Shown here: positions 1-64,000 of the stretch, piece by piece
Layout of the letters: the number at the start of each line of letters is the position of its first letter
Numbering within the stretch: position 1 is the stretch's first letter
From: an uncultured Alphaproteobacteria bacterium
Lineage (GTDB): Bacteria; Pseudomonadota; Alphaproteobacteria; Rhodobacterales; Rhodobacteraceae
NCBI GenBank assembly: GCA_963763295.1
Contig: CAVXOH010000017.1
Location: 7,465 to 71,464 of the forward strand
Reading direction: 5' to 3'
DNA length: 64,000 bases
Translations under genes and position numbers: made by a program
The notes under the pieces: model-generated
The model's database searches: none
Told to the model about the DNA's origin: nothing
Seen by the model: only the letters and a program-made list of their open reading frames with translations

Positions 1-920
1 AATGTCAATGGGTTAGCGGCTTGGGTCCCTCCGGGCGGCTGGCGGCCGGCTGCGGGGGGGGCACCGACCCCCGGAATTGAGAGTGTTCCAAAACGCGGAA
101 AGCACCTGTGAAGCCTGACGTCTGACGAAAGACGACGAAATACGAAACTGGTCATCGTTCAGCCGTCAGTCCGGAAGCCGGCTACCTGAAACGCCGAAAG
201 CGCACTAGTCTCAAGTACTTATGGCAGGAATCTCAGAGAAAAGCGCCGGGGTGATCGGCTGCCCGAGCCGTAGAACGCCCCGTCCGAGGGAACCCGGCAG
301 CTCGATCGCCCGTGGGGTGGAGCCCGGTCGCTCTGAGCGGGAAATGGCGTATATCGCATGTAACCGTCCGAATCCTACGGTTACAGCTTCGGTTACGGAT
401 TTTCCCTTTAATATCAACTCTGTAACCGTTGTAACCGTTGTAACCGTTTCTACAATAGAGATCGTAGGGAAGGAGGGAAATAGAGGAGGGGCAGGAGCAG
501 AGAGATAGTTCAATGGTGCGCGTACGACGGCTATATGGGAGCGACGGTTACACGGTTACAAGGTTACAGAACTAAATCAAACACTTAGGGGGAATTTGGG
601 TGTAACCGTCCGGATTTCGGTTACATTGCGTATAATGCAAGCGGGTTACAGCGCATCTCCGGGGCGAACTCCATGGGCAAGTAGCCTGTAGCCATCTCGC
701 CGGGCGTAGCGTGTGGCGCATCTTCGCTTGTAGCGCATTTGCGTCGGGTGGAGATGAAGGACTTTGGCCGTTGCCCCAGGAACGGCCGACAACCTCGTGG
801 GGTTGTAATCGCGAAAACAACCCCAGAAAATTGTGCGGGTAAGCCGTGGGAAGAAGCGGCCGCCGGCATTGATTCTAGGCGACTTTTGGCAGCCGTAGGG
901 GCTGCCACATCTCCACATTG
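1..920. mobile_element. Lower-GC segment, probable edge or remnant of a prophage/satellite-like element
   Basis: Composition differs sharply from the rest (361-420 has 26/60 G+C). No convincing host-type ORF; iteron-like repeats present. No integrase or att site is visible, so the element identity is inferred. Confidence 0.4.
359..650. repeat. Array of 12 GTAACC/GGTTAC motifs (iteron/origin-like)
   Basis: GTAACC at 360, 422, 431, 440, 602; GGTTAC at 379, 391, 546, 554, 562, 619, 644; TGTAACCGTCCG repeated exactly at 359 and 601. Confidence 0.85.
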
Positions 921-925
921 GCTGG

Positions 926-1243
926 TCAGGGAGCGGGCTCGGGCGGCCGCCTTGCTGCCGCGGCCTGGTAGCTGGCGGCATAGACGACGCAGAGGGCCGT
1001 CGCCGCGCCGCAGGCGACCATGAGGATCGGCCGGCTGAAGCCGAACCACCACAAGAGACCGAACCAGGACAGGTAGATGACGAGCGCCGCGAGCTTGTCG
1101 AACCCCCTGGAGACGACCGGCTTGCCGCGCGCATTCGCATCGCCGAGGAAGATCAGAAACGCAAAGCCGAGAACGAGAACCGTCGCCACGACGACCCCGA
1201 TCAGCGTATGCAGGACCACGGTCAGGACGGCGGAGATCATCAC
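926..1243 (-). CDS. Small membrane protein (about 3 TM), last gene of the cox operon
   Basis: 105-aa hydrophobic ORF; its start overlaps the subunit IV stop at 1240-1243. Confidence 0.7.
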   Translation of the reverse strand: MMISAVLTVVLHTLIGVVVATVLVLGFAFLIFLGDANARGKPVVSRGFDKLAALVIYLSWFGLLWWFGFSRPILMVACGAATALCVVYAASYQAAAARRPPEPAP

Positions 1244-1626
1244 TCGCCGCCTCCGAAATACTCGAGGCGGGTCAGGACGGTGTAGTCGGACTCGAAGGCC
1301 ATGATCCCGACGAAGACGAGAACCGCGAACATCGGCACGAGGATGGCATAGGCGAGCGCCTGGCGCTCCCAGACCATGTGCATGAAGACCGCGACGATCA
1401 GCCCGGCCTTGAGCAGCATGAAGATCAGGATGAGCGACCAGCGCAGGTAGCCCTGCATGCCGACGTAGTCGACCATGTAGGAGCAGGCGCTGAGCACGAA
1501 CAGCCAGCCCCAGACGACGAAGTAGACCCTCAGCGGATGGTGCTGGCCCTCCTCGTGCACGGCCGCCGCAGCGTGGGCGCCGTGGGGTTCCGGATGTGCC
1601 GGGCCGTGGGCGGTCAGTTCAGCCAT
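1240..1626 (-). CDS. Cytochrome c oxidase subunit IV family protein
   Basis: 3 TM segments, HPLRVYFVVWGWLF and VAVFMHMVWE motifs, position after the subunit III genes. Confidence 0.9.
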   Translation of the reverse strand: MAELTAHGPAHPEPHGAHAAAAVHEEGQHHPLRVYFVVWGWLFVLSACSYMVDYVGMQGYLRWSLILIFMLLKAGLIVAVFMHMVWERQALAYAILVPMFAVLVFVGIMAFESDYTVLTRLEYFGGGE

Positions 1627-1633
1627 GTGCGCC

Positions 1634-2353
1634 TCACCACAGGTAGAAGAAAGCGAAGATGAAGACCCAGACGAGGTCGACGAAGTGCCAGTAGAGCCCC
1701 ATCACCTCGACGTTCTCGTAGGCCCCCCGGCGGCTGGTGAAGTAGCCGGGCCGGCCGGTGTCGAAGTCGCCGCGCAGGACCTTCCGCGCGACGATGAGGA
1801 GGAAGATCACCCCGATCGTCACGTGGGTGCCGTGGAAGCCCGTGATCATGAAGAAGGTGGCGCCGAACTGCTCGGCGCCCCAGGGGTTGCCCCAGGGGCG
1901 GACGCCCTCGTGGATAAGCTTGGTCCACTCGAAGGCCTGCATGCCGACGAAGGTCGCGCCGAGCGCCGCGGTCGCGAGCATCAGCCGCGCCGTCGTCACC
2001 CGGTCGCGGCGGTAGCCGTAGTTGACCGCCAGCGCCATGGTGCCGGAGGAGGAGATCAGCACGAAGGTCATGATCGCGATCAGGAGGAGCGGGAAGTTTC
2101 TGCCGAAAACGTGCAGCGCGAAGACCTCGCTCGGGTTCGGCCAGGGCACCGTCGTCGAGCTGCGCGCGGTCATGTAGCCGATGAGGAAGCAGCTGAAGAT
2201 GAAGGTGTCGCTGAGCAGGAAGATCCACATCATCGCCTTCTTCCAGGACACCTGCTTGAAGGCGCGCTGGTCGGAGGACCAGTCGGCGACGATGCCGCGC
2301 CAGCCGGGCGGCCGGGGCCGGACGGGGAGGGAGGCGGAAGAGATCTCGGCCAT
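1634..2353 (-). CDS. coxP: Heme-copper oxidase subunit III family protein (CoxP type)
   Basis: WIFLLSD, TGFHGTHV and LYWHFVDLVWVFIF subunit III motifs. Confidence 0.93.
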   Translation of the reverse strand: MAEISSASLPVRPRPPGWRGIVADWSSDQRAFKQVSWKKAMMWIFLLSDTFIFSCFLIGYMTARSSTTVPWPNPSEVFALHVFGRNFPLLLIAIMTFVLISSSGTMALAVNYGYRRDRVTTARLMLATAALGATFVGMQAFEWTKLIHEGVRPWGNPWGAEQFGATFFMITGFHGTHVTIGVIFLLIVARKVLRGDFDTGRPGYFTSRRGAYENVEVMGLYWHFVDLVWVFIFAFFYLW

Positions 2354-2364
2354 GCTCAGTTACC

Positions 2365-3066
2365 TCAGGTCAGGAGACCGCGGCAGATGTTGACGAACTC
2401 GGCCGCCCAGCCGGTGAAGAGGACCAGCAGGCAGAGCCACACGAACAGGAGGAAGTGCCAGTAGGCGACGCAGAGCTCGAGGCGGAGCCGAAGCTTCGCT
2501 GAGCCCGCGCCGCTCCAGGCGGCGGGCGCGGCGCGCGCCAGCGCCACCAGGCCGCCGAGGATGTGCAGGCCGTGCAGCCCGGTCAGCAGGTAGAAGAAGC
2601 TGTTGGCCGGGTTGCCGGTCACCAGGTAGCCGCTGGCAACGAGGTCGCGCCAGGCGGCGAGTTGCCCGCCGAGGAAGGCCAGCGTCGCGACCGTGCCGGT
2701 GGCGAGACTGAGGCGCAGCGTGCCCGGGTCGCGCTGTCGGTCCGCGGCCAGCGCGCATTCGAGCGCGATGCTCGCGAGCACCAGCATGCCGGTGTTGAGC
2801 CAGACGACCCGCGGAATTGGCATCGGCCGCCAGTCCGCGTACTCCATGCGCATGAAGTAGGCGCTGGCGAAGAGGGCGAAGAGCGCGCCGACCACCGCGA
2901 GGAAGATGCCGAGCGCGATCTTCTGCGTCGGCATGCCCGTCGGCCCGGGCCCCCCGATCGGATCGGGCCCGACCTCGAGCCAGGGCTTGGACAGCACCCG
3001 CTGGTGCGCGAGCCACCAGCCCGCGAAGCCGATCACCACCACGAGGAAGACCAGGATCACGCTCAT
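2365..3066 (-). CDS. coxO: Cytochrome c oxidase subunit III (CoxO type)
   Basis: Real start MSVILVFLV at 3066 inside the longer tracked ORF; motifs TGLHGLHILGG and YWHFLLFVW. Confidence 0.9.
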   Translation of the reverse strand: MSVILVFLVVVIGFAGWWLAHQRVLSKPWLEVGPDPIGGPGPTGMPTQKIALGIFLAVVGALFALFASAYFMRMEYADWRPMPIPRVVWLNTGMLVLASIALECALAADRQRDPGTLRLSLATGTVATLAFLGGQLAAWRDLVASGYLVTGNPANSFFYLLTGLHGLHILGGLVALARAAPAAWSGAGSAKLRLRLELCVAYWHFLLFVWLCLLVLFTGWAAEFVNICRGLLT

Positions 3067-3071
3067 GGCTG

Positions 3072-4838
3072 CTACCGCACGGGCTGCTGTGGCCAGGGAT
3101 CGTCCTGGGCGATGAAGTCGCGCGGCGCGCCAGGCACGCTGTAGTCGTAGGCCCAGCGGTAGACGATCGGCAGTTCCCGGCCCCAGTTGCCATGCCCCGG
3201 CGGCGTCTCGGGCGTCTGCCACTCGAGCGATGCCGCGCCCCAGGGATTGCCGCCGGCCGGCCGGCCGTGCCGGATGCTCCAGACGATGTTGAACAGGAAC
3301 ACGAGCTGCGCGAAGCCGACGATGAGCGCGGCGACGCTGATGAAGGCGTTGAGCCCGCCGACCGGCGTGGTGATGAACGCCGGATCGCCGATCTCGACGT
3401 AGCGCCGCGGCACCCCGACCAGCCCGACATAGTGCATCGGGAAGAAGATCGCATAGGCGCCGACGAAGGTGACCCAGAAGTGGAACCGCCCCATGCCCTC
3501 GTCGAGCATCCGGCCGGTGATCTTCGGATACCAGTGGTAGATCGCCCCGAAGATCACCATGATCGGCGCCACGCCCATCACCATGTGGAAGTGCGCCACG
3601 ACGAACATGGTGTCGGAGAGCGGCACGTCGACGACGACGTTGCCGAGGAAAAGCCCGGTCAGCCCGCCGTTGAGGAAAGTTACGATGAAGGCGAGCGCGA
3701 ACAGCATCGGGATGGTCAGGTGGATGTCGCCGCGCCAGAGCGTCAGCACCCAGTTGTAGACCTTGATCGCCGTCGGCACCGCGATGATGAGCGTGGTGGT
3801 GGCGAAGAAGAACCCGAACATCGGGTCCATGCCGCTGACATACATGTGGTGCGCCCAGACCACGAAGGAGAGCGCGCCGATGATCACGATCGCCCAGACC
3901 ATCATGCGATAGCCGAAGATGTTCTTGCGCGCGTGGACGCTGATCAGGTCGGAGACGATGCCGAAGGCGGGCAAGGCCACGATGTAGACCTCTGGGTGGC
4001 CGAAGAACCAGAAGAGGTGCTGGAACAGGATCGGGGACCCGCCGCCGTAGGAGAGCTGCTCTCCCATCTCGACCAGCGCCGGCATGAAGAAGCTGGTGCC
4101 GAGCAGCCGGTCGAACATCATCATCACGCAGGCGACGAACAGCGCCGGGAAGGCCAGCATCGCCATGACGGTCGCGGTGAAGATGCCCCAGACCGTCAGC
4201 GGCATCCGCATCAGCGTCATACCGCGGGTGCGGCCCTGCAGCACCGTCACCACGTAGTTGAGCCCGCCCATGGTGAAGCCGATGATGAAGAGCATCAGCG
4301 AGGCGAGCATCAGGATGATGCCGGTCTGCTGGCCGCCGGGCGTGCCGGAGAGGATCGCCTGCGGCGGATAGAGCGTCCAGCCCGCCCCGGTCGGCCCGCC
4401 CGGCGCGAAGAAGCTCGCCACCAGCACCAGCACCGCCAGCAGGTAGATCCAGTAGCTCAGCATGTTGACGTAGGGGAACACCATGTCCCGGGCGCCGACC
4501 ATGAGCGGAATCAGGTAGTTGCCGAAGCCGCCGAGGAAGAGCGCGGTCAAAAGGTACACCACCATGATCATGCCGTGCATGGTGATGAACTGGTAGTAGG
4601 CCTCGGGCGTGATGAAGTCGAAGATGCCGGGAAAGCCGAGCTGCAGCCGCATCAGCCAGGAGAGCACCAGCGCGACGAGGCCGATGCCGATCGCGGTGGC
4701 CGAGTACTGCAGCGCGATGATCTTGGCGTCCTGCGAGAAGACGTAGGTCGTCCACCAGCTCCTGGGGTGGTAGAGCTCGACCTCCGGAACCTCGGCCGGC
4801 GGGATCCCGGTGTCGGCTTCGTGTGTTGCATCGACCAT
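3072..4838 (-). CDS. coxN: Cytochrome c oxidase subunit I (A-family)
   Basis: TMHGMIM, FWFFGHPEVY, VWAHHM and VVAHFHMV heme/CuB ligand motifs. Confidence 0.97.
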   Translation of the reverse strand: MVDATHEADTGIPPAEVPEVELYHPRSWWTTYVFSQDAKIIALQYSATAIGIGLVALVLSWLMRLQLGFPGIFDFITPEAYYQFITMHGMIMVVYLLTALFLGGFGNYLIPLMVGARDMVFPYVNMLSYWIYLLAVLVLVASFFAPGGPTGAGWTLYPPQAILSGTPGGQQTGIILMLASLMLFIIGFTMGGLNYVVTVLQGRTRGMTLMRMPLTVWGIFTATVMAMLAFPALFVACVMMMFDRLLGTSFFMPALVEMGEQLSYGGGSPILFQHLFWFFGHPEVYIVALPAFGIVSDLISVHARKNIFGYRMMVWAIVIIGALSFVVWAHHMYVSGMDPMFGFFFATTTLIIAVPTAIKVYNWVLTLWRGDIHLTIPMLFALAFIVTFLNGGLTGLFLGNVVVDVPLSDTMFVVAHFHMVMGVAPIMVIFGAIYHWYPKITGRMLDEGMGRFHFWVTFVGAYAIFFPMHYVGLVGVPRRYVEIGDPAFITTPVGGLNAFISVAALIVGFAQLVFLFNIVWSIRHGRPAGGNPWGAASLEWQTPETPPGHGNWGRELPIVYRWAYDYSVPGAPRDFIAQDDPWPQQPVR

Positions 4839-4897
4839 TCGTCTTCCTCCGTGCCCCGCCCGAGCTCATCGCGCGGAGCGTCTGTGTTTCCTTCCCG

Positions 4898-5722
4898 TCA
4901 CCGAACAGGCTCGGCCGCACCCACGCGCGTCGGCCGCGACAGCTCAGCGAACGTCGACTGCTCGCCGAGCCACGCCTGGTAGTCCGCCTCGCTGTCGATA
5001 TGCACGGCGCCGCGCATGAACGCGTGCCCGGTGCCGCAGAGCTCGGCGCACAGCACCTCGAACTCGCCGGTGCGCGTCGGCGTGAACCAGAAGTAGGTGA
5101 TCATCCCCGGCACCATGTCCATCTTGGCGCGGAACTCCGGCACGTAGAAGTCGTGCAGCACGTCGATCGAGCGCAGCAGCACCTTGACCGGACGATCGAT
5201 CGGCAGGTGCAGGTCGCTCGCCTCGACGATCACGTCGTCGGCCCCGTTCGGATCGTCCGGATCGACGCCGAGCGGGTTCTCGGGGCCGATCAGCTTGGCG
5301 TCGGAAAGGCCGAGCCGTCCGTCCTCCCCCGGCAGCCGATAGCTCCACTGCCACTGCTGCGCCACGACCTCGACGTCGGTCGCCTCGTCGGGGACGTTGA
5401 CGAAGTTGGCCCAGACGAACAGCCCCGGGGTCAGCATGGCCGCGACGCCGACCGCGGTGGCGACGGTCAGCCAGTACTCGAGCCGCTTGTTCTCGGGCTC
5501 GTAGTGGGCGCGGGCGCCCTCGCGATGGCGGAAGCGGAACACGCAGTAGGCCATGAACAGCACGACCGCCGCGAAGACGACTCCGGTGATCCAGAACGTG
5601 ATCGAGATCGTGTGGTCGATATAGCTCCAGTTCGAGGCGATCGGCGTCCACCACCACGGGCTCAGCAGGTGAAACATCACCGAGCCGACGACGACGACGA
5701 CGAGTACGAGCGCGATGACCAT
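4898..5722 (-). CDS. coxM: Cytochrome c oxidase subunit II
   Basis: DVLHDF and CAELCGTGHAFM CuA motifs; QQWQWSY; start MVIALVL with a GGAGG-like SD. Confidence 0.95.
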   Translation of the reverse strand: MVIALVLVVVVVGSVMFHLLSPWWWTPIASNWSYIDHTISITFWITGVVFAAVVLFMAYCVFRFRHREGARAHYEPENKRLEYWLTVATAVGVAAMLTPGLFVWANFVNVPDEATDVEVVAQQWQWSYRLPGEDGRLGLSDAKLIGPENPLGVDPDDPNGADDVIVEASDLHLPIDRPVKVLLRSIDVLHDFYVPEFRAKMDMVPGMITYFWFTPTRTGEFEVLCAELCGTGHAFMRGAVHIDSEADYQAWLGEQSTFAELSRPTRVGAAEPVR

Positions 5723-6037
5723 GCGCTCCGCCTCCCTGGCAGTGAATGGCTGGCAAGCCTTCCCGGCGCACCATAGCGCAATCCGCAGCCGGAAACCAAT
5801 CGCCAAAATTTCGAGCAAACCCGAGGAATGTCAGTCGATTGTGCCGGCGGGCGTCAGCGCCGGGCCTGCGGCCGCCCGTGCCGGGCCGATCCCAGACCGG
5901 CCTCCGGAATCCGAGCTCAGCGGGCCCTGCCGACTTGCCCGGACGAGCGGTAAATGTTCTGCTATCCTCCAGGCGTCACGACGCTGCGCTTTACCGGGAG
6001 GCACGAGCGTCCAACACAACGCGTCCGGAGGGTACAC

Positions 6038-6928
6038 ATGAACGACACCATCGGTAATCCGCTGTCCTGGACCGCGAAGGAAGTCGCTGCCGTCGGCAGG
6101 CAGATCGGGTCGTTCGCGACTCATGTCGGCCATGACACCGGCGACCTGGCCGCGCCCGGCATCCGGCACATCGGCGTCGAGGATCTGCGCGAGGTGCTGA
6201 GGAAGGGCGTGGAGGACTTCGGCGCCTGCCGCACCGACGTGATCGCGCTCTGCGTGTTCTACCCGGTGATTGGTGCCCTGCTCGCCTGGTTCGCCTTCGA
6301 CCGCAACCTGGTGCCGCTGCTCTTCCCGGTGATATCGGGGTTCGCGCTGCTCGGCCCGGTCGCCGGAGTTGGCCTCTACGAGATGAGCCGGAGGCGCGAG
6401 ATCGGCGAGGAGCCGAGCTGGGCCCATGCCTTCGAGGTCGTCAGGCATCCCTCCTTCGCCGCGATCGCGGTGCTCGGCCTGATGCTCGGTGGCGTCTTCA
6501 TCGTCTGGATGCTGACCGCGCACGGCATCTACTACGCGACCCTCGGCCCCGAATTGCCGGCCTCGCTCGGCGCCTTCCTCCGCGACACCTTCACCACCGG
6601 CGCCGGCTGGGCGATGATCATCGTCGGCTGCGCGGTGGGCTCGCTCTTCGCCGCCCTGGTGCTCGCCATCAGCGTCGTGTCCTTCCCGCTGCTCCTCGAC
6701 CGCGACGTCGGGCTGCCGGTTGCGGTCATCACATCGCTGCGCGTCACCGCCGCCAACCCGGTGCCGATCGCCGTGTGGGGCCTGATCGTCGCGGCGGGCC
6801 TGGTGATCGGGTCGATCCCGTTCTTCCTCGGCCTGATCGTGGTCCTGCCGGTCCTCGGCCACGCCACCTGGCACCTCTACCGGCGCACGGTGGTCATGGA
6901 GCCCCGCCTGGAACAGCGCGTCGAATAG
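6038..6928 (+). CDS. DUF2189-like integral membrane protein, divergent from the cox operon
   Basis: Multi-TM; LFPVISGFALLGPVAGVGLYEMSRRRE and PVLGHATWHLYRR match the family as I know it; GGAGG SD before ATG 6038. Confidence 0.8.
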   Translation: MNDTIGNPLSWTAKEVAAVGRQIGSFATHVGHDTGDLAAPGIRHIGVEDLREVLRKGVEDFGACRTDVIALCVFYPVIGALLAWFAFDRNLVPLLFPVISGFALLGPVAGVGLYEMSRRREIGEEPSWAHAFEVVRHPSFAAIAVLGLMLGGVFIVWMLTAHGIYYATLGPELPASLGAFLRDTFTTGAGWAMIIVGCAVGSLFAALVLAISVVSFPLLLDRDVGLPVAVITSLRVTAANPVPIAVWGLIVAAGLVIGSIPFFLGLIVVLPVLGHATWHLYRRTVVMEPRLEQRVE

Positions 6929-6947
6929 GCGATCTGCGAGATCCTGA

Positions 6948-8048
<1,101 letters not shown>

Positions 8049-8056
8049 CCCGTCCC

Positions 8057-9103
8057 TCAGCCGGCCCGCAGCGCGGCCATGCGGAGCAGCCCCTGCATGT
8101 AGCCGACGGCGTGTGCCCGGCCGCGATGGTTCCAGTCGCTGTCGCCGTCCATCTTCGGCACGTGGTCGTCGAGCAGGAAGCCCTCGAAGCCGTTGTCGAT
8201 CAGGAGCGCCATCACTTCGGCGGGGTCGAAGTTGCCCTCGCCGAGGAAGCATTCCTGGAAGTCGGGCACCGTCCCCTGCACGTCGCGGAAGTGCACGTAG
8301 GTGATGCGGCCCTTCGGGCCGAAGAACTCGATCATCTCGCGCACGTTGGCCGCGCCGCCCGGCATCTCGGAGCAGCAGCCGAGGCAGAGATCGAGCCCCC
8401 AGGCCGGGCTGCCCTCGCTGAGCTCCCAGGCCCGGCGGAACCCGGCCGGCTCATGGAAGAGCCGCGCGACGCCGCCGAGCATCGGCACCGGCGGATCGTC
8501 CGGGATGCAGCGCCAGGCATCACCCCCGCCTCCTCGGCCACCGGCAGCACGGCGCGGATGAAGTAGGCGTAGTTCGCCCACATCGTCTCGGCGTCGATCA
8601 CCGCCTCGCCCGGCCCGAAGACCGGCATCCGCTCCTGCCAGCCGAGGCTCGTCGGCAGGAACTGCCGCAGCTCCGCGGCCGAGCCGATGGCGTCGACGAG
8701 TTCCATGTCGAAGGCGGTGCAGCCGGCGCCGCCGCGGCCCGGCGCCAGCCGTTCGGTACGCCAGACCGAGTTCGGCATGAAATGGTAGCCGAGCACCGGG
8801 ATGCCGGCGGCGCCGACCGCGCGGATCGTGTCGCAGTAGGCCTCGATCTGGGCGTCGCGGCCCGGCAAGCCCTGCATGACCTTGTCGTAGAAATGCACCG
8901 GAACGTTCTCGATGGCCTCGAAGGCGAGCCCGTGCGCCTCGGTCCGCTCGACGAGGGCGGCGCAGATCCTCGACCCGCCACCGCTCGTCGCCGGGCAGCT
9001 TGGGCGTATTCATCTGGATGCCGGTCGCACCGATCTGGGCGGCAAACCGCAGCTTCTCCTCGGTCAGCTCGTTGAACTGGCCGATCGCAATCCGAATGCT
9101 CAT
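8057..9103 (-). CDS. uxuA: Mannonate dehydratase family protein, with three +1 frameshifts
   Basis: Segments AIENVP, LGYHFMP, HPDDPP, VHFRDV, DDHVP lie in different frames; extra C near 8960 and two more near 8505-8520. Confidence 0.85.
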
Positions 9104-9129
9104 CCTCTTTCCGTTCTCCCGAATCTGTC

Positions 9130-9968
9130 TCATCCCTTGACCGATCCCTCGGCCACGCCCTGCACCATGAAGCGCTGGGCGACGAAATAGAGCACCATCA
9201 GCGGGATCGACGACAGCACCGCCCCGCCATCAGCGGCCCCCAGGGCAAGCACGTCGCTGGTGATCAGGTAGTTGAGCGCCAGCGGCGCCGTGCGCTGGCT
9301 CTCCGAGGTGATGAGGACGAGCGCGAGCAGCAGCTCGTTCCAGGCGCCGGTGAAGGTGAAGATCGACACCGCGGCGATGCCGGGCGCCGACAGCCTGCAG
9401 CACGATGCGCACAAGCGCGCCCATCCGGCTCATGCCGTCGATCATGGCCTGCTCCTCGAGCTCGCGCGGCACGCTGCGGAAGTAGCTCTGCAAGAGCCAG
9501 GTGCTGAGCGGCAGCGAGAAGGTGAGATAGACGAGCACCAGCCCGTGCAGCGAATTGGCGAGGCCGAGCCGCGCCATCAGGATCGACAGCGGGATGAACA
9601 GGAGCGAGGTGGGCGTCAGGTAGGCGAACAGGATGATCCGGCCCGACCAGCCCGCGGAAGCGGGTGCGGTAGCGGACCAGCGAGTAGGCGGCGAAGGACG
9701 AGATGATCACCGAGATCACCGTGACCGACGCCGCCACGACGAAGCTGTTGCGCACGGCGTCGCAGGAAGCCCTTGTCGGCGATCAGCAGTGGTAATTGTT
9801 CAGCGTCAGCGTGTGCGGCCAGAGCGAGGGCATGCGGTAGATGTCGCGCGGCAGCTTCAGCGACGTGACGATCATCCAGTAGATCGGGAACAGCACCAGC
9901 AGCACGGCGAAGACCAGGACCGCATAGGTCAGCACGCGGCCGGCCAGCGCCTTCTGCGCCGCGCTCAC
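9130..9968 (-). CDS. Carbohydrate ABC transporter permease (frameshifted)
   Basis: PIYWMIVTSLK, NSFVVA, VPRELEEQAMIDG (EAA loop), WNELLLAL fragments in shifting frames; GTG start overlaps the upstream stop. Confidence 0.85.
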
Positions 9969-10839
9969 GTCTCGTCCCGCTGCAGGAAGGCCGTCGCCAC
10001 GATGACGAGGATCGCCAGCACCGGCAGCATCGCGACCGACACCGCCGCCGCCTCGCCGATGCGCTGGGTCTGCATGCCGAGATAGGCGAGCACCGGAAAG
10101 ACCATCGTCGCGTCGGACGGCCCGCCCTGGGTCAGCAGCCAGACATGCTCGAACGCGTTCGCGGTCCAGATCGAGGAGAGCAGCGTGGTCACGATCACCA
10201 CCTGGCGGATGCCGGGGAAGGTGACGAGCCAGAACCGCTGCCACGGCGCCGGCGCCGTCGACCGTCGCGGCCTCGTAGAGCTCCTTCGGCACCGACTGCA
10301 GCGCCGCGAGGATCGACACGAACCAGAACGGGAAGCCGCGCCAGACCGAGGCGATGATCACCGAGATCATCGCGGTATCGCGCTGGCCGAGCCAGTCGAC
10401 CACGTAGGGCCAGATGCCGGTCTGGGTCAGCACCAGGTTGATGCCGCCGCCGATCGGCTGGTAGAGCACGCGCCAGGTCAGGAACGCGACGAACGCCGGC
10501 ATCGCCCAGGGCAGCATCAGGAGCGCCCGGAAGATGCCGCGGCCCGGGATGTGCTGGGTGACGAGCAGCGCGAGCCCGAGCCCGATCGCCGAGCTTCAGC
10601 GCGTCGGTCACGAGCACGATCAGCACGGTGTTGCGGATCGCCGCCCCGAAGGTCGCCGAGCCCGCCAGGTAGCGGAAGTTGTCGAGTCCGATGAAGCTGC
10701 CGCCGCCGCCGATCACCCGGTCGGTGAACGAGACCCAGATCGCGAACAGGAACGGATAGGCGACGAGCCCGAGGATCAGCGCCAGCACCGGCAGCACCAG
10801 GACGGCGGCGAAGAGCGTCAGCCGCCGCTCGGCGCTCAT
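9965..10839 (-). CDS. Carbohydrate ABC transporter permease (frameshifted)
   Basis: YPFLFAIWVSFTD, LPWAMP, WRGFPFW, ELYEAATVDGA (EAA loop), TQGGPSDAT fragments. Confidence 0.85.
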
Positions 10840-10898
10840 CCCGGTGCGCGGGCTGGGCGGAGCGCCCGCCGGCGGCGGGCGCTTCGGAGGCGCCTTGG

Positions 10899-12216
10899 TC
10901 ACTTGTACTTGTCGTAGATCGACTGCGCCTGGGCCTGGGCCTCGTCCATCGCCCGGTCGGCGTCCCAGCCGTCGATGACGACGCGCTGGACCATCTTCGG
11001 CACGATGAAGTTGTTGTAGACGTCGGCGAAGGCGGTGTTGTAGACGTCCGGATAGCCCGGCGCCGTGCCGTTCTTGACCAGCTCGAGCAGGCCCGCATGG
11101 ATCGCGCTCGAGCCGTCGAACGCCGCGAAGCCCGGCCTGGTCCATCAGCACCGGGCCGTAGATCGCGACCTTGAAGTACTCCTGCATGAACTCCGGCTGC
11201 GCCAGGTGCTCGATGAGCGCGCGCGCGGCGTCGGGGTTCTGCGCGGTCTTCGGAATCGCCCGCAGCTGCAGGTTCAGGGGCGAGATCACCCCCTCCGGCC
11301 CCGCCGGCAGCGGCGAGTAGTCGGTCGCCTCGAAGAGCTCGGGGTCCTGGTCCTTCGCCGCGATCCCGACCGAGCCGGTGTTGGCGATGAACGCCGCCTG
11401 CCCGGACAGGTAGGCCTGGTTGTCGCCCGCGCCGTCCCAGGTCGCGTTGCCCGGCGGGAAGACGCCGCGGTCCCACGCGTCCTTGACCCAGGCAAGGTAG
11501 GCGCGGGTGGCGTCGGACTTGATCGTGACGGTCTTGCCGGCATCGTCGGCGATGCGTCCGCCGAACGACTGCATGACCGCGACCTGCATGTTGCCGTCGC
11601 CGACGTTGGAGAGCGCGAGGCCGAGGCCCGAGACCGGCGGCGCGTTGACCGCCTCGGCCTGCGCGACGAGGTCGTCCCAGGTGGCGGGCGCCTCGGTGAA
11701 GCCCGCCGGCCCGAGCAGGTCGGTGCGCCGCAGGATCATGTTGCCGCTGACGCCGAAGGGCATACCGGTGCGGCTGCCGGCGATCGCCGTGGTGTCGGAC
11801 GCGGTCTCGACGGAGGGGAACCAGCCGCCCTGCGCGGCGCCGATCGAGGCGTAGAGATCGTCGAGCGGAATGAAGACGTCCTGCGCCGACAGGGTGGACA
11901 GCAGATCGAGGCCCACGTCGAGCACGTCCGGCATCGTGCCCGCCTCGACCGCCGCCGAGACCCGCTGCACCGTCTCGTTCTGGTTGATCATCACCACCTC
12001 GACGTCGACGTCGTTCGCCTCGCCCCAGGCGACGGCGGTGTCGGTCAGGAGCTGGTTGGCGGCATCGGAAAAGATCAGGCCGCCCCAGAAGGTCAGCGTG
12101 CCTTCGGCCGAAGCCGGCTGCGCCAGGCCCGCGACGACGGCGAGGGCGGCCGCGGTCGCCAGAAAGCCGCGTCGGCCGCAGCCCCCGGGCCACGGAATTG
12201 TCGATCTCGATCGCAT
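10899..12216 (-). CDS. ABC transporter substrate-binding protein, Tat-like signal (frameshifted near 11135)
   Basis: GRRGFLA signal peptide, family-1 sugar-binding features, C-terminus YDKYK-stop in a second frame; GGAGG SD. Confidence 0.85.
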
Positions 12217-12260
12217 GCACGTCCTCCCTGAACAGACTTTGAATTCGGCTTTTGCGATTG

Positions 12261-12289
12261 AGGTTAGTTAGCGCGCCGGGGCCCGTCAA
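12261..12289 (-). promoter_or_regulatory. Sigma70-like promoter of the ABC/uxuA operon
   Basis: Minus strand TTGACG-N17-TAACCT, about 45 bp upstream of the binding-protein start. Confidence 0.55.
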
Positions 12290-12328
12290 CGCCCTCAGCC
12301 CGCTCGGGGTGGACGGGCCGATCCCGAT

Positions 12329-13051
12329 TCAGCTGTCCGACTGCCGCTGCCGAAGGCACTCGACGACCCGATCCGCCATGTGGACGCAGCGCGCGCCGTC
12401 GAACGGGAAGATCTCGCCGAAGCCCGCCGACAGCATCCGCTCGATCGAGCGGCGCAGCAGCCGGCGCGCCCGGTGCAGGCGGGTCCTGACGGTCTCGGGA
12501 CGGATGGCGAGCAGCGTCGCGGCCTCCTCGGTGCTCAGGCCCTCGATCTCGCGCATGACGAAGACCAGCCGGAACGGCTCGGGCAGCGCGTCCACGGCGC
12601 GCTCCAGCACCTGGCGGACCTGGGCCCGGCCCGCCTCGCTCTCCGGGCCGGCCGGCGCCGGCGACATGGGAAACACGATCACGCTCCCTCCCTCGGCAGC
12701 CGCGGCGTCAAGCATGGCGAGATCCGCGCGCGGCCGGCGCTGGCGCAGGCGGCCGAGCGCCTCGTTGAGCGCGATGCGGGTCAGCCAGGTGCCGAGCGCG
12801 GCCTCGCCGCGGAAGCCCTCGAGACGGGTGAAGGCGCGCACGTAGGTCGCCTGCACCACGTCCTCGGCCTCGGCGTCGTCGCGCAGCACGCTCCGCGCCA
12901 CCCGGAAGAGCCGCCGGTTGTGGCGGCCGACCAGGGTCCGCACCGCCGCCTCGTCATGGCGTCGGGCGAGCTCGACCAGCGCCGCGTCGTCGAGCGCCGC
13001 GTGATCGAGGGGCATTCTGGCAGCCGGGTACATCGGTCCTCCCCGGATCAT
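12329..13051 (-). CDS. ECF RNA polymerase sigma factor
   Basis: HNRRLFRVARSVL, EAEDVVQ, WLTRIA region 2; FVMREIEGLS..VRTRLHRAR region 4; C-terminal FPFDGARC. The true start may be 13030. Confidence 0.92.
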   Translation of the reverse strand: MIRGGPMYPAARMPLDHAALDDAALVELARRHDEAAVRTLVGRHNRRLFRVARSVLRDDAEAEDVVQATYVRAFTRLEGFRGEAALGTWLTRIALNEALGRLRQRRPRADLAMLDAAAAEGGSVIVFPMSPAPAGPESEAGRAQVRQVLERAVDALPEPFRLVFVMREIEGLSTEEAATLLAIRPETVRTRLHRARRLLRRSIERMLSAGFGEIFPFDGARCVHMADRVVECLRQRQSDS

Positions 13052-13057
13052 CGGCGG

Positions 13058-13582
13058 TCAGACCCGCCGCACGATCCCCTTTCCCATGATCTCCACCACC
13101 GGCGGAAAGCCGTTCAGCGCCACCTCCGGCAGGTCGCCGCCGGCGCCCGGGTCCTGCATCCAGGCATCGGCGTCCGGGTTGCCGACGATGATCCGACCGA
13201 CCATGCCGGCATGCTCGTGCGGCACGCAATAGTAGTCATAGACCCCCTCGGCCGTCAGAGTGATTTCAAAGCCGTCATCCGGCAGCAGGTAGTCCGAATC
13301 CCACGGCGTCGCCGCCGCCGGGATGCGCCGCGGCCGGCCGAAGTTGGCCGGATGGTAGGCGGTCGCGGTGTGCGAATTGCCGGCATCGCCGTTCGTCCAG
13401 CGCAGGGTCTCCCCGGGCAGGATGCGCAGGCCGACGGGATCGAAGCCGACATGGGCGCCCCTCGCGTCGCCCTGCATCCGGATCGCGTGGGTCACCGGGC
13501 TGGCGGCCTGCGCCGGCGGCCGGAGCAGCAGGACCGCGGCGGCGCCGCCGAGCCCGAGCATCCCGCGCCTGGTCAGGATCAT
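13058..13582 (-). CDS. Plastocyanin/azurin-family blue copper protein, Tat-like signal
   Basis: TRRGML signal; type-1 Cu ligands SHT and YYCVPHEHAGM. Confidence 0.9.
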   Translation of the reverse strand: MILTRRGMLGLGGAAAVLLLRPPAQAASPVTHAIRMQGDARGAHVGFDPVGLRILPGETLRWTNGDAGNSHTATAYHPANFGRPRRIPAAATPWDSDYLLPDDGFEITLTAEGVYDYYCVPHEHAGMVGRIIVGNPDADAWMQDPGAGGDLPEVALNGFPPVVEIMGKGIVRRV

Positions 13583-14001
13583 TCCGCGACCCGCGCCTCG
13601 TCCGCCGCCGGCACGTGCCAGAGCACGAAGTGGGCGTGCGGCACCTCGACACCCGGATGGCCGGCGTTGAAGTAGATGTCGACGTGGTCGACGTTGCCGC
13701 CGGGCGAGGACAGGTTGTCGAAGGTCTTGTCCGGGTTGAAGTCGGTGACCGGGATCATGAAGATGGTGCTGACCAGCTGGCCGTCGTGGTCATAGGCGAG
13801 GAACGGGCCGGCCGGCAGGGTCGCCGGATCGACGAAGAGCTGGCCGAGGCCGGGCAGGAACTCGGGCAGCGCCACGAGCTTGCTCACTTCCTGGAACGGC
13901 GCGGCCGGCGGAGCCTCGGCAAACGCCCCGGCGTCCTGCGCCAGGGTCGGGCCGGCTCCGAGAGCGAGGACGGCGAAGGCGAGCGACGGCAGGCGGATCA
14001 T
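13579..14001 (-). CDS. Secreted His-rich hypothetical protein
   Basis: Sec-type signal (GPTLA-QD); DHVDIYFNAGHPGVEVPHAHFVLWH; stop overlaps the cupredoxin start. Confidence 0.8.
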   Translation of the reverse strand: MIRLPSLAFAVLALGAGPTLAQDAGAFAEAPPAAPFQEVSKLVALPEFLPGLGQLFVDPATLPAGPFLAYDHDGQLVSTIFMIPVTDFNPDKTFDNLSSPGGNVDHVDIYFNAGHPGVEVPHAHFVLWHVPAADEARVAE

Positions 14002-14049
14002 GGCGGTATCTCCGGTTTCGGCGACGCCCGTCAGTGCGGCGTCGGTAAG

Positions 14050-14078
14050 TTGGATGGTGCGGCGGGCAAAAGGTTCCC
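14050..14078 (-). promoter_or_regulatory. ECF-type promoter of the hypothetical-cupredoxin-sigma operon
   Basis: Minus strand GGGAAC-N16-CATCCAA, about 50 bp upstream of the first ATG. Confidence 0.65.
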
Positions 14079-14119
14079 GGATCGCTACACGACGCCTCGG
14101 AAAAAGCGCGCCGGCTCAG

Positions 14120-14233
14120 CCGTCCCGCCCGGGCCCCGAGCCCGGGCAGCGGCCGACCGCCCCCCGGGCGGCCGCTTCTCGGCCGCCCGCGGTCGAGCCG
14201 CTGCCCTCCTCTCGCGCGGATGCCGGGTTCGGG
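14120..14233. repeat. GC-rich nested-palindrome REP-like element, family C copy 1
   Basis: 110/114 identical to 61585-61698; inner stem GGGCGGCCG-cttct-CGGCCGCCC within a longer stem. Confidence 0.9.
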
Positions 14234-14304
14234 CTCGCACTCTGGTGGCGGTGGCGGTCGTCCCTGTGCGACAGTCGCGCGGGCATCCGCCCGTGGAGGA
14301 CCTG

Positions 14305-15153
14305 ATGCCGAGCCCCCTCGTCGACCTGCGGATCGCGCCGATGGGCGTCGCCGAGCTCGGGACGGCGCTCGACTGGGCGGCCGCCGAGGGTTGGAACCCC
14401 GGCCTCGACGACGCGAGCGCCTTCCTCGCCGCCGATCCGCGCGGCTTCCTGATGGGCTGGGTCGGTGACGACGCCGTCGCCTGCATCTCGGTCGTCCGCC
14501 ATTCGCCGGCCTTCGGCTTCCTCGGCCTCTACCTGTGCAGACCGGCGTGGCGCGGGCAGGGATACGGCTGGGCGCTCTGGCAGGCGGGGCTCGCCCATCT
14601 CGGCGACCGCACCGTCGGCCTCGACGGGGTCCTCGCCCAGCAGGCCAACTACCGCCGCTCGGGCTTCGCCGGAACCGGCCGCACCATCCGCCACCTCGGC
14701 ACGCCGGCGCCGGCGCCCGCCGGCGATCTCGCCGCCGCGTCGGGCCACCTGCCGGCGCTGGCCGCGCTCGACCGCCGCGCGACCGGCATCGACCGGCCGG
14801 CCTTCCTCGCCGCCTGGCTCGCCGACACCGCGACACGCCGGACGCTCGCCCTCGTGGAGCAGGGCGAGGCCCGGGCCTTCGGCACCGTCCGCGTCTGCCG
14901 CGAGGGCCTCAAGATCGGCCCGCTGATCGCCCCCGGCCGGTCCGACGCCCTGCGGCTCGTCGGCGCGCTCGCCGGGCGCTTCCCCGGTCGCCCCCTCGCC
15001 ATCGACGTCCCCGAATCGAACCCGGCCGCCGTCGCCCTCGCGGTCGGGCTCGGCCTGGAGCCCGTCTTCGAGACGGCCCGCATGTATCGCGGTCCCGCGC
15101 CGGGCGAACGGCCCGACCTGATCTGGGGCGTGGCGACTCTCGAGCTCGGCTGA
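14305..15153 (+). CDS. GNAT family N-acetyltransferase (YitH-like, two-domain)
   Basis: WAAAEGWNPG, YLCRPAWRGQGYG, FETARMYRG; GGAGG SD. Confidence 0.88.
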   Translation: MPSPLVDLRIAPMGVAELGTALDWAAAEGWNPGLDDASAFLAADPRGFLMGWVGDDAVACISVVRHSPAFGFLGLYLCRPAWRGQGYGWALWQAGLAHLGDRTVGLDGVLAQQANYRRSGFAGTGRTIRHLGTPAPAPAGDLAAASGHLPALAALDRRATGIDRPAFLAAWLADTATRRTLALVEQGEARAFGTVRVCREGLKIGPLIAPGRSDALRLVGALAGRFPGRPLAIDVPESNPAAVALAVGLGLEPVFETARMYRGPAPGERPDLIWGVATLELG

Positions 15154-15157
15154 GGCG

Positions 15158-16042
15158 CTACGCGGCCGGCGCCGGACGGCGCCGGCGGTCGTCGAAGAGG
15201 ACGACGGCGAGGCCGCTCGCGACGACGAGGAGGATGCCGCCGAGCGCCAGCGCGTTCGGCAGGTGGCCGAAGACGACGAGGCCGGAGATCACCGCCCAGA
15301 GCGTGAAGGAATAGTAGAACGGCGCGACGACATGAGTCGGTCCGACCCGGTAGGCCATGAAGATGAAGAAGTGGCCGAAGATCAGGAACAGGCCGGCGCC
15401 GGCGACGAGCATGAGGTGCCGGGCGCCGGGTGTCACCCAATCCTCCAGCAGCAGGTGCGCGGCGGCGGCGCCGCCGAGCACCACGACGGCGGCCGAGAGT
15501 GCGACGACCATGCCGGGCACGTCGGGGCGCACCCCGCGGCCGACCAGGTCGCGGACCGCGCAGAGCACGGCGTTGCCGAGCGCGAGCAGCGCATAGACCG
15601 AGATGCCGGCGCCGGTCGGCTGCGCCACCATCAGCGCGCCGATGAAGCCTGCGCCGATCAGCGCCATTCGCACCCCGCCGACCCGCTCGCGCAGCACGAA
15701 CGAGGCGCCGAGGATGACGAGGAGCGGGGTGATCTGGCCGAGCGCGGTGGCGTCGGCGATCGGCATGTTGGCGAGCGCCACGACGTAGCAGAGGATCGCC
15801 GCGGTCTCGCAGAGGTTGCGCACGAGGACGCGGCCTTGGAACATCAGCGGCAGCTGGCGGCGGTAGCCGAGCAGGAGGAGCAGCGGCAGGCCCCAGGCGA
15901 CGGCGGCGATGCCGCGCAGCACCAGCACCTCATAGGGCGGCAGCCCAACGGTCGCGAGCTTCATCATCGTGTCGTTGACGACGTAGGCGCCGGTGGAGAT
16001 CACCATGAAGGCGGCGCCGCGGAACCGGTGCGCGGGACGCAT
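15158..16042 (-). CDS. DMT/EamA family transporter
   Basis: About 10 TM segments; NDTMMK, LRERVGGVR, VVAPFYYS. Confidence 0.88.
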   Translation of the reverse strand: MRPAHRFRGAAFMVISTGAYVVNDTMMKLATVGLPPYEVLVLRGIAAVAWGLPLLLLLGYRRQLPLMFQGRVLVRNLCETAAILCYVVALANMPIADATALGQITPLLVILGASFVLRERVGGVRMALIGAGFIGALMVAQPTGAGISVYALLALGNAVLCAVRDLVGRGVRPDVPGMVVALSAAVVVLGGAAAAHLLLEDWVTPGARHLMLVAGAGLFLIFGHFFIFMAYRVGPTHVVAPFYYSFTLWAVISGLVVFGHLPNALALGGILLVVASGLAVVLFDDRRRRPAPAA

Positions 16043-16044
16043 GA

Positions 16045-16341
16045 TCAGGCAGCGGGCCCCGGGCCGGGCGGGTCGATGCCGTCGTCCCACACGTGGTTAC
16101 GGCCCGGCCCGCGCGGCGGCGGCCTCAGGCCGAGGAGCCGCCGCACCAGTCCCCGGGCGACGGAGGCGAGCGCGAAGCCGGCGAAGCCGACCCAGACCAC
16201 GAGGAACAGCGCCGGCGCCAGCTCGCCCCCGAGCGCGGCGGCGCCGAAGCTCCAGGCCGCGACCAGGATCGCCGCGGCCCAGAAGGTCAGCCAGAGGATC
16301 GTGAAGACGGTCCCAACCCGGTCGGGGCGGCCGCGCGGCAT
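16045..16341 (-). CDS. Small hypothetical membrane protein (2 TM)
   Basis: 98-aa ORF with two hydrophobic helices, GGAGG SD, 2 bp from the DMT start. Confidence 0.65.
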   Translation of the reverse strand: MPRGRPDRVGTVFTILWLTFWAAAILVAAWSFGAAALGGELAPALFLVVWVGFAGFALASVARGLVRRLLGLRPPPRGPGRNHVWDDGIDPPGPGPAA

Positions 16342-16400
16342 CACGCGCCTCCCGCCCCGACGACCCGAAATCTCGCGCCGCCCGATCCCCGGCATACGAG

Positions 16401-16472
16401 TCGTGCAAGCGTTGTGCATGAGTTCGTGCATGGATTGTGTATGAGCGAATTCAGCCATGTCGCTGTCGCCGC
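16401..16472. repeat. 11-bp-array element, family B copy 1
   Basis: GTGCA/GTGTA cores at 16403, 16414, 16426, 16437; the 36-bp flank matches 25297-25332 at 30/36. Confidence 0.8.
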
Positions 16473-16485
16473 AAGGGGAATTGAA

Positions 16486-17451
16486 TCACTGGTTGCGCTG
16501 CCGATAGAGCAGCCGCCGCATCGACCCCGTCTTCGAGCGCATCAGCAGCGTCTCGGTCTCCATCCACTCGCCGTCGCGCCGCGCGCCCCGCACGATCGAC
16601 CCGTCGGTCACCCCGGTGGCCGAGAAGATCACATGCTCCGTCACCATCTCGTCGCGGGTATAGACCCGGTCGAGGTCCTTGATCCCGGCCTTGTGCGCCC
16701 GCTTGCGCTCGTCGTCGTTGCGGAAGAGCAGCCGCCCAAGCATCTGGCCGCCCATGCATTTCAGCGCCGCCGCCGCCAGCACGCCCTCCGGCGCGCCGCC
16801 CGAGCCCATGTACATGTCGATGCCGGTCTTGTCCGGCTCGGCGCAGTGGATCACCCCGGCGACGTCGCCGTCGGTGATCAGCCGGATGCGGGCGCCGGTG
16901 GCGCGGATCTCGCCGATCAGCGCCTCGTGCCGCGGCCGCTCGAGCACGCAGACCATGATGCCGCTGGTCGCGGTGCCCTTGGCCCGGGCCAGCACCTGGA
17001 TCCGCTCGGTCGGGGTCATGTCGAGATCCACGAGCCCCTCCCGGTACCCGGGACCGATCGCGAGCTTGTCCATGTAGACGTCCGGCGCGTGCAGCATCGA
17101 GCCGCGCGGCCCCATCGCGATCACGGCGAGCGCGTTCGGCATGTCCTTCGCGGTGAGCGTCGTGCCCTCGAGCGGGTCGAGCGCGATGTCGACGCCGGGG
17201 CCGTCCCCGGTGCCGACCTCCTCGCCGATGTAGAGCATCGGCGCCTCGTCGCGCTCGCCCTCGCCGATGACGATGCGGCCCTGGATGTCGAGCATGTTGA
17301 GCTGCTTGCGCATCGCGTCGACGGCCGCCTGGTCGGCCGCCTTCTCGTCGCCCTGGCCGACCAGCTTGGCCGCGGCGATCGCGGCGGCCTCCGACACGCG
17401 CGCGAGTCCGAGCGACAGCATGCGGTCCGCAAAGATTTGGTCTTCGGCCAT
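16486..17451 (-). CDS. glpX: Class II fructose-1,6-bisphosphatase
   Basis: IVIGEGERDEAPML, DPLEGT, DGDVAG, GGAPEGV. Confidence 0.97.
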   Translation of the reverse strand: MAEDQIFADRMLSLGLARVSEAAAIAAAKLVGQGDEKAADQAAVDAMRKQLNMLDIQGRIVIGEGERDEAPMLYIGEEVGTGDGPGVDIALDPLEGTTLTAKDMPNALAVIAMGPRGSMLHAPDVYMDKLAIGPGYREGLVDLDMTPTERIQVLARAKGTATSGIMVCVLERPRHEALIGEIRATGARIRLITDGDVAGVIHCAEPDKTGIDMYMGSGGAPEGVLAAAALKCMGGQMLGRLLFRNDDERKRAHKAGIKDLDRVYTRDEMVTEHVIFSATGVTDGSIVRGARRDGEWMETETLLMRSKTGSMRRLLYRQRNQ

Positions 17452-17521
17452 CGGACACGTCCCTTTCTGCGATGCGCTGCCCTTCTAGGCGATCGGGCCG
17501 GGCCGGGGCAAGCTTTGCAGC

Positions 17522-18043
17522 CTACCGGGGCAGGGTGTCGCCGCCGGGGCCGAGCGGACGCTGCATCAGCACGGTGTCGACCCAGCGGCCGAACTTGAAG
17601 CCGACGGCCCGGAACGTGCCGGCGTGGCGGAAGCCGGCGCGGGCATGGACGGCGATCGAGGCCGCGTTGCCGCTGTCGCCGATCACCGCCAGCATCTGCC
17701 GCCCGCCCCAGGCGGTGCCGGCATCGATGAGCGCGGCGAGAAGCCCACTGCCGATGCCGCGGCCGACGGCGGCGGGGTCGAGGTAGATCGAATCCTCGAG
17801 CGTGAAACGGTAGGCGCTGCGCGCGCGATAGGGGGCGGCATACGCGTATCCGAGCAGCCGGCCGGCCTCCTCGGCGACGACGCAGGGGAGGCCGCGCCCG
17901 GCGATCTCCTCGAGCCGGCGTGCCATCTCGGCGGTGCCGGGCGGCACCTCCTCGAAGGTGGCGAGGCCGTGCAGGACATGGTGGGCGTAGATCGCCTCGA
18001 TCGCCGGCACATCGGCCGCGCGGGCCGGGCGGAGGTCGGGCAT
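17522..18043 (-). CDS. GNAT acetyltransferase, phosphinothricin/MddA-like
   Basis: ATFEE, GYAYAAPYRARSAY, GFKFGRWVD; TGATG overlap with hom. Confidence 0.9.
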   Translation of the reverse strand: MPDLRPARAADVPAIEAIYAHHVLHGLATFEEVPPGTAEMARRLEEIAGRGLPCVVAEEAGRLLGYAYAAPYRARSAYRFTLEDSIYLDPAAVGRGIGSGLLAALIDAGTAWGGRQMLAVIGDSGNAASIAVHARAGFRHAGTFRAVGFKFGRWVDTVLMQRPLGPGGDTLPR

Positions 18044-19329
18044 CAGAGCTCCTCGATGCGGATCGCGACCGGGGCGGCGCGGCAGACGTCGAGCCGGGCG
18101 ATCTCGGCGAGCGCACGGTCGAGCCCCGTTCGCTCGGCCTGGTGGGTGACGATGAGGATCGGCGCCTCGGCTCCGGCGTGCTCGACCTGGCGCATGCGGT
18201 TGATCGAGATGCCGGCGGCGCCGAGCGCGGCGGCGACCTTGGCAAGGACGCCCGGCGCGTCGTCGACGAGGAAGCGCAGGTAGTAGGCGGCCGGCGCGCC
18301 GTCCCCGGCCCGTCCCGGCGTCGCGAGCGTCGCGGCCGGGCGGCCGAACGGCGGGATCACCAGGCCGCGCGCGATGTCGACGATGTCGCCGACGATCGCC
18401 GAGGCGGTGGCCCCGGCGCCGGCGCCGGGGCCGGACATGACGATGCGGCCGACGAAGTCGCCCTCGAGCACGACCATGTTGGTGACGCCCTCGAGCTGGC
18501 CGAGCGGCGACGCCGCCGGGACCAGGCAGGGTTGCATCCGGGACTCGAGTCCGGCCGCGGTCATCCGGGCGACGCCGAGCAGCTTGATCCGGTAGCCGAG
18601 CTCGGCCGCGTGCTCGATGTCGGCGAGGCTGACGTGCTCGATGCCCTCGACCGTCATGCCGTCGAAGTCGATCCGGGTGCCGAAGGCGGCGGCGGCGAGG
18701 AGCGCGAGCTTCTGGGCCGCGTCGATGCCGCCGACGTCGAACGAGGGATCGGCCTCGGCGTAGCCGAGGCGCTTCGCCTCCTCGAGCACCTCGGCGTAGG
18801 GGGCGTCCTCCGCCTCCATTCGGGTCAGGATGTAGTTGCAGGTGCCGTTCATCACCCCCATGACCCGGGTGATCGCGTTGCCGGCGAGACCTTCGGTCAG
18901 CGCCTTGACGACCGGGATGCCCCCGGCGACCGCCGCCTCGAAGCGCAGCGCGACGCCGTTCGCCTCGGCGAGCTCGGCCAGCGCCTGCCCGTGCCGGGCG
19001 AGCATCGCCTTGTTCGCGGTGACGAGGTGCTTGCCGCCCCCGAGCGCCGCCGTCGCGGTCGCCTTGGCCGGCCCGTTCTCGCCGCCGACGACCTCGACCA
19101 CGAGGTCGACGTCGGCGCGGCGCGCCAGCGCCACCGGGTCGTCCTCCCACGCATAGGCGGCGAGGTCGACGCCGCGATCGCGGTGCCGCGAGCGCGCCGA
19201 GACCGCCGCGATCTCGACCGGCCGCCCGGCGCGGGCGGCGATCGTCGCGCCATGCGCCTGCATAATCCGCACGACCCCCGCGCCGACGGTGCCGAGGCCG
19301 GCGAGGCCGATGCGGAGCGGATCGGGCAT
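18043..19329 (-). CDS. hom: Homoserine dehydrogenase
   Basis: GLGTVG, VTANKA, EAAVAGGIP, NGTCNYIL, GYAEADP, C-terminal ACT domain. Confidence 0.97.
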   Translation of the reverse strand: MPDPLRIGLAGLGTVGAGVVRIMQAHGATIAARAGRPVEIAAVSARSRHRDRGVDLAAYAWEDDPVALARRADVDLVVEVVGGENGPAKATATAALGGGKHLVTANKAMLARHGQALAELAEANGVALRFEAAVAGGIPVVKALTEGLAGNAITRVMGVMNGTCNYILTRMEAEDAPYAEVLEEAKRLGYAEADPSFDVGGIDAAQKLALLAAAAFGTRIDFDGMTVEGIEHVSLADIEHAAELGYRIKLLGVARMTAAGLESRMQPCLVPAASPLGQLEGVTNMVVLEGDFVGRIVMSGPGAGAGATASAIVGDIVDIARGLVIPPFGRPAATLATPGRAGDGAPAAYYLRFLVDDAPGVLAKVAAALGAAGISINRMRQVEHAGAEAPILIVTHQAERTGLDRALAEIARLDVCRAAPVAIRIEEL

Positions 19330-19420
19330 GCGCGCCTCCAGCTGGTTTGGCCCGCTGCTTAAGCGAGGGCCGACCGCGCCGCAATGCGGAAGACGGCGGT
19401 GCCCGGCGGCGGCCGCGCCC

Positions 19421-19744
19421 CTAGTCCTCGAGGAAGCTCCTGAGGCGGGCGAGGGCGTCCTCCCATTGCCGGCCGACGGTCTCGAGACAGGCCTGCGCCT
19501 CGGCCAGCCGGTCGGGGCAGAGCGCGAAGCGGGTCTCGCGGCCCGCCCGCAGGCTGGCGACGACGCCGGCCTGCTCGAGCACGCGCAGATGCTTCGTCAT
19601 CGCCTGCCGGCTGATCGGCGCGCCCGCCGAGAGCTCGGTGACCGACCGGGTCCGGCCGTCCGCCAGGGTGGCGACGAGGCCGAGGCGGGTCGGGTCGCCG
19701 AGCGCGGCGAAGATCGGGGCGGCGGCCTCAGGCGCCGGTGACAT
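19421..19744 (-). CDS. ArsR/SmtB family transcriptional regulator
   Basis: FAALGDPTR, ISRQAMTKHLRVLE, GRETRF. Confidence 0.9.
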   Translation of the reverse strand: MSPAPEAAAPIFAALGDPTRLGLVATLADGRTRSVTELSAGAPISRQAMTKHLRVLEQAGVVASLRAGRETRFALCPDRLAEAQACLETVGRQWEDALARLRSFLED

Positions 19745-20186
19745 GGGCGCGGATGTTCTCCATCTGGATCTCCCAGCCGCCGCTGTTCTCCCGCATCGCG
19801 TTGCTGCGGAGCGGTTCCGGCAGCGCCTCGAAGCCGCTCTCGAGGACGGTGACGCGGGTCCCTCCGGCGATGGGCTCGAGGCGGAACTCGACGAGCGTCG
19901 TCGGGACGTCCCCGCTGGCCCGCCCGTCGGCGGTCTGCGGCCAGCGGAAGGCGAAGTAGGTCTCGGGCTCGATGGCGACGATGTCGGCCTCCCAGGCCAT
20001 GTGCTCGTAGCCGGGGTAGGTCATCTGGCCGAGCGACCTGCGGCCGACCTCGAAAGGAGCGTCGATCCGGGCGCGAAACCAGGTGCCGAACTCGCGCGAG
20101 TCGGTCAGCGCCCTCCAGACGCGGGAGGCCGGGGCCGCGATTTCGACGCTCCGCTCGATGCGGTCGGCGATGGTGGCATCTGGCAT
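19728..20186 (-). CDS. SRPBCC (AHSA1/START-like) family protein
   Basis: VWRALTD, FAFRW, TLVEFRLE, GTRVTVLESGF, GGWEIQ; GGAGG SD. Confidence 0.9.
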   Translation of the reverse strand: MPDATIADRIERSVEIAAPASRVWRALTDSREFGTWFRARIDAPFEVGRRSLGQMTYPGYEHMAWEADIVAIEPETYFAFRWPQTADGRASGDVPTTLVEFRLEPIAGGTRVTVLESGFEALPEPLRSNAMRENSGGWEIQMENIRAHVTGA

Positions 20187-20265
20187 GACTGGCAACCTCC
20201 TGGTTGCGGGATCATGCAGGACCGGCCACGCTTACGCAACCGAAAAGTTGCGTGAAGCCTCGGGC

Positions 20266-21501
20266 CTACGCCGCGGCTTCCTCGGCATGGTGCTTGGCGA
20301 GCAGCGCTTCGGCGTTCTGCATCACCTTGCGCACGCCGCGGGCCGCCTGGCGGATCCGGTGCTCGTTCTCGACGAGGCCGAGGCGGACATAGCCCTCGCC
20401 GTACTCGCCGAAGCCGACGCCGGGCGCCACGGCGACCTCGGCCTCCCGAAGCAGGATCTTCGAGAAGCCCATCGAGCCGATGCCGGCATAGGGCTCGGGC
20501 ACCGGCGCCCAGGCGAACATGGTCGCGGGCGGCGAGGGGATGTGCCAGCCCGCCCGGCCCATCGAGTCGATCAGGACGTCGCGCCGGTGCCGGTAGGTGC
20601 CGCGGATCTCGGCGACGCAGTCCTGCGGGCCGTTCAGCGCGGCGGCCGCGGCGACCTGGACCGGTGTGAAGGCGCCGTAGTCGAGGTAGGACTTGATCCG
20701 GGTCAGCGCGTCGACCAGCCGTGGATTGCCGACCGCGAAGCCCATCCGCCAGCCCGGCATCGCGTAGGTCTTGGACAGCGAGGTGAACTCGACGGCCACG
20801 TCCTTCGCACCTTCGATCTCGAGGATCGAGGGCGGCGGGACGCCGTCGAAGTAGATCTCGGCGTAGGCGAGGTCGGAGAGCACCCAGAGGTGGTGCTTCT
20901 TCGCGAAGGCGATCAGCGCGCGGTAGAAGTCGAGGTCGCAGACCTGCGCCGTCGGGTTCGATGGGAAGGAGACGACGAGCGCCACCGGCTTCGGCACCGA
21001 GTGGGTGACGGCGCGGTCGAGCGCGCGCAGGTACTGCTCGGGATCGAACCGGCCGTCGTGCAGCGCCGGCACGTGGCGCAGCGTGCCGCCGGCGATCATG
21101 AAGCCGTAGGGGTGGATCGGGTAGCTCGGGTTCGGCACCAGCATCACGTCGCCCGGCGCGGTGATCGCCATCGCGAGGTTGGCGAGCCCCTCCTTGGAGC
21201 CGAGCGTCGCGATCACCTCGGTCTCGGGGTCGAGCGTCACGCCGAAGCGGCGGGCGTAGTAGCCGGCTTGGGCGCGGCGCAGCCCCGGGATGCCCTTCGA
21301 GGCCGAATAGCGGTGGGTGCGCGGGCGGCGCACCGTCTCGACCAGCTTTTCCACTATATGGGAGGGCGTATCCATGTCCGGATTGCCCATGCCGAAGTCG
21401 ATGATGTCCATCCCCTCGGCGCGATAGCGGGCCTTGAGGCGGTTGACCTCGGCGAAGACGTAGGGCGGCAGGCGCTTGATGCGGTAGAACTCTTCGGACA
21501 T
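20266..21501 (-). CDS. PLP class I/II aminotransferase (AlaC / LL-diaminopimelate aminotransferase-like)
   Basis: LPPYVF, GMGNPD, FPSNPT, SDLAY, SLSKTYAMPGWRMG. Confidence 0.93.
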   Translation of the reverse strand: MSEEFYRIKRLPPYVFAEVNRLKARYRAEGMDIIDFGMGNPDMDTPSHIVEKLVETVRRPRTHRYSASKGIPGLRRAQAGYYARRFGVTLDPETEVIATLGSKEGLANLAMAITAPGDVMLVPNPSYPIHPYGFMIAGGTLRHVPALHDGRFDPEQYLRALDRAVTHSVPKPVALVVSFPSNPTAQVCDLDFYRALIAFAKKHHLWVLSDLAYAEIYFDGVPPPSILEIEGAKDVAVEFTSLSKTYAMPGWRMGFAVGNPRLVDALTRIKSYLDYGAFTPVQVAAAAALNGPQDCVAEIRGTYRHRRDVLIDSMGRAGWHIPSPPATMFAWAPVPEPYAGIGSMGFSKILLREAEVAVAPGVGFGEYGEGYVRLGLVENEHRIRQAARGVRKVMQNAEALLAKHHAEEAAA

Positions 21502-21612
21502 CGCTGGGGCTCGGCTGGCTCAGGCCGCCTTATACGACCGGGCCGGCGCGAAGGACAGGGCGATATGAACCCGCGCCCGACGCCGCCGGGCGCGGCGTCG
21601 GGACAGCCCGCT

Positions 21613-22473
21613 TCAGCGGCCGAAGGTCGCGAACGGGATGTTCCGGTCGCGGTGGTCGCCGCCGGCGGCGGCGGCGAAGTAGGCAGCGGCGGCGCAAACC
21701 ATCAGCGTCGCCGCGACGACGAAGGCGCCGATGGCGGTGGCGACGCGGATCTGCTCGGCCCGCTCGAGCGCCGCGTCGTAGAGCTCCTGCACCTGCGTCC
21801 GCGCGGCGTCGACCGCGGCCGCGGCCTCCTCCGGCGTCTGCCCGGTCCGCTCGGCCACGATCGACGCGGCGTAGTCGCGGTCCTCGGCGGAGAGCTCGCC
21901 GTCGGCGAGGCTGCGGGTGATCACCGCGACCACGTCCTGCCGGGCGCCGGTGTCCTCGGCGCCGCCGCTGCCGAGCAGGCGGCCGCCGATGAAGTCGACG
22001 TCGCCGCCGACGGCCTCGGCCGCGGTCTGCGCCACGGTGCCGGCGGCGGAGCCGGCCGCGCCGACGACCCCCGAAACGCCGCCGACCGCGAGCACGGCGC
22101 CGACGAGCGCGGCGGTCGCCCAGACGAGGACGCCGTGCGCGCCGTCGCGGGTCTCGGCTTCGTCGATGCCGACCCCGGGCAGCGTGCGGCGCATCCTCCC
22201 GGCCAGGTAGCCGCCGGCGGCGAAGCTGGTGACCGCGACCCAGACGAACCAGGCCCCGGACGCGATCGCGAGCCACCGCAGCGACGCGCCCTCGCCGGGG
22301 TCGAACGAGGTGATCGACAGGCCGATCCCCGAGCCGAAGGTGAAGAGGACGAAGGACAGCGCCACGGCGAGCGCGGTGCCGGCGAGGATCGCCGGCCAGT
22401 CGACGTAGCCGTCCATCACGAGGCCGCTGCGCAGCGCGGCATCGGTGGAGGCGGGGGCGGCGGGGTGGGTCAC
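21613..22473 (-). CDS. Hypothetical multi-TM membrane protein
   Basis: VDWPAILAG, GSGIGLS, GGYLAGR, RDGAHG; GTG start with GGAG SD. Confidence 0.8.
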   Translation of the reverse strand: MTHPAAPASTDAALRSGLVMDGYVDWPAILAGTALAVALSFVLFTFGSGIGLSITSFDPGEGASLRWLAIASGAWFVWVAVTSFAAGGYLAGRMRRTLPGVGIDEAETRDGAHGVLVWATAALVGAVLAVGGVSGVVGAAGSAAGTVAQTAAEAVGGDVDFIGGRLLGSGGAEDTGARQDVVAVITRSLADGELSAEDRDYAASIVAERTGQTPEEAAAAVDAARTQVQELYDAALERAEQIRVATAIGAFVVAATLMVCAAAAYFAAAAGGDHRDRNIPFATFGR

Positions 22474-22498
22474 GGCAGCACTCCCTGGCATCACGGCC

Positions 22499-22573
22499 TC
22501 AGGCCAGTCCGACGAGGGAGAGCAGCGCGAGCACGATCACGACAAGGCCGACCAGATAGATGATGCTGTGCAT
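22499..22573 (-). CDS. 24-aa single-helix small membrane protein
   Basis: MHSIIYLVGLVVIVLALLSLVGLA with a strong AAGGAG SD. Confidence 0.75.
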   Translation of the reverse strand: MHSIIYLVGLVVIVLALLSLVGLA

Positions 22574-22642
22574 GGAGTGGTCTCCTTTGCGGGTGCGGCC
22601 CGCCGGCCGGAACGGCGGCTGGGACGCGCTTTGCGTCCGGAC

Positions 22643-22667
22643 AATGCGGCGTCGACCGATTCGTTCC
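22643..22667 (-). promoter_or_regulatory. EcfG/RpoE2-type general stress promoter candidate
   Basis: Minus strand GGAAC-N16-CATT upstream of the small ORF. Confidence 0.5.
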
Positions 22668-22671
22668 CGCC

Positions 22672-22986
22672 TCAGCCGCCGGCCGCCTCGAGGCGCGGGC
22701 GGTCGGTCGGGTCGACGACCGGCGCCGACAGGCCGGCGGCGCGCGCCCGCAGCGCCTCGGCGCGGGCGGACAGCGCGGCGGCCCCGGCTTCGAGCCGCTC
22801 GGCATCGGGCGCGGCGCTGGCGAGCGCCGCATCGAACGCCGCCGTCGGCCCGAGCCGGGGCGGCGGCGCGGTCCGGGCGGCCTCGGACACCGGCGCGATC
22901 GCCTCGCGCGGCGCGCCGCAGGCGAGGAGCGCCGCCATCACCAGGAGGCCGGCAGTCGCGGGCGGCACGGCACGGCGAGGTCGCAT
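22672..22986 (-). CDS. Putative lipoprotein
   Basis: Lipobox LLAC and an Ala-rich helical body. Confidence 0.6.
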   Translation of the reverse strand: MRPRRAVPPATAGLLVMAALLACGAPREAIAPVSEAARTAPPPRLGPTAAFDAALASAAPDAERLEAGAAALSARAEALRARAAGLSAPVVDPTDRPRLEAAGG

Positions 22987-23075
22987 TGCTCTCTTTCTGG
23001 GCAAACCCCGGGTTGCAGGCTAGTATCGGCGCGATCGCCGCGCGCGGCAAGGCGCGGCCCTCGAGGGAGGATCGG

Positions 23076-24911
23076 ATGAGCGAAGCGAAGGACGCCGAGA
23101 CGCTGGCCGAGCAGGGAAAGCTCGTGGCGCACAACATGGCCGAGGTCTTCGACATCTCGAGCCAGATCTGGCAGACCTTCCTCGCCAGCCAGCTGCAGGA
23201 GGGGGGACCCAGGAACCCCGACCCGCTCAACACCTGGCCGACCTTCGCCGCGCTCTACCGCACGATGTGGGACAACCCGCGCCAGGTCGCCGACATGACG
23301 ATCGAGTTCTGGGCGGCCCAGCAGCAGCTCTGGCAGAACTCGATGCTGAAGTGGCTCGGCTCCAAGGAGGCGGTCGAGGACCTGAAGCTGCCGCACATGA
23401 TGAAGGCCGACAAGCGCTTCGCCCATAAGGAGTGGTCGGAGAACGCGCTCTTCGAGTACCTCAAGCAGTCGTACCTGCTGACCTCCGGCTGGATCCAGGA
23501 CGGCGTCAGCACCGTCGGCGAGATGGATCCGAAGGAGCGCAGGAAGGCGGCGTTCTACACCCGCTACTTCGTCGAGGCGATGAACCCGGCCAACTTCTTC
23601 GCGCTCAACCCCGAGGTGCTCGAGGCCACCGCCGAGCAGAAGGGCGAGAACCTGGTCCGCGGCCTGAAGATGATGCTGAAGGACCTCGAGCGCGGCAAGG
23701 GCAAGCTCCTGATCCGGCAGACCGACATGGACGCCTTCGAGGTCGGGCGCAACACCGCGGTCTCGCCGGGGGCGGTCGTCTTCGAGAACGACCTGATCCA
23801 GCTCATCCAGTACGCCCCGGCGACCGAGAAGGTCTACGCCAGGCCGCTCCTGATCATCCCGCCCTGGATCAACAAGTACTACATCCTCGACCTCAACCCG
23901 AAGAAGAGCCTCGTCAAGTGGCTGGTCGAGCAGGGCCATACCGTCTTCGTCGTCTCCTGGGTGAACCCCGACGCGCGGCACGGGTCGAAGTCCTGGGAGG
24001 ACTACATGTTCGAGGGCGGGCTGACCGCCATCGAGAAGGCGCTCGAGGAGACCGGGCAGAAGAGCCTGAACCTCGCCTCGTACTGCGTCGGCGGCACGAT
24101 GGGCGGCACGCTGATGGCCTGGCTCGGCAAGACCCGCGACAAGCGGGTCGCGAGCGCGACCTTCTTCACCGCGCAGCTCGACTTCGAGGACGCGGGCGAG
24201 CTGCAGATCTTCGTCGACGAGCACATCCTCGAGGTGGTCGGCGAGGACATGGAGAAGGGCTACATGCCGGCCGACCGGATGGCCAACGCCTTCAACATGC
24301 TGCGAGCCAACGACCTGATCTGGGGCTACATGGTCTCGAACTACATGCTCGGGAAGGACCCGTTCCCGTTCGACCTGCTCTACTGGAACGCGGATTCGAC
24401 GGCCATGCCGGCGCGCGCGCACCGCTTCTACCTCGAGCGGTTCTACATCCGCAACGCCTTCGCCAAGGGCGAGCTCACGGTGCGCGGCGAGCCGATCACG
24501 CTCGCCGACATCCGCGGGCCGGTCTATCACGTCGCGACCAAGGAGGATCACATCGCGCCCGCCGCCTCGGTCTATCGCGGCGCCAAGGAGATGACCCGGG
24601 CCGACCTGCGCTTCGTCCTGTCGGGCTCCGGGCACATCGCCGGGGTGGTGAACCCGCCGATCCTCGGCAAGTACCAGTTCTGGACGAACCCCGACATGTC
24701 GAAGCCGACGCTCGACGAGTGGCTCGCCGGCGCCGAGGAGACCGCGGGGAGCTGGTGGCCCGACTGGAACGCCTGGCTCAAGGCACGCTCCGGCCGGCAG
24801 GTGCCCGCGCGCGAGCCAGGCACCCGGCTCGGCGTGGTCGAGCCGGCGCCGGGCTCCTACGTCAAGGTGCGCTTCGACGCGCCGGCCGCCCTTCCAGCCG
24901 CCGGCAGTTGA
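23076..24911 (+). CDS. phaC: Class I polyhydroxyalkanoate synthase
   Basis: PPWINKYYILDL, SYCVGGT lipase box with catalytic Cys, FDLLYWNAD, EDHIAP, SGHIAG. Confidence 0.97.
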   Translation: MSEAKDAETLAEQGKLVAHNMAEVFDISSQIWQTFLASQLQEGGPRNPDPLNTWPTFAALYRTMWDNPRQVADMTIEFWAAQQQLWQNSMLKWLGSKEAVEDLKLPHMMKADKRFAHKEWSENALFEYLKQSYLLTSGWIQDGVSTVGEMDPKERRKAAFYTRYFVEAMNPANFFALNPEVLEATAEQKGENLVRGLKMMLKDLERGKGKLLIRQTDMDAFEVGRNTAVSPGAVVFENDLIQLIQYAPATEKVYARPLLIIPPWINKYYILDLNPKKSLVKWLVEQGHTVFVVSWVNPDARHGSKSWEDYMFEGGLTAIEKALEETGQKSLNLASYCVGGTMGGTLMAWLGKTRDKRVASATFFTAQLDFEDAGELQIFVDEHILEVVGEDMEKGYMPADRMANAFNMLRANDLIWGYMVSNYMLGKDPFPFDLLYWNADSTAMPARAHRFYLERFYIRNAFAKGELTVRGEPITLADIRGPVYHVATKEDHIAPAASVYRGAKEMTRADLRFVLSGSGHIAGVVNPPILGKYQFWTNPDMSKPTLDEWLAGAEETAGSWWPDWNAWLKARSGRQVPAREPGTRLGVVEPAPGSYVKVRFDAPAALPAAGS

Positions 24912-24959
24912 CCGCAACTCCCGCCGGCCTGGGCCGGCGGAGAGCCGGCATCGTGCGCA

Positions 24960-25265
24960 GGAGCGAATCGAGGCGCCGCCGTTCGGCGCGCTTCGCGCTG
25001 CTGCTTGCATCCGACCGAAGCGGACCTTGGTCCGCGAGTTCCGGCCCGATCGGCCGACGGTCCAGTGGACCGTCGGCCGGGCCGTCGCCCGGAGCGCCAG
25101 CGCGGAGGGCGAGGGGGGTGCTGCCTGAACCGTCGGTCTCCAAGCCGGGCGCGGTCGCCCCGGGTGGCCGCGGCCGGCTTCGTCGACGGCCGAAGCCGGC
25201 AGGCGGCACCGTCCCGCAAGACGTCAGGCCGGGCGCTGGCGGACCCGGCGCAAAGGGTCAGGACA
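24960..25265. repeat. Multi-hairpin palindromic REP/MITE-like segment (family D)
   Basis: Perfect stems CGGCCGACGGTCC-agt-GGACCGTCGGCCG (25051-25079), GCGGACC-tt-GGTCCGC, GCCGGCTTCG-N8-CGAAGCCGGC; single copy in the window. Confidence 0.6.
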
Positions 25266-25274
25266 GAAGGCCAC

Positions 25275-25332
25275 TAGTTTGCGTTGTGCATGCCCCGTGC
25301 ATGAGCGGATCCCGCCATGTGGCTGTCGACGC
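25275..25332. repeat. 11-bp-array element, family B copy 2
   Basis: GTGCATG at 25286 and 25297, plus the flank shared with copy 1. Confidence 0.75.
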
Positions 25333-25365
25333 GGAGTTAATCCGCTCCGGCGCCCGAGGCCCGGC

Positions 25366-26662
25366 TCAGAGGCCGGGATAGATCGGGAAGCGGTCGCAGA
25401 GCGCCCTGACCTGCGCCTTGACGCCGGCCTCGACCTCTGCGTTGCCCTGCGGGCCGTTGGCGGCGAGGCCGTCGACGACCTGGACGATCATCGCTCCGAT
25501 CTGCGCGAACTCCGCCGCCCCGAAGCCTCGCGTCGTGCCGGCCGGCGTGCCGAGACGGACCCCGGAGGTGATCGTCGGCGGCTGCGGGTCGAACGGGATG
25601 CCATTCTTGTTGCAGGTGATGTGCGCCCGGCCGAGCGCGGCCTCGGCGTCCTTGCCGGTGACGTTCTTCGGGCGCAGGTCGACGAGCATCAGGTGGGTGT
25701 CGGTGCCGCCGGTGACGATGTCGAGCCCGCCCTTCATCAGCGTGTCCGCCAGCACCTGGGCGTTCTCCACCACCTGCGCGGCGTAACCGGCGAAGTCGGG
25801 ACGCAGCGCCTCGCCGAAGGCGACCGCCTTGCCGGCGATGACGTGCATCAGCGGGCCGCCCTGCAGGCCCGGGAAGATCGCCGAGTTGATCTTCTTGGCG
25901 ATGCCCTCGTCGTTGGTCAGGATCATGCCGCCGCGCGGCCCGCGCAGCGTCTTGTGCGTAGTCGTGGTGACGACGTGCGCGTGCTCGACCGGGTTCGGAT
26001 GCTGGCCGCCGGCGACGAGCCCGGCGAAGTGCGCCATGTCGACCATCAGGTACGCGCCGACCGAGTTCGGCGATCTCGCGGAACCGGGCGAAATCGATCC
26101 GCCGCGGGATCGCCGAGCCGCCGGCGATGATCAGCTTCGGCCTGTGCTCGGCCGCGAGCGTGGCGACGTCCTCGTAGTCGAGCCGCGAATCCTGCTTGCG
26201 CACGCCGTAGTGGACCGGCTTGAACCACTTGCCCGACATGTTGGGCTTGGCGCCGTGGGTCAGGTGGCCGCCTGACGCGAGGTCCATCGCGAGGAAGGTG
26301 TCGCCGGGCTGGAGCAGCGCGAGAAAGACGGCCTGGTTGGCCTGGCTGCCCGAGTTCGGCTGCACGTTGGCGAAGCCGGCGCCGAACAGGTTGCAGGCGC
26401 GCTCGATGGCCAGGTTCTCGGCGACGTCGACGAACTGGCACCCGCCGTAGTAGCGCCGGCCCGGGTAGCCCTCGGCGTACTTGTTGGTCATCACCGAGCC
26501 CTGCGCCTCGAGGACGGCGCGGCTCACGATGTTCTCCGAGGCGATCAGCTCGATCTCGTCGCGCTGGCGGGTCAGCTCGTCGCGGATCGCGCCGAAGATC
26601 GCCGGGTCGCGGGTGGCCAGATCGTCGGCGAAGAAGCCGCTGTCGGGAAGGATGTCTTTCAC
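25366..26662 (-). CDS. glyA: Serine hydroxymethyltransferase (one +1 frameshift near 26065)
   Basis: [29 protein letters not shown], then DMAHFAGLV and [13 protein letters not shown] in the next frame. Confidence 0.96.
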
Positions 26663-26820
26663 GGGCGCACCTCATCGGCTCGGGTCGGGCGTCAGATACC
26701 GCGAATACCGGGTCCGGGGAACCCGGAAAAACGGGGCGCCGCGGCGGCTCCGGCGACGGGTCTTGAGTTCGCAGGGGCGGCAGGCGAGAGTGGCGCACCT
26801 CGAGCGGCGGAGCGGACCCC

Positions 26821-27585
26821 TTGCCTTTCCCGCGGATTCACTTCGTGGCGAGCCCCGTCGCGATCGCCGAGGAAGCCCGCGACCGGCTGATCGCCCGGCA
26901 TGGCCAGAGCACGATCGAGGCGGCCGACGTGATCGTGGCGCTCGGCGGCGACGGCCTGATGCTCACCACCCTGCACGCGACCGAAGGGCTCGGCATCCCG
27001 GTCTACGGCATGAACCGCGGCACCGTCGGCTTCCTGATGAACACCTACGGCGAGGACGCCCTGGTCGAGCGGCTGGCGGCGGCCGAGGAAGCGGTGCTCA
27101 ATCCGCTCAGGATGCGGGCGACCCGCGCCGACGGCTCGGTGGTCGAGGCGCTGGCGATCAACGAGGTCTCGATCCTGCGCTCCGGACCGCAGGCGGCGAA
27201 GCTGCGCATCCTCGTCGACGGCCGCGAGCGCCTGGCCGAGCTCGTGGCCGACGGCGCGCTCGTCTGCACCCCGGCCGGCTCCACCGCCTACAACTACTCG
27301 GCACACGGGCCGATCCTGCCGATCGGCGCGGGGATCCTCGCGCTGACGCCGATGGCGGCGTTTCGGCCGCGGCGCTGGCGCGGCGCGCTGCTGCCGAAGG
27401 CGGCCAGGGTGGTCTTCGAGGTCAGGGAAGCCGACAAGCGGCCGGTGTCGGCCGTCGCCGACTCGGCCGAGGTCCGCGAGCCCGTGAGGATCGAGGTCGA
27501 GAGCGTCCCGACCCTGCGCCACCGCATCCTCTTCGACCCCGGCCACGGCCTCGAGGAGCGGCTGATCCAGGAGCAGTTCGTCTGA
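26821..27585 (+). CDS. nadK: NAD kinase
   Basis: [34 protein letters not shown]; TTG start. Confidence 0.95.
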
Positions 27586-27682
27586 CGGTGCGCAGCGCAC
27601 GGGCGCGCCTCGATGCCTGCGGATCACCCCACCTCATCGGGGACCGGCTGAACGGCTCGGTCTTCCCGACTTCGGCGGCCGG

Positions 27683-27797
27683 CGTTAACGATCCAATCCT
27701 GACCGTTTCAGGTGCCATATGGATTCCATATGCATTCCATACGCGTTCCAGATCGAGCGAATCCCCGTAAACCTTTGGCATCGAAGCCTTCACCCGG
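27683..27797 (+). repeat. 115-bp 11-bp-array element, family A copy 1
   Basis: 106/115 identical to the reverse complement of 45761-45875; four TTCCATAYG-type units at 11-bp period. Confidence 0.95.
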
Positions 27798-27805
27798 AGC
27801 CCGCC

Positions 27806-30478
27806 TCAGAGGTCGAGCCGTGATCTCACCACCCCCGGCTCGGTCACGTCGAGCTCGGTTGCGAACCCGAGCCGCTGGATCAGGCCGCGCATCCCGCGGT
27901 TTTCGGCCAGCACGATGCCCTCGACCCGCTCGAGCCCGTCGGCGCGCGCATAGTCGATCAGGATCCGCATCAGCGCCGCGCCGATCCCGCGGCCCTGCAG
28001 GTCGGAGCGCACCAGGAGCGCATACTCGCCGGACCGGTGGTCGGGGTCGCAGGCGAGCCGCGACACGCCCGCGAGCTCGCCCTCCGGCGTCAGCGCCACG
28101 AAGGCGATCTCGCGGTCGTAGTCGAGCTGGGTGAGCCGCAGCGCCAGCTCCTGCGGGAACTGCCGCCGCGGCGCCATGAACCGCAGCCGCAGATCCTCGG
28201 GCGCGGTATGGGCGAGGAACGCGGGATAGAGGAGCGCGTCCGCCGGCCGGATCGGACGAATGTCATAGCTGGCCTCCGGCCGGTCGATGCGGCGGCGCCA
28301 TTCCGCCGGATAGGGCCGGATCGCCAAATCCGGGTTGGGCGCCCGGCGCTCGAGGTCGGCGGGGTCGATCTCGATCCGGGCGTCGAGCGCGAGCACCCCG
28401 TCGGCATCGGCGAGGAGCGGGTTGACGTCGAGCGTGCGCAGGCAGGGGAAGTCCTCGACGAGATGCGAGAGGGCGACGAGCGCCGCGTGCAGCGCCGGGA
28501 GATCGGCCGGAGGGCGGCCGAGGAAGCCTGCGAGCACCGCGCCGACCCGCGTCCGCTCGATGAGGTCGGCGGCGAGCCCGGCATCGAGCGGCGGCAGTGC
28601 CACCGCGGTGTCGCCGAGGAGCTCGACCGCCACCCCGCCGGCGCCGAACAGGATCACCGGCCCGAAGACGGGGTCGCGCCCGACGCCGAGAATCAGCTCC
28701 TGCGCATCGGCCCTGCGGATCATCGGCTGCAGCACGAAGCCGTCGGGCACCGCCCCGGGCACCGCCTGCGCGAGCCGGGCGGCGATGCCCTCGGCCGCCC
28801 GCTCGGCCTCGACGGCCGAGGCGACGTCGAGCACCACGCCGCCGATGTCGGACTTGTGGCTGACCTCGCGCGACAGGACCTTCACCGCCAGCCGGCCGCC
28901 GGCGGCCAGCATCGCCGCGGCGACCTGCCCGGCCTCGGCCGGCGTGCGGGCGATCCGGCCGGCGGGCGATGGAATGCCGTAGGCGCCGAGCGCCGCCTGC
29001 GCCTCCGGCGCGGTCAGCAGGCTCCGCCGCTCGCGGGCGACGGCGGCGAAGATCGCCGCGACCTCCGCCCGCGCGCCCGGCGCCGCGTCGGCGCCGTCCC
29101 CGGCGCGGCGGTCGGGGACGCGAAGCAGCGCCGCCTGCGCCTTGCCCCAGTCGGTCAGGTGCCCGACCGCGGCCGCGGCGGTCGACGGCGTGTCGTAGCT
29201 GGCGACGCCGCCCTCGCGCAGCACTGCCCGCGCGGCGCGTGCGGCGCTGCCGCCCATCCAGCAGGCGAGGACGGGCTTGCCCGCGATCAGGCCGCGCTCG
29301 GCGCAGCCGGCGATCACCGCGGCCGCCGCGCCGGCGTCGGCGAGCGCCGAGGGCGTGTGCATGACCAGGATGGCGTCGACGCCGGCATCGGCGGCGACGG
29401 CCTCGACGGCGGCGAGATAGCGATCGGGCGCGGCATCGCCCATGAGGTCGACCGGGTTCGCGCCGCTCCACCGGGACGCCAGCGCGGCGCCGAGCCCGGC
29501 GAGCGTTTCCACCGCGAGCTCGGCGAGCTGGCCGCCGTCGGCGTGAAGCCGGTCGAGCGCGAGCACCCCGGCGCCGCCGCTGTTGGTGACGACGCCGAGG
29601 CGCGCCCGCTCCATCGGCCGGAAGCGCGCCGCCGTCTCGGCCGCCGCCAGCAGCTCGGAGAGGCCGCTCACCCTGAGCACCCCCGCTCGGCGCAGCGCCG
29701 CGTCGACGACGGCGTCGGCGCCGGACAGCGCCCCGGTATGGGTCGCGGCGGCCCGCGCGGCCTCCACCCCGCGCCCGGCCTTGAGCGCCACCACCGGCTT
29801 CAGCCGCGAGGCCGCGCGCGCGGCCGAGAGGAGCTTGCGCGGCGCGGGCACGCTCTCGAGATAGACGAGGATCGCCCGGGTCCGCGCGTCCCCGGCCAGA
29901 AGGTCGAGGCAATCGCCGACGTCGACGTCGGCCATGCCCCCGAGCCCCATCACCTGGCTGAAGCCGATGCCGTGCTCGGCCGCCCAGTCGAGCAGCACCG
30001 ATGCGATCGCCCCCGACTGCGAGACGAGCGCGAGCCGCCCGGGCTCGGCGGCGGTGCCGGCGAGGCTTGCGTTCAGCCGCGCCTCCGGCACGATGACCCC
30101 GAGCGCGTCCGGCCCGATCACGCGCAGCAGGTGCGGGCGGGCCGCGTCGAGCATCGCCTGGCGCGCCGCGGGGTCGAGGCCCCCCGTCACCACCACCGCC
30201 ACGCGGCAGCCGCGGGCGCCGAGCGCGGCGACCGCCGCCGGCACCTCCGCCGGAGGCGTGGCGACGACGCCGAGGTCGGGCACGCCCGGCAACGCCGCGA
30301 CGTCGGGGAAGCACGGCAAACCGCGCATGGCGGCAGGGCCGGGACCGACCGGCCAGACCGGGCCCTCGAAGCCGCCGGCGACGATGTTGCCGAGCACGAG
30401 CCGGCCCGGGCTCGGGTCGGCCCCGATCACCGCGACCGAGCCCGGATGCAGCGCCGCCCCGAGGTTGCGTATGCTCAT
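27806..30478 (-). CDS. pat: Acyl-CoA synthetase (NDP-forming)-GNAT fusion, Pat/PatZ-type protein lysine acetyltransferase
   Basis: SQSGA, DVDVGD, KAGR, HTGAL, NPVDL, ATP-grasp region DPVFGP, C-terminal GNAT (DYDREIAFVA, QGRGIG). Confidence 0.92.
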   Translation of the reverse strand: MSIRNLGAALHPGSVAVIGADPSPGRLVLGNIVAGGFEGPVWPVGPGPAAMRGLPCFPDVAALPGVPDLGVVATPPAEVPAAVAALGARGCRVAVVVTGGLDPAARQAMLDAARPHLLRVIGPDALGVIVPEARLNASLAGTAAEPGRLALVSQSGAIASVLLDWAAEHGIGFSQVMGLGGMADVDVGDCLDLLAGDARTRAILVYLESVPAPRKLLSAARAASRLKPVVALKAGRGVEAARAAATHTGALSGADAVVDAALRRAGVLRVSGLSELLAAAETAARFRPMERARLGVVTNSGGAGVLALDRLHADGGQLAELAVETLAGLGAALASRWSGANPVDLMGDAAPDRYLAAVEAVAADAGVDAILVMHTPSALADAGAAAAVIAGCAERGLIAGKPVLACWMGGSAARAARAVLREGGVASYDTPSTAAAAVGHLTDWGKAQAALLRVPDRRAGDGADAAPGARAEVAAIFAAVARERRSLLTAPEAQAALGAYGIPSPAGRIARTPAEAGQVAAAMLAAGGRLAVKVLSREVSHKSDIGGVVLDVASAVEAERAAEGIAARLAQAVPGAVPDGFVLQPMIRRADAQELILGVGRDPVFGPVILFGAGGVAVELLGDTAVALPPLDAGLAADLIERTRVGAVLAGFLGRPPADLPALHAALVALSHLVEDFPCLRTLDVNPLLADADGVLALDARIEIDPADLERRAPNPDLAIRPYPAEWRRRIDRPEASYDIRPIRPADALLYPAFLAHTAPEDLRLRFMAPRRQFPQELALRLTQLDYDREIAFVALTPEGELAGVSRLACDPDHRSGEYALLVRSDLQGRGIGAALMRILIDYARADGLERVEGIVLAENRGMRGLIQRLGFATELDVTEPGVVRSRLDL

Positions 30479-30593
30479 CGCCGTCCTCCTGGTGCCGGCA
30501 TCATATCCGGCTCCGCGCCCGGCGATACCGCCTGCCGGCTTGCAAAGGCGGCGGATTCGGCTACCTCGCAGAGCACCCCCGCGGAGGCAGCCC

Positions 30594-30794
30594 ATGCGCA
30601 ACGACCCGCTCTTCATCGTCGCCGCCATCGCCTGCCTCGCGGTCGTGGTCGTGCTGATGGTCGGCGTCCTCGGCTTCGCACGCGGCGGCGAGTTCAACCG
30701 CAAGTACGCGAACAAGATCATGCGGTTGCGCCTGCTCGCGCAGTTCATCGCGGTCGTGCTGATCGTGATCTTCGTCTACTTCGCGCGACCTTAG
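30594..30794 (+). CDS. Twin-transmembrane-helix small protein (HIG1-like)
   Basis: 66 aa, two TM segments, ANKIMRLRLLAQ; usual position before the adenosyltransferase. Confidence 0.85.
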   Translation: MRNDPLFIVAAIACLAVVVVLMVGVLGFARGGEFNRKYANKIMRLRLLAQFIAVVLIVIFVYFARP

Positions 30795-30855
30795 GCGGCT
30801 CCTGCCGCGGCGGACGCGCTTTGCCTTTTGCCGCCGGATCGGCTAGGTGCAGGCC

Positions 30856-31428
30856 ATGGTCGTGCTCTCCAAGATCTACACCCGGACCGGCGACCGCGGC
30901 GAGACCGGGCTCGGCGACGGCACACGGGTGCCTAAGCACGCGCTGCGGGTCGCCGCCTACGGCACGGTGGACGAGGTCAACGCGACGCTGGGCCTCGCCC
31001 GGCTGCACGCGGAGGGCTCGCCCACCGAGGGCATTGCGCGGGTGCAGAACGACCTCTTCGACCTCGGGGCCGACCTTTGCACACCGGACTTCGAGAACGA
31101 CGCCGCGGCGCCGCATCCGCGGCTGCGCATCGTCGCGGCGCAGGTCCGAAGGCTCGAGGTCGAGATCGACGCGATGAACGCGGGCCTCACGCCCCTGCGG
31201 AGCTTCGTGCTGCCGGGCGGCACGGCGCTCGCCGCCCACCTGCACCTCGCCCGCACCGTCTGCCGGCGCGCCGAGCGGCTGGCGGTCGAGCTCGCGGGGC
31301 GCGAGGCGGTCAATCCGGAAGCGGTCCGCTATCTCAACCGGCTCTCCGACTGGCTCTTCGTCGCGGGCCGCGTCGCCAACGACGGCGGCCGCGGCGACGT
31401 GCTCTGGGTGCCCGGCGCCAACCGCTGA
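30856..31428 (+). CDS. pduO: Cob(I)alamin adenosyltransferase, PduO type
   Basis: KIYTRTGD, AYGTVDE, QNDLFDLGAD, FVLPGG, RTVCRRAER, YLNRLSD. Confidence 0.93.
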   Translation: MVVLSKIYTRTGDRGETGLGDGTRVPKHALRVAAYGTVDEVNATLGLARLHAEGSPTEGIARVQNDLFDLGADLCTPDFENDAAAPHPRLRIVAAQVRRLEVEIDAMNAGLTPLRSFVLPGGTALAAHLHLARTVCRRAERLAVELAGREAVNPEAVRYLNRLSDWLFVAGRVANDGGRGDVLWVPGANR

Positions 31429-31572
31429 TTGCCGGTTTCCCCGGCGGCTGCGGTTGCAATGCGGGCGGCTGGCAACCAAGTCCTGACGGACTAGTTTTCT
31501 TTTTCTGCGAACTTTGCTTGAATTGAGCGGGGTAGCGCGATCATGAGACGCGTCCCGGGGGGTTGGGTGCCG

Positions 31573-32244
31573 ATGTTCACACGCCAGCGCGTGCCGCTTG
31601 TCTACAGCCGTGCCGAGCAGTTGAGCGACGCGGCCGTGCATGTCGCCGGAATCGTCAGCGCGATGATCGCGGTCCCGGTCCTCGTCACCCTCGCGGCGGT
31701 CTGGCTCGGCGACGCCTCGACGGTGGTCGCAGCGCTCGTCTACGGCGCCAGCATGATCGCGATGTTTGCCTGCTCGGCGATCTACAACATGGTGTCGCTG
31801 CCCGACCGGAAGGACTTCCTGCGCCGGATCGACCAGTCGGCGATCTACGTGAAGATCGCCGGCAGCTACACGCCCTTCGCGGTGCTGACCGGCACGCATG
31901 CCGGCTTCTTCCTCACCGGGGTCTGGGGCGCGGCGCTGGCCGGGGCCTCGCTGATCCTCTTCGCCCCGAGCCGGCTGAAATGGGCGAGCATCGCGCTCTA
32001 CCTGGCGATGGGCTGGGCGGTGGTGCTGATCGGCCGGCCGCTGATCGACGGGCTGACGCCGACCGGTCTCGCGCTCATCCTCGCCGCTGGAGTCATCTAC
32101 ACCGCCGGCCTGATCTTCTTCCTGTGGGAGCGTCTTCCCTTCCACAACACGATCTGGCACGTCTTCGTGTTCGCCGCCAGCTTCGTCCTCTACGCCGCGC
32201 TCCTCGTCGAGCTCTCGGACCGCGCCGGCGCCTTGCAGCTGTGA
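31573..32244 (+). CDS. Hemolysin III / PAQR family membrane protein
   Basis: SAIYN, DQSAIYVKIAGSYTP, YLAMGW, HNTIWHVFV. The start could be 31543. Confidence 0.9.
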   Translation: MFTRQRVPLVYSRAEQLSDAAVHVAGIVSAMIAVPVLVTLAAVWLGDASTVVAALVYGASMIAMFACSAIYNMVSLPDRKDFLRRIDQSAIYVKIAGSYTPFAVLTGTHAGFFLTGVWGAALAGASLILFAPSRLKWASIALYLAMGWAVVLIGRPLIDGLTPTGLALILAAGVIYTAGLIFFLWERLPFHNTIWHVFVFAASFVLYAALLVELSDRAGALQL

Positions 32245-32397
32245 TCGGCCGGCCGGCCCGCAAAGTTCCTGTTGCACGGCCTTGGCCGTCCCCTTAGACC
32301 GGCGCAGGACGAAGCCAGCGCCCGGGGGGGCGGCTCTCGCCTGCAGGCCGCGCATGGTCGGGTGGGCATCCCCGGCGCGACGCGGGGGAAGCGGCAG

Positions 32398-33159
32398 ATG
32401 AAGATCCTCGTGCCCGTGAAGCGGGTGATCGACTACAACGTCAAGGTTCGGGTGAAGGCGGACGGCAGCGGGGTCGACCTCGCCAACGTCAAGATGAGCA
32501 TGAACCCGTTCGACGAGATCGCCGTAGAGGAGGCGATCCGGCTCAAGGAAAAAGGCGTCGCCGAGGAGATCGTCGCGGTCTCGATCGGGGTCAGGCAGGC
32601 GCAGGAGACGCTGAGGACCGCGCTCGCCATGGGCGCCGACCGGGCGATCCTCGTCGTCGCCGCTGATGACGTGGGCCAGGACATCGAGCCGCTGGCGGTC
32701 GCGAAGATCCTCAAGGCGGTGATTGACGCCGAGGCGCCCGGCCTCGTCATCGCCGGCAAGCAGGCGATCGACAACGACATGAACGCGACCGGGCAGATGC
32801 TCGCCGCGCTGCTCGGCTGGCCGCAGGCGACCTTCGCCTCCGAGGTCGCCGTCGAGGGCGACAAGGCGAAGGTGACGCGCGAGGTCGATGGCGGGCTGCA
32901 GACGATCAGCGTGAAGCTTCCGGCGATCGTCACCGTCGACCTGCGGCTGAACGAGCCGCGCTACGCGAGTCTGCCGAATATCATGAAAGCGAAGAAGAAG
33001 CCCTTGGAGGAGAAGACCGCCGCCGACTACGGCGTCGACGTGACGCCGCGGCTGAAGGTCGTCAGGACGGTCGAGCCGTCGACCCGCAAGGCGGGGGTCA
33101 AGGTCGCTTCGGTCGACGAGCTCGTCGCCAAGCTGAAGAACGAAGCCGGAGTGCTCTGA
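32398..33159 (+). CDS. etfB: Electron transfer flavoprotein beta subunit
   Basis: [35 protein letters not shown]. Confidence 0.97.
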
Positions 33160-34088
33160 TGGCCGTCCTGATTCTCGCCAAGCACGACAACGCGCAATTG
33201 AACGACGCCACCGCCAAGACGGTGACCGCCGCGAAGCAGCTCGGCGGCGACATCACCGTCCTCGTCGCCGGCAAGGACTGCGCCGCCGTCGCCGAGGCCG
33301 CCGCGAAGCTCGACGGCGTGACGAGAGTGATCCACGTCGAGGGCGAGGGCTACGGACACCGCCTCGCCGAGCCCCTGACCGAGCTCGTCCGCGGCATGGC
33401 CGACGGCTACGAGCACATCGTCTTCCCGGCGACGACTTCGGGCAAGAACGTGGCGCCGAGGCTCGCCGCGCTCCTCGACGTCATGGTGATCTCCGACATC
33501 ACCGGCGTCGTCGGCCCCGATACCTTCGAGCGCCCGATCTACGCCGGCAACGCCATCCAGACCGTGCAGTCCTCGGACCCGAAGAAGGTGATCACCGTGC
33601 GAGGTGCCTCCTTCGCGGCGACCGGCGCGCAGGCTCCCGCCCCGATCGAGACCGGGCCCGCCGCCGCCGACCCCGGCGTCTCGTCCTGGGTCGAGGACAA
33701 GGTGGCGCGCTCCGACCGGCCCGAGCTCACCTCCGCCCGCATCGTCGTCTCCGGCGGCCGCGGTGTCGGCTCGGAGGAGAACTTCGCGATCATCGCCGCC
33801 CTCGCCGACAAGCTCGGCGCCGCGGTCGGCGCCTCGCGCGCCGCGGTCGACTCCGGCTACGCCCCGAACGACTGGCAGGTCGGCCAGACCGGCAAGGTCG
33901 TCGCCCCCGAGCTCTACATCGCCGTCGGCATCTCCGGCGCCATCCAGCACCTCGCCGGCATGAAGGACTCCAAGGTCATCGTCGCCATTAACAAGGACGA
34001 GGAGGCGCCGATCTTCCAGGTCGCCGACTACGGCCTCGTCGGCGACCTCTTCCAGATCGTCCCCGAGCTCGAGAAGAAGCTCGGCTAG
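33159..34088 (+). CDS. etfA: Electron transfer flavoprotein alpha subunit
   Basis: [36 protein letters not shown]. Confidence 0.97.
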
Positions 34089-34282
34089 AGCCGGATGGAT
34101 TCACGCCCGGGCGATGGCCATGCCCGAAAGTCCGAAGCATCGGCGATGCTGGGCCTCTTCAAGAACCGAAGCACCGTCGCGACGACTATCGGGTAACGAT
34201 GATTAACCGCCGATTGACTTGCGACGACGGCGCGCGCCCCTCTCGTTTCGACCGTCGACTGCCGGAATTGTGCCGCAGGCGT

Positions 34283-34356
34283 CCCTGTGGGGCAGCGGGC
34301 TCCTGCACGGATTTGGTGCATGGATTGTGCATGGGATGTGCATGGGTTGTGCATGC
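34283..34356. repeat. 11-bp-array element, family B copy 3
   Basis: GTGCATG at 34316, 34327, 34338, 34349 (exact 11-bp period); upstream flank similar to the reverse complement of copy 4. Confidence 0.85.
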
Positions 34357-34476
34357 CTCCCGGGACGTCACCCCCGGCGACTTTCCGAGCGAGATCCGCG
34401 CCTTGCCCGGCCCGTCAACCAAGGTTAACGCCAGCGCGGGCCGCATTCGGACTCCGACCAACTCCGCCGGCCGGGA

Positions 34477-35187
34477 TCAGGGCGATCCCCACCGCCCGGC
34501 GCGCGCCGCGATGGTGAGCTGGTAGTCGGCGTCGGCCTCTGACGTCGCCGTCACCAGCACGTAGTAGCGCGGCCCGTCGATCCGGCGCTCGACGAAGGTC
34601 GTGCGGACGCTGATCTGCTCGAAGGTCGGGGCGGTGCCGAGCGCCTGGCCGGCGTCATCGAAGAGCGTAAGACTGGCGCTCGCCTCCTGCACGACGAGGC
34701 TCGCGACGATCTCGCCCTTGAGCCCGGCCGGCACTTCCACCGTGAAGTAGTCGTGGTCGCCGGCCGCGAGCGTCCCGGTAATCGAGATCCCGAATGCGGC
34801 GCGGTTGGCGCCGGCCAGCGTGTCGTTCGGCTCGACCTCGGCGCCCTCGATCTCGATCCGCGCCGCGACCCGCCCGGGCAGGGGCGGCGGTGGCCCGGCC
34901 TCGGGCCCGGCGGCCGAGGGCGCCACCGCGACCGTGCGCTGCCCGTCGGCGGAGAGCGTGATCCCGGCGGCGAGCTCGGCCTCGGGCACTTGGGGCGCCT
35001 CCGCGGCGCGACGGTCGCCGGCGATCCAGGGCAGGAGCAGGAACCCGACCCCGGCGAGGAAGGCCGTCGCCGCGAGCACCGGCCGGTCCCGCAGTCGCAG
35101 CATCATCCACAGCCCGGCCAGCGCGAAGACGCCGCCGGCAACGAGGGCGACGGCGATCACAGCGTCAGGCACCGGAACGGCGTGCAT
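34477..35187 (-). CDS. Membrane-anchored protein with a PPC-like beta domain
   Basis: Two N-terminal TM segments, Pro-rich linker, EVEPNDT..GTLAAGDHDYF..YQLTI pattern. Confidence 0.6.
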   Translation of the reverse strand: MHAVPVPDAVIAVALVAGGVFALAGLWMMLRLRDRPVLAATAFLAGVGFLLLPWIAGDRRAAEAPQVPEAELAAGITLSADGQRTVAVAPSAAGPEAGPPPPLPGRVAARIEIEGAEVEPNDTLAGANRAAFGISITGTLAAGDHDYFTVEVPAGLKGEIVASLVVQEASASLTLFDDAGQALGTAPTFEQISVRTTFVERRIDGPRYYVLVTATSEADADYQLTIAARAGRWGSP

Positions 35188-35269
35188 CGGCAAGGGTCCG
35201 CGCGGGCGCCACGTGCGCCCGACGGGGCAGTCTAGCACCGGGGCGGGCAGTCTCCCAGCTCGGGCGCGA

Positions 35270-36700
35270 TCAGCTCTCGCGATACCAGATCGAATGCTCG
35301 ATCCTGTCGCCGAGCTCCGGGAAGTCGGCCGCATGGAACACCGGCTCGACCCCGGCCTTGCGCTGCGCGAAGTAGTCCCGTGTCAGCTTCACCACCGTCC
35401 CCGACAGCGCGACGATCGCGATCAGGTTGATCGTCGCCATCAGCCCCATCGAGGCGTCGGCGGTGTTGAAGACGGTCGCTACCGCCTGCAGCGCCCCCCA
35501 GACCACCATGGCGAGCACCGCGACGCGCAGCACGGTCAGGCCGGCGTTGCTGCCGACGCCGAGATAGACCATCGCCATCTCCGAGTACGAGTAGTTGCCG
35601 ATGATCGAGGTGAAGGCGAAGAAGAAGATTGCGATCGCGATGAAGTAGCTGCCGGCGGTGCCGATGTGTTCGCCCATCGCGGCCTGGGTCAGCTGCGTGC
35701 CGGTGACCTCGCTTCCGGGCACGTAAACGCTCGAGAGCAGGATCATGATCGCCGTGCAGGTGCAGATGACGATCGTGTCGATGAAGACGCCGAGCGCCTG
35801 CACGAACCCCTGGCTCGACGGGTGGTGCGGCACCGGGGTCGCCGCCGCGGCGATGTTCGGCGCCGAGCCCATCCCCGCCTCGTTCGAGAACAGCCCGCGC
35901 TTGACCCCGTTCAGCATCGCCGCCGCGACACCGCCGACAACGCCGCCGGCAACCTCGCGCAGGCCGAGCGCCGAGCCGACGATCAGGCTGAGCATCCCGG
36001 GAACCTCCGACAGGTTGGTAACGAGCACGTAGAGCGCGACGAGCAGGTAGATGCCGGCCATGAACGGCACGACATACTCGGCCACCTGGGCGATCTTGTG
36101 GATGCCGCCGAAGATCACCACTGCGGTGACCGCCGCCACCACCAGTCCGGTGGCGATCTTCGGCACCCCGAAGGCACCGACCATGGCGTCGGCGATGGAG
36201 TTGGCCTGCACCGCGTTGAACACGAGGCCGAAGGACAGGATGAGGCAGGCCGAGAAGATCGCGCCAAGCCACGGCATCCCGAGACCTCTGGCGATATAGA
36301 ACGCCGGCCCGCCGCGGTAAATGCCCTCCGAGCCCGCCGGCCCGTGCACCTTGTAGAGCTGCGCGAGCGTCGATTCCGAGTAGGCCGTCGCCATGCCGAC
36401 CAGAGCCACCATCCACATCCAGAAGATCGCGCCCGGGCCGCCGAGGGTCAGCGCCACCGCGACGCCGGCGATGTTGCCGGTGCCGACCCGGCTCGCGAGG
36501 CTGGTGCAGAGTGCTTGGAACGGCGAGATCCCCTCCTTGTCGGTCTGCGGCGCGTTGGTCACGACACGGAACATCTCGCCGAAATGCAGGATCTGCTGGA
36601 AGCGAAGCCGAACGGTGAAGTAGACGCCGACCGCCAGCAGGCCGTAGATCAGCACATAGCCCCAGAAGATCGTGTTCAGGAAGTCGATGATCGCGTTCAT
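35270..36700 (-). CDS. Alanine/glycine:cation symporter (AGCS/AlsT)
   Basis: SRVGTGNIAG, GGPGAIFWMW, RGLFSNEAGMGSAP, DTIVICT. Confidence 0.95.
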   Translation of the reverse strand: MNAIIDFLNTIFWGYVLIYGLLAVGVYFTVRLRFQQILHFGEMFRVVTNAPQTDKEGISPFQALCTSLASRVGTGNIAGVAVALTLGGPGAIFWMWMVALVGMATAYSESTLAQLYKVHGPAGSEGIYRGGPAFYIARGLGMPWLGAIFSACLILSFGLVFNAVQANSIADAMVGAFGVPKIATGLVVAAVTAVVIFGGIHKIAQVAEYVVPFMAGIYLLVALYVLVTNLSEVPGMLSLIVGSALGLREVAGGVVGGVAAAMLNGVKRGLFSNEAGMGSAPNIAAAATPVPHHPSSQGFVQALGVFIDTIVICTCTAIMILLSSVYVPGSEVTGTQLTQAAMGEHIGTAGSYFIAIAIFFFAFTSIIGNYSYSEMAMVYLGVGSNAGLTVLRVAVLAMVVWGALQAVATVFNTADASMGLMATINLIAIVALSGTVVKLTRDYFAQRKAGVEPVFHAADFPELGDRIEHSIWYRES

Positions 36701-36847
36701 GGCCTGTCCCCCGGGCTCTGCGCTCTTCGATCGCATTGAGCGTACGCGGCGCCACCGAGCCTGTAAACAACGCCCGGGACAAGCCCTTGCACCCCCTCGG
36801 GGCGCTGCCTATGGTGGCCCGGCATTGCCAGCCGGGACAGGGAATTC

Positions 36848-37723
36848 ATGGAGATCAAGCGCATCGGCGTGATCGGTGCCGGCCAGATGGGCAACGGCAT
36901 CGCCCACGTGTTCGCGCTCGCGGGCTTCGACGTCGAGCTGCACGACGTCTCCGAGGCGGCGCTCAAGGCGGCGCCGGAGATCATCCGCGGCAACATCGAC
37001 CGGCAGGTGCATCGCGGCCGCGTCAGCGAGGCCGAGCGCGACGCAGCGCTCGCCCGCATCCGGATCGAGCGCGATCTCGCGCCCCTCGGCGCCACTGACC
37101 TCGTCATCGAGGCGGCGACCGAGAAGGAGCCGCTCAAGCACAAGATCTTCGCGGCGCTGGTGCCGCACCTCGCGCCGCACACGATCCTGACCTCGAACAC
37201 CTCATCGATCTCGATCACCCGGCTCGCGAGCGGCACCGACCGCCCCGAGCGGTTCATGGGCTTTCACTTCATGAATCCGGTGCCGGTGATGCAGCTCGTC
37301 GAGCTCATCCGCGGCATCGCCACCGACGAGGCGACCTACGAGACGCTACTCGAGGTGGTGCAGAAGATCGGCAAGACCGCGTCTCCGGCCGAGGACTTCC
37401 CGGCCTTCATCGTCAACCGCATCCTGGTGCCGATGATGAACGAGGCGGTCTATACGCTCTACGAGGGCGTCGGCACCGTCGCCTCGATCGACATGGCGCT
37501 CAAGCTCGGCGCCAACCACCCGATGGGGCCGCTCGAGCTCGCTGACTTCATCGGCCTCGACACCTGCCTCGCCATCATGAATGTGCTGCACGAGGGGCTT
37601 GCCGACACCAAATATCGTCCCTGCCCGCTCCTGGTGAAGTACGTCGAGGCCGGCTGGCTCGGCCGCAAGACCAAGCGCGGCTTCTACGACTACCGCGGCG
37701 AGAAGCCGGTCCCGACGCGCTGA
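36848..37723 (+). CDS. hbd: 3-hydroxybutyryl-CoA dehydrogenase
   Basis: GAGQMGNGIA, IEAATE, SNTSS, HFMNP, FIVNR, NHPMGP. Confidence 0.94.
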   Translation: MEIKRIGVIGAGQMGNGIAHVFALAGFDVELHDVSEAALKAAPEIIRGNIDRQVHRGRVSEAERDAALARIRIERDLAPLGATDLVIEAATEKEPLKHKIFAALVPHLAPHTILTSNTSSISITRLASGTDRPERFMGFHFMNPVPVMQLVELIRGIATDEATYETLLEVVQKIGKTASPAEDFPAFIVNRILVPMMNEAVYTLYEGVGTVASIDMALKLGANHPMGPLELADFIGLDTCLAIMNVLHEGLADTKYRPCPLLVKYVEAGWLGRKTKRGFYDYRGEKPVPTR

Positions 37724-37814
37724 CGGGTGTTGCCGGCGGACTGCGGGCAGCGTTCGCCGGGGATTTCGCGCCCTCCCGCTGAATTCCGGGTCAAGCCGCT
37801 GAAAAGTGGCAAGA

Positions 37815-37880
37815 AATCGCATGCACAACACATGCACAAGTCATGCACCGATCATATGCGCGAATCCCGCACCCCAAGGG
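37815..37880. repeat. 11-bp-array element, family B copy 4 (opposite strand)
   Basis: TGCAC at 37822, 37833, 37844. Confidence 0.8.
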
Positions 37881-38030
37881 CGCATCGAGGCGATTGCAAC
37901 CTCGCCGAGCGCCATCGCGCATCGGGCCCGGGGGGTCGGGGACACACCGCGACGGACGCCGGTCGGAGCGGGGCTTGCCACCTCCGGTCGGGTGCGTCAC
38001 CTAGGCGGGGCCACTGAAAGGGATTCGACC

Positions 38031-39098
38031 ATGGCGGTCAGCGCCAGACAGCAGCTGCGGTTCTGGGGGATCGCCTTCGCGGTCTTCGTCATGGTGCTCT
38101 GGCTCCTCGGGGCGACGCTCCTGCCGTTCCTGGTCGGTGCCGGGCTCGCCTACTTCCTCGATCCCCTCGCCGACCGGCTGGAGCGGCTCGGGCTCAATCG
38201 TCTGCTGTCGACCATGGTGATCGCGGTCAGCGCGCTCCTCGTCTTCGTGCTCTTGATCGTCCTCGCGCTTCCCGCGCTGATCGAGCAGGTCCAGGGGCTC
38301 GTGGTGGCCGCGCCCGACTACATCGCCGACCTGATCGAGTTCCTCAGCAGGCGCTACCCCGACCTCTTCGGCGAGAACTCGTCGCTTCGCGAGAACCTCA
38401 GCGGCTTCGAGACCATGCTTCGTGACAGCGGAATGACCGTAGTGAACGGAGTGCTAGCCGGGTCATTGCGCGTCCTCGACTTCCTCTTCCTGATCGTCGT
38501 GGCCCCGGTGGTCGCCTTCTACCTGCTGCTCGACTGGGATCGGATGCTCGCGAGGATCAATGAGAACCTGCCACGCGAGCATGCGCCGACGATCCGCCGG
38601 CTCGCCCGCGACATCGACGCGGTGCTGGCGGGGTTCGTGCGCGGGCAGCTCTCGGTCTGCGTGATCCTCGGCGTCTTCTACGCCGTGGCCCTGATGGCGA
38701 TCGGGCTGCAGTTCGGCTTCCTGGTCGGGCTGATCGCCGGGCTGATCTCCTTCGTCCCCTACGTGGGCTCGGTGGTCGGGCTGATCCTCTCGGTCGGCAT
38801 CGCGATGTTCCAGTTCTGGGACGACAAGTTCTGGATCCTGGCGACGGCGGGCATCTTCTTCTTCGGCCAGTTCGTCGAGGGCAACATCCTGTCGCCGAAC
38901 CTGATCGGCAAGTCGGTCAGCCTGCACCCGGTCTGGCTCCTCCTCGCGCTCGCCGTGTTCGGCACCCTCTTCGGTTTCGCCGGGCTGCTTGTCGCCGTGC
39001 CGGTCGCGGCCGCGCTCGGGGTGATCGGCCGATTCCTCGTCGAGCAGTACCGGGCGAGCCCGCTCTTTACCGGCCGCCTGCCCCCCGATGCCGGGTGA
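38031..39098 (+). CDS. AI-2E family transporter
   Basis: LAYFLDP, FYLLLDW, GFVRGQ, FVPYVG, QFVEGNILSP. Confidence 0.92.
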   Translation: MAVSARQQLRFWGIAFAVFVMVLWLLGATLLPFLVGAGLAYFLDPLADRLERLGLNRLLSTMVIAVSALLVFVLLIVLALPALIEQVQGLVVAAPDYIADLIEFLSRRYPDLFGENSSLRENLSGFETMLRDSGMTVVNGVLAGSLRVLDFLFLIVVAPVVAFYLLLDWDRMLARINENLPREHAPTIRRLARDIDAVLAGFVRGQLSVCVILGVFYAVALMAIGLQFGFLVGLIAGLISFVPYVGSVVGLILSVGIAMFQFWDDKFWILATAGIFFFGQFVEGNILSPNLIGKSVSLHPVWLLLALAVFGTLFGFAGLLVAVPVAAALGVIGRFLVEQYRASPLFTGRLPPDAG

Positions 39099-39798
39099 GG
39101 TCCAGCTCGTCCTCGACCTCCCGGTCCGCCCGGCGCTTGGGCGGGCGGACTTCTTCGTGTCGCCCGCGAACCGGCTTGCGCTCGCCCAAGTGGAGAGCTG
39201 GCCCGGCTGGCCGTCCGGCCGGCTGGCCGTCACCGGGCCGGAGGGCGCCGGCAAGACCCATCTCGCGCATGTCTGGGCGGCACGGGCCGGGGCGCGGATC
39301 ATCGCCGGCGCCGATCTTCCCGGGCTCGATCTCGCCGGCATGCCGGCCGATGCCGCCATGGTCGTCGAGGACGCCGACCGGCTGCGCGATCTTGGCCGGT
39401 CCCGTTCGCTCGCCGAGGAGGCGCTCTTTCACCTCTGCAACCACCTCGCGGCCGGTGGCGGGAGCCTGATGGCCACCGGCCGGCTGGCGCCGGCGCGCTG
39501 GCGAATCGCGCTCGCGGACCTCGCCAGCCGGCTGCGGGCCGCGCCGGTCGCGCGGCTCGAGGCCCCCGACGACGCCCTGCTGGCGGCGGTCCTGGTCAAG
39601 CTCTTCGCCGACCGCCAGATCGCGGTGGCGCCGGACCTGATCCGCTACCTGCTCGCGCGGATGGAGCGCTCGTTCGCGGCCGCCGAGGCGTTGGTGGCGG
39701 CCCTCGACCGTGCGGGGCTCTCGCGCCACCGACCGATCACCGCGCGGCTCGCGGCCGAGGTGCTCCACAGCGGGCCAGGCGACGCGCCCGTCGCCTGA
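39088..39798 (+). CDS. hda: DnaA regulatory inactivator Hda/HdaA
   Basis: QLVLDL clamp-binding-like motif, GPEGAGKTHL, LFHLCN, DLASRL, RMERS; follows the AI-2E gene. Confidence 0.9.
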   Translation: MPGEVQLVLDLPVRPALGRADFFVSPANRLALAQVESWPGWPSGRLAVTGPEGAGKTHLAHVWAARAGARIIAGADLPGLDLAGMPADAAMVVEDADRLRDLGRSRSLAEEALFHLCNHLAAGGGSLMATGRLAPARWRIALADLASRLRAAPVARLEAPDDALLAAVLVKLFADRQIAVAPDLIRYLLARMERSFAAAEALVAALDRAGLSRHRPITARLAAEVLHSGPGDAPVA

Positions 39799-39844
39799 AC
39801 GCGGGACCGGCCGCCGAGCCGGCCTCGATCGACCTGTCCGAGGG

Positions 39845-41944
39845 TCAATCGTCGCGTCGGCACTCGCGGCCGGCGCGGCCGGGCGGGCAGTCGGTCCTGC
39901 GCCGGGTCGGCGTCTCGGCCTGGCGCTGCGACCTTTGCCGCTCGGCTCGGGCGGCCTGTCGTCTCTCCCGTTCGGCCGCCCGCTCGCGGGCTGCGCCGCG
40001 GGCCTGTTGCCGCTCCAAGGCCGCAGCCCGCGCCCTCTCCTCCCGCGCAGCCGCCTCGGCCTGCCGCTGCTCGCGGTCGCGGGCAACTTGGGCACGCTCA
40101 CGCTGCTGGGTGGCCCGTGCCCTCTGTTCGTCCCGTTGGCGGGCGGCCGCCTGGGCCTTCTGTTCCTCCCGTGCGGCCTGGGCGTTCTGCTCCTCTCGCG
40201 CACGGGCGGCTCGGGCCTTCTGCCGCTCCTGCGCGCCCCGTGCATTCTGCTCGTCCCGCTCCCGGGCGGCGGCGCGGGCTTTCTGCTGCTCCTGCGCGGT
40301 CCGAGCGTTCTGCTCGTCCCGCTCGCGGGCAGCGGCGCGGGCTCTCTGCTGCTCCTGCGCGGTCCGAGCTTTCTGTTCGTCCCGCTCACGGGCAACGGCG
40401 CGGGCTTTCTGCTGCTCCTGCGCGGCGCGGGCCTCCTGCTCGTCCCGTTCACGCACAGCGGCTCGGGCCTTCTGTTGCTCCTGCGCGCCCTGTGCCTTCG
40501 GCTCGTCCTGCTCGCGGGCAGCAGCTCGGGCCTTCTGTTGCTCCTGCGCGGCCTGGGCCTTCTGCTCGTTCCGTTCGCGTGCAGCCGCTCGAGCCTTCCG
40601 CCGCTCCTGCGCGGAGCGGGCCTCCGGTTCGCGTTCGCGGGCGGGAATGCCGGCCTTCTCTGGTTCCCGCTGAGCGCGTGCCTGCTCTGCGCGTCGGGCG
40701 GCGGAACGGGTGCGGTCGGCGTCCTGCTGTCGGCGCTCTTCGGCGGCGGCACGGACCCGTTCCGCCTGCCGCTTGCGGGCGGCGACGCTCGCAGGCTCCT
40801 TCGCCGCGGCCGGCGGCCGCGCGCGGTCGGCTGCCTGCTCGCGGGCGGCGGCGCGGCGCAGCGCGCGGGCGCGTTCGGCGTGGGCCTCGTGAGCGAGCGC
40901 GGCCTGGCGGAGGGTCCCGAGGCGAGCCGGGGCGGCCGACGGGTGGTCGATCCAGGCGATCGCGTCGCGGCGGTGGCGGGCGTGACGTTCGCGGGCAACC
41001 TCGTCGTAGCGCCAGGTGTCGCGGCGGCGGTCCCAGTAGGCGTCGCGCTCGCGGCTCCAGGCGTAGTCGTTGCGGTCCCGCTGCCAGTGACCATGCGGGC
41101 GCGGATAGAACTCGCGGTCGCGCCAGTCGATCGGGCGGCGATCGTCCCAGTAGTCGTCCCAGCCGTCGTCGCTGTCGTCGTCGGCGAAAAGCTCCTGGAC
41201 GAGCAGCGTGGCGCCGAAGGCGATGGCGCCGGCGACGAGGGGATTGGCGAAGCCGCTCCGCGGCGGCGCGATGTAGGGAGACGCGGTGGGCGCCGAGGTG
41301 AAGGCGAGCGCGGGGTCGTAGTTCGGCACGTAGACGACCTCGGGATCGGCGGGACGGATGTAGATCTGCTCGTCGTCCTCCTCGACCACCTGGGCGGCGT
41401 TGCTCGTGAGATAGCCGGTGTCGAGCGCCTGCTCGCGCATCCGTTGCACCGCGGCGAGGACGTCGTCGTCCTGGACGAGCATGGCGTTGCCGAGGGCCTC
41501 GGTCCAGTCGAGGTCGTCGGCCATCCGCTCGACCACGGTCGGGAAGCCGGAGAGCAGGACGAGGATGCTCGGGTCCCAGTCCTGCGCGGCGATGTGCTCG
41601 GTCAACTCGTCGTCCGAAAGGCCCTCGCTTTCCTCGAGCAGCCGGCCGGCCTTGACGACCTGGAGCGGGTAGGTAGCGGCGACGAGCACCTGGGCGAGGA
41701 GCGCGTCCGGGTAAAGCGCGACCGGCGCCACGATCTCGTCGAGCGCGTCGGCGGCGAGGAGGGGCTCGGCATCGATCGCGTCGGCGCCCAACGACGTCTC
41801 GAGATCACCCGCGTCGGGTCGCTCTGCATCGAGCAGCGCCTCGAGATCGGTCGCGTCGGCCTCCTGGGCCGGGGCGTGGCGCGGCAGGCCGGCCGTCGCA
41901 ACCAGGATGGCCGCCACGGCCACCGTGCTCTTCAACCACAGCAT
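39845..41944 (-). CDS. DUF3300-like secreted protein with a long charged repeat tail
   Basis: Signal peptide; LDEIVAPVALYPDALLAQVLVAATYP, WDPS, WTEALGNA, AVQRMR, PADPEVVYVPNYDP. Confidence 0.85.
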   Translation of the reverse strand: MLWLKSTVAVAAILVATAGLPRHAPAQEADATDLEALLDAERPDAGDLETSLGADAIDAEPLLAADALDEIVAPVALYPDALLAQVLVAATYPLQVVKAGRLLEESEGLSDDELTEHIAAQDWDPSILVLLSGFPTVVERMADDLDWTEALGNAMLVQDDDVLAAVQRMREQALDTGYLTSNAAQVVEEDDEQIYIRPADPEVVYVPNYDPALAFTSAPTASPYIAPPRSGFANPLVAGAIAFGATLLVQELFADDDSDDGWDDYWDDRRPIDWRDREFYPRPHGHWQRDRNDYAWSRERDAYWDRRRDTWRYDEVARERHARHRRDAIAWIDHPSAAPARLGTLRQAALAHEAHAERARALRRAAAREQAADRARPPAAAKEPASVAARKRQAERVRAAAEERRQQDADRTRSAARRAEQARAQREPEKAGIPAREREPEARSAQERRKARAAARERNEQKAQAAQEQQKARAAAREQDEPKAQGAQEQQKARAAVRERDEQEARAAQEQQKARAVARERDEQKARTAQEQQRARAAARERDEQNARTAQEQQKARAAARERDEQNARGAQERQKARAARAREEQNAQAAREEQKAQAAARQRDEQRARATQQRERAQVARDREQRQAEAAAREERARAAALERQQARGAARERAAERERRQAARAERQRSQRQAETPTRRRTDCPPGRAGRECRRDD
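40090..40625 (-). repeat. 63-bp (21-aa) coding tandem repeat, about 8 units
   Basis: Anchors at 40245, 40308, 40371; unit AQEQQKARAAARERDEQKART. Confidence 0.9.
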
Positions 41945-42004
41945 TGCGTTCCCCTCCAGGCGGGCCACGGCCCGATCTGGATATAAGGCCGGATCGCCCG
42001 CGAT

Positions 42005-42019
42005 GTTCCTCACCTGTTC
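42005..42019. promoter_or_regulatory. Alphaproteobacterial LexA box candidate
   Basis: Exact GTTC-N7-GTTC (GTTCCTCACCTGTTC), about 60 bp upstream of the DUF3300 start. Confidence 0.5.
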
Positions 42020-42048
42020 GTCACCGGCGGAGATCGGCCCAGACGCCG

Positions 42049-42516
42049 TCAGAGCGGCTTGGCGAACCAGTGGTGGGCGTGCGGCTCGGCGTTGAAGGCC
42101 GGGACCTCGGCGAAGCCGCGGGCGCGGTAGAGCGCGATCGCCTCGGTGAGGGCGCGGTTGGTGTCGAGGCGGATCATGGTGGCGCCGAGCGCGCGGGCCT
42201 CGGTTTCGGCGGCGGCGACGAGGCGGCTGGCAAGGCCGAGGCCGCGGCTCGCCGGGGCAACCCAGAGGCGCTTGAGGTCGGCGGTCGCGCCGGTGAGCCT
42301 GACGGCGACGCAGCCGTGTGACTGGCCACCGGCGGTGGCGAGCAGGAAGACGCCGCGCGGCGGGCGGAGGTCGTCGTCGCTCGGCTGAAGGGCGCGGTCC
42401 GGGTCGAAGCCGCCCTCGAAGCGCTGCGCGATCTCGGCATAGTAGCGGGCGACGCAGCTCCGCGCCTCAGGCAAATCCGGATCGGCCGGGGCGATCGCGA
42501 CGTGGGCGCGGTTCAG
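42049..42516 (-). CDS. GNAT acetyltransferase domain with no ATG/GTG start (CTG start or truncated)
   Basis: [41 protein letters not shown]. Confidence 0.75.
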
Positions 42517-43433
42517 CTGGTCGCCGCCGGCACGGCGATGATGGCGACGCTGCGGTTCAGCGGCTCGGCGACCCCGTCGTCGGTGCTGACCGGGGCACCG
42601 GTTTCGCCCATGCCGTCCATCTCGATCAGGTCGGCCGGCACGCCGGACGCGACGAGGAAGTCGGCGACGGCGCGGGCGCGCCTGGCGGCGAGGCGGCGGT
42701 TGGCGGCGGGGCTGCCGACCCGGTCGGTGTGGCCGACGACGCGGATGCGCGTAAGCGCCATCTGGACCAGGGTCACCGCGGCGGCGGCCGCGTGCGCCTG
42801 GCCCCCTGGGGTCAGGCTGGCGCTGGCGAAGTTGAACTGGACATGGACGAGGGGCGGCTCGGTGCCGGCCGTCGTCGTCGGGGCCAGGGCCGCGACCGGC
42901 ATCGCGGCGGCCGGCGCCTTGGCGGCGTCGAAGAACGTGGCGATGTCGGCGGTCTCGGCCCGCGCCGCCGCGAGGCGGGCGACGCTGGGCACGTCGTCGG
43001 ACTTCAGCACCACGAGCTGGGCTTCGAGGTCGGTCGGATCGCGGAGCGCCGCGAGCTGGCTGCGGAGCGACGCGATCTCCTCCTCGCTTGCCGCCAGCCG
43101 GGCCTGGACGTCCTCGAGCGTCGCCTCGCGCTCGGCGAGGCTTGCCTTGAGCGACTTGAGCACCGCGTCGCGCACGGCGAGAACGGTGCGCAGGTTGGCG
43201 TTGTCGGCCTCGCGCGCCGCGAGATCGGCGGTCAGGCGCGCCACCTGGGCGCCGACGCTGGCCTCGGGCATCGGGTCCGGCGCGTCCGAGACCGCCGGCA
43301 TCACGGTGCTCGCGACCGGCGCTCCGTCGGCGGGAGCACCGTCCCGCCGGGAGAAGAGGTCGGTCTGAGTTGCAACGACCGTGCCGAAAAGGAGGGCGGC
43401 TCCGCCCCCGATAATGCCCCACTCGCGACGCAT
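42513..43433 (-). CDS. Membrane-anchored coiled-coil protein with a C-terminal OmpA/MotB-like domain
   Basis: N-terminal hydrophobic stretch, heptad region, [22 protein letters not shown] and NRSV. Confidence 0.85.
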
Positions 43434-43700
43434 GTTTGCTCCTTGCGCTCGCCTGCTCGATTTTTGCAGAACTATAGGATCAGATTATTCCAAGCAGCAA
43501 CGATGGGTTGCGGGCAAATTCTGACCTGTCCCCAAAAAGTCACATTGTTGTGGGCGGGCTGCCACGCCTTTCGGCGGAAAACCGCCGATGCGTCCGATGC
43601 AGGTCGCGGCGGGGTTGTAGGCGCGTTGGAAATCGCGGCTTCCAGCCGCATCGCCTCGATTGACAGCCGGGCGGGGCTCGGTCGGTATCGCGATGCACCG

Positions 43701-44324
43701 ATGCCGCAGAGGCCGCCCGCCTTGCCTTCACCGACTCCCTACGCGCTGCCAGGACAGCGGATCGGACTGCTCGGTGGGTCGTTCGACCCGCCGCACGCGG
43801 GGCACGTGCACGTGACCGAGTGGGCGCTGCGGGCGTTCGGGCTCGACCGGGTGTGGTGGCTGGTCAGTCCGGGGAACCCCCTGAAGCCCGACACGCCGGC
43901 CGATCTCGCGCGGCGGATGGCGGCGGCGCGCGCGATCATGCGGCACCCGCGGGTCGAGGTGAGCGATGTCGAGGCTCGGCTCGGCACGCGCTACACCGCG
44001 GCGACGCTGAAGGCGCTCAAGGCGCGGTGCCCGGGGGTGCGCTTCGTGTGGCTGATGGGGGCGGACAACCTCGCCGGCTTCCACCGCTGGGAGCGCTGGC
44101 CGGAGATCATGGCCGCGGTGCCGGTTGGCGTGCTGGCGCGGCCGGGACAGCAGCTCCGCGCCGGACTGTCGCCGGCGGCGCTCAGGTTCGCGCGCTGGCG
44201 GGTGCCGCAGGCGCAGGCCCGGGTCCTGCCCTTCCTCGAGCCGCCGGCATGGGCATTGATCTCCGGGCGGATGGCGGTGAACTCCTCGAGCGAGCTGCGC
44301 GCGCTCGGGGTGTGGCGGCGCTGA
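43701..44324 (+). CDS. nadD: Nicotinate-nucleotide adenylyltransferase
   Basis: [41 protein letters not shown]. Confidence 0.94.
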
Positions 44325-44337
44325 GGCGGCGCCGGTG

Positions 44338-45753
44338 ATGCGTCGGCGGACCGTGCTGGCGGGGGCGGCGGCCTGGCTTGCGGCGCCCGCGCTGCGTCCG
44401 GTGGCGGCGGCCTCGGCGCCGTCGCTCGCGACGATCCTCGAGTCCTCGGGGCTCGCGGCCGAGACCGGGCTCGCGGTGGTGGATCTCGCTTCGGGGCAGG
44501 TGCTCGAGGCACACCAGCCCGACCACGACCGGCCGCCCGGATCGGTCGCGAAGATCGTCACCGCGCTGTGGGGCCTCGATGCGTTGGGGCCGGACTACCG
44601 GTTCCGAACCGAGATCCGGGGCACCGGGCCGGTCGCGGACGGGAATCTCCACGGCGACCTGGTGCTCGCCGGCGGGGGCGATCCTCTGCTCGACACCGAT
44701 GCGCTCGGGGACATGGTGCGGGCGCTGAGGGCGTGCGGGCTGGCGGAGGTGAGGGGGCGGTTCCTTGTCGCCGACGGTGCGCTGCCGGCGGTGGCGGAGG
44801 TCGATCCGGGGCAGCCGGCGGATGCGGCCTATAACCCGGCCATCTCGGGGATGAACCTGAACTTCAACCGGGTCTTCCTCGCATGGAGTCCGGGCGCCGA
44901 CGGCCCCGATGTCGCCTTCAGTGCGCCCGGGGCGCGTTTCGAGGTGCCGGCGGCGGGCTTCGCGGCCGAGCTGGTCGGCGCAGGGCTGCCGCGGCACCGG
45001 ATCGAAGCGGGGCAGGAGATCTGGACGCTCGCGCGGGGCGGCCTCGCCGGCAGCGGCAGCGTCTGGTTGCCGGTGCGTGCGCCGGCCGCCTATGCCGGCG
45101 CGGTCTTCGGCGGCCTGGCGGCCGGGGCCGGGCTCGCGCTGCCCGCCGCGGAGATGGCGGCGGCAGGATCGGGCGCGCTCATGGCTGTGCGGCAGGGTCC
45201 GCCGCTCGACGCGATGCTCCGGGACATGCTCAACTACTCGACCAATCTGACGGCCGAGATCGTCGGGCTCCGCGCCGCGCAGGCGAAGGGGCAGGAGCCC
45301 GGCGGAGTCGCGGCCTCGGCCGCGGCGATGTCGGACTGGGCGCGCGGGCGGTTCGGGCTGCGGCGGATGGCGTTCGTCGATCATTCGGGGCTGGGCGGCG
45401 GCTCGCAGGTGACGGCGGCCGAACTAGTCGCCGTGCTGCGGCAGGCAGACCCGCTCGGCTTGCCCGGGCTCCTGCGCGAGCGGCCGATTCTCGCGGCCGA
45501 CCGCAGCCCGGTGGAGATCGGAGGGGTGCGGGTGGTGTCGAAGACGGGGACGCTCGATTTCGTCAGCGCGCTGGCCGGCTACATGATCGGACCGCGCCGG
45601 CTCGCCTTCGCGATCCTCGCCGCCGATCCGGAGCGCCGGGCGCGGATCCGGCCGGAGGAGCGGGCGCAGCCGCCCGGCGCGACCGCCTGGGCCACGCGGG
45701 CGCGGGCGGAGCAGCAGGCCCTGCTCCGGCGCTGGGCAGCGATCTACGGGTGA
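44338..45753 (+). CDS. dacB: D-Ala-D-Ala carboxypeptidase/endopeptidase (PBP4)
   Basis: GSVAK (SxxK), GGGDP, YSTN (SxN), DHSGL, KTGTL. Confidence 0.92.
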   Translation: MRRRTVLAGAAAWLAAPALRPVAAASAPSLATILESSGLAAETGLAVVDLASGQVLEAHQPDHDRPPGSVAKIVTALWGLDALGPDYRFRTEIRGTGPVADGNLHGDLVLAGGGDPLLDTDALGDMVRALRACGLAEVRGRFLVADGALPAVAEVDPGQPADAAYNPAISGMNLNFNRVFLAWSPGADGPDVAFSAPGARFEVPAAGFAAELVGAGLPRHRIEAGQEIWTLARGGLAGSGSVWLPVRAPAAYAGAVFGGLAAGAGLALPAAEMAAAGSGALMAVRQGPPLDAMLRDMLNYSTNLTAEIVGLRAAQAKGQEPGGVAASAAAMSDWARGRFGLRRMAFVDHSGLGGGSQVTAAELVAVLRQADPLGLPGLLRERPILAADRSPVEIGGVRVVSKTGTLDFVSALAGYMIGPRRLAFAILAADPERRARIRPEERAQPPGATAWATRARAEQQALLRRWAAIYG

Positions 45754-45760
45754 CAGGGGA

Positions 45761-45875
45761 CCGGGGGAAGACTTCGATGTGAAAGGTTTACGCGGATTCG
45801 CTCGATCTGGAACGCGTATGGAAGCCATATGGAAACCGTATGGCACCTGAAACGGTCAGGATTGGATCGTTAACG
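45761..45875 (-). repeat. Family A element copy 2
   Basis: Reverse complement of 27683-27797 at about 92% identity. Confidence 0.95.
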
Positions 45876-45933
45876 CAGGCGCGACGCTCGACGCCGCTCG
45901 GCGAGAGCTCGTCGACGTGCGGCCTTGGCGGAT

Positions 45934-45948
45934 GTTCTGGCTTCGTGC
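45934..45948. promoter_or_regulatory. Possible LexA box upstream of ruvC
   Basis: GTTC-N7-GTGC, one mismatch to GTTC-N7-GTTC; ruvCAB is a plausible SOS target. Confidence 0.4.
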
Positions 45949-45988
45949 TAGAGAGGGCGGCGAGGCGACAGAGCAGAACGGACAGCCA

Positions 45989-46495
45989 ATGCGCGTCATC
46001 GGGATCGATCCTGGGCTCCGGCGCACCGGATGGGGCGTCGTGGACGTCGAGGGCGCGCGCATCCGCCACGTGGCGAACGGGGTGTGCGTATCGGTCGGCG
46101 TGGCGCTGGCGGTGCGTCTCGAGAGCCTGCACGCGGCGCTGACCGCGGTGCTGGTCGCGCACCGGCCGGACACGGCGGCAGTCGAGCAGACCTTCGTCAA
46201 CAAGGACGCGGCGGGAACGCTGAAGCTCGGGCAGGCGCGGGGCATCGCGCTGCTGGTGCCGGCCCAGGCGGGGCTCGAGGTTGCCGAATACGCGCCGAAC
46301 GCGGTGAAGAAGGTGGTGGTGGGGGTCGGGCATGCCGACAAGGCGCAGGTCGCGCACATGGTGCGGCTGCAGCTGCCGGGGGTGGTGCTGACCGGGCCGG
46401 ACGCGGCGGACGCGCTGGCGATCGCCCTCTGTCACGCGCACCACGCCCGGTTCCGCGGCCGGCTCGACGCGGCGCTCGCGGGGGCCGGCGCGTGA
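45989..46495 (+). CDS. ruvC: Holliday junction resolvase RuvC
   Basis: [34 protein letters not shown]. Confidence 0.97.
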
Positions 46496-47169
46496 TCGGC
46501 AAGGTGAGCGGGCGGCTCGACTACCGCGGGAGCGACCACGTCCTGATCGACACCGGCGGCGTCGGATATCTCGTCTACTGTTCGGAGCGCACGCTGGCGG
46601 CGATGCCGGCGCCGGGCGGGGCGGCGGCGCTCTATACCGAGCTCGTCGTCCGCGAGGACATGATGCAGCTCATCGGATTCCGGACGCTGGCGGAGCGCGA
46701 GTGGCACCGGCTCCTGACATCGGTGCAGGGTGTCGGCGCCAAGGCGGCGCTGGCGATCCTCGGGACGCTCGGGCCCGAGGGGGTGGCGCGGGCGCTCTCG
46801 CTCGGGGACGTCAGCGCGATCCGGGCCGCGCCGGGGGTCGGGCCGAAGCTCGCGCAGCGGGTGGTGCTCGAGCTTCGTGCCAAGGCGCCGGCGGTGATGG
46901 CGATGGGCGCCTCGGGGGCCGAGCCGGCCATGGTTTCGGGCAGGCCCGAAACCCTGCCGGAGCTCGCTCCGGCAGCGGCGCCTCCGGCGCCGATGGCTTC
47001 CGCCGCGGGCCTGGCCGGGCACGCGCAGGCCCGGGCCGACGCGCTGTCGGCGCTGGTCAATCTCGGCTACGGCGAGGGCGAGGCGGCGGCGGTGGTGGCC
47101 GGGCTCGAGGCCGAGGATGCCCCGGACCTGATCCGTGCCGCGCTGCGCGCGCTGGCGCCGAAGGGATAG
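46492..47169 (+). CDS. ruvA: Holliday junction branch migration protein RuvA
   Basis: GTG start [41 protein letters not shown]. Confidence 0.96.
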
Positions 47170-47172
47170 GCG

Positions 47173-48213
47173 ATGGCTGCATCCGATCCCGCGCTCCGGC
47201 CCGACGCGCTGCCCGAGGACGTCGACCGGGCGCTCCGGCCGCAGACGCTCGCCGAGTTCGTCGGACAGAAGGCGGCGCGGGCGAACCTCGCCGTCTTCAT
47301 CGAGAGCGCCCGGCGGCGGGGCGCGGCGATGGACCACACGCTGTTCTACGGGCCGCCGGGGCTGGGCAAGACCACGCTGGCGCAGATCATGGCGCGCGAG
47401 CTCGGGGTGAACTTCCGGATGACCTCGGGCCCGGTTCTGGCCAAGGCCGGAGACCTCGCGGCGATCCTGACCAACCTCGACGCCCGCGACGTGCTCTTCA
47501 TCGACGAGATCCACCGGCTGAACGCCGTGGTCGAGGAGATCCTCTACCCGGCGCTCGAGGACTTCCAGCTCGACCTCGTGATCGGCGAGGGGCCGGCGGC
47601 ACGGACGGTGCGGATCGAGCTGCAGCCGTTCACGCTGGTGGGGGCCACGACGCGCCTCGGGCTGCTGACGACGCCGCTGCGCGACCGGTTCGGGATTCCG
47701 ACCCGGCTCGAGTTCTACGACGTCGACGAACTGGTGCAGATCGTGACGCGGGCGGCGCGGCTGCTGCGCGCCGAGGCGACGCCGGAGGGCGCGCGGGAGA
47801 TCGCCCGGCGGGCGCGCGGCACGCCGCGGATCGCCGGGCGGCTGCTCAGGCGGGTGGTCGACTTCGCGGTGGTCGAGGGCCAGGGCCGGGTCACCCGGGA
47901 GATCGCGGACGGGGCGCTGACACGGCTTGGCGTCGACGACCTCGGCCTCGACGGCGCCGACCGTCGGTACCTGACGCTGGTGGCGGAGAACTACGGCGGC
48001 GGGCCGGTCGGGGTCGAGACGCTGGCGGCGGCGCTCTCGGAAGTGCGCGACGCGATCGAGGAGGTGATCGAGCCGTTCCTGCTGCAGCAGGGCCTGATCC
48101 AGCGCACCCCGCGGGGCCGGATGCTGACCGCCAAGGCGTGGAGCCACCTCGGCCTCGTGGCGCCCCGAACCACGGCGCCGGCCCCGGTCCGGGACCTCTT
48201 CGAGGACGGCTGA
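47173..48213 (+). CDS. ruvB: Holliday junction helicase RuvB
   Basis: [36 protein letters not shown]. Confidence 0.98.
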
Positions 48214-48357
48214 CGCGCGCCTCCGGCGTCTAATAACCCGATATTGCTGCGGAAAGTCGGCGTGCCGAGCCGATCCCAAGGGCGTGACGTCCGTGCCATC
48301 AAAGGGCGCAACCGGCGGATCACCGCCGCTGCCGGTGGAGCGGGTTGCTGCCCGCCA

Positions 48358-48370
48358 GTAACATTGTTAC
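48358..48370. promoter_or_regulatory. Perfect palindrome, candidate operator
   Basis: GTAACA-T-TGTTAC, about 55 bp upstream of the lipoprotein ATG. Confidence 0.4.
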
Positions 48371-48424
48371 CCGAGTGTGGCGTCCGCAGTGGGGACGGGC
48401 GGGCGTGCAATGGAGGGATGGGGA

Positions 48425-48703
48425 ATGCAACGTAGCCTTGCAGTGGCGCTGCTTGCGCCTGTGGTTCTTGTTGCCTGCGCCAGGGAGCCCGAGCCGGAGC
48501 CGGCTCCGGTGATGTCGGCGGCCGAGCAGGCCTGTGCGGACCGTGCGGCTGCGTTAGCCGCGGTCGACCCGACTGCGGTCAGCGTGGTGCCGACCGCGAC
48601 GACCAAGTCCGGCGCCACCATCTACACCGCGAGCGCCGGCGGGGTGGACTATACCTGCGTCGTCGAGGTCGACCTGACGATCTCTGAGTTCGCGGCGCTG
48701 TAG
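48425..48703 (+). CDS. Small lipoprotein (two extra Cys)
   Basis: Lipobox LVAC; EQACA and YTCVVE. Confidence 0.75.
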   Translation: MQRSLAVALLAPVVLVACAREPEPEPAPVMSAAEQACADRAAALAAVDPTAVSVVPTATTKSGATIYTASAGGVDYTCVVEVDLTISEFAAL

Positions 48704-48717
48704 CGGCGGGCGAGGTC

Positions 48718-49473
48718 GTGGGATCGGGTGCGCTCGAGCCCTATTCGCCGCTCGGCGTGCCGAAGCCGGTGGATCGGGATATCTGGACGGTCGACGGGCC
48801 GGTGGTGCGGATGCGCTATCTGCTCGGCAGCCTTCCCTTCACCACGCGGATGACGGCGGTGCGGCTGCCGGACGGGCGGCTCTGGCTGCACTCGCCGATT
48901 CCGCCGATGCCGGGGCTGCTCGACGCGATCGCGGCGCGCGGGCCGGTGGCGGCGCTGGTGGCGCCGAACCGGTTGCACTGGATGGGGCTCGCGGCCTGGC
49001 AGGAGGCGTTCCCGGAAGCCGTGACCTGGGTCGCGCCGGGCGTGGCGGAGAAGGCCGGGGAGGGCGGGTTCCGGGTCGACCACGTGCTGAAGGAGCGGCC
49101 GCCGGCGGAATGGGACGGGGCGCTGGCGCAGTTGCTGGTGCCCGGCGGGTTCCTGACCGAGGCGGTGTTCCTGCACCGGTCGAGCCGCACATTGATCCTG
49201 ACCGACCTGATCGAGAACTTCGAGCCGGAGCGCGTGCGAGGGCGGCTGCTGCGGGTGCTGATGCGGCTCGGCGGCGTCTTCGACCCGAACGGCAGCACGC
49301 CGCGCGACCTGCGCCTGACCTATCTCGGCCGGCGCGGCGCGCTGCGCCGGGCGGTCGAGACGATGCTCGGCTGGGCGCCGGAGCGGGTGATCTTCGCGCA
49401 CGGGCGATGCTACTTCGAGGACGGTACCGCTGAGCTGCGGCGGGCGCTTGCCTGGACCGGCGCGGTGCCCTGA
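48718..49473 (+). CDS. DUF4336-like (MBL-fold) protein
   Basis: IWTVDGP, TRMTAVRL, LHSP, VAPNRLH, LTDLIENF, IFAHG. Confidence 0.85.
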   Translation: MGSGALEPYSPLGVPKPVDRDIWTVDGPVVRMRYLLGSLPFTTRMTAVRLPDGRLWLHSPIPPMPGLLDAIAARGPVAALVAPNRLHWMGLAAWQEAFPEAVTWVAPGVAEKAGEGGFRVDHVLKERPPAEWDGALAQLLVPGGFLTEAVFLHRSSRTLILTDLIENFEPERVRGRLLRVLMRLGGVFDPNGSTPRDLRLTYLGRRGALRRAVETMLGWAPERVIFAHGRCYFEDGTAELRRALAWTGAVP

Positions 49474-49627
49474 GCCGAGCACCCGGGACAGGAGATTTAT
49501 CCGCCCGTGGTAGAATAGGACTTAGGGCGGCGTCGGCTCGGTTGAAATCATTCGTATTTCCCTTCGTCGCGGGCTGGATGCGCGGGGCGTCCGGCGCAAG
49601 GTCGGCGACGATTCGACGGAGGCGGGC

Positions 49628-49913
49628 ATGCGCTGGCGGTGGATTCTCGGCGTGGCGGCGGTCGCGGGATGCGCGGTCCAGGCGGTGCCCGGAGCCCGAC
49701 GTGGCCGGCATCGAGCGCGCCTGCGCCGGCGTTGTCGCCGACCATGTCGGCAAGCCGGCGGAGGCGGTGACGGCGCGCTTCGACGCGGTCGGGGCCGACG
49801 GGGTCTCGGTGGTGGTGGTGACCGACGCGGGCGGGGCCGGCGGCGAGCGGATCCACACCTGCGAGGTCGACGCGGCGGGGCGCGTGCTGGCGATCCGGCA
49901 CCCGGGCGCATGA
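49628..49913 (+). CDS. Small lipoprotein paralog (+1 frameshift near 49690)
   Basis: [15 protein letters not shown] lipobox joins [19 protein letters not shown] after removing one C. Confidence 0.65.
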
Positions 49914-50330
49914 GCGGCGAGTTCCGGCTGCGGGTCTACTACGAGGACACCGACGCGGCGGGGATCGTCTACTACGCGAACTACCTCAAGTTCATCGAGC
50001 GGGCGCGGACCGAGGCGCTGCTCGGGCCTCGGGCTGAGCCAGACCGGGCTTCGCGAGCGCTTCGGCATCGTCTTCGTGGTGCGCGAGGTGGCGGTCAGCT
50101 ACCTGGCGCCGGCGCGGCTCGAGGATCAACTTGTCGTGACGACGCGGGCCGGCGCGACCGGCGGGGCGCGGCTGGAGATGGCGCAGGACGTCTGGCGGGG
50201 CGCGGAGCTGCCTCGCGAAGTGCCGGGTGACCCTCGCCTGCCTCCGGCCCGACGGCCGACCGGCGCGGATGCCCGGCCGAGGTCAGGGCGGCGCTCGGCC
50301 GGCTGCCGCCGCTCGATGAGCGCCCCCTAG
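49910..50330 (+). CDS. ybgC: Tol-Pal-associated acyl-CoA thioesterase (several +1 frameshifts)
   Basis: [37 protein letters not shown]. Confidence 0.9.
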
Positions 50331-50439
50331 ACATCACGCGGGATTTCCGACAAAACGCCGCGAAAATCGGCTATGGTCCCGCGCGAGCCGGACGAACGCG
50401 GCTGAACCACCCGAGCAAACATTCCAGAGCAGGCAAAAA

Positions 50440-51139
50440 ATGAACGAAACCCTGGACGTGGCGCAGCAGATCGATTTCTCGCTGCTGGCGCTGTTCTTCC
50501 GGGCGACCCTCACGGTGAAGATCGTGATGCTCGTCCTGATCGCCGCCTCGTTCTGGTCGTGGGCGATCATCATCCAGAAACTCTTCGACCTCCGGCGCGC
50601 CCGCGACGAGGCGCACGAGTTCGAGCAGGCGTTCTGGTCGGGCGAGCCGCTCGACGTCGTCTACGACAAGGTCGGACCCGAGCCGCCGGGGTCGGCGGCC
50701 CGGGTGTTCGCGGCGGGGATGACCGAGTGGCGCCGCTCGCACCGGCAGGACGGCGGGCTGATCGCGGGCACGCAGGCGCGCATCGAGCGGGCGATGAACG
50801 TCGCGATCGGGCGCGAGGCGGAGGGGCTGACCAAGGGGCTGAACTTCCTCGCCACCGTCGGGATCGATCGCGCCGTTCGTCGGGCTCTTCGGCACGGTCT
50901 GGGGCATCAAGCACGCGTTCGAGGAGATCGCGCTGCAGCAGTCGACAAACCTCGCGGTGGTGGCGCCGGGCATCGCCGAGGCGCTGCTCGCCACCGGACT
51001 CGGGCTCCTCGCGGCGATCCCGGCGGTGATCTTCTACAACAAGCTGAACCAGGACACCGAGCAGGTGATCGGCGGCTACGAGAGCTTCGCCGACGAATTC
51101 TCGATGATCCTGTCGCGCCAGCTCGACCGGGCCGCCTGA
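50440..51139 (+). CDS. tolQ: TolQ (one +1 frameshift near 50865)
   Basis: SFWSWAII, FEQAFWSG, then APFVGLFGTVWGI and VAPGIAEALLAT in the next frame. Confidence 0.94.
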
Positions 51140-51140
51140 G

Positions 51141-51605
51141 ATGGGCGCATCGCTGCAGAGCGGCGGCCGCGCACGCGGCGGCCGGCACGGGCGCAAGCGG
51201 CCGATGGCGGAGATCAACGTCACGCCGATGGTCGACGTGATGCTCGTGCTGCTGATCATCTTCATGGTGGCGGCGCCGCTCCTGACCGTGGGGGTGCCGA
51301 TCGAGCTGCCCGAGACGGCGGCCGCGCCGCTCCCGACCGAGCAGGAGGAGCCGCTGACGGTCGCGCTGACCGCCGACGGGCAGATCCTGGTGCAGAACGC
51401 GCCGACCGAGCGCGGCGAGCTGATCCCGCTGCTGCGCGCGGTGTCGGAGGAACGCAAGAGCGACAAGGTCTTCCTGCGCGCCGACGGGGCGATCCCCTAC
51501 GAGGGCGTGATGCAGGTAATGGGGGCGCTGAACGCCAGCGGCTTTCGCAACATCGGGCTGGTGACCGAGCAGGGCGGGCCGCGGTTCGACGGGCAGGACG
51601 GCTAG
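51141..51605 (+). CDS. tolR: TolR
   Basis: EINVTPMVDVMLVLLIIFMV, FLRADG. Confidence 0.95.
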   Translation: MGASLQSGGRARGGRHGRKRPMAEINVTPMVDVMLVLLIIFMVAAPLLTVGVPIELPETAAAPLPTEQEEPLTVALTADGQILVQNAPTERGELIPLLRAVSEERKSDKVFLRADGAIPYEGVMQVMGALNASGFRNIGLVTEQGGPRFDGQDG

Positions 51606-51618
51606 CCGGGTCGGGACG

Positions 51619-52779
51619 ATGCAGACCGGGACCAAAATCTCGGCCGCTGGGCATGGGGCGCTGATGCTGCTGGCGGTCGTCGGGTTGCCCTGGTTCGGGC
51701 CGCGCGAGCGCGAGCCGATCCGGGTGACCGAGGTCAGCTTCGTCACCGAGGCGGAGTTCGACGCCGCGCAGGCCGCGGTGTCGGCCGAGACCCCGCGCGA
51801 CGAGGAAGCCCCGCCGGTGCCGCCGGCCGCGCGCCCGGCGGAGGCCGAACCCGCGCCGGTAGAGGAGGCCGAACCCGAGCCGGTAGAGGAGGCCGAGCCC
51901 GAGCCGGTCGAGACGCCGGAGGTCCCGGAGGCGGCGCCCGAGGCGCCCGTTCAGGAGATCGCGACGCTCGAGGCGCCGCCGGAGCCCGAGCCCGACAGGA
52001 TCGTGCCGCGCATCGTCACCGTGGAGCCGCCGACCGCGGCCGAGCCGCCGCGCGCCCGGCCGGCCCCGAGAGTCGAGCCGAACCCGGTTCCGCCGCCCCC
52101 CGATACCGTGCGGCCGGCCGAGACGCCCGCGCCGGTGACGGCGCCCGAGCCCGAGGTCGAGGTGGCGCGGGTCGAGGAGACGCCGGCTGCTCCGCCCGAG
52201 GCCGCGCCCGAGCCCGAGGCCGAGGCGGTGCCGCGCGAGCCGCTGGCGCTCGAGACCTCGGCCCGGCCGATGGCGCGGCCGCGCAGCGTCGCCCGCGACA
52301 CCGAGGCCGAGAGCGTGATGGCGGCCTTGCGGCGCGAGGTCGAGAGGGAGATGGCGCGTCGGGGGCAGACGCGCCCGACGCAGCCGACCGAGCCGACCGA
52401 GCCGACGGTGACGGCGCCGACCGAGCCGACCGCGGCCACGGCGACCTCGTTGCCGGTCGGGCCGCCCCTGACCAATTCGGAGAAGGATGGGCTGAAGCTC
52501 GCCGTGCAGCGCTGCTGGAACGTCCCGGCGGGCGTGCGCGACGCGCAGGAGCTCAAGGTCACGGTGGCGGCGGAGCTTGCCGCGGACGGAGCGGTGATCA
52601 ACGCATCGATCCGGATGATCGAGCCGCGAGCGGCCCCGGACGCCCGCTTCCAGCAGGCGTTCGAGGCCGGCCGGCGGGCGCTGATCCGCTGCTCGCCCTA
52701 CGAGCTGCCGCGGGACAAGTTCGGCCAGTGGCGCAACATCGAAGTCGTCTTCAACCCCGAGGGAATGGTGTCATGGTAG
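51619..52779 (+). CDS. tolA: TolA-like energy transducer
   Basis: N-terminal TM with His, Pro/Glu-rich linker (24-bp x3 repeat at 51841-51912), C-terminal CWNVP..RALIRC domain; operon position. Confidence 0.85.
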
Positions 52780-54101
52780 ATCGCCTGCGGCGCAACCTGC
52801 TGATCGGCGTGCCGGTCGCGCTGGCGCTGCGCCCGTTCGCCGCCGCGGCCCAGGCGCCGCTTCGCATCGAGATCACCGAGGGGGTGGTCGAGCCGATGCC
52901 GTTCGCGGTGCCGGGCTTCGTGCCCGATGCCGCGGCGGGGGGCGATCTCGCCGCGCGGATCACCCAGGTGGTGATCGACGATCTCGCCGGGACCGGGCTC
53001 TTCCGTGAGATTCCGTCGGCCGCCCATATCGGGCGGGTGTCGAACTTCGACGCCCCGGTGCAGTTCGCCGACTGGAAGGCGGTGAACGCCCAGGCGCTGA
53101 TCACCGGCGCCGTCGGGGTGTCGGGCGACCGGGCCCAGGTGCGGTTCCGGCTCTGGGACGTCTTCGCCCAGGCCCCGCTCGGCGAGGGGCTCCAGTTCGA
53201 CGGGGGCACCGCCAACTGGCGCCGGCTCGCGCACAAGGTCGCTGACGCCGTCTATTCGCGGCTGACCGGCGAGGGCGGCTACTTCGACAGCCGGGTGGCC
53301 TTCATCGCCGCCAGCGGGCCGAAGGAGGCGCGGCGCAAGCAGCTCGCGATCATGGACTACGACGGGGCCAACCCGGTGATGCTGACCGACGGCGGCGCGC
53401 TGGTGCTGACGCCGCGGCTCGCCGCCGACGCGCGGCAGGTGCTCTACACGAGCTACGAGCAGGGCGCGCCGAAGGTGATGCTGCTGGAGGGGGGCGGCGG
53501 CAGCCGGACGGTGATCGACGATACCTCGGGGATGACCTTCGCGCCGCGGTTCTCGCCGGACGGGCGGCGCGTGGTGTTCTCGATGTCGGTAGGGTCCGGG
53601 TCGGACATCTTCGTCGCCGACATCGGCGGCCGCGGGCACACGCAGCTCACCCGCACCTCGTCGATCGACACCGCGCCGGCGTTCTCGCCGGACGGCAACC
53701 GCATCGTCTTCGAGAGCGACCGCGGCGGCACCCAGCAGCTCTACGTGATGTCGGCGTCGGGCGGCGAGGCGCAGCGGATCAGCTTCGGCCAGGGACGCTA
53801 CGCGACACCGGTCTGGTCGCCGCGCGGCGACATGATCGCCTTCACCAAGATCGACGGCGGGCGCTTCCACATCGGGGTCATGCGCACCGACGGGTCGGGC
53901 GAGAAGCTGCTGACCGGCAGCTATCTCGACGAGGGCCCGACCTGGGCGCCGAACGGACGGGTGCTGATGTTCTTCCGCGAGACACCGGGCGCCAGCGGCG
54001 GGCCGCAGATCTATTCGGTCGACGTCACCGGGCGGAACCTGAAGCTGGTGCCGACCACGGGGTTCGCCTCCGACCCCTCGTGGTCGGGGCTGCTGGCTTG
54101 A
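52773..54101 (+). CDS. tolB: TolB
   Basis: [23 protein letters not shown], repeated PxFSPDG beta-propeller motifs. Confidence 0.95.
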
Positions 54102-54142
54102 GACAGAAGGCCCTGAACGGGGCGGAAAAGGGTAGGTGACAG

Positions 54143-54664
54143 ATGAAGACGTTGACGGCAGGCGTGCTGCTCGCGCTGGCACTGGTGGCGGCGGGATGCG
54201 GCCGCAACGCGGACGTGACGATCCCGGGCTCGCCCGATGCGGGCTACAGCGGCGCCGACGGCACGCTCGGCGGCCTCGGGGCCGGCGGACTGGCCGGGGG
54301 CGGCGTGCTGCCGGGCTCGACGATCAGCGACCGGGTGCTGTTCGCGGTCGACCAGTCGACGCTGTCGGCCGAGGCGATCGGCACCCTCAACGCGCAGGTC
54401 GGCTGGCTGATGCAGAACCCGTCGGCGCCGATCCTGATCGAGGGTCACGCCGACGAGCGGGGCACGGGCGAGTACAACATGGCGCTCGGCTCGAGCCGGG
54501 CCAGCGCGGTGCGCAACCACATGGTGAGCCAGGGCATCCCGGACAGCCGCATCTCGATCATCACCTTCGGCCGCGAGCGCCCGATCGCGACCTGTGCGGA
54601 CGAGAGCTGCTTTTCGCAGAACCGCCGCGCTGTCACGGTTGTGACTGGCGGCACCGGCGCGTGA
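54143..54664 (+). CDS. pal: Peptidoglycan-associated lipoprotein
   Basis: Lipobox AAGC; IEGHADERGTGEYNMALG, GRERP, QNRRAV. Confidence 0.96.
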   Translation: MKTLTAGVLLALALVAAGCGRNADVTIPGSPDAGYSGADGTLGGLGAGGLAGGGVLPGSTISDRVLFAVDQSTLSAEAIGTLNAQVGWLMQNPSAPILIEGHADERGTGEYNMALGSSRASAVRNHMVSQGIPDSRISIITFGRERPIATCADESCFSQNRRAVTVVTGGTGA

Positions 54665-54695
54665 TCCGCTAGGCTCGCCCGCAAGGAGAAGCCGC

Positions 54696-55526
54696 ATGCG
54701 CATCAGAGCTCTGCACGGTCTGGCGCTCGCGACCGCGCTCGTCCTCGGCGCGCCGGTGGCGGCGCAGCCGCAGACGCTGGCCGACATCAAGGCCGAACTC
54801 ACGGTGCTGAACGGGCAGATCGAGCAGCTGCGCAACGAGCTGGTGCGCAGCGGCAGCTCCGGCGGCCTGCCGGTTGACCCGGCGTCGGCGCTGACCAGGC
54901 TCGACCAGCTCGAAGCCGAGCTCCGGCGGCTGACCGACCGGGTCGACGTGCTGACCAACGATGTCGAGCGGATCGTCGAGGACGCGACCAACCATGTCGG
55001 CGACATCGAGTTCCGCCTGACCGAGCTCGAGGGCGGCGTTACCAGCGTGCGGACCGAGCCCGAGCCGCTCGGCGGCGGCGTCACGCGGCCGCGGCCGCGG
55101 CCGATCGCGCCGTCGGTGGCCCCGGAAGGCACCGGGGCGCTGGTGGCGACCGAGCAGGCCGACTTCGACGCGGCGGTGGCGGCGGCCGACGCCGGCGACA
55201 ACGCCAAGGCGGCGGCGCTGTTCGGGACGTTCCTGCAGACCTATCCGGGCGGCCCGCTGTCGACCGAGGCGCAGTTCCGCCGCGGCGAGGCGCTGGCGGC
55301 GCAGGAGGACTGGCGCGGAGCGGCACGGAGCTTCCTCGACACCTTCAGCGGCGCCCCGCAGGACCCGCTGGCGCCGCGGGCGCTCTACAGGCTCGCGGTC
55401 AGCCTCGGCAAGCTCGGCCAGACCGACGAGGCGTGCCTGACGCTGACCGAGGTCGACAGCCGTTATCCGGGCTCGGTGGTGGCAGGCGACGTTGCCGCGG
55501 AGCGGCGGACGCTCGCCTGCCCGTGA
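54696..55526 (+). CDS. cpoB: Tol-Pal protein CpoB/YbgF
   Basis: Signal peptide, coiled coil, TPR motifs; operon position. Confidence 0.9.
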   Translation: MRIRALHGLALATALVLGAPVAAQPQTLADIKAELTVLNGQIEQLRNELVRSGSSGGLPVDPASALTRLDQLEAELRRLTDRVDVLTNDVERIVEDATNHVGDIEFRLTELEGGVTSVRTEPEPLGGGVTRPRPRPIAPSVAPEGTGALVATEQADFDAAVAAADAGDNAKAAALFGTFLQTYPGGPLSTEAQFRRGEALAAQEDWRGAARSFLDTFSGAPQDPLAPRALYRLAVSLGKLGQTDEACLTLTEVDSRYPGSVVAGDVAAERRTLACP

Positions 55527-56791
55527 CGCTGCCGCCGGGGCTCGCGTCGGCCCTCGACGCGGTGGTGGCCGCGGCACCGGAGGGCGAGATCGGCGTCGCG
55601 GTGTCGGGCGGCGGCGACTCGATGGCGCTCCTGCTCCTGCTGGAGGAGGCGGCGGCGCGCGCCGGGCGGGTCGTTGCAGCGGTGACGGTCGACCATTGCC
55701 TGCGGCCGGAGAGCGGCGGCGAGGCGGCGGCGGTGGCTGCGCTGTGCGCCGGCCGCGGGATCGCGCACGCGACCTGCCGCTGGGGGGACTGGGACGGGGC
55801 GGGCAACCTCCTGGACCGGGCGCGACAGGCGCGTCGCGCGCTGATCGCCGACTGGGCGCGCGGCCGCGGCATCGGGGCGGTCGCCCTCGGCCACACGCTC
55901 GACGATCAGGCGGAGACGGTGGTGCTGCGGCTGGCGCGCGGATCGGGCGTCGACGGGCTGGCCGGGATGGCGGCGGTGGTGCGAGCGGAGGGGATCCTGT
56001 GGCTCCGGCCGCTGCTCGGGGTCCGGCGCACGGCGCTCCGGGGCTGGCTCGAGACCAAGGGCGTGGGCTGGGCGGAGGATCCGAGCAACCTCGACCTGCG
56101 CTTCGAACGCGTTCGCGCCCGCGCGGCGCTGCCGGCGCTCGCGGCGCTCGGCATCGGGCCTGAGCGGCTGGCGGCGACGGCGCGGGCGATGGCGCGGGCA
56201 CGGGAGGCGCTGGAGCGGGGCACCGCGGCGCTGGCGGCCGCCTGCGTGACGCCGGGTCCGGCGGGGGACCTGACGCTCGATCCGGGACCGCTGACGGCGG
56301 CGCCGGAGGAGTTGCGGCTGCGGCTGCTCGCCGGGGCGGTCTGCTGGGTCGCGGGCGCGGTGTACCGGCCTCGGCTGGTGCGGCTCGAGGCGGCGCTCGC
56401 GGCGGTGGAAGCGGGGCGGGTCGGCCATGGGGTGACGCTGCACGGGTGCGTGCTGCGGGCCCGCGGCGGGCGGATTGCGATCCGCCGCGAGCTGGCGCGG
56501 GTGGCGCCGGCGGTGCCGCTGGCGGCCGGGCGCTGGGACGGCCGCTGGCAGATCGAGGGGAAGCCGCCGACCGGCGACGGGCTCACGATCGGGGCGCTCG
56601 GCCCGGGCGGATTGGCACGGATCGCGGGCGGGGCACCCGCCGGCGTGGCGCGCGAGACGCTGGTGACGACGCCCGCGATCTGGCGCGACGGGGCGTTGGT
56701 GGCGGCGCCGTTGGCGCGGCCGGAGGCGGGATTCAGCTTCCGGCGAGTCTCCGCCGTGACGCCGCCGTGGGCGCCGGATATAGTGCGTTAA
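55523..56791 (+). CDS. tilS: tRNA(Ile)-lysidine synthetase
   Basis: AVSGGGDS, VDH, GHTLDDQAET, RGSG, RPLL, EDPSN; GTG start overlapping the cpoB stop. Confidence 0.95.
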   Translation: MTLPPGLASALDAVVAAAPEGEIGVAVSGGGDSMALLLLLEEAAARAGRVVAAVTVDHCLRPESGGEAAAVAALCAGRGIAHATCRWGDWDGAGNLLDRARQARRALIADWARGRGIGAVALGHTLDDQAETVVLRLARGSGVDGLAGMAAVVRAEGILWLRPLLGVRRTALRGWLETKGVGWAEDPSNLDLRFERVRARAALPALAALGIGPERLAATARAMARAREALERGTAALAAACVTPGPAGDLTLDPGPLTAAPEELRLRLLAGAVCWVAGAVYRPRLVRLEAALAAVEAGRVGHGVTLHGCVLRARGGRIAIRRELARVAPAVPLAAGRWDGRWQIEGKPPTGDGLTIGALGPGGLARIAGGAPAGVARETLVTTPAIWRDGALVAAPLARPEAGFSFRRVSAVTPPWAPDIVR

Positions 56792-56876
56792 ATCCGGGGC
56801 GCCACCGCTTATGTTAGGGAGCAAGACCCGCGGGCCAATGCGTCCGCCCTGCCGGTCGCTCTAGGAGACGTCGAAC

Positions 56877-58796
<1,920 letters not shown>

Positions 58797-58822
58797 GTCC
58801 GGAGCGGCCCCTGCAGCACGTC

Positions 58823-59329
58823 GTGGTGATGGGGGTTTCAGGCTGCGGCAAGACGACCGTCGGCGAGGGGTTGGCGGAAGCGCTCGGCTGGCCGTTCGAG
58901 GAGGGCGACCAGCACCACCCGCCGGCAAACGTCGCCAAGATGGCGGCGCATGTCCCGCTCGACGATGCCGATCGCTGGCCGTGGCTGCGAACCCTGGCGG
59001 GGCTGATCGGCGAACGCGAGGCCGCCGGGCGGTCGTCGGTGCTGACGTGCTCGGCCCTGAAGCGCTCCTACCGCGATCTGCTCAGGACCGGCGCGCCGCG
59101 GGTGCGCTTCGTGCACCTCGATGGCGATCCCAAGATCCTGCAGGCGCGGCTCGCCAGCCGGGTCGGGCATTTCTTTCCGCCTGACCTGCTCGCCTCGCAA
59201 CTCGCGACGCTCGAGCCGCTCGGGCCGGACGAGGACGGCATCGTCGTCGACATCGCCCTCGATCCGACGGCGCAGGTGCGCGAGAGCCTTGCCCGCCTCG
59301 GGCTGGAGGCGCTGGCGGGCCGGGCCTGA
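58823..59329 (+). CDS. gntK: Gluconokinase (start may be CTG 58793)
   Basis: MGVSGCGKTT, EGDQHHP, PLDDADRWPWL, CSALKRSYR, GHFF, SQLATLE. Confidence 0.92.
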   Translation: MVMGVSGCGKTTVGEGLAEALGWPFEEGDQHHPPANVAKMAAHVPLDDADRWPWLRTLAGLIGEREAAGRSSVLTCSALKRSYRDLLRTGAPRVRFVHLDGDPKILQARLASRVGHFFPPDLLASQLATLEPLGPDEDGIVVDIALDPTAQVRESLARLGLEALAGRA

Positions 59330-59435
59330 CACTCGATGCCATTGCCGCCGCGTCCGCCGGGTGGGGGCGAGCGCGCCGGTTGCGCCGGTTCGGAGATGCC
59401 GCTAAGCGGGCGCCGGGGCTTGCGTGAGGTCGCCG

Positions 59436-60326
59436 ATGGGCGCGGACATCATCGATGGCAAGGCGTTCGCGGCGCGGATCCGCGCCCGGGTGGCGGGGAT
59501 CGTGGCCGAGCTCGGCGTGCAGGGCATCGTGCCCGGCCTCGCGGTGGTGCTGGTCGGCGACGATCCGGCGAGCGAGGTCTATGTCCGCAGCAAGGGCAAG
59601 CAGACCCGCGAGATCGGGATGCATTCGCAGGAGCACCGGCTGGCGGCGACGGCGAGCGAGGGCGAGGTTCTCGGGGTGATCGCGCGGCTGAACCAGGACC
59701 CGGCGGTCCATGGCATCCTGGTGCAGCTGCCGCTGCCGGCGCAGATCGACACGGCGCGGGTGCTCGATGCGGTGACGCCGGAGAAGGACGTCGACGGCTT
59801 CCACGTGCTGAACGCCGGCCGGCTCGCCATCGGGCAGCCGGCGATGGTGCCGTGCACGCCGCTCGGCTGCCTGATGCTGCTGCGCGACCGGCTGGGCGAC
59901 CTCGCCGGGCTCGACGCGGTGGTGATTGGGCGGTCGAACATCGTCGGCAAGCCGATGGCGCAGCTGCTGCTGCGGGAGAACTGCACGGTGACGGTCGCGC
60001 ATTCGCGGAGCCGGGGGTTGCCGGGGATCGCGGCGAGGGCCGACGTTCTCGTGGCGGCGGTTGGGCGGCCGGGGCTGGTGACCGGGGACTGGGTGAAGCC
60101 GGGGGCGACGGTGATCGACGTCGGGATCAGCCGGGTGGCGCGGCCGGAGGGGGTGATCGAGCTGGTCGGGGACGTCGATTTTTCGAGCGTTTCCAAGGTC
60201 GCCGGTGCGCTCACGCCGGTGCCGGGCGGGGTCGGGCCGATGACGATCGCCTGCCTGCTGGCGAATACGGTGACCGCGTGCTGCCGGATTCGGGGGCTGC
60301 CGGAGCCGGAAGGTCTGACGGCCTGA
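59436..60326 (+). CDS. folD: Methylene-THF dehydrogenase/cyclohydrolase
   Basis: [43 protein letters not shown]. Confidence 0.97.
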
Positions 60327-60424
60327 TATCAAAGGTTTACGAGGATCCGCGCGATATGGAACCCGTATGGAACCCATATGGAATGCGTATGGGTAGCAAA
60401 AGACTCGGGATTGAATCGTTAAGG
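60325..60424 (-). repeat. Family A element copy 3 (diverged)
   Basis: Ungapped match to copy 1 at about 77/100; 11-bp units and both ends (TTAACGAT, GTAAACCTTTG) kept. Confidence 0.88.
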
Positions 60425-60854
60425 CTGCCCGGTCCCGCGCGATCATCGTGCCGAGCATCGTCGCGACGTGGCGGCGGGCGGCGTCGGCCTCGGCGTAGAC
60501 TTCGGAGGCGACGACGAGGAGGCGGCGGCCGTTGCGGACGACGCGGCCCTCGGCGACGAGGCGGGTGCCGCTGGCCGGCGCGAGGAGGTTGATCTTCATC
60601 TCGACGGTCAGGACCTCGTCGCCCGGGGCGAGCAGGCTCAGCGCGGCGTAGCCGGCGGCACTGTCGCCGAGCGACCAGGCGAGGCCGGCATGGGCGAAGC
60701 CGTGCTGCTGGCTGGTCTCGGGGCGGATCGGCGCCGAGAGCATGCAGCGGCCCGGGGCGAGGTCGGCGATCGTCGCCTCGAGGAGGCGCATCATGCCCTG
60801 CCGGGCGAAGCTCGCCCGGACGACGGCGTCGAAGTCGGGGTTGCGCGGCTGCAT
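60420..60854 (-). CDS. PaaI family thioesterase (3' end uncertain)
   Basis: QQHGFAHAG, GDSAAGYAA, TVEMKINLLAPA. As sequenced there is no in-frame stop; TAA at 60420-60422 becomes in frame if one G is removed. Confidence 0.85.
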
Positions 60855-61525
60855 CAGGCGTGCGCCGGCAGCGGCACGGCCAGGCAGGGCGTGCCGGTCA
60901 GGACGGCGCGGGCGCCGGGGCCGAGCAGGGCGGCGAAGGCCGGGCTGTCGGCGAAGAGGCCGCCGGTATAGGCGCCGAAGGCCGGCAGGATCAGCCGGCG
61001 GCCGTCGAGGAGGAAGCACGGTCGGACGACGCCGCGGCCGCCGACGGGCAGGCGGAGCTTCGGGTGGTAATGGCCGGAGACCTCGCCGGGAGCGGTGCCG
61101 GGCCGGGCGGCGTGGCGGAAGGCGAGCGGGCCGAGGGCGAGCTCGGGCAAATAGCGGCCGGCGAGCGCGAGGGGCAGCGGGTCGTGGTTGCCGGCGACCC
61201 AGATCCAGTCGCGGCCCGCGATCAGCGCGGCGAGCACGGCGGCATCGGCGGCGGCGAGCGCCGGCCCCGCGTCGCCGTCGTCGAAGCTGTCGCCGAGGCA
61301 GACCACCTGCTCGGGCGCCAGCGCCGCGATCTCGGCGGCGAGGCGGCCAAGGGTTTCGGTGGTCTCGTAGGGCGGCAGCAGGGTGCCGCCGCGACGGGCG
61401 AGGCGCTCGGACCGGCCGAGGTGAAGGTCGGCGACGCAGAGCAGCCGTTCGGCCTGCCACCAGAGCGCGCCGGACGCCCGCGCCTCAAGGCGCGCGCCGG
61501 CGAGTTCGATGGCCTGCGTCGTCAT
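60854..61525 (-). CDS. pdeM: Ligase-associated DNA damage response metallophosphoesterase/endonuclease
   Basis: ADLHLG, LPPYET, CLGDSFDD, GNHD, FRH, SGHYHPK, LPAFGAYTGG. Confidence 0.92.
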   Translation of the reverse strand: MTTQAIELAGARLEARASGALWWQAERLLCVADLHLGRSERLARRGGTLLPPYETTETLGRLAAEIAALAPEQVVCLGDSFDDGDAGPALAAADAAVLAALIAGRDWIWVAGNHDPLPLALAGRYLPELALGPLAFRHAARPGTAPGEVSGHYHPKLRLPVGGRGVVRPCFLLDGRRLILPAFGAYTGGLFADSPAFAALLGPGARAVLTGTPCLAVPLPAHA

Positions 61526-61584
61526 CGCCCGGTGATGCCGGAGTCGCCGGACGGCGGCAAGGGGAACGAAGCGCGCGGGCTCCA

Positions 61585-61698
61585 CCGTCCCGCCCGGGCC
61601 CCGAGCCCGGGCAGCGGCCGACCGCCCCCCGGGCGGCCGCTTCTCGGCCGCCCGCGGTCGGGCCGCTGCCCTCGTCGCGGGCGGATGCCGGGTTCGGG
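61585..61698. repeat. Family C element copy 2
   Basis: 110/114 identical to 14120-14233; lies between the helicase and pdeM. Confidence 0.9.
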
Positions 61699-61705
61699 GC
61701 GGCGG

Positions 61706-64000
61706 TCAGCCCGGCGTGAGGCCCGCTTCGGCGAGGAGGGCGGCGGCGGCTTCGCTGACGAGGCGTGCCTCGGCCTTGCCGCCGGAGATCGGCACCTTGC
61801 CCATCTCGAGGAAGAGCGGCGCGGCGAGGGGCGTCACGTGCGGGGCGCGCACCACGTCGATGCGGCCGGAGATGCGGGAGAGCATCTCCTCGATGCGGCC
61901 GAAGTCGACGAGACCGCGGCCGGCTTCGTCGCGGGTGATGCGCAGCAGCAGGTGCCCGGGGTCGTACTTCCTGAGCGTGTCGTACAGGATGTCGGAGGAG
62001 AAGGTCGCCTGCCGGCCGGTCTTGCGCAGGCCCGGCATGTTGCGCTCGATCAGCCCGGCGACGGTGGCGGCGTTGCGGAAGGTGCGCTTCATCACCGCGT
62101 TGTCGCCGAGCCAGCCTTCGAGGCCGTCGCGCAGGCCCTCGGGCGTCAGCAGCGCCGCCGGGTCGGGCACCTCGTCGAGGCCGGAGATCAGGAGCGCGTA
62201 GTCGTTGGCGACGAAGCCGATCGGGTTGAGCTCGAGGAGCTCCATGCGCCGGGTCACCAGCAGGCCGAGGGTCTGGTGGGCGTTGCGGCCGGCGAAGCCG
62301 TAGAGGCAGAGGTGGCGGCGCGGGCCGCGCGGGAAGGTCTCGGCGAGGAGATGGCCGGGGCGGGGCATGCGGCTGACCTCGGCCTGCAGCGACAGCCACT
62401 CCCGCATGTGGTCGGGCAGGCCGGACCAGGCGGCGGGGTTCGCGAGGAGCTCGATCACCCGGTGCGAGAGGAGCGTCGAGGTGGCGAGCTTGGTGCCGGC
62501 GTAGATCGCGACCCTGGGCGAGGCGGAGGCCTGGCGGGTGACCTCGACGGTCATCTCGCGCAGGGATTCGTAGCGGACGGTCTCGCCGCCGAAGAGGAAG
62601 GTGTCGCCGGGGGTGAGCGAGGCGGCGAAGTCCTCCTCGATCTCGCCCAAGGGGGCACCGCCGCGGCCCTTGAGGCGGACCTTCAGGAGCTCGGTCGTCA
62701 CGATGGTGCCGACGTTCATCCGGATGGCGCGGGCGCGGCGCGGGTCGCGGAGCTGCCAGCGGCCGTCGCGCAGGCTGAGGCGCTGCCAGCGGTCGTAGGC
62801 CCTGAGCGCGTAGCCGCCGGTGGCGCAGTAGGCGAGGCAGGCGTCGAAGTCGGCGCGCGGCAGGGCGCGGTAGGGGCCGGCGGTCGTGACCTCGGCGAAG
62901 AGGGCGTCGGCGTCGAACGGGCCGGCGCAGGCGGTGAGCAGGATGTGCTGGCAGAGGACGTCGAGCGGGCCGGGGCCGCGCGGGGCGCCGTCGAGGGTGT
63001 GCTCGTGCACGGCGTCGAGGGCGGCGCGGCATTCGAGCAGCTCGAAGCGGTTCGAGGGGACGAGGACGGCGCGGGAGGGGGCGTTGTAGCGGTGGTTGGC
63101 ACGGCCGATGCGCTGGACGAGGCGCTTGACGTTCTTCGGCGCGCCGACCTGGACGACGAGGTCGACGTCGCCCCAGTCGATGCCGAGGTCGAGCGAGCCG
63201 GTGGCGACGATGGCGCGGAGCTCGCCAGCGACCATCGCCGCCTCGACCTTTTGGCGCGATTCGCGGGAGAGCGAGCCATGGTGGAGGGCAATGGGCAGTG
63301 CCTCGTCGTTCTGCGCCCAGAGGTGCTGGAAGAACACCTCGGCCTGGGCGCGGGTGTTGATGAAGACGAGGGTGATGGCGGCGCCGCGGATCAGGTCCAT
63401 CACCGCGGGGGCGGCGTAGGTGGCGGTCTGGCCGGCCCAGGGCGGCGGCGCCTCGGTCTCGAGGATCGAGATGTCGGGCTCGGGGCCGGGGTCGGCGAGG
63501 AGGACCTGCGTAGCGGGGCCGAGATAGGCGGCGAGTGCGGGGGGGTCCTCGACGGTGGCGGAGAGGGCGACGCGGCGGAGGCCGGGGGCGAGGGTCTGCA
63601 GGCGGGCGAGGCCGAGCATCAGCTGGTCGCCGCGCTTCGACTCGGCGAGCGCGTGGATCTCGTCGATGACGATGCGGGAGACGGCGGCGAAGATGCGCGG
63701 CGCCTCCTCGTAGGAGAGCATCAGCGCGAGGGACTCGGGCGTGGTGAGGAGGATGTGCGGCGGGTCGACGCGCTGGCGGGCGCGCTCGCGGGCGCTGGTG
63801 TCGCCGGTGCGGTCCTCGACGCGGATCGCGAGGTTCATCTCGGCGAGCGGGGCGCCGAGGTTGCGGCGGATGTCGGCGGCGAGCGCCTTCAGCGGCGAGA
63901 CGTAGAGGGTGTGGAGGCCGGGCGGGGGCGCGGGGCCGAGCTCGACCAGCGAGGGGAGGAAGCCCGCCAGCGTCTTGCCGCCGCCGGTCGGGGCGATGAG
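61706..64000 (-). CDS. Ligase-associated Lhr-like DEXH-box helicase (5' end outside the window)
   Basis: PTGGGKT at the window edge, TTPES, DEIH, HHGSL, LGID, QRIGRANH. Confidence 0.94.
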   Translation of the reverse strand, partial: LIAPTGGGKTLAGFLPSLVELGPAPPPGLHTLYVSPLKALAADIRRNLGAPLAEMNLAIRVEDRTGDTSARERARQRVDPPHILLTTPESLALMLSYEEAPRIFAAVSRIVIDEIHALAESKRGDQLMLGLARLQTLAPGLRRVALSATVEDPPALAAYLGPATQVLLADPGPEPDISILETEAPPPWAGQTATYAAPAVMDLIRGAAITLVFINTRAQAEVFFQHLWAQNDEALPIALHHGSLSRESRQKVEAAMVAGELRAIVATGSLDLGIDWGDVDLVVQVGAPKNVKRLVQRIGRANHRYNAPSRAVLVPSNRFELLECRAALDAVHEHTLDGAPRGPGPLDVLCQHILLTACAGPFDADALFAEVTTAGPYRALPRADFDACLAYCATGGYALRAYDRWQRLSLRDGRWQLRDPRRARAIRMNVGTIVTTELLKVRLKGRGGAPLGEIEEDFAASLTPGDTFLFGGETVRYESLREMTVEVTRQASASPRVAIYAGTKLATSTLLSHRVIELLANPAAWSGLPDHMREWLSLQAEVSRMPRPGHLLAETFPRGPRRHLCLYGFAGRNAHQTLGLLVTRRMELLELNPIGFVANDYALLISGLDEVPDPAALLTPEGLRDGLEGWLGDNAVMKRTFRNAATVAGLIERNMPGLRKTGRQATFSSDILYDTLRKYDPGHLLLRITRDEAGRGLVDFGRIEEMLSRISGRIDVVRAPHVTPLAAPLFLEMGKVPISGGKAEARLVSEAAAALLAEAGLTPG

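Follow-up and report, generated by a model that had tools for sequence, protein, structure and literature searches.

Helically phased GTGCATG arrays form the core of dispersed repeat families at gene 3′ ends in an uncultured Rhodobacteraceae genome and may act as protein-binding platforms

Why does a heptamer, GTGCATG, recur at a step of about 11 bp just past the ends of unrelated genes? The question arose at positions 16,401 to 16,472 of the window, i.e., the whole stretch of 64,000 nucleotides analyzed here (contig CAVXOH010000017.1). An earlier reading of the DNA, hereafter the sequence-only reading, had described four such arrays with two to four units each, and all four were recovered at those places. 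GTGCATG occurs 17 times in the window versus 6.3 ± 2.8 times in shuffled sequences, a count that was reached in 0 of 100 shuffles. The arrays and the genes they adjoin are as follows.

16392..16443, plus strand: array copy 1 (leading GCATACG, then GTGCAAG, GTGCATG, GTGCATG, GTGTATG)
16444..16485, plus strand: F2-type right flank of copy 1 (AGCGAATTCAGCCATGTCGCTGTCGCC...), reaching the glpX stop codon
16486-17451, minus strand: glpX, ending beside array copy 1
25286..25345, plus strand: array copy 2 (two exact GTGCATG, then the F2 right flank GAGCGGATCCCGCCATGTGGCTGTCGACGCGGAG)
ending at 25366, minus strand: SHMT gene glyA, frameshifted, beside copy 2
34111..34435, plus strand: complete F1 element of ~325 bp, holding copy 3
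34316..34355, plus strand: array copy 3 (four exact GTGCATG at 11-bp spacing, within the F1 element)
37820..37859, minus strand: array copy 4 (three exact GTGCATG plus an in-phase leading GCATATG)
36848-37723, plus strand: hbd (3-hydroxyacyl-CoA dehydrogenase), ending next to copy 4

Copy 1, which is array A85 of the genome scan (C17:23867-23907), has four units at 16403-16443 on the plus strand, two of them one base off, at an 11-bp period with a single 12-bp step; the weaker GCATACG leads in phase at 16392. The exact units of copy 2 (25286-25292 and 25297-25303, plus strand) precede a flank that is common to copies 1 and 2, as had been claimed, and that corresponds to the right flank of a repeat family, F2 (AGCGRATYC.GCCATGT.GCTGTCG); the left half of the F2 element at copy 2 is degenerate. 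A shared flank had also been claimed for copies 3 and 4 and was unconfirmed: copy 3 belongs to an element of family F1, located between etfA (plus strand, ending at 34088) and a minus-strand gene (34477-35334), and copy 4 falls in a separate minor flank group with C2:42540 and C12:61963. Copy 4 starts 97 bp past the hbd stop codon (37723), with exact units at 37820-37848 and the GCATATG unit at 37853-37859 (CATATGC on the plus strand). In agreement with the sequence-only reading, all four arrays read CATGCAC on the transcript of the adjoining gene end (glpX, glyA, the gene at 34477-35334, and hbd), but the label "PPC-like" given to the third of these genes found no Pfam match. Just upstream of the F2 copy that follows glyA, window positions 24980-25284 belong to a separate repeat family of ~200 to 300 bp, with further copies at C19:182882, C6:88689, C5:225331, C19:103446, C16:24908, and C12:67123. 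The family is also present in the relatives G014 and G002, and several of its copies adjoin other arrays.

The genome-wide motif scan that had been proposed as a check was run on the host genome, an Amaricoccus-like assembly of 5.24 Mb with 70% GC in 21 contigs. Calling an array at three units or more, with one mismatch per unit allowed and steps of 10 to 12 bp, returned 118 arrays, i.e., ~1 per 44 kb, whereas the reversed motif returned 0 in the same genome and, among >450 other genomes, 0 except for 2 in G002. The elements contain three to five head-to-tail units with the consensus TTGTGCATGNN, spaced by 11 bp, the length of one helical turn. The unit logo reads T (64%), T/C, GTGCAT, G/A, N, N; GTGCAT is invariant, the spacers are variable, and the step is 11 bp in nearly all cases. 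A weaker GCATATG unit leads most arrays, and TTAAC/GTTAACC and GANTC motifs usually flank them on both sides. Gene calls are approximate in this frameshift-prone metagenome-assembled genome (MAG), and the frameshifts account for a coding density of only 74%. Several conserved genes are split in this manner, namely, glyA (window 25337-26662), dnaA (C20:24165-24651), and an aminotransferase gene (C18, about 170,000-171,250), likely as a result of long-read assembly errors.

Sorting by flanking sequence placed the arrays at the core of three or more dispersed repeat families, with solo arrays besides. F1 elements (~325 bp, 33 to 36 copies) are 82 to 90% identical and lie beside unrelated genes. 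F2 (~110 to 160 bp, 32 copies) consists of AATCCTGACTCTTTTCCTTAGCATATGAGTT, the array, and then AGCGAATCCCGCCATGTGGCTGTCGACGCGG, whereas F3 (~110 to 160 bp, 33 copies) starts with CGTTAACCTTCCGG..., followed by the array and ..GGAATCGCCGTTAACCCTTGCGGCGCAAGCGAATCCC. Both ends of F3 carry a constant CGTTAACC, which could belong to the element itself or represent a fixed target. The remaining ~20 arrays have other flanks or none. A sister element with a different unit, Family A, also occurs in the window.

27683..27797, plus strand: Family A element (GTTAAC, AATCCTGAC, four 11-bp units, GAGCGAATCC.CGTAAACCTTTG)
starting near 45805 and near 60354: further Family A copies

The Family A unit is TTCCATAYG where the GTGCATG (B-type) arrays have TTGTGCATG, and the two kinds of element have a common scaffold of TTAAC, ~30 bp, four 11-bp units, GAATC, and GTTAACC. 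There are 65 Family A arrays genome-wide, with the distance from TTAAC to GTAAACC fixed at 89 bp; only a long subset has CTCTGA...TCAGAG ends. Two Family A copies (C5:58,940-59,070, locus L185, and C2:91,373) lie 18 to 20 bp from an IS5/IS427-type end (...GCACCCTAG), which suggests a shared target preference or nested insertion. The GTTAAC hexamer itself is found 236 times in the whole genome, 203 of them intergenic and largely inside repeat elements (in the window, e.g., at 27684-27689 and 34424-34429), and its spacings peak at element sizes (80 to 89 bp for F3 and 220 to 229 bp for F1). Since called genes contain only 33 copies versus the ~240 that we estimate from base composition, GTTAAC seems to be avoided elsewhere, which suggests, for example, a restriction system or CtrA-type half-sites.

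Virtually all arrays (117 of 118) are intergenic, a single one falling within a called gene. They are placed between convergent (62), tandem (50), or divergent (6) gene pairs, so that a gene 3′ end flanks 112 of the 118 on one side or both; no gene family recurs among the neighbors apart from ABC ATPases and LacI-type regulators. Orientation was assessed with a symmetric test that considered coding ORFs ending within 200 bp on either side of the array. For 60 arrays the sole adjoining gene end belonged to an opposite-strand gene just downstream, whose transcript reads CATGCAC, compared with 11 arrays whose sole adjoining end was that of a same-strand gene just upstream; of the rest, 24 had both gene ends and 23 had neither. 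F1 is asymmetric by construction, and we therefore also give the count with this family removed, which is 32 versus 11 in favor of CATGCAC on the transcript (binomial estimate, p ~0.002). The orientation rule extrapolated from the four window copies thus holds genome-wide as a tendency (74 to 85%) and fails as an absolute rule. The stop codon lies at a median of 48 bp past the array in F2/F3 and 92 bp in F1, which corresponds to the right edge of the element. At C10:94,440-94,640 (L188), an F3 element takes up all of the DNA that separates two co-directional genes, with GGAAGGTTAACGG at its end; as this sequence immediately precedes the ATG of the next gene, the element may supply its ribosome-binding site.

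Array polarity also follows the strand composition of the chromosome. The GTGCATG strand is the locally C-rich strand in 95 of the 118 arrays (flanks of ±1 to 10 kb, p ~1e-12), and this link is independent of the gene-abutment class. The sign of the skew is equal on both flanks of an array, whichever way the flanking genes run, and genes are split 49:51 relative to skew, so that a bias in gene strand does not account for the orientation. Gene-by-gene decomposition accordingly separated a strand term from a small coding term. In a second genome (G042, a 2.75-Mb contig), 26 of 26 arrays oppose the local 20-kb skew, including those within locally inverted skew segments. The host origin, which lies outside the window, was located from gene order and DnaA boxes.

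C8:153,500-154,000: likely oriC (DnaA boxes TTTTCCACA, TTATCCACA, and TTATCCACG)

Gene order at this site is canonical (parB-parA-gidB-gidA-trmE-rho-hemJ, DnaA boxes, maf-aroE-coaE-dnaQ). Strand-specific GC skew has a positive sign to the left of this site and a negative one to the right, whereas origins usually show the opposite. Arrays at the host oriC follow the skew and not the position relative to the origin, and those near rho in G042 and G044 point the other way. When oriC, rho, and a dif-like site were used to tell the leading from the lagging strand, the results conflicted, and for this reason polarity is stated here relative to skew only. The dif-like sequence (CGCATAACGAAGATTATGTTGTGT) is in an intergenic gap at C4:270,437; near it, A- and B-type arrays switch from mostly plus to minus, but GC skew does not switch.

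The units are conserved to a degree that sets them apart from the elements that carry them. F1 copies were gathered by BLAST with the left flank as the only query, so that the sample is unbiased by the array. In these copies, the core (24 GTGCAT columns) has 2 substituted cells out of 786, compared with 967 out of 9,372 in the other 285 columns (p = 1e-32), i.e., conservation of the GTGCAT cores exceeds that of the remaining F1 sequence ~40-fold; for the TTAAC blocks, it is about double the average of the element. Singleton substitutions are likewise scarce in the core (2 versus 17.7 expected; p = 4e-6), and one F1 copy lacks exactly one 11-bp unit. Among 14 sites that are syntenic on both flanks and bear arrays in other genomes, 5 are occupied in the host genome (3 by B-type and 2 by A-type arrays), compared with a background of ~4% (p = 2e-4). 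At the C10:94577 site, TTAACC and the GTGCAT cores are kept in three genomes whose inner spacers are unalignable and whose coding flanks are ~83 to 85% identical by BLAST. An array also lies 10 to 19 nt past the gltD stop codon in three Rhodobacterales lineages, with equal relative orientation; it is A-type in the host genome and B-type in a Paracoccus-labelled MAG and in another Rhodobacterales MAG. Comparison of contig L037 with C19:420941 revealed cores that persist and TTAAC ends and spacers that have decayed. These alignments suggest that purifying selection keeps the GTGCAT cores intact, although gene conversion or selection among element lineages could contribute to their conservation.

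The distribution of the arrays is patchy. They were found in 11 of 401 near-complete Rhodobacterales genomes, representing 8 of 138 genera. Within the genus, B-type arrays number 0 in ~14 genomes, 13 to 36 in five, and 119 in the host genome. Across roughly 30 congeners, A counts span 0 to 33; A and B counts are independent, with 22 A and 0 B in G023 and 0 A and 36 B in G014. From a host function, a distribution as patchy as that of the arrays would not be expected. Among cultured Rhodobacterales, the exact three-unit pattern occurs in Vannielia, Thalassovita, Lacimonas, Cognatishimia, and Halocynthiibacter, and the carriers include Thalassovita taeanensis DSM 22007, Vannielia litorea, Lacimonas salitolerans, and Halocynthiibacter styelae. 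It was also detected in many Amaricoccus-like and other alphaproteobacterial MAGs, and many alphaproteobacterial MAGs with the pattern have the TTAACC-array-GTTAACC layout. Two contigs filed as uncultured Solirubrobacterales MAGs are 95 to 99% (L071) and ~85% (L037) identical to the host genome, orthologous arrays included, and are probably mis-binned or mislabelled.

Searches against known classes of sequence were consistent with the statement of the sequence-only reading that no named family matches, in that neither Rfam, plasmids, nor IS ends provided a match and literature searches for the motif and similar elements returned nothing relevant. Rfam 15 yielded 0 matches at the gathering score for the window and 0 at E ≤ 1 for an F1 copy, and a known RNA family was rejected accordingly. 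Folding of the F2, F3, and Family A consensus sequences on both strands (0 to -9.3 kcal/mol) gave no conserved RNA or single-stranded DNA structure, only trivial GCATGC pairings and no stable imperfect-palindrome hairpin; a structured RNA or single-stranded DNA hairpin was discarded on these grounds. Neither a sigma-70-like promoter nor an intrinsic terminator was found in F1, and stops interrupt all three reverse and two of the three forward frames, the open forward frame being attributable to chance at 70% GC. Plasmid iterons were rejected as well, given that F3 and F1 have no plasmid matches and that rep or par genes do not recur as neighbors.

[quoted passage not shown] The palindromic GTTAAC is the only terminal inverted repeat, the outer flanks being unmatched in inverted orientation, and the borders of aligned copies show no variable direct repeats of the kind left by target-site duplication; at the glyA site, the intergenic DNA of divergent congeners is unalignable for an empty-site comparison. 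None of the 10 multi-copy IS families of the host genome (IS630, IS5, IS481, IS3, IS91, IS1182, IS110, IS256, and others) shares the ends of the F1, F2, F3, or Family A elements. Moreover, IS91-family transposase is absent from the array-rich G013, G014, G016, G022, and G023 and present in several array-free congeners. An autonomous partner was accordingly not found among the IS families compared. Because inverted repeats, target duplications, and an autonomous partner were not found, mobility is deduced solely from copy number and patchiness. Nonetheless, the carriers have evidently spread in the manner of mobile DNA, given their high copy number, the unrelated contexts in which they sit, and their patchy expansion.

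The explanation that best accommodates these data, to which we assign a probability of roughly 0.5, is that the arrays belong to mobile mosaic elements and constitute a helically phased, polar, putative protein-binding platform maintained by selection. The sequence-only reading had offered phased binding sites spread as a mobile unit as one of two options, and the 11-bp period, the invariant cores, the presence in at least three families, and the lack of a fold make this option the best fit. According to this model, which is built on comparative sequence evidence, the arrays would be the functional core of small, non-coding, dispersed mosaic elements that multiplied within a few Rhodobacterales lineages. 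Each array would work as DNA, offering a sequence-specific protein a docking platform that is head-to-tail, one-faced, and cooperative. The protein would probably be an accessory factor that varies in presence between lineages, and the TTCCATAYG units of Family A would represent a second specificity class on the common scaffold. The reasons to propose a binding platform are the strict phasing, the invariant 6-bp cores separated by free spacers, the lack of a fold, the interchange of two unit types on a common scaffold and at a single site, and the conservation in place. The elements would persist almost only just past stop codons, with polarity fixed relative to both the gene and strand asymmetry, and purifying selection would preserve their cores in place. 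Speculatively, the function might be that of a polar nucleoprotein block at gene ends, i.e., a roadblock to transcription or replication or the boundary of a domain, and such a polar roadblock or boundary might be the reason for a single orientation after stop codons.

A broader version of the platform model, in which some Rhodobacterales possess an undescribed genome-wide "phased-iteron" system, is rather unlikely. Its 7-mers would come in no fewer than two interchangeable specificity classes (GTGCATG and TCCATAYG), with three to five of them in helical phase per dispersed array; a dedicated protein would read each class, and small mobile scaffolds would have spread the arrays. Selection would keep the arrays in one orientation with respect to transcription and strand asymmetry at gene ends, where they might serve as polar nucleoprotein boundaries that, for example, block read-through and let replication pass, or organize the chromosome. 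If the arrays are protein-docking platforms under selection, they would provide a handle on how high-GC alphaproteobacteria mark gene ends, on how mobile DNA is domesticated as cis-regulatory or architectural sequence, and on what sets chromosomal strand polarity.

The strongest competitor, still rather unlikely in our judgment, is that the elements are purely selfish non-autonomous transposons, with the array as a multi-site region bound in trans by a transposase or recombinase and with no host function. Their many copies beside unrelated genes and the extreme patchiness among congeners and across the order fit this scenario. Polarity would then result from replication-coupled insertion as in IS200/IS605, IS91, and IS110; IS91- and IS110-family elements are present in the host genome, and a strong replication-linked orientation bias of IS200, IS91, and IS110 is documented in Proteobacteria (PMC3971601). 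Against it, the palindromic GTTAAC aside, no terminal inverted repeats, target-site duplications, or subterminal hairpins were found, the ends of F1, F2, F3, and A recur in none of the 10 multi-copy IS families, and IS91 is missing from array-rich relatives and found in array-free ones. In addition, neutrality after insertion predicts neither singletons that avoid the cores nor orthologous cores that outlast TTAAC ends and spacers.

Less probable still is an element acting at the RNA level, the second option of the sequence-only reading. In this scenario, a 3′-untranslated or intercistronic (CAUGCAC N4)n tract, periodic, C-rich, and unstructured, would serve as a Rho-loading (rut-like) site or as a set of sites for an RNA-binding protein. 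The gene-orientation bias of 74 to 85% would also fit an RNA-level function: the elements begin at the stop codon and place CATGCAC on the transcript in 60 versus 11 cases (32 versus 11 without F1) and in 4 of 4 in the window. However, about one-quarter of the unambiguous copies are in the opposite orientation, and the link to strand skew, being independent of gene orientation, is unexplained at the RNA level. Base composition cuts both ways, as C exceeds G on the CATGCAC strand within the array, but over whole elements this strand is neither C-rich nor G-poor (C, 0.26 to 0.32; G, 0.29 to 0.36). The element at the C10:94577 site, which spans a whole co-directional gap with GGAAGG just before the next start codon, is compatible with a role in the transcript, whereas A-type arrays, which are built on the common scaffold and occur at gltD as well, would read as purine-rich UAUGGAA repeats and thus give a different RNA. 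The lack of a conserved fold further weakens this alternative. Finally, weak DnaA-box arrays that bind DnaA-ATP oligomers as datA-like titration or regulatory sites are highly improbable: in reverse complement, the unit TGTGCATGN reads NCATGCACA, which holds the DnaA-box core ATNCACA, 7 of 9 positions match TTATNCACA, and 9 + 2 bp make up the 11-bp repeat, much as the low-affinity 9-mers at the Escherichia coli oriC stand 2 bp apart, but the host oriC has classical boxes (TTATCCACA, TTTTCCACA) and no GTGCATG arrays, A-type units are unlike a DnaA box, the "N" base of the box is invariant and position 2 is always C in the arrays, which indicates a different readout, and DnaA is universal whereas the arrays occur in <3% of the order's genomes.

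How, then, would phased platforms of this kind relate to systems already described? With KOPS, Chi, and the IS200, IS91, and IS110 elements they share a strong strand-specific orientation that follows GC skew (80 to 100%), but the arrays are intergenic and multi-unit, occur at ~1 per 44 kb, and have their motif on the C-rich strand. IS200 and IS91 differ further, in that no HUH-type hairpin ends were found here and IS91 does not co-occur with the arrays. The 11-bp repeats of plasmid R1 parC and the RctB 11/12-mers are tandem short direct repeats, spaced by roughly one helical turn, to which a dedicated protein binds in a cooperative manner. The arrays resemble these iteron and centromere repeats in the tandem, one-turn layout and in having several specificity classes on a common architecture (A versus B), while differing in being dispersed over the chromosome, away from rep or par genes, and without plasmid matches.

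Operators of the OmpR/PhoB/CtrA type are also direct repeats, as in the pho box (7 bp + 4 bp) and the CtrA site TTAA-N7-TTAA. They have in common with the arrays a conserved stretch of 6 to 7 bp followed by a variable one of 4 to 5 bp, an 11-bp head-to-tail period, 2 to 4 units, a T-rich spacer end, and, flanking the arrays, the half-site-like TTAAC motifs. On the other hand, the arrays lie outside promoters (6 of 118 between divergent genes) in >100 copies on repeat elements, and GTGCATG matches no published operator that we found.

In lifestyle, the elements resemble MITEs or bacterial interspersed mosaic elements (BIMEs). Like MITEs, they are small and non-coding, number in the tens of copies, expanded patchily among lineages, and lie next to stop codons; they depart from MITEs in that neither inverted repeats at the termini nor target-site duplications were found and their ends match those of no resident IS compared, and an internal phased array under putative selection is a non-MITE feature. 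The BIME/REP sequences of enterobacteria are short, high-copy, non-coding, and intergenic at gene 3′ ends, especially between convergent genes, and the BIME core binds proteins, namely, IHF, gyrase, and Pol I. The elements described here are likewise non-coding, high-copy, and intergenic at gene 3′ ends, and they too are modular mosaics with a common core and variable flanks. They differ from BIMEs in having head-to-tail 11-bp direct repeats with no predicted hairpin in place of an imperfect palindrome, an orientation locked to strand asymmetry, and cores whose conservation far exceeds that of the remaining element. Should the arrays indeed be docking platforms that selection maintains, the intergenic elements of bacteria would gain a class that is built on phased direct repeats instead of palindromes and combines interchangeable specificities with strict chromosomal polarity.

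Follow-up and report, generated by a model that had tools for sequence, protein, structure and literature searches.

Dispersed spacer elements carrying phased 11-bp repeats follow GC skew in Amaricoccus and other Rhodobacterales

Introduction

An orientation bias linked to replication has been documented for transposable elements (PMC3971601, PMC5027513). IS200/IS605 elements and their non-autonomous derivatives, the PATEs, are moved in single-stranded form by the Y1 HUH transposase TnpA, which acts at the lagging-strand template (PMC5027513). In REP/REPIN systems, the repeated unit is a palindromic hairpin, many copies form inverted pairs, and a RAYT gene goes with them. KOPS, Chi and Ter are single short words that occur clade-wide and also within genes, Ter sites being few; in E. 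coli, the polarity of Chi and KOPS covers a range that includes 75-93%. Iteron and centromere arrays are bound by ribbon-helix-helix or winged-helix proteins, and Pho boxes and the PhoP units of Streptomyces combine 7-8 conserved with 3-4 variable bases in 2-5 tandem units.

Here, we describe elements with arrays of 11-bp units found in a window of 64,000 nucleotides (the whole stretch of DNA that was analyzed) from an Amaricoccus genome (G000, 92% complete, 21 contigs). Dispersed spacer repeats are common, while the combination of features met here is unusual: neither palindromes nor inverted ends, a swappable cassette of phased direct repeats, a rigid length, and a polarity of 75-93% across genera. 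A literature search with the exact sequences of the elements returned no paper, and no replication polarity of 11-bp repeat elements was found in the searchable literature.

Results

A first-pass annotation of the window had described seven intergenic elements with an 11-bp period, and all of them were recovered, six as period-11 arrays with TRF and the two-unit array at 25286-25303 with a regular expression. All lie between predicted genes (7/7) and none in a divergent spacer (0/7). They carry units of type A (RTATGGAAnnC) or type B (GTGCATGnnnn). The A elements at 27664..27804 (minus strand) and 45751..45890 (plus strand) both belong to the long A1 subtype, with 91-nt core frames at 27685-27775 and 45783-45873 that enclose arrays at 27715-27750 and 45817-45843, respectively; the A element at 60316..60435 (plus strand) has its 91-nt frame at 60332-60422 and a four-unit array at 60355-60392. 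The B element at 16403..16481 (minus strand, the strand quoted being the one that reads YATGCAC), detected by TRF, displays a four-unit GTGCATG-type array at 16401-16445 and a B2-like right arm (agcgaattcagccatgtcgctgtcg...), and its region is common to at least three other loci. The element at 25256..25352 (minus strand) is of B2 type, with agcggatcccgccatgtggctgtcgacgcgg coming after its two-unit array; next to it, 24988-25250 is occupied by another repeat that is unrelated. A B1-type element of ~325 nt (GCCGCGATGGCCATGCCCGAAAG ... CCGTCAACCAAGGTTAACGCC) at 34110..34469 (minus strand) includes a four-unit array at 34316-34355, and this type shows 83% mean column identity in a 13-copy alignment. 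Finally, the B array at 37820-37848 (element 37783..37870, plus strand) sits in a 'CTGAAAAG...GAAAtCGC' frame that some A arrays also have, and the multi-copy part of this element is the array alone.

The elements measure ~105-330 bp and are non-coding and multi-copy, as MITEs are. Their arrays consist of three to five units of 11 bp, in which a conserved core of 8 nt (RTATGGAA or YATGCACR) is joined to three variable bases, at rigid spacing and with block-wise conservation, several columns reaching 95-100% and others about 45%. Conserved arms ending in GTTWAC motifs flank the array on both sides. The A frame is closed by GTTAA, the B1 type ends in CAAGGTTAACGCC, and each end of the B3 type carries CGTTAACC(C)TT; the TTAAC-like motifs first noticed at or near several element ends correspond to real GTTAAC-like motifs in A, B1 and B3. 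The inverted likeness of the ends is limited to GTTTACG on one side, which resembles CGTTAAC on the other side when the latter is reverse-complemented, and no extended terminal inverted repeat of the kind that marks MITEs is present in the elements. No direct repeat is visible at the conservation boundaries, which place the ends provisionally, no empty site having been recovered.

The first-pass annotation had proposed that A and B form one genome-wide system, with the caveat that their orientations would then be opposite. Both points hold: A read forward and B read in reverse have common arms (AAGGTTWACG...GGATTCGC-[array]-...GTCAGGATTG...GTTAAC), and A also has GGATTCGCT and either GTCAGGATTG or AAGGTTAACG in common with reversed B2 and B3. 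These homologous arms have a fixed length, the A frame being exactly 91 nt in 48 of 59 cases, and the 59 frames include hybrid copies, i.e. A arms with ATGCAC (B) units, plus one B3-type copy. Judged from arms and hybrids, the two families represent cassette variants within a single superfamily of non-palindromic dispersed repeats. The similarity first claimed for the unit cores (YRTATGGAA vs TGCATGGAT) fared less well: it is weak and limited to the first unit of the B1 type, the B core over all units being GTGCATG, with GGA not conserved. Compared column by column, the A and B unit matrices (PFMs) reach a best correlation of 0.37 when B is reversed and of 0.33 when it is read forward, and a joint unit motif brings hardly any gain over separate A and B motifs.

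Arrays of the types seen in the window are far more frequent in the genome than expected by chance. The three-unit A and B patterns match 100 and 170 times, respectively, against 0 for the reversed-pattern controls, and the genome contains ~86 A and 127 B arrays, about 213 in total. TRF reports 253 genomic arrays of period 11, while periods 10 and 13 yield 30 and 94 arrays, respectively. The arrays are intergenic in 199 of 213 cases, and gene-3' and convergent spacers are their usual sites, with many copies beginning a few bases past a stop codon. Compared with expectation from spacer length, there are 76 vs 46 arrays in convergent, 17 vs 47 in divergent and 106 vs 106 in tandem spacers (p=4e-9), i.e. 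an enrichment in convergent spacers and a 2.8-fold depletion in divergent (promoter) ones. In tandem-gene spacers, arrays point along or against the flanking genes at random (A 27 vs 20, B 23 vs 22). Genes between neighboring co-oriented arrays are ordinary ones (an ROK kinase, a TauD-type dioxygenase, a GST with a permease), and none of the genes so enclosed is a par, rep or regulated gene. An array located 25-36 nt upstream of lpdA is kept in three Rhodobacteraceae genomes, which hints at a local function.

The distribution of the elements indicates that they multiplied in bursts, and in some species only. Within the genus, copy numbers span 0 to >100. The A pattern is present in 9 of 41 relatives, all of them Amaricoccus in that set (100 matches in G000, 93 in G002, 35 in G023, 28 in G022), and the B pattern (170 in G000, 71 in G058, 52 in G016, 41 in G014) has zero matches in 24 of 47 congeners. 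About half of the congeneric species are array-free, complete genomes among them, and a 400-kb sample of the congener G006 shows no period-11 excess. The two copy numbers are independent: G016 has 52 B and 0 A matches, and G023 has 35 A and 0 B. The motif itself is found across several genera of Rhodobacterales. Array positions are not conserved between species, whose spacers cannot be aligned with each other; the B1 copy of the window is missing from the orthologous spacers of four congeners and from a near-identical activated-sludge contig, which stops short of a clean junction. A plasmid or phage origin can be rejected, as the arrays have no plasmid match and three stray matches in viral contigs. 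Separately, we observed that arrays coincide with synteny breakpoints; they therefore probably shape genome rearrangement in this group of Rhodobacterales, which includes wastewater and marine bacteria.

Array orientation was compared with GC skew. Of the 213 arrays, 159 read TATGGAA or CATGCAC on whichever strand is locally richer in G, and 54 are opposed (p=3e-13), with a ratio of 3-4:1 in each subfamily. The same polarity is observed at 76 of 84 loci in other genomes (p=5e-15), at 26 of 28 loci from other genera of Rhodobacterales, and in G014, a different species, where 27 of 33 B arrays conform. A strand pattern, which the first-pass annotation had named as a check of its idea, is thus strong relative to GC skew and replicated in other genomes. 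Taking the G-rich strand as the leading-strand sequence (i.e. the lagging-strand template), an assumption in this genome of 21 contigs, the arrays share one replication-relative direction in 75-93% of copies. On contig C5, where skew is negative throughout, 22 arrays are on the minus and 6 on the plus strand, and contig C19 is the mirror image, with four minus copies at 180-200 kb within an otherwise plus contig. Array orientation follows 10-kb skew more closely than 50-kb skew, which fits a historical orientation carried along by inversions; in the closed genome of the relative G022, skew at 20 sampled points is a mosaic and gave no usable map of ori and ter. Copies with an identity of at least 88% to some other copy are polarized to 70%, older or solo ones to 77-80%, and a pure insertion bias decaying with age does not predict that the youngest copies are not more polarized.

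Several other causes of the polarity were rejected. The co-oriented strand is G-rich in A units and C-rich in B units, and both follow skew, which excludes an artefact of base composition as well as a hairpin-instability model. Predicted genes show no skew bias (49% co-oriented) and array orientation is random relative to flanking genes, which excludes gene orientation.

We also searched for signs of mobility and for an enzyme. We detected no transposition event, no empty site (paralogous sites included), no target duplication and no terminal inverted repeat. Nor does the genome have an autonomous parent that shares the element ends: left ends occurring alone are chance matches within genes or an unrelated IS, and the termini of its IS families differ from the element ends. 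A Y1 HUH (PF01797) or RAYT mobilizer was rejected, with no match in the array-rich genomes G000, G002, G022 and G023, an absence that is not absolute in G000 at 92% completeness. A Y2/IS91 mobilizer was likewise rejected: PF04986 does not correlate with arrays, being found in G000 and in array-free genomes and not in the array-rich G014, G016, G022, G023 and G058.

Discussion

On balance, we favor a selfish, trans-mobilized repeat superfamily with strand-specific, replication-coupled insertion. The elements would be selfish and moved in trans, with the phased 11-bp units as binding sites of the mobilizing protein; insertion would be tied to one strand and to the replication fork, in the manner of IS200/IS605, and the mobilizing enzyme would belong outside the known HUH families. 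Among the proteins proposed by the first-pass annotation, a mobilizing enzyme fits best, although none was identified, and a nucleoid organizer or partition factor is unlikely as a core host factor, considering the patchy distribution, the uncoupled A and B numbers and the range of 0 to >100 copies. In a broader and more speculative formulation, which we put forward only tentatively, the phased YATG-core units might be cis-sites of an undescribed strand-specific machine of Rhodobacterales, either a new class of fork-coupled mobile element able to do without hairpins and without any known HUH transposase, or a genome-wide set of polar landmarks that are read on the lagging-strand template and spread by hitch-hiking in repeat frames.

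Could the polarity instead come from selection? Mobile elements might insert in both directions and wrongly oriented copies be purged because they hinder forks one way, either through a head-to-tail protein oligomer on the direct repeats or through transcription from the element. The age pattern is in favor of this scenario, diverged and solo arrays being slightly more polarized than the youngest copies, as is one polarity across many unrelated flanks and genera (26:2), and direct 11-bp repeats would bind proteins as an asymmetric head-to-tail array. However, arrays survive in short segments of skew opposite to that of the replichore scale, such as C19 180-200 kb, their closer fit to 10-kb than to 50-kb skew suits an inversion-carried history, and the elements contain no sigma-70-like promoter. 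We consider this scenario unlikely.

Distinctly unlikely, too, are arrays that belong to a host system linked to replication or segregation, acting as cis-sites, or polar landmarks, for a fork, translocase or terminator-like protein by a logic similar to that of KOPS, Chi or Ter, and that are merely carried by the frames. Their polarity is within the range of Chi and KOPS, the core shows strict conservation, units are phased at exactly 11 bp in frames of fixed length, and the same motif recurs in several Rhodobacterales genera. Against this, roughly one congener in two is array-free, some of them with complete genomes, A and B numbers are uncoupled, 0 to >100 copies are unsuited to a core chromosome function, and the arrays are spacer-confined at positions not conserved between species.

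It is very improbable that the elements encode small RNAs or serve as 3'-UTR RNA modules in which UAUGGAA or AUGCAC titrates an RNA-binding protein, as a sponge of the CsrB/TwoAYGGAY type. AUGGAA and AUGGAU resemble GGA-type protein-binding motifs, many copies start just past a stop codon, and B arrays give weak terminator-like hairpins. Nevertheless, copies in tandem-gene spacers have no preferred direction with respect to the neighboring genes, and the elements lack promoter-like sites. A known RNA family (TwoAYGGAY, CsrB/RsmZ) was rejected, the elements having no Rfam match at the gathering score or at E<=5, and so was a structured RNA or DNA hairpin: RNAalifold gave no consensus structure for 48 A copies on either strand, and the covariation term of the B1 alignment is positive, i.e. 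unfavorable.

Finally, operators of a transcription factor that binds 11-bp direct repeats (e.g. a response regulator of OmpR/PhoB type), spreading a regulon with the repeats, are likewise very improbable despite a repeat-plus-core anatomy like that of Pho boxes and PhoP units and the array upstream of lpdA in three Rhodobacteraceae loci, as arrays avoid divergent promoter spacers (17 vs 47 expected) in favor of convergent ones, skew rather than genes sets their polarity, and they are patchy within the genus.

None of the known single-strand transposases accompanies the elements. If insertion is fork-coupled, as we favor, it would represent a mobilization route not yet described; if polarity is selected, a polar protein-DNA barrier or landmark would be revealed. 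In practice, the arrays can be used as orientation markers of replication direction and past inversions in fragmented Rhodobacterales assemblies.

With iteron and centromere arrays (e.g. the 11-bp repeats of plasmid R1 parC) and Pho boxes, these arrays have in common one-turn direct repeats with a core and a variable spacer; unlike them, they have no adjacent par, rep or regulated genes and no plasmid match, and are dispersed in ~200 chromosomal copies. As for KOPS, Chi and Ter, the same strand faces one way along each replichore-like skew domain, but the 11-bp elements are spacer elements of ~100-330 bp missing from many congeners. Size, copy number, subfamilies, burst-like distribution and absence of coding capacity recall MITEs, whose defining terminal inverted repeats and target-site duplications were not seen, nor was a parent IS. 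Like REP/BIME and REPIN-RAYT, they form hundreds of short non-coding copies with lineage-specific expansions, spacer-confined and enriched at gene 3' ends and in convergent gaps, yet they have neither palindrome nor RAYT and show direct repeats and replication polarity instead. They differ from IS200/IS605 in the absence of subterminal hairpins and, in array-rich genomes, of a Y1 transposase, and to our knowledge an internal cassette of 11-bp direct repeats is not known from that family. TTAC, the target word of IS608, is part of their conserved left end. Like IS200/IS605, they lack terminal inverted repeats, and their would-be 'top' strand is on the lagging-strand template if the G-rich strand is leading; a target duplication, absent from that family, was not seen at the conservation boundaries; like IS200/IS605 and PATEs, they display a strong, family-wide replication orientation bias (159:54, 76:8, 27:6, 26:2).

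Results

We found that all seven phased elements proposed by the first-pass annotation are present in the window (C17:7465-71464 of a genome of 5.24 Mb, 70% G+C and 21 contigs): TRF detects period-11 arrays at window positions 16401, 27715, 34316, 37820, 45817 and 60355, and a two-unit array lies at 25286. Genome-wide, 253 TRF arrays have period 11, 30 have period 10 and 94 have period 13. Regex scans identified ~86 arrays of family A (RTATGGAAnnC, 2-4 units) and ~127 of family B (GTGCATGnnnn); three-unit patterns match 100 (A) and 170 (B) times, and the same patterns read backwards 0 times.

The A arrays are embedded in a frame of conserved arms, CGAyGyCAAAGGTTTACG-sGGATTCGCt...[array]...cAcCTrAAAcrGTCAGGATTGrATCGTTAACGC, with a distance from AAGGTTTACG to GTTAA of exactly 91 nt in 48 of 59 frames. 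This 91-nt set includes ATGCAC units within A arms (C7:397699, C7:425222 and C10:83962) and one copy of the B3 type. Read in reverse, B2 is GGGATTCGCT-[CATGCAC units]-CATATGCTAAGGAAAAGAGTCAGGATTGC and B3 is CAAGGGTTAACGGCGATTCC-[units]-...GGAAGGTTAACG; A read forward is thus homologous to B read in reverse, which bears out an earlier caveat that the two families, if homologous, would face opposite ways. B1, at ~325 nt, is longer and ends sharply at CAAGGTTAACGCC; a further frame, CTGAAAAG..GAAAAyCGC-[array]-GTGTTTTCG, is found both with A units and with B units. Frame conservation is block-wise, several columns reaching 95-100% and others lying near 45%, with fixed spacing. The likeness of the A and B cores, for which a single recognition system had been envisaged, is only weak when the 11-mers are compared (best correlation 0.37). 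Rather than diverged copies of a single motif, the A and B arrays seem to be alternative cassettes that share a frame.

Two other repeats adjoin these elements. A dispersed repeat at window 24988-25250, common to up to 51 other loci, directly abuts the B2 copy at 25286. The second, a separate element that is MITE-like and ~270 bp long, begins TCATACGGGATCCGGTTGATCGCTTCGCC, is present in >20 copies and directly adjoins an A copy (C5, rc 200192) and a B array (C6:33196). In ~8 of its copies (C1:83239-84889, C5:434817-436460, C7:69885-71537 and others) a 1.4-kb IS is inserted, always at the same internal point, which points to a site-specific IS. An IS91-family (Y2 HUH) transposase, with six matches in the genome, is represented by a fragment just upstream of the window (C17:4919-5326). 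Within the window, an AT-richer stretch (359-650) has an iteron-like layout, in which three tandem copies of TGTAACCGT (421-448) face three of ACGGTTAC (544-568), and a 63-bp tandem repeat (40112-40623, eight copies, 80% matches) lies inside a long minus-strand ORF (39845-42013), whose encoded protein is thus repetitive. GANTC, the word methylated by CcrM in alphaproteobacteria, has a density of 14.6 per kb in the 59 A frames and of 1.18 per kb in the genome as a whole. Its positions in the frames are fixed, with GGATTCG to the left, GAATCG to the right and GGAATCC within units; the AT-richer composition of the frames explains part of this excess.

Within the genus, which is Amaricoccus in the delimitation of the reference taxonomy, the A pattern is abundant in the genome under study, G002, G023 and G022, and most other species lack it. 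The B pattern is abundant in the genome under study, G058, G016, G014, G002 and G056, and 24 of 47 genomes lack it; the occurrence of A and B is uncoupled. A 400-kb sample of G006 contains only two chance period-11 arrays. In orthologous spacers of the B1 site the element is missing from four congeners, as it is from this spacer in a near-identical sludge contig. Several window elements coincide with synteny breakpoints; the gene pairs around those at 37820 and 45817 are not adjacent in any of the four (37820) or eight (45817) congeners searched, making these sites breakpoints. Outside the genus, an A array in a GTTAAC-flanked frame occurs in a Rhodovulum MAG, and several genera of Rhodobacteraceae have A arrays with different flanks. 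In three different Rhodobacteraceae genomes (loci L108, L110 and L114), lpdA, coding for dihydrolipoyl dehydrogenase (MSxYDVIIIG...), is preceded by an A-type array at a conserved position, 25-36 nt before the start of the gene.

By a rough GC3-based gene caller made for this analysis, 199 of 213 arrays are intergenic: 76 lie in convergent spacers, where spacer length predicts 46, 17 in divergent ones, where it predicts 47, and 106 in tandem ones, which equals the number predicted (p=4e-9). An RNA-level role is unlikely, because orientation relative to genes is random in tandem-gene spacers (A 27:20; B 23:22); moreover, Rfam searches were negative at all thresholds used, 48 A copies gave no consensus fold on either strand, the covariation term of the B1 fold is unfavourable, and we found no sigma-70-like sites within the elements. 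Nor did the elements yield inverted termini, a target duplication, a parent IS or an empty paralogous site.

Relating array strand to GC skew, where the first-pass annotation had proposed ori and ter as the reference, revealed a pattern that is repeated in independent data. The strand of an array is taken as the one that reads RTATGGAA or YATGCAC. With skew measured over +-10 kb, this strand is the locally G-rich one (co-oriented) for 159 of the 213 arrays (p=3e-13); over +-25 kb the number is 145. Where |skew| exceeds 0.04 at +-10 kb, co-oriented to opposed arrays number 31:6 (A) and 44:7 (B), and the ratio is 3-4:1 in each subfamily. On contig C5, where skew is negative for 540 kb, 22 arrays are on the minus and 6 on the plus strand, and the positive-skew contig C19 is its mirror image. 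In the window, all three arrays between 37.8 and 60.4 kb, where skew is clearly positive, are co-oriented, and the four before 34.4 kb, at near-zero skew, face the opposite way; the flip falls between 34316 and 37820, and the skew turns positive nearby, at ~40 kb. In 8-kb loci of other genomes A arrays are co-oriented 76:8 (p=5e-15), and 26:2 (p=3e-6) in non-Amaricoccus Rhodobacterales alone (Amylibacter, Marinosulfonomonas, Rhodovulum, Puniceibacterium, Octadecabacter, Frigidibacter and others); B arrays of G014 give 27:6 (p=3e-4). Gene direction is not the cause, since predicted genes are 49% co-oriented, nor is base composition, since on the co-oriented strand A units are G-rich but B units C-rich. 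On the G022 chromosome (C1), GC skew changes sign many times with no two-arm pattern (20 windows of 20 kb), indicating either extensive rearrangement or a weak skew.

Discussion

Selfish dispersed repeats are marked by features seen here: burst-like, patchy and uncoupled copy numbers, positions that are not conserved and the avoidance of promoters. Block-wise conservation and rigid phasing indicate probable protein-binding sites kept by selection, and the simplest binder of the phased units would be a mobilising protein.

We assume here, as holds for most bacteria, that the leading strand is the G-rich one. As polarity tracks skew and not genes, it links the elements to replication. Selection after insertion, against copies acting as a polar barrier or in conflict, is a live rival as the source of polarity, and would fit the observation that young copies are no more polar than others; a host landmark function of the arrays is a weaker candidate. 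Concerning the enzyme that insertion would need, the known single-strand enzymes are a poor match: Y1 is absent from the array-rich genomes, Y2 shows no correlation with the arrays, and the elements lack the hairpins that these enzymes require. Strand-specific insertion at the fork would be the simplest mechanism with precedent in known systems (PMC5027513, PMC3971601).

Follow-up and report, generated by a model that had tools for sequence, protein, structure and literature searches.

Family A, a short repeat with three copies in a window of 64,000 nucleotides (the whole stretch of DNA that was analysed), is probably a non-autonomous transposable element, i.e., a MITE, that carries terminal inverted repeats (TIRs) of the type found on the resident insertion sequence IS_1660, a conserved core of approximately 92 bp and a T-N-A triplet on each side. 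Family A is dispersed in its genome, is polymorphic between species and has IS-like ends, and we infer that it is mobilised in trans, with integration at T-N-A, by a DDE transposase of the IS_1660 type. According to the mechanism that we propose, the full form, at approximately 155-170 bp, would consist of imperfect TIRs that enclose a core running from TTAACG through four 11-bp units to CGTAAACCTTTG, with T-N-A flanks on the outside. Insertions that survive selection would pile up on or beside stop codons, because T-N-A is rare in intergenic DNA of 70% GC and most stop codons are T-N-A, and the gene that is hit would keep one copy of the triplet. Short-form copies would be older ones, with eroded arms and a core that is still conserved. 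The four units would represent cargo rather than a requirement of the transposase, because the ~280-bp MITEs of IS_1660 itself are without them; our best guess is that the units fit best a candidate site for head-to-tail binding of a protein along a single face of the helix, a reading suggested by the position-specific conservation of the core, the fixed number of units and their 11-bp phasing.

Copies in the window and in the source genome

The source genome (G000) is a 92%-complete, Amaricoccus-like MAG of 5.24 Mb with 70% GC in 21 contigs, and the window corresponds to C17:7465-71464. Its placement in an Amaricoccus-like genus of Rhodobacteraceae is based on public contigs with the array and on how identical they are to G000. 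The three copies are present where the sequence-only reading of the window had placed them, at 27683, 45761 and 60325 (Table 1), and BLAST identities to copy 1 of 92.2% over 115 bp (copy 2) and 76.9% over 108 bp (copy 3) agree with its estimates of ~92% and ~77%. The four 11-bp units were likewise found as described, as were the conserved ends CGTTAACGATYCAATCC and CGTAAACCTTT and the AT-richer composition, with a GC content of 52-56% across the element versus 70-75% in the flanks. The first of the four units is GCCATAYG and the last is frequently TTCCAGATCG; the two-unit pattern CCATAYGNNTTCCATAYG has 7 matches in the 64-kb window versus 0 in 100 shuffles. The element exceeds the proposed extent of 115 bp, as copies 1 and 2 have arms that reach the flanking triplets. 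By Pfam, the stop codons that had been reported to adjoin the three copies belong to GNAT acetyltransferase, S13 D-Ala-D-Ala carboxypeptidase and FolD genes; the neighbours are an NAD kinase gene and the stop of the minus-strand GNAT acetyltransferase gene for copy 1, the dacB-like S13 peptidase gene and ruvC for copy 2, and folD and a convergent 4HBT thioesterase gene for copy 3.

Table 1. Positions of the three Family A copies, their parts and their flanking triplets in the window.
Feature	Position	Strand	Remark
TCA triplet, left flank of copy 1, putative target duplication	27634..27636	.	read directly; identical triplet 3' of right end
Copy 1, full span, TCA on each side	27637..27805
Copy 1 left arm, degenerate IS481-type TIR (TCGGGGACCGGCTGAACGGCTCGG...)	27637..27684	+	by-eye comparison with TIR consensus; outside the extent first proposed
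Copy 1 head, GTTAAC hexamer / TTAACG	27684..27690	+	near-invariant across 71 copies
Copy 1, four phased 11-bp units: TGCCATATGGA, TTCCATATGCA, TTCCATACGCG, TTCCAGATCGA	27713..27756	+
Copy 1 tail, CGTAAACCTTTG	27766..27777	+
Copy 1 right arm, IS481-type TIR (GCATCGAAGCCTTCACCCGGAGCCCGCC)	27778..27805	+
TCA, right flanking triplet of copy 1	27806..27808	-	stop codon (TGA) of GNAT acetyltransferase gene
TGA stop of S13 carboxypeptidase (dacB-like) gene	45751..45753	+	flanks copy 2 on its tail side
Copy 2, full extent	45754..45912	-
Copy 2 right arm	45754..45780	-
Copy 2 tail	45781..45792	-
Copy 2 units	45802..45845	-
Copy 2 head, CGTTAA	45868..45873	-
Copy 2 left arm	45874..45912	-
Copy 2 far flank triplet, CGA	45913..45915
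folD TGA stop	60324..60326	+	3 nt from copy 3 tail
Copy 3, short form	60327..60422	-
Copy 3 tail	60330..60341	-
Copy 3 units	60351..60394	-
Copy 3 head, CGTTAA	60417..60422	-

At copy 3, the thioesterase ORF (60102-60851, minus strand) has no stop codon at the conserved C-terminus of its product (...MLGTMI); the frame stays open through the whole of the copy and continues, antisense, into folD, which adds more than 110 codons. After a shift of 1 nt, the head TAA of the copy would be in frame with this ORF, and the read-through reflects either an assembly indel or a genuine extension of the C-terminus.

A search of the source genome with nhmmer identified 71 near-full copies of Family A, at ~100-170 bp each, as well as ~25 partial or array-only matches, as expected of a short, non-coding and dispersed MITE; the regions between neighbouring copies contain housekeeping genes. 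The core, measured from TTAACG to CCTTT, spans 90-93 bp in 65 of the 71 copies. In one copy (C2:39250-39602), a ~230-bp fragment of another transposase gene lies between the units. A plasmid collection yielded no match, and literature searches by motif and by topic returned nothing relevant. A replication-oriented motif was considered and discarded, as the link with GC skew is weak (44 versus 27).

Arms, the resident IS and placement at stop codons

Approximately 17 young, long-form copies (90-96% identical) extend outwards beyond the core, with TACGCTCTCCTTCTGAACGCTTCGCGCCTGCG on the left and GGCATCGAAGCCTTCACCCGGAGCCCGTA on the right. Their consensus arms form imperfect TIRs of ~30-45 bp, with an inverted-repeat alignment score of 10 as compared to 3.0 +/- 1.5 in shuffles, of which 3 in 2000 reach 10; most copies are of the short form, which has eroded arms and no clear TIR. 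The sequence-only reading had described the element as having no long TIR and as being neither a classical MITE nor a palindromic REP. With regard to REPs this description stands, as no hairpin is present, but with regard to TIRs and MITEs it does not, in that the arms had been cut off by the coordinates chosen and were therefore missed.

A self-comparison of the source genome revealed many insertion sequences. IS_1660, an IS of 1.65 kb, is present in 8 intact copies (e.g., C1:83248-84886), 7 of which are identical at the protein level and 1 of which shows 99% identity, and at least 20 canonical deletion derivatives of ~280 bp represent MITEs of this IS. Its transposase of 409 aa matches the Pfam models rve, rve_3, HTH_28/32 and LZ_Tnp_IS481, and hence shows the DDE (rve) domain, N-terminal HTH and leucine zipper of the IS481 family; the NCBIfam model transpos_IS481 scores 212 bits, just below its cut-off of 224. 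The ends of IS_1660, TACGNNNTCCNNN(N)TGANNGCTTCGCC, read TACG..CGTA and are flanked by a 3-bp T-N-A, rather than showing the TGT..ACA ends and ~6-bp duplication typical of IS481. Family A departs from IS481 in the same two respects, with ends that read TA..TA instead of TGT..ACA and a flanking triplet that is a 3-bp T-N-A, whereas most IS481 members have 6-bp duplications, within a family range of 2 to 15 bp (PMC10045372).

The IS_1660 ends and the long-form Family A TIRs have a 16-nt signature in common (TACG-N3-TCC-N3/4-TGA-N2-GCTTCG), which the consensus left arm of Family A also fits. In the form YACG-N3-TCC-N3/4-TGA-N2-GCTTCG, this signature has 24 matches in the source genome, all in IS_1660, its MITEs or Family A right arms, the last comprising two full copies and the interrupted copy at C2:39248; T-N-A directly precedes the signature in 23 of the 24. 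The genome hence contains, in IS_1660, a candidate autonomous partner with matching ends. A match to the end of a known IS had been named in the sequence-only reading as a finding that would refute it, and the signature found in the Family A TIRs is that of a resident IS of the IS481 family, with a match that is partial. Family A was also detected in relatives in which only fragments of an IS_1660 transposase were found; this represents weak counter-evidence, because the genomes concerned are fragmentary MAGs.

The T-N-A flanks offer an explanation for the position of the element. Of 45 IS_1660-type ends, 41 are flanked by T-N-A; at 14 of the 45, this triplet doubles as the stop codon of an incoming ORF, and at 20 of the 45 a stop codon is found within 15 nt. 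T-N-A occurs approximately once per 39 nt of intergenic DNA, and the T-N-A stops (TGA and TAA) represent 82% of all stop codons, so that flanking triplets that often coincide with a stop codon account for placement beside stops; as the ends of IS_1660 hug stop codons too, this habit belongs to the type of transposon and not to the 11-bp array. In long-form Family A, TCA is present before the left end in 7 of 10 copies and after the right end in the majority; 5 copies have it at both ends. Across all 71 left flanks, TCA is not enriched (41% observed versus 36% expected), and no clean 3-bp duplication can be read from the filled and empty sites at C8:68188.

Placement was quantified with gene ends from a crude home-made caller, for which incoming ORFs had at least 80 codons and a GC3 of at least 0.8. 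An incoming stop codon is present within 30 nt of the tail (the CGTAAACCTTTG side) in 49 of the 71 copies and within 30 nt of the head in 22, as compared to 4% of trials for a given side of a random intergenic point. The claim that the element is oriented and targeted is supported by 36 tail-only versus 9 head-only copies (binomial p = 7e-5), and the stop-proximal orientation bias seen in the window did not vanish when all 71 copies in the genome were considered. Convergent intergenic regions, as defined with a separate home-made gene caller, harbour 31 of the 71 copies, yet such regions represent only 15% of all intergenic regions. The stops beside tails (39 TGA, 7 TAG, 3 TAA) resemble genome usage (77/18/5%); TAG, which is not T-N-A, is not depleted (7 of 49 versus 18% genome-wide), and T-N-A targeting alone is thus not the whole story. 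The 36:9 bias, moreover, is not predicted by a near-symmetric DDE mechanism. On the head side, 11 ORFs appear to end at the TAA within TTAAC.

Polymorphism between genomes and sibling families

Comparison with relatives, which the sequence-only reading had suggested as a check, showed two orthologous loci to be empty, and the presence/absence polymorphism at orthologous sites that is expected of a MITE was thus found for Family A. At the folD locus, the ~100-bp element between two convergent gene ends is absent from three relatives, in which these two gene ends lie only 6 nt (G008 and G045) or ~36 nt (G016) apart. At C8:68188, the site of a young copy, four relatives (G017, G055, G044 and G002) have contiguous sequence without ~150 bp, with the same stop codon 1-10 nt beyond the end of this empty sequence. 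Of 24 relatives from the same genus, 10 have the full element, which was not found in any of 16 more distant genomes; the two-unit array is limited to 6 of 301 genomes from the order, representing 5 of 112 genera, and gave no control matches. This patchy, multi-copy spread is the pattern of a mobile element; a conserved regulon would look different.

Some public MAG contigs labelled Solirubrobacterales or Polyangiaceae (L081, L036 and L106) carry end pieces from this Amaricoccus-like lineage, L081 being 99.2% identical to the source genome; as each of those genomes has one Family A copy, these contigs are probably chimeric or mis-binned. A near-isogenic comparison through the 99.2%-identical public contig was abandoned, as this contig, which comes from a MAG with another label, proved to be a chimeric end piece with a single copy.

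In Octadecabacter-, Maritimibacter- and Puniceibacterium-like genomes, arrays have other flanks or are bare and sit in stop/start overlaps of co-directional genes, with flanking (A)TGA repeats and TTCCATA in the sense direction. The array-only inserts of Octadecabacter-like genomes, which have no TIR and lie in ATGA overlaps, speak against the preferred reading. In Octadecabacter- and Maritimibacter-like genomes (L067, L075, L037, L055, L092 and L119), array elements of 44-110 bp split the ATGA (or ATGGTTAA) overlap, with direct repeats of that overlap on either side, and the last base of the element restores the downstream start codon. The idea that the left arm of Family A supplies a Shine-Dalgarno sequence and a start codon after landing in an ATGA overlap was rejected, as a real gene start is seen in 1 of 11 long-form copies; the pattern does fit the array elements of Octadecabacter- and Maritimibacter-like genomes.

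In Family A, a GTTAAC / GTWAAC pair with a spacing of 82-83 bp brackets exactly four 11-bp units. GTTAAC is largely confined to non-coding DNA in the source genome (220 of 236 sites non-coding, 16 coding); single GTTAACCAT and GTTAAC-N5-GTTAAC sites outside the repeats look like CtrA boxes in promoter regions. Two sibling families have the same organisation. Family B, with 25 copies, has a 91-bp core with GTTAAC on both sides and four GTGCATG units, and shows the same bias in placement as Family A (tail 12 versus head 6 of the 25 copies); its arrays (GTGCATGNNNY) are found in the window at 16403-16442, 25286-25302, 34316-34354 and 37821-37848. Family C, with 34 copies of ~300 bp (e.g., C4:95370, C7:174785 and C8:79135), keeps the hexamers and the four-unit array; it starts with GTTAACCTTGGTTGACGGGGCGGGGCAAG, has four CATGCACANNN units of the GTGCATG type and ends near ...GTCGATCCGCGGTTAACCATCG, and an extra left extension of ~55 nt often abuts TAG. 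Unit types known on this scaffold are TTCCATAYG, GTGCATG and TTTCATATG. The last of these is found in G007 (L026, G007:C20, about 300-400), where an element is present after dacB at the same place as in the source genome, with a nearly identical head (GGATTGAATCGTTAACGCAGG) and with all units changed together to TTTCATATG.

These families raise the alternative that the GTTAAC-bounded, ~90-bp four-unit core is itself the mobile or functional entity, spread by another mechanism (TTAA-type integration, a site-specific recombinase or gene conversion being candidates), and that the IS481-type arms are secondary, one core lineage having landed in, or having been captured between, a pair of IS_1660-type ends. 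We consider this somewhat unlikely. Consistent with it, 60 of the 78 GTWAAC pairs that lie 60-130 bp apart have a spacing of exactly 82-83 bp, the hexamers and an array of four units recur in Families A, B and C with differing units and arms, TTGTGCAT units of the B type occur in four copies of Family A, cores in different surroundings or arrays on their own are seen in other genera, and the arms decay around a core that stays conserved. However, conservation among the copies extends beyond the right hexamer (CCTTTG, GRC...), which indicates that the hexamers are not the ends of the element. A search for an empty outer arm pair found none in the genome, where the arms occur solely with Family A. 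A recombinase or other autonomous partner, for which the sequence-only reading had proposed to look, was not found beside any of the 185 arrays, nor was any IS consistently near them.

The four-unit array and its likeness to known systems

Whichever part is mobile, conservation within the core is very uneven by position. Across the 71 copies, TTAAC, AATCC, GAC, the CCATA.G of every unit and CGTAAACCTTTG are near-invariant; at a median pairwise core identity of 76%, the unit positions TTCCATA.G are ~90-100% conserved, as compared to ~50% for Y, NN and the spacers. The number of units is fixed at four, with the exception of three copies in which the core is shorter by exactly one 11-bp unit. Such conservation, together with a spacing of one helical turn, the concerted change of all units in the G007 copy, the lack of RNA structure and an 11-nt period that excludes a conserved reading frame, could also mean that the host uses the units, perhaps with the GTTAAC half-sites, as a putative binding platform at gene 3' ends, which would explain their persistence; candidate binders would be an OmpR/CtrA-like response regulator or a nucleoid protein, and the platform may serve as a roadblock, insulator or titration site. 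We regard host use as possible, if on balance doubtful, since no protein partner was identified, a distribution over 5 of 112 genera fits a parasite better than a host system, selection on master copies can also lead to uneven conservation, and the orientation of the array relative to genes varies between genera. The hexamers do not form a full CtrA site (TTAA-N7-TTAAC), as they lie 82-83 bp apart and the head reads TTAA-N7-ATCC. By-eye comparison with LexA (GTTC-N7-GTTC), sigma-54, ECF and IHF motifs yielded none that fits the conserved positions.

An action as RNA, i.e., as a 3'-UTR stabiliser, terminator, sRNA or protein sponge with repeated AUGGAA motifs, appears very improbable. The tail-first orientation does put the element on the transcript of the upstream gene in 49 of 71 copies, and folding of the transcript strand is slightly more favourable than that of shuffles (z = -1.1 to -1.9, within an overall range of -0.1 to -1.9). 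However, the consensus structure of 15 diverse copies reaches -1.0 kcal/mol with a single 5-pair helix, and Rfam searches over the window gave no match at gathering thresholds and, at E <= 10, chance-level matches only, all outside the element. Terminator-like or promoter-like sites are absent, and readings as a structured RNA, terminator or promoter were rejected on these grounds. A CsrA sponge (repeated AUGGA) was likewise rejected, because the source genome has no CsrA gene; PF02599 is absent from it and was detected in control genomes.

The preferred reading of Family A as a MITE can be set against several described systems. IS481-derived MITEs, including the ~280-bp IS_1660 derivatives, are also small, non-coding, multi-copy and polymorphic between species, have TIRs with the IS end signature and T-N-A flanks, and often abut stop codons; in Family A, by contrast, the interior is a separate conserved module of GTTAAC hexamers and four phased units and not an IS deletion product. 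BOX elements of Streptococcus pneumoniae (boxA-boxBn-boxC) are modular and intergenic, have tandem internal units and are often co-transcribed with their neighbours. They resemble Family A in their conserved end modules, tandem units and ends like inverted repeats, but their units measure ~45 bp, occur in variable numbers and form RNA folds, whereas those of Family A are of 11 bp, fixed at four and without a fold. Correia elements (CREE) of Neisseria are distinguished by a TA duplication, TIRs of 26 bp, an IHF site and processing by RNase III, and Family A showed none of these; these MITEs of ~100-155 bp are nevertheless similar in that they are frequently found at gene ends, and their cargo is a binding site for a host factor. 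BOX and Correia elements, the former modular and the latter with cargo, represent the closest analogues of Family A. REP/BIME units are stable hairpins mobilised by RAYT enzymes and, as abundant intergenic repeats after stop codons, especially between convergent genes, recall the placement of Family A. Membership among REPs or REPINs fails because Family A, which is without a significant fold, has no hairpin or palindrome.

Direct-repeat operators phased at 11 bp include CtrA sites (TTAA-N7-TTAA), Pho/Tor boxes and the ParR parC iterons. The likeness here is in working only, with head-to-tail units one helical turn apart and ~8 conserved and 2-3 free positions per unit; such operators or centromeres occupy single loci, whereas at least 90 arrays are carried on mobile elements here. 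Overall, the element is probably a MITE with IS481-type ends that differs from the usual kind in its non-IS interior, its T-N-A flanks and its fixed, phased four-unit array, of which several sequence versions exist.

For the biology of these organisms, the elements reshape gene ends, with 11 ORFs that appear to stop at the head TAA and a thioesterase frame that crosses copy 3, and miscalled gene ends are therefore to be expected from annotation pipelines run on this genus. Family A also provides a worked example of why a transposon lands exactly after stop codons in a GC-rich genome, where T-N-A is rare and most stops are T-N-A. A broader idea, which we consider distinctly unlikely, is that the GTTAAC-bracketed four-unit module is a portable, putative protein-binding cassette, with a unit sequence that co-evolves with a cognate DNA-binding protein. 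If this is true, a cassette carried on IS481-type MITEs would place identical platforms by the hundred at operon junctions and at the 3' ends of genes in some Rhodobacteraceae; such a platform might pair CtrA-like half-sites with a head-to-tail binder and might serve the host, or the element, as a roadblock to transcription, as an insulator or for titration of a regulator. The occurrence of the four-unit module in at least three sequence "dialects" points to a putative sequence-specific DNA-binding activity in Rhodobacteraceae.
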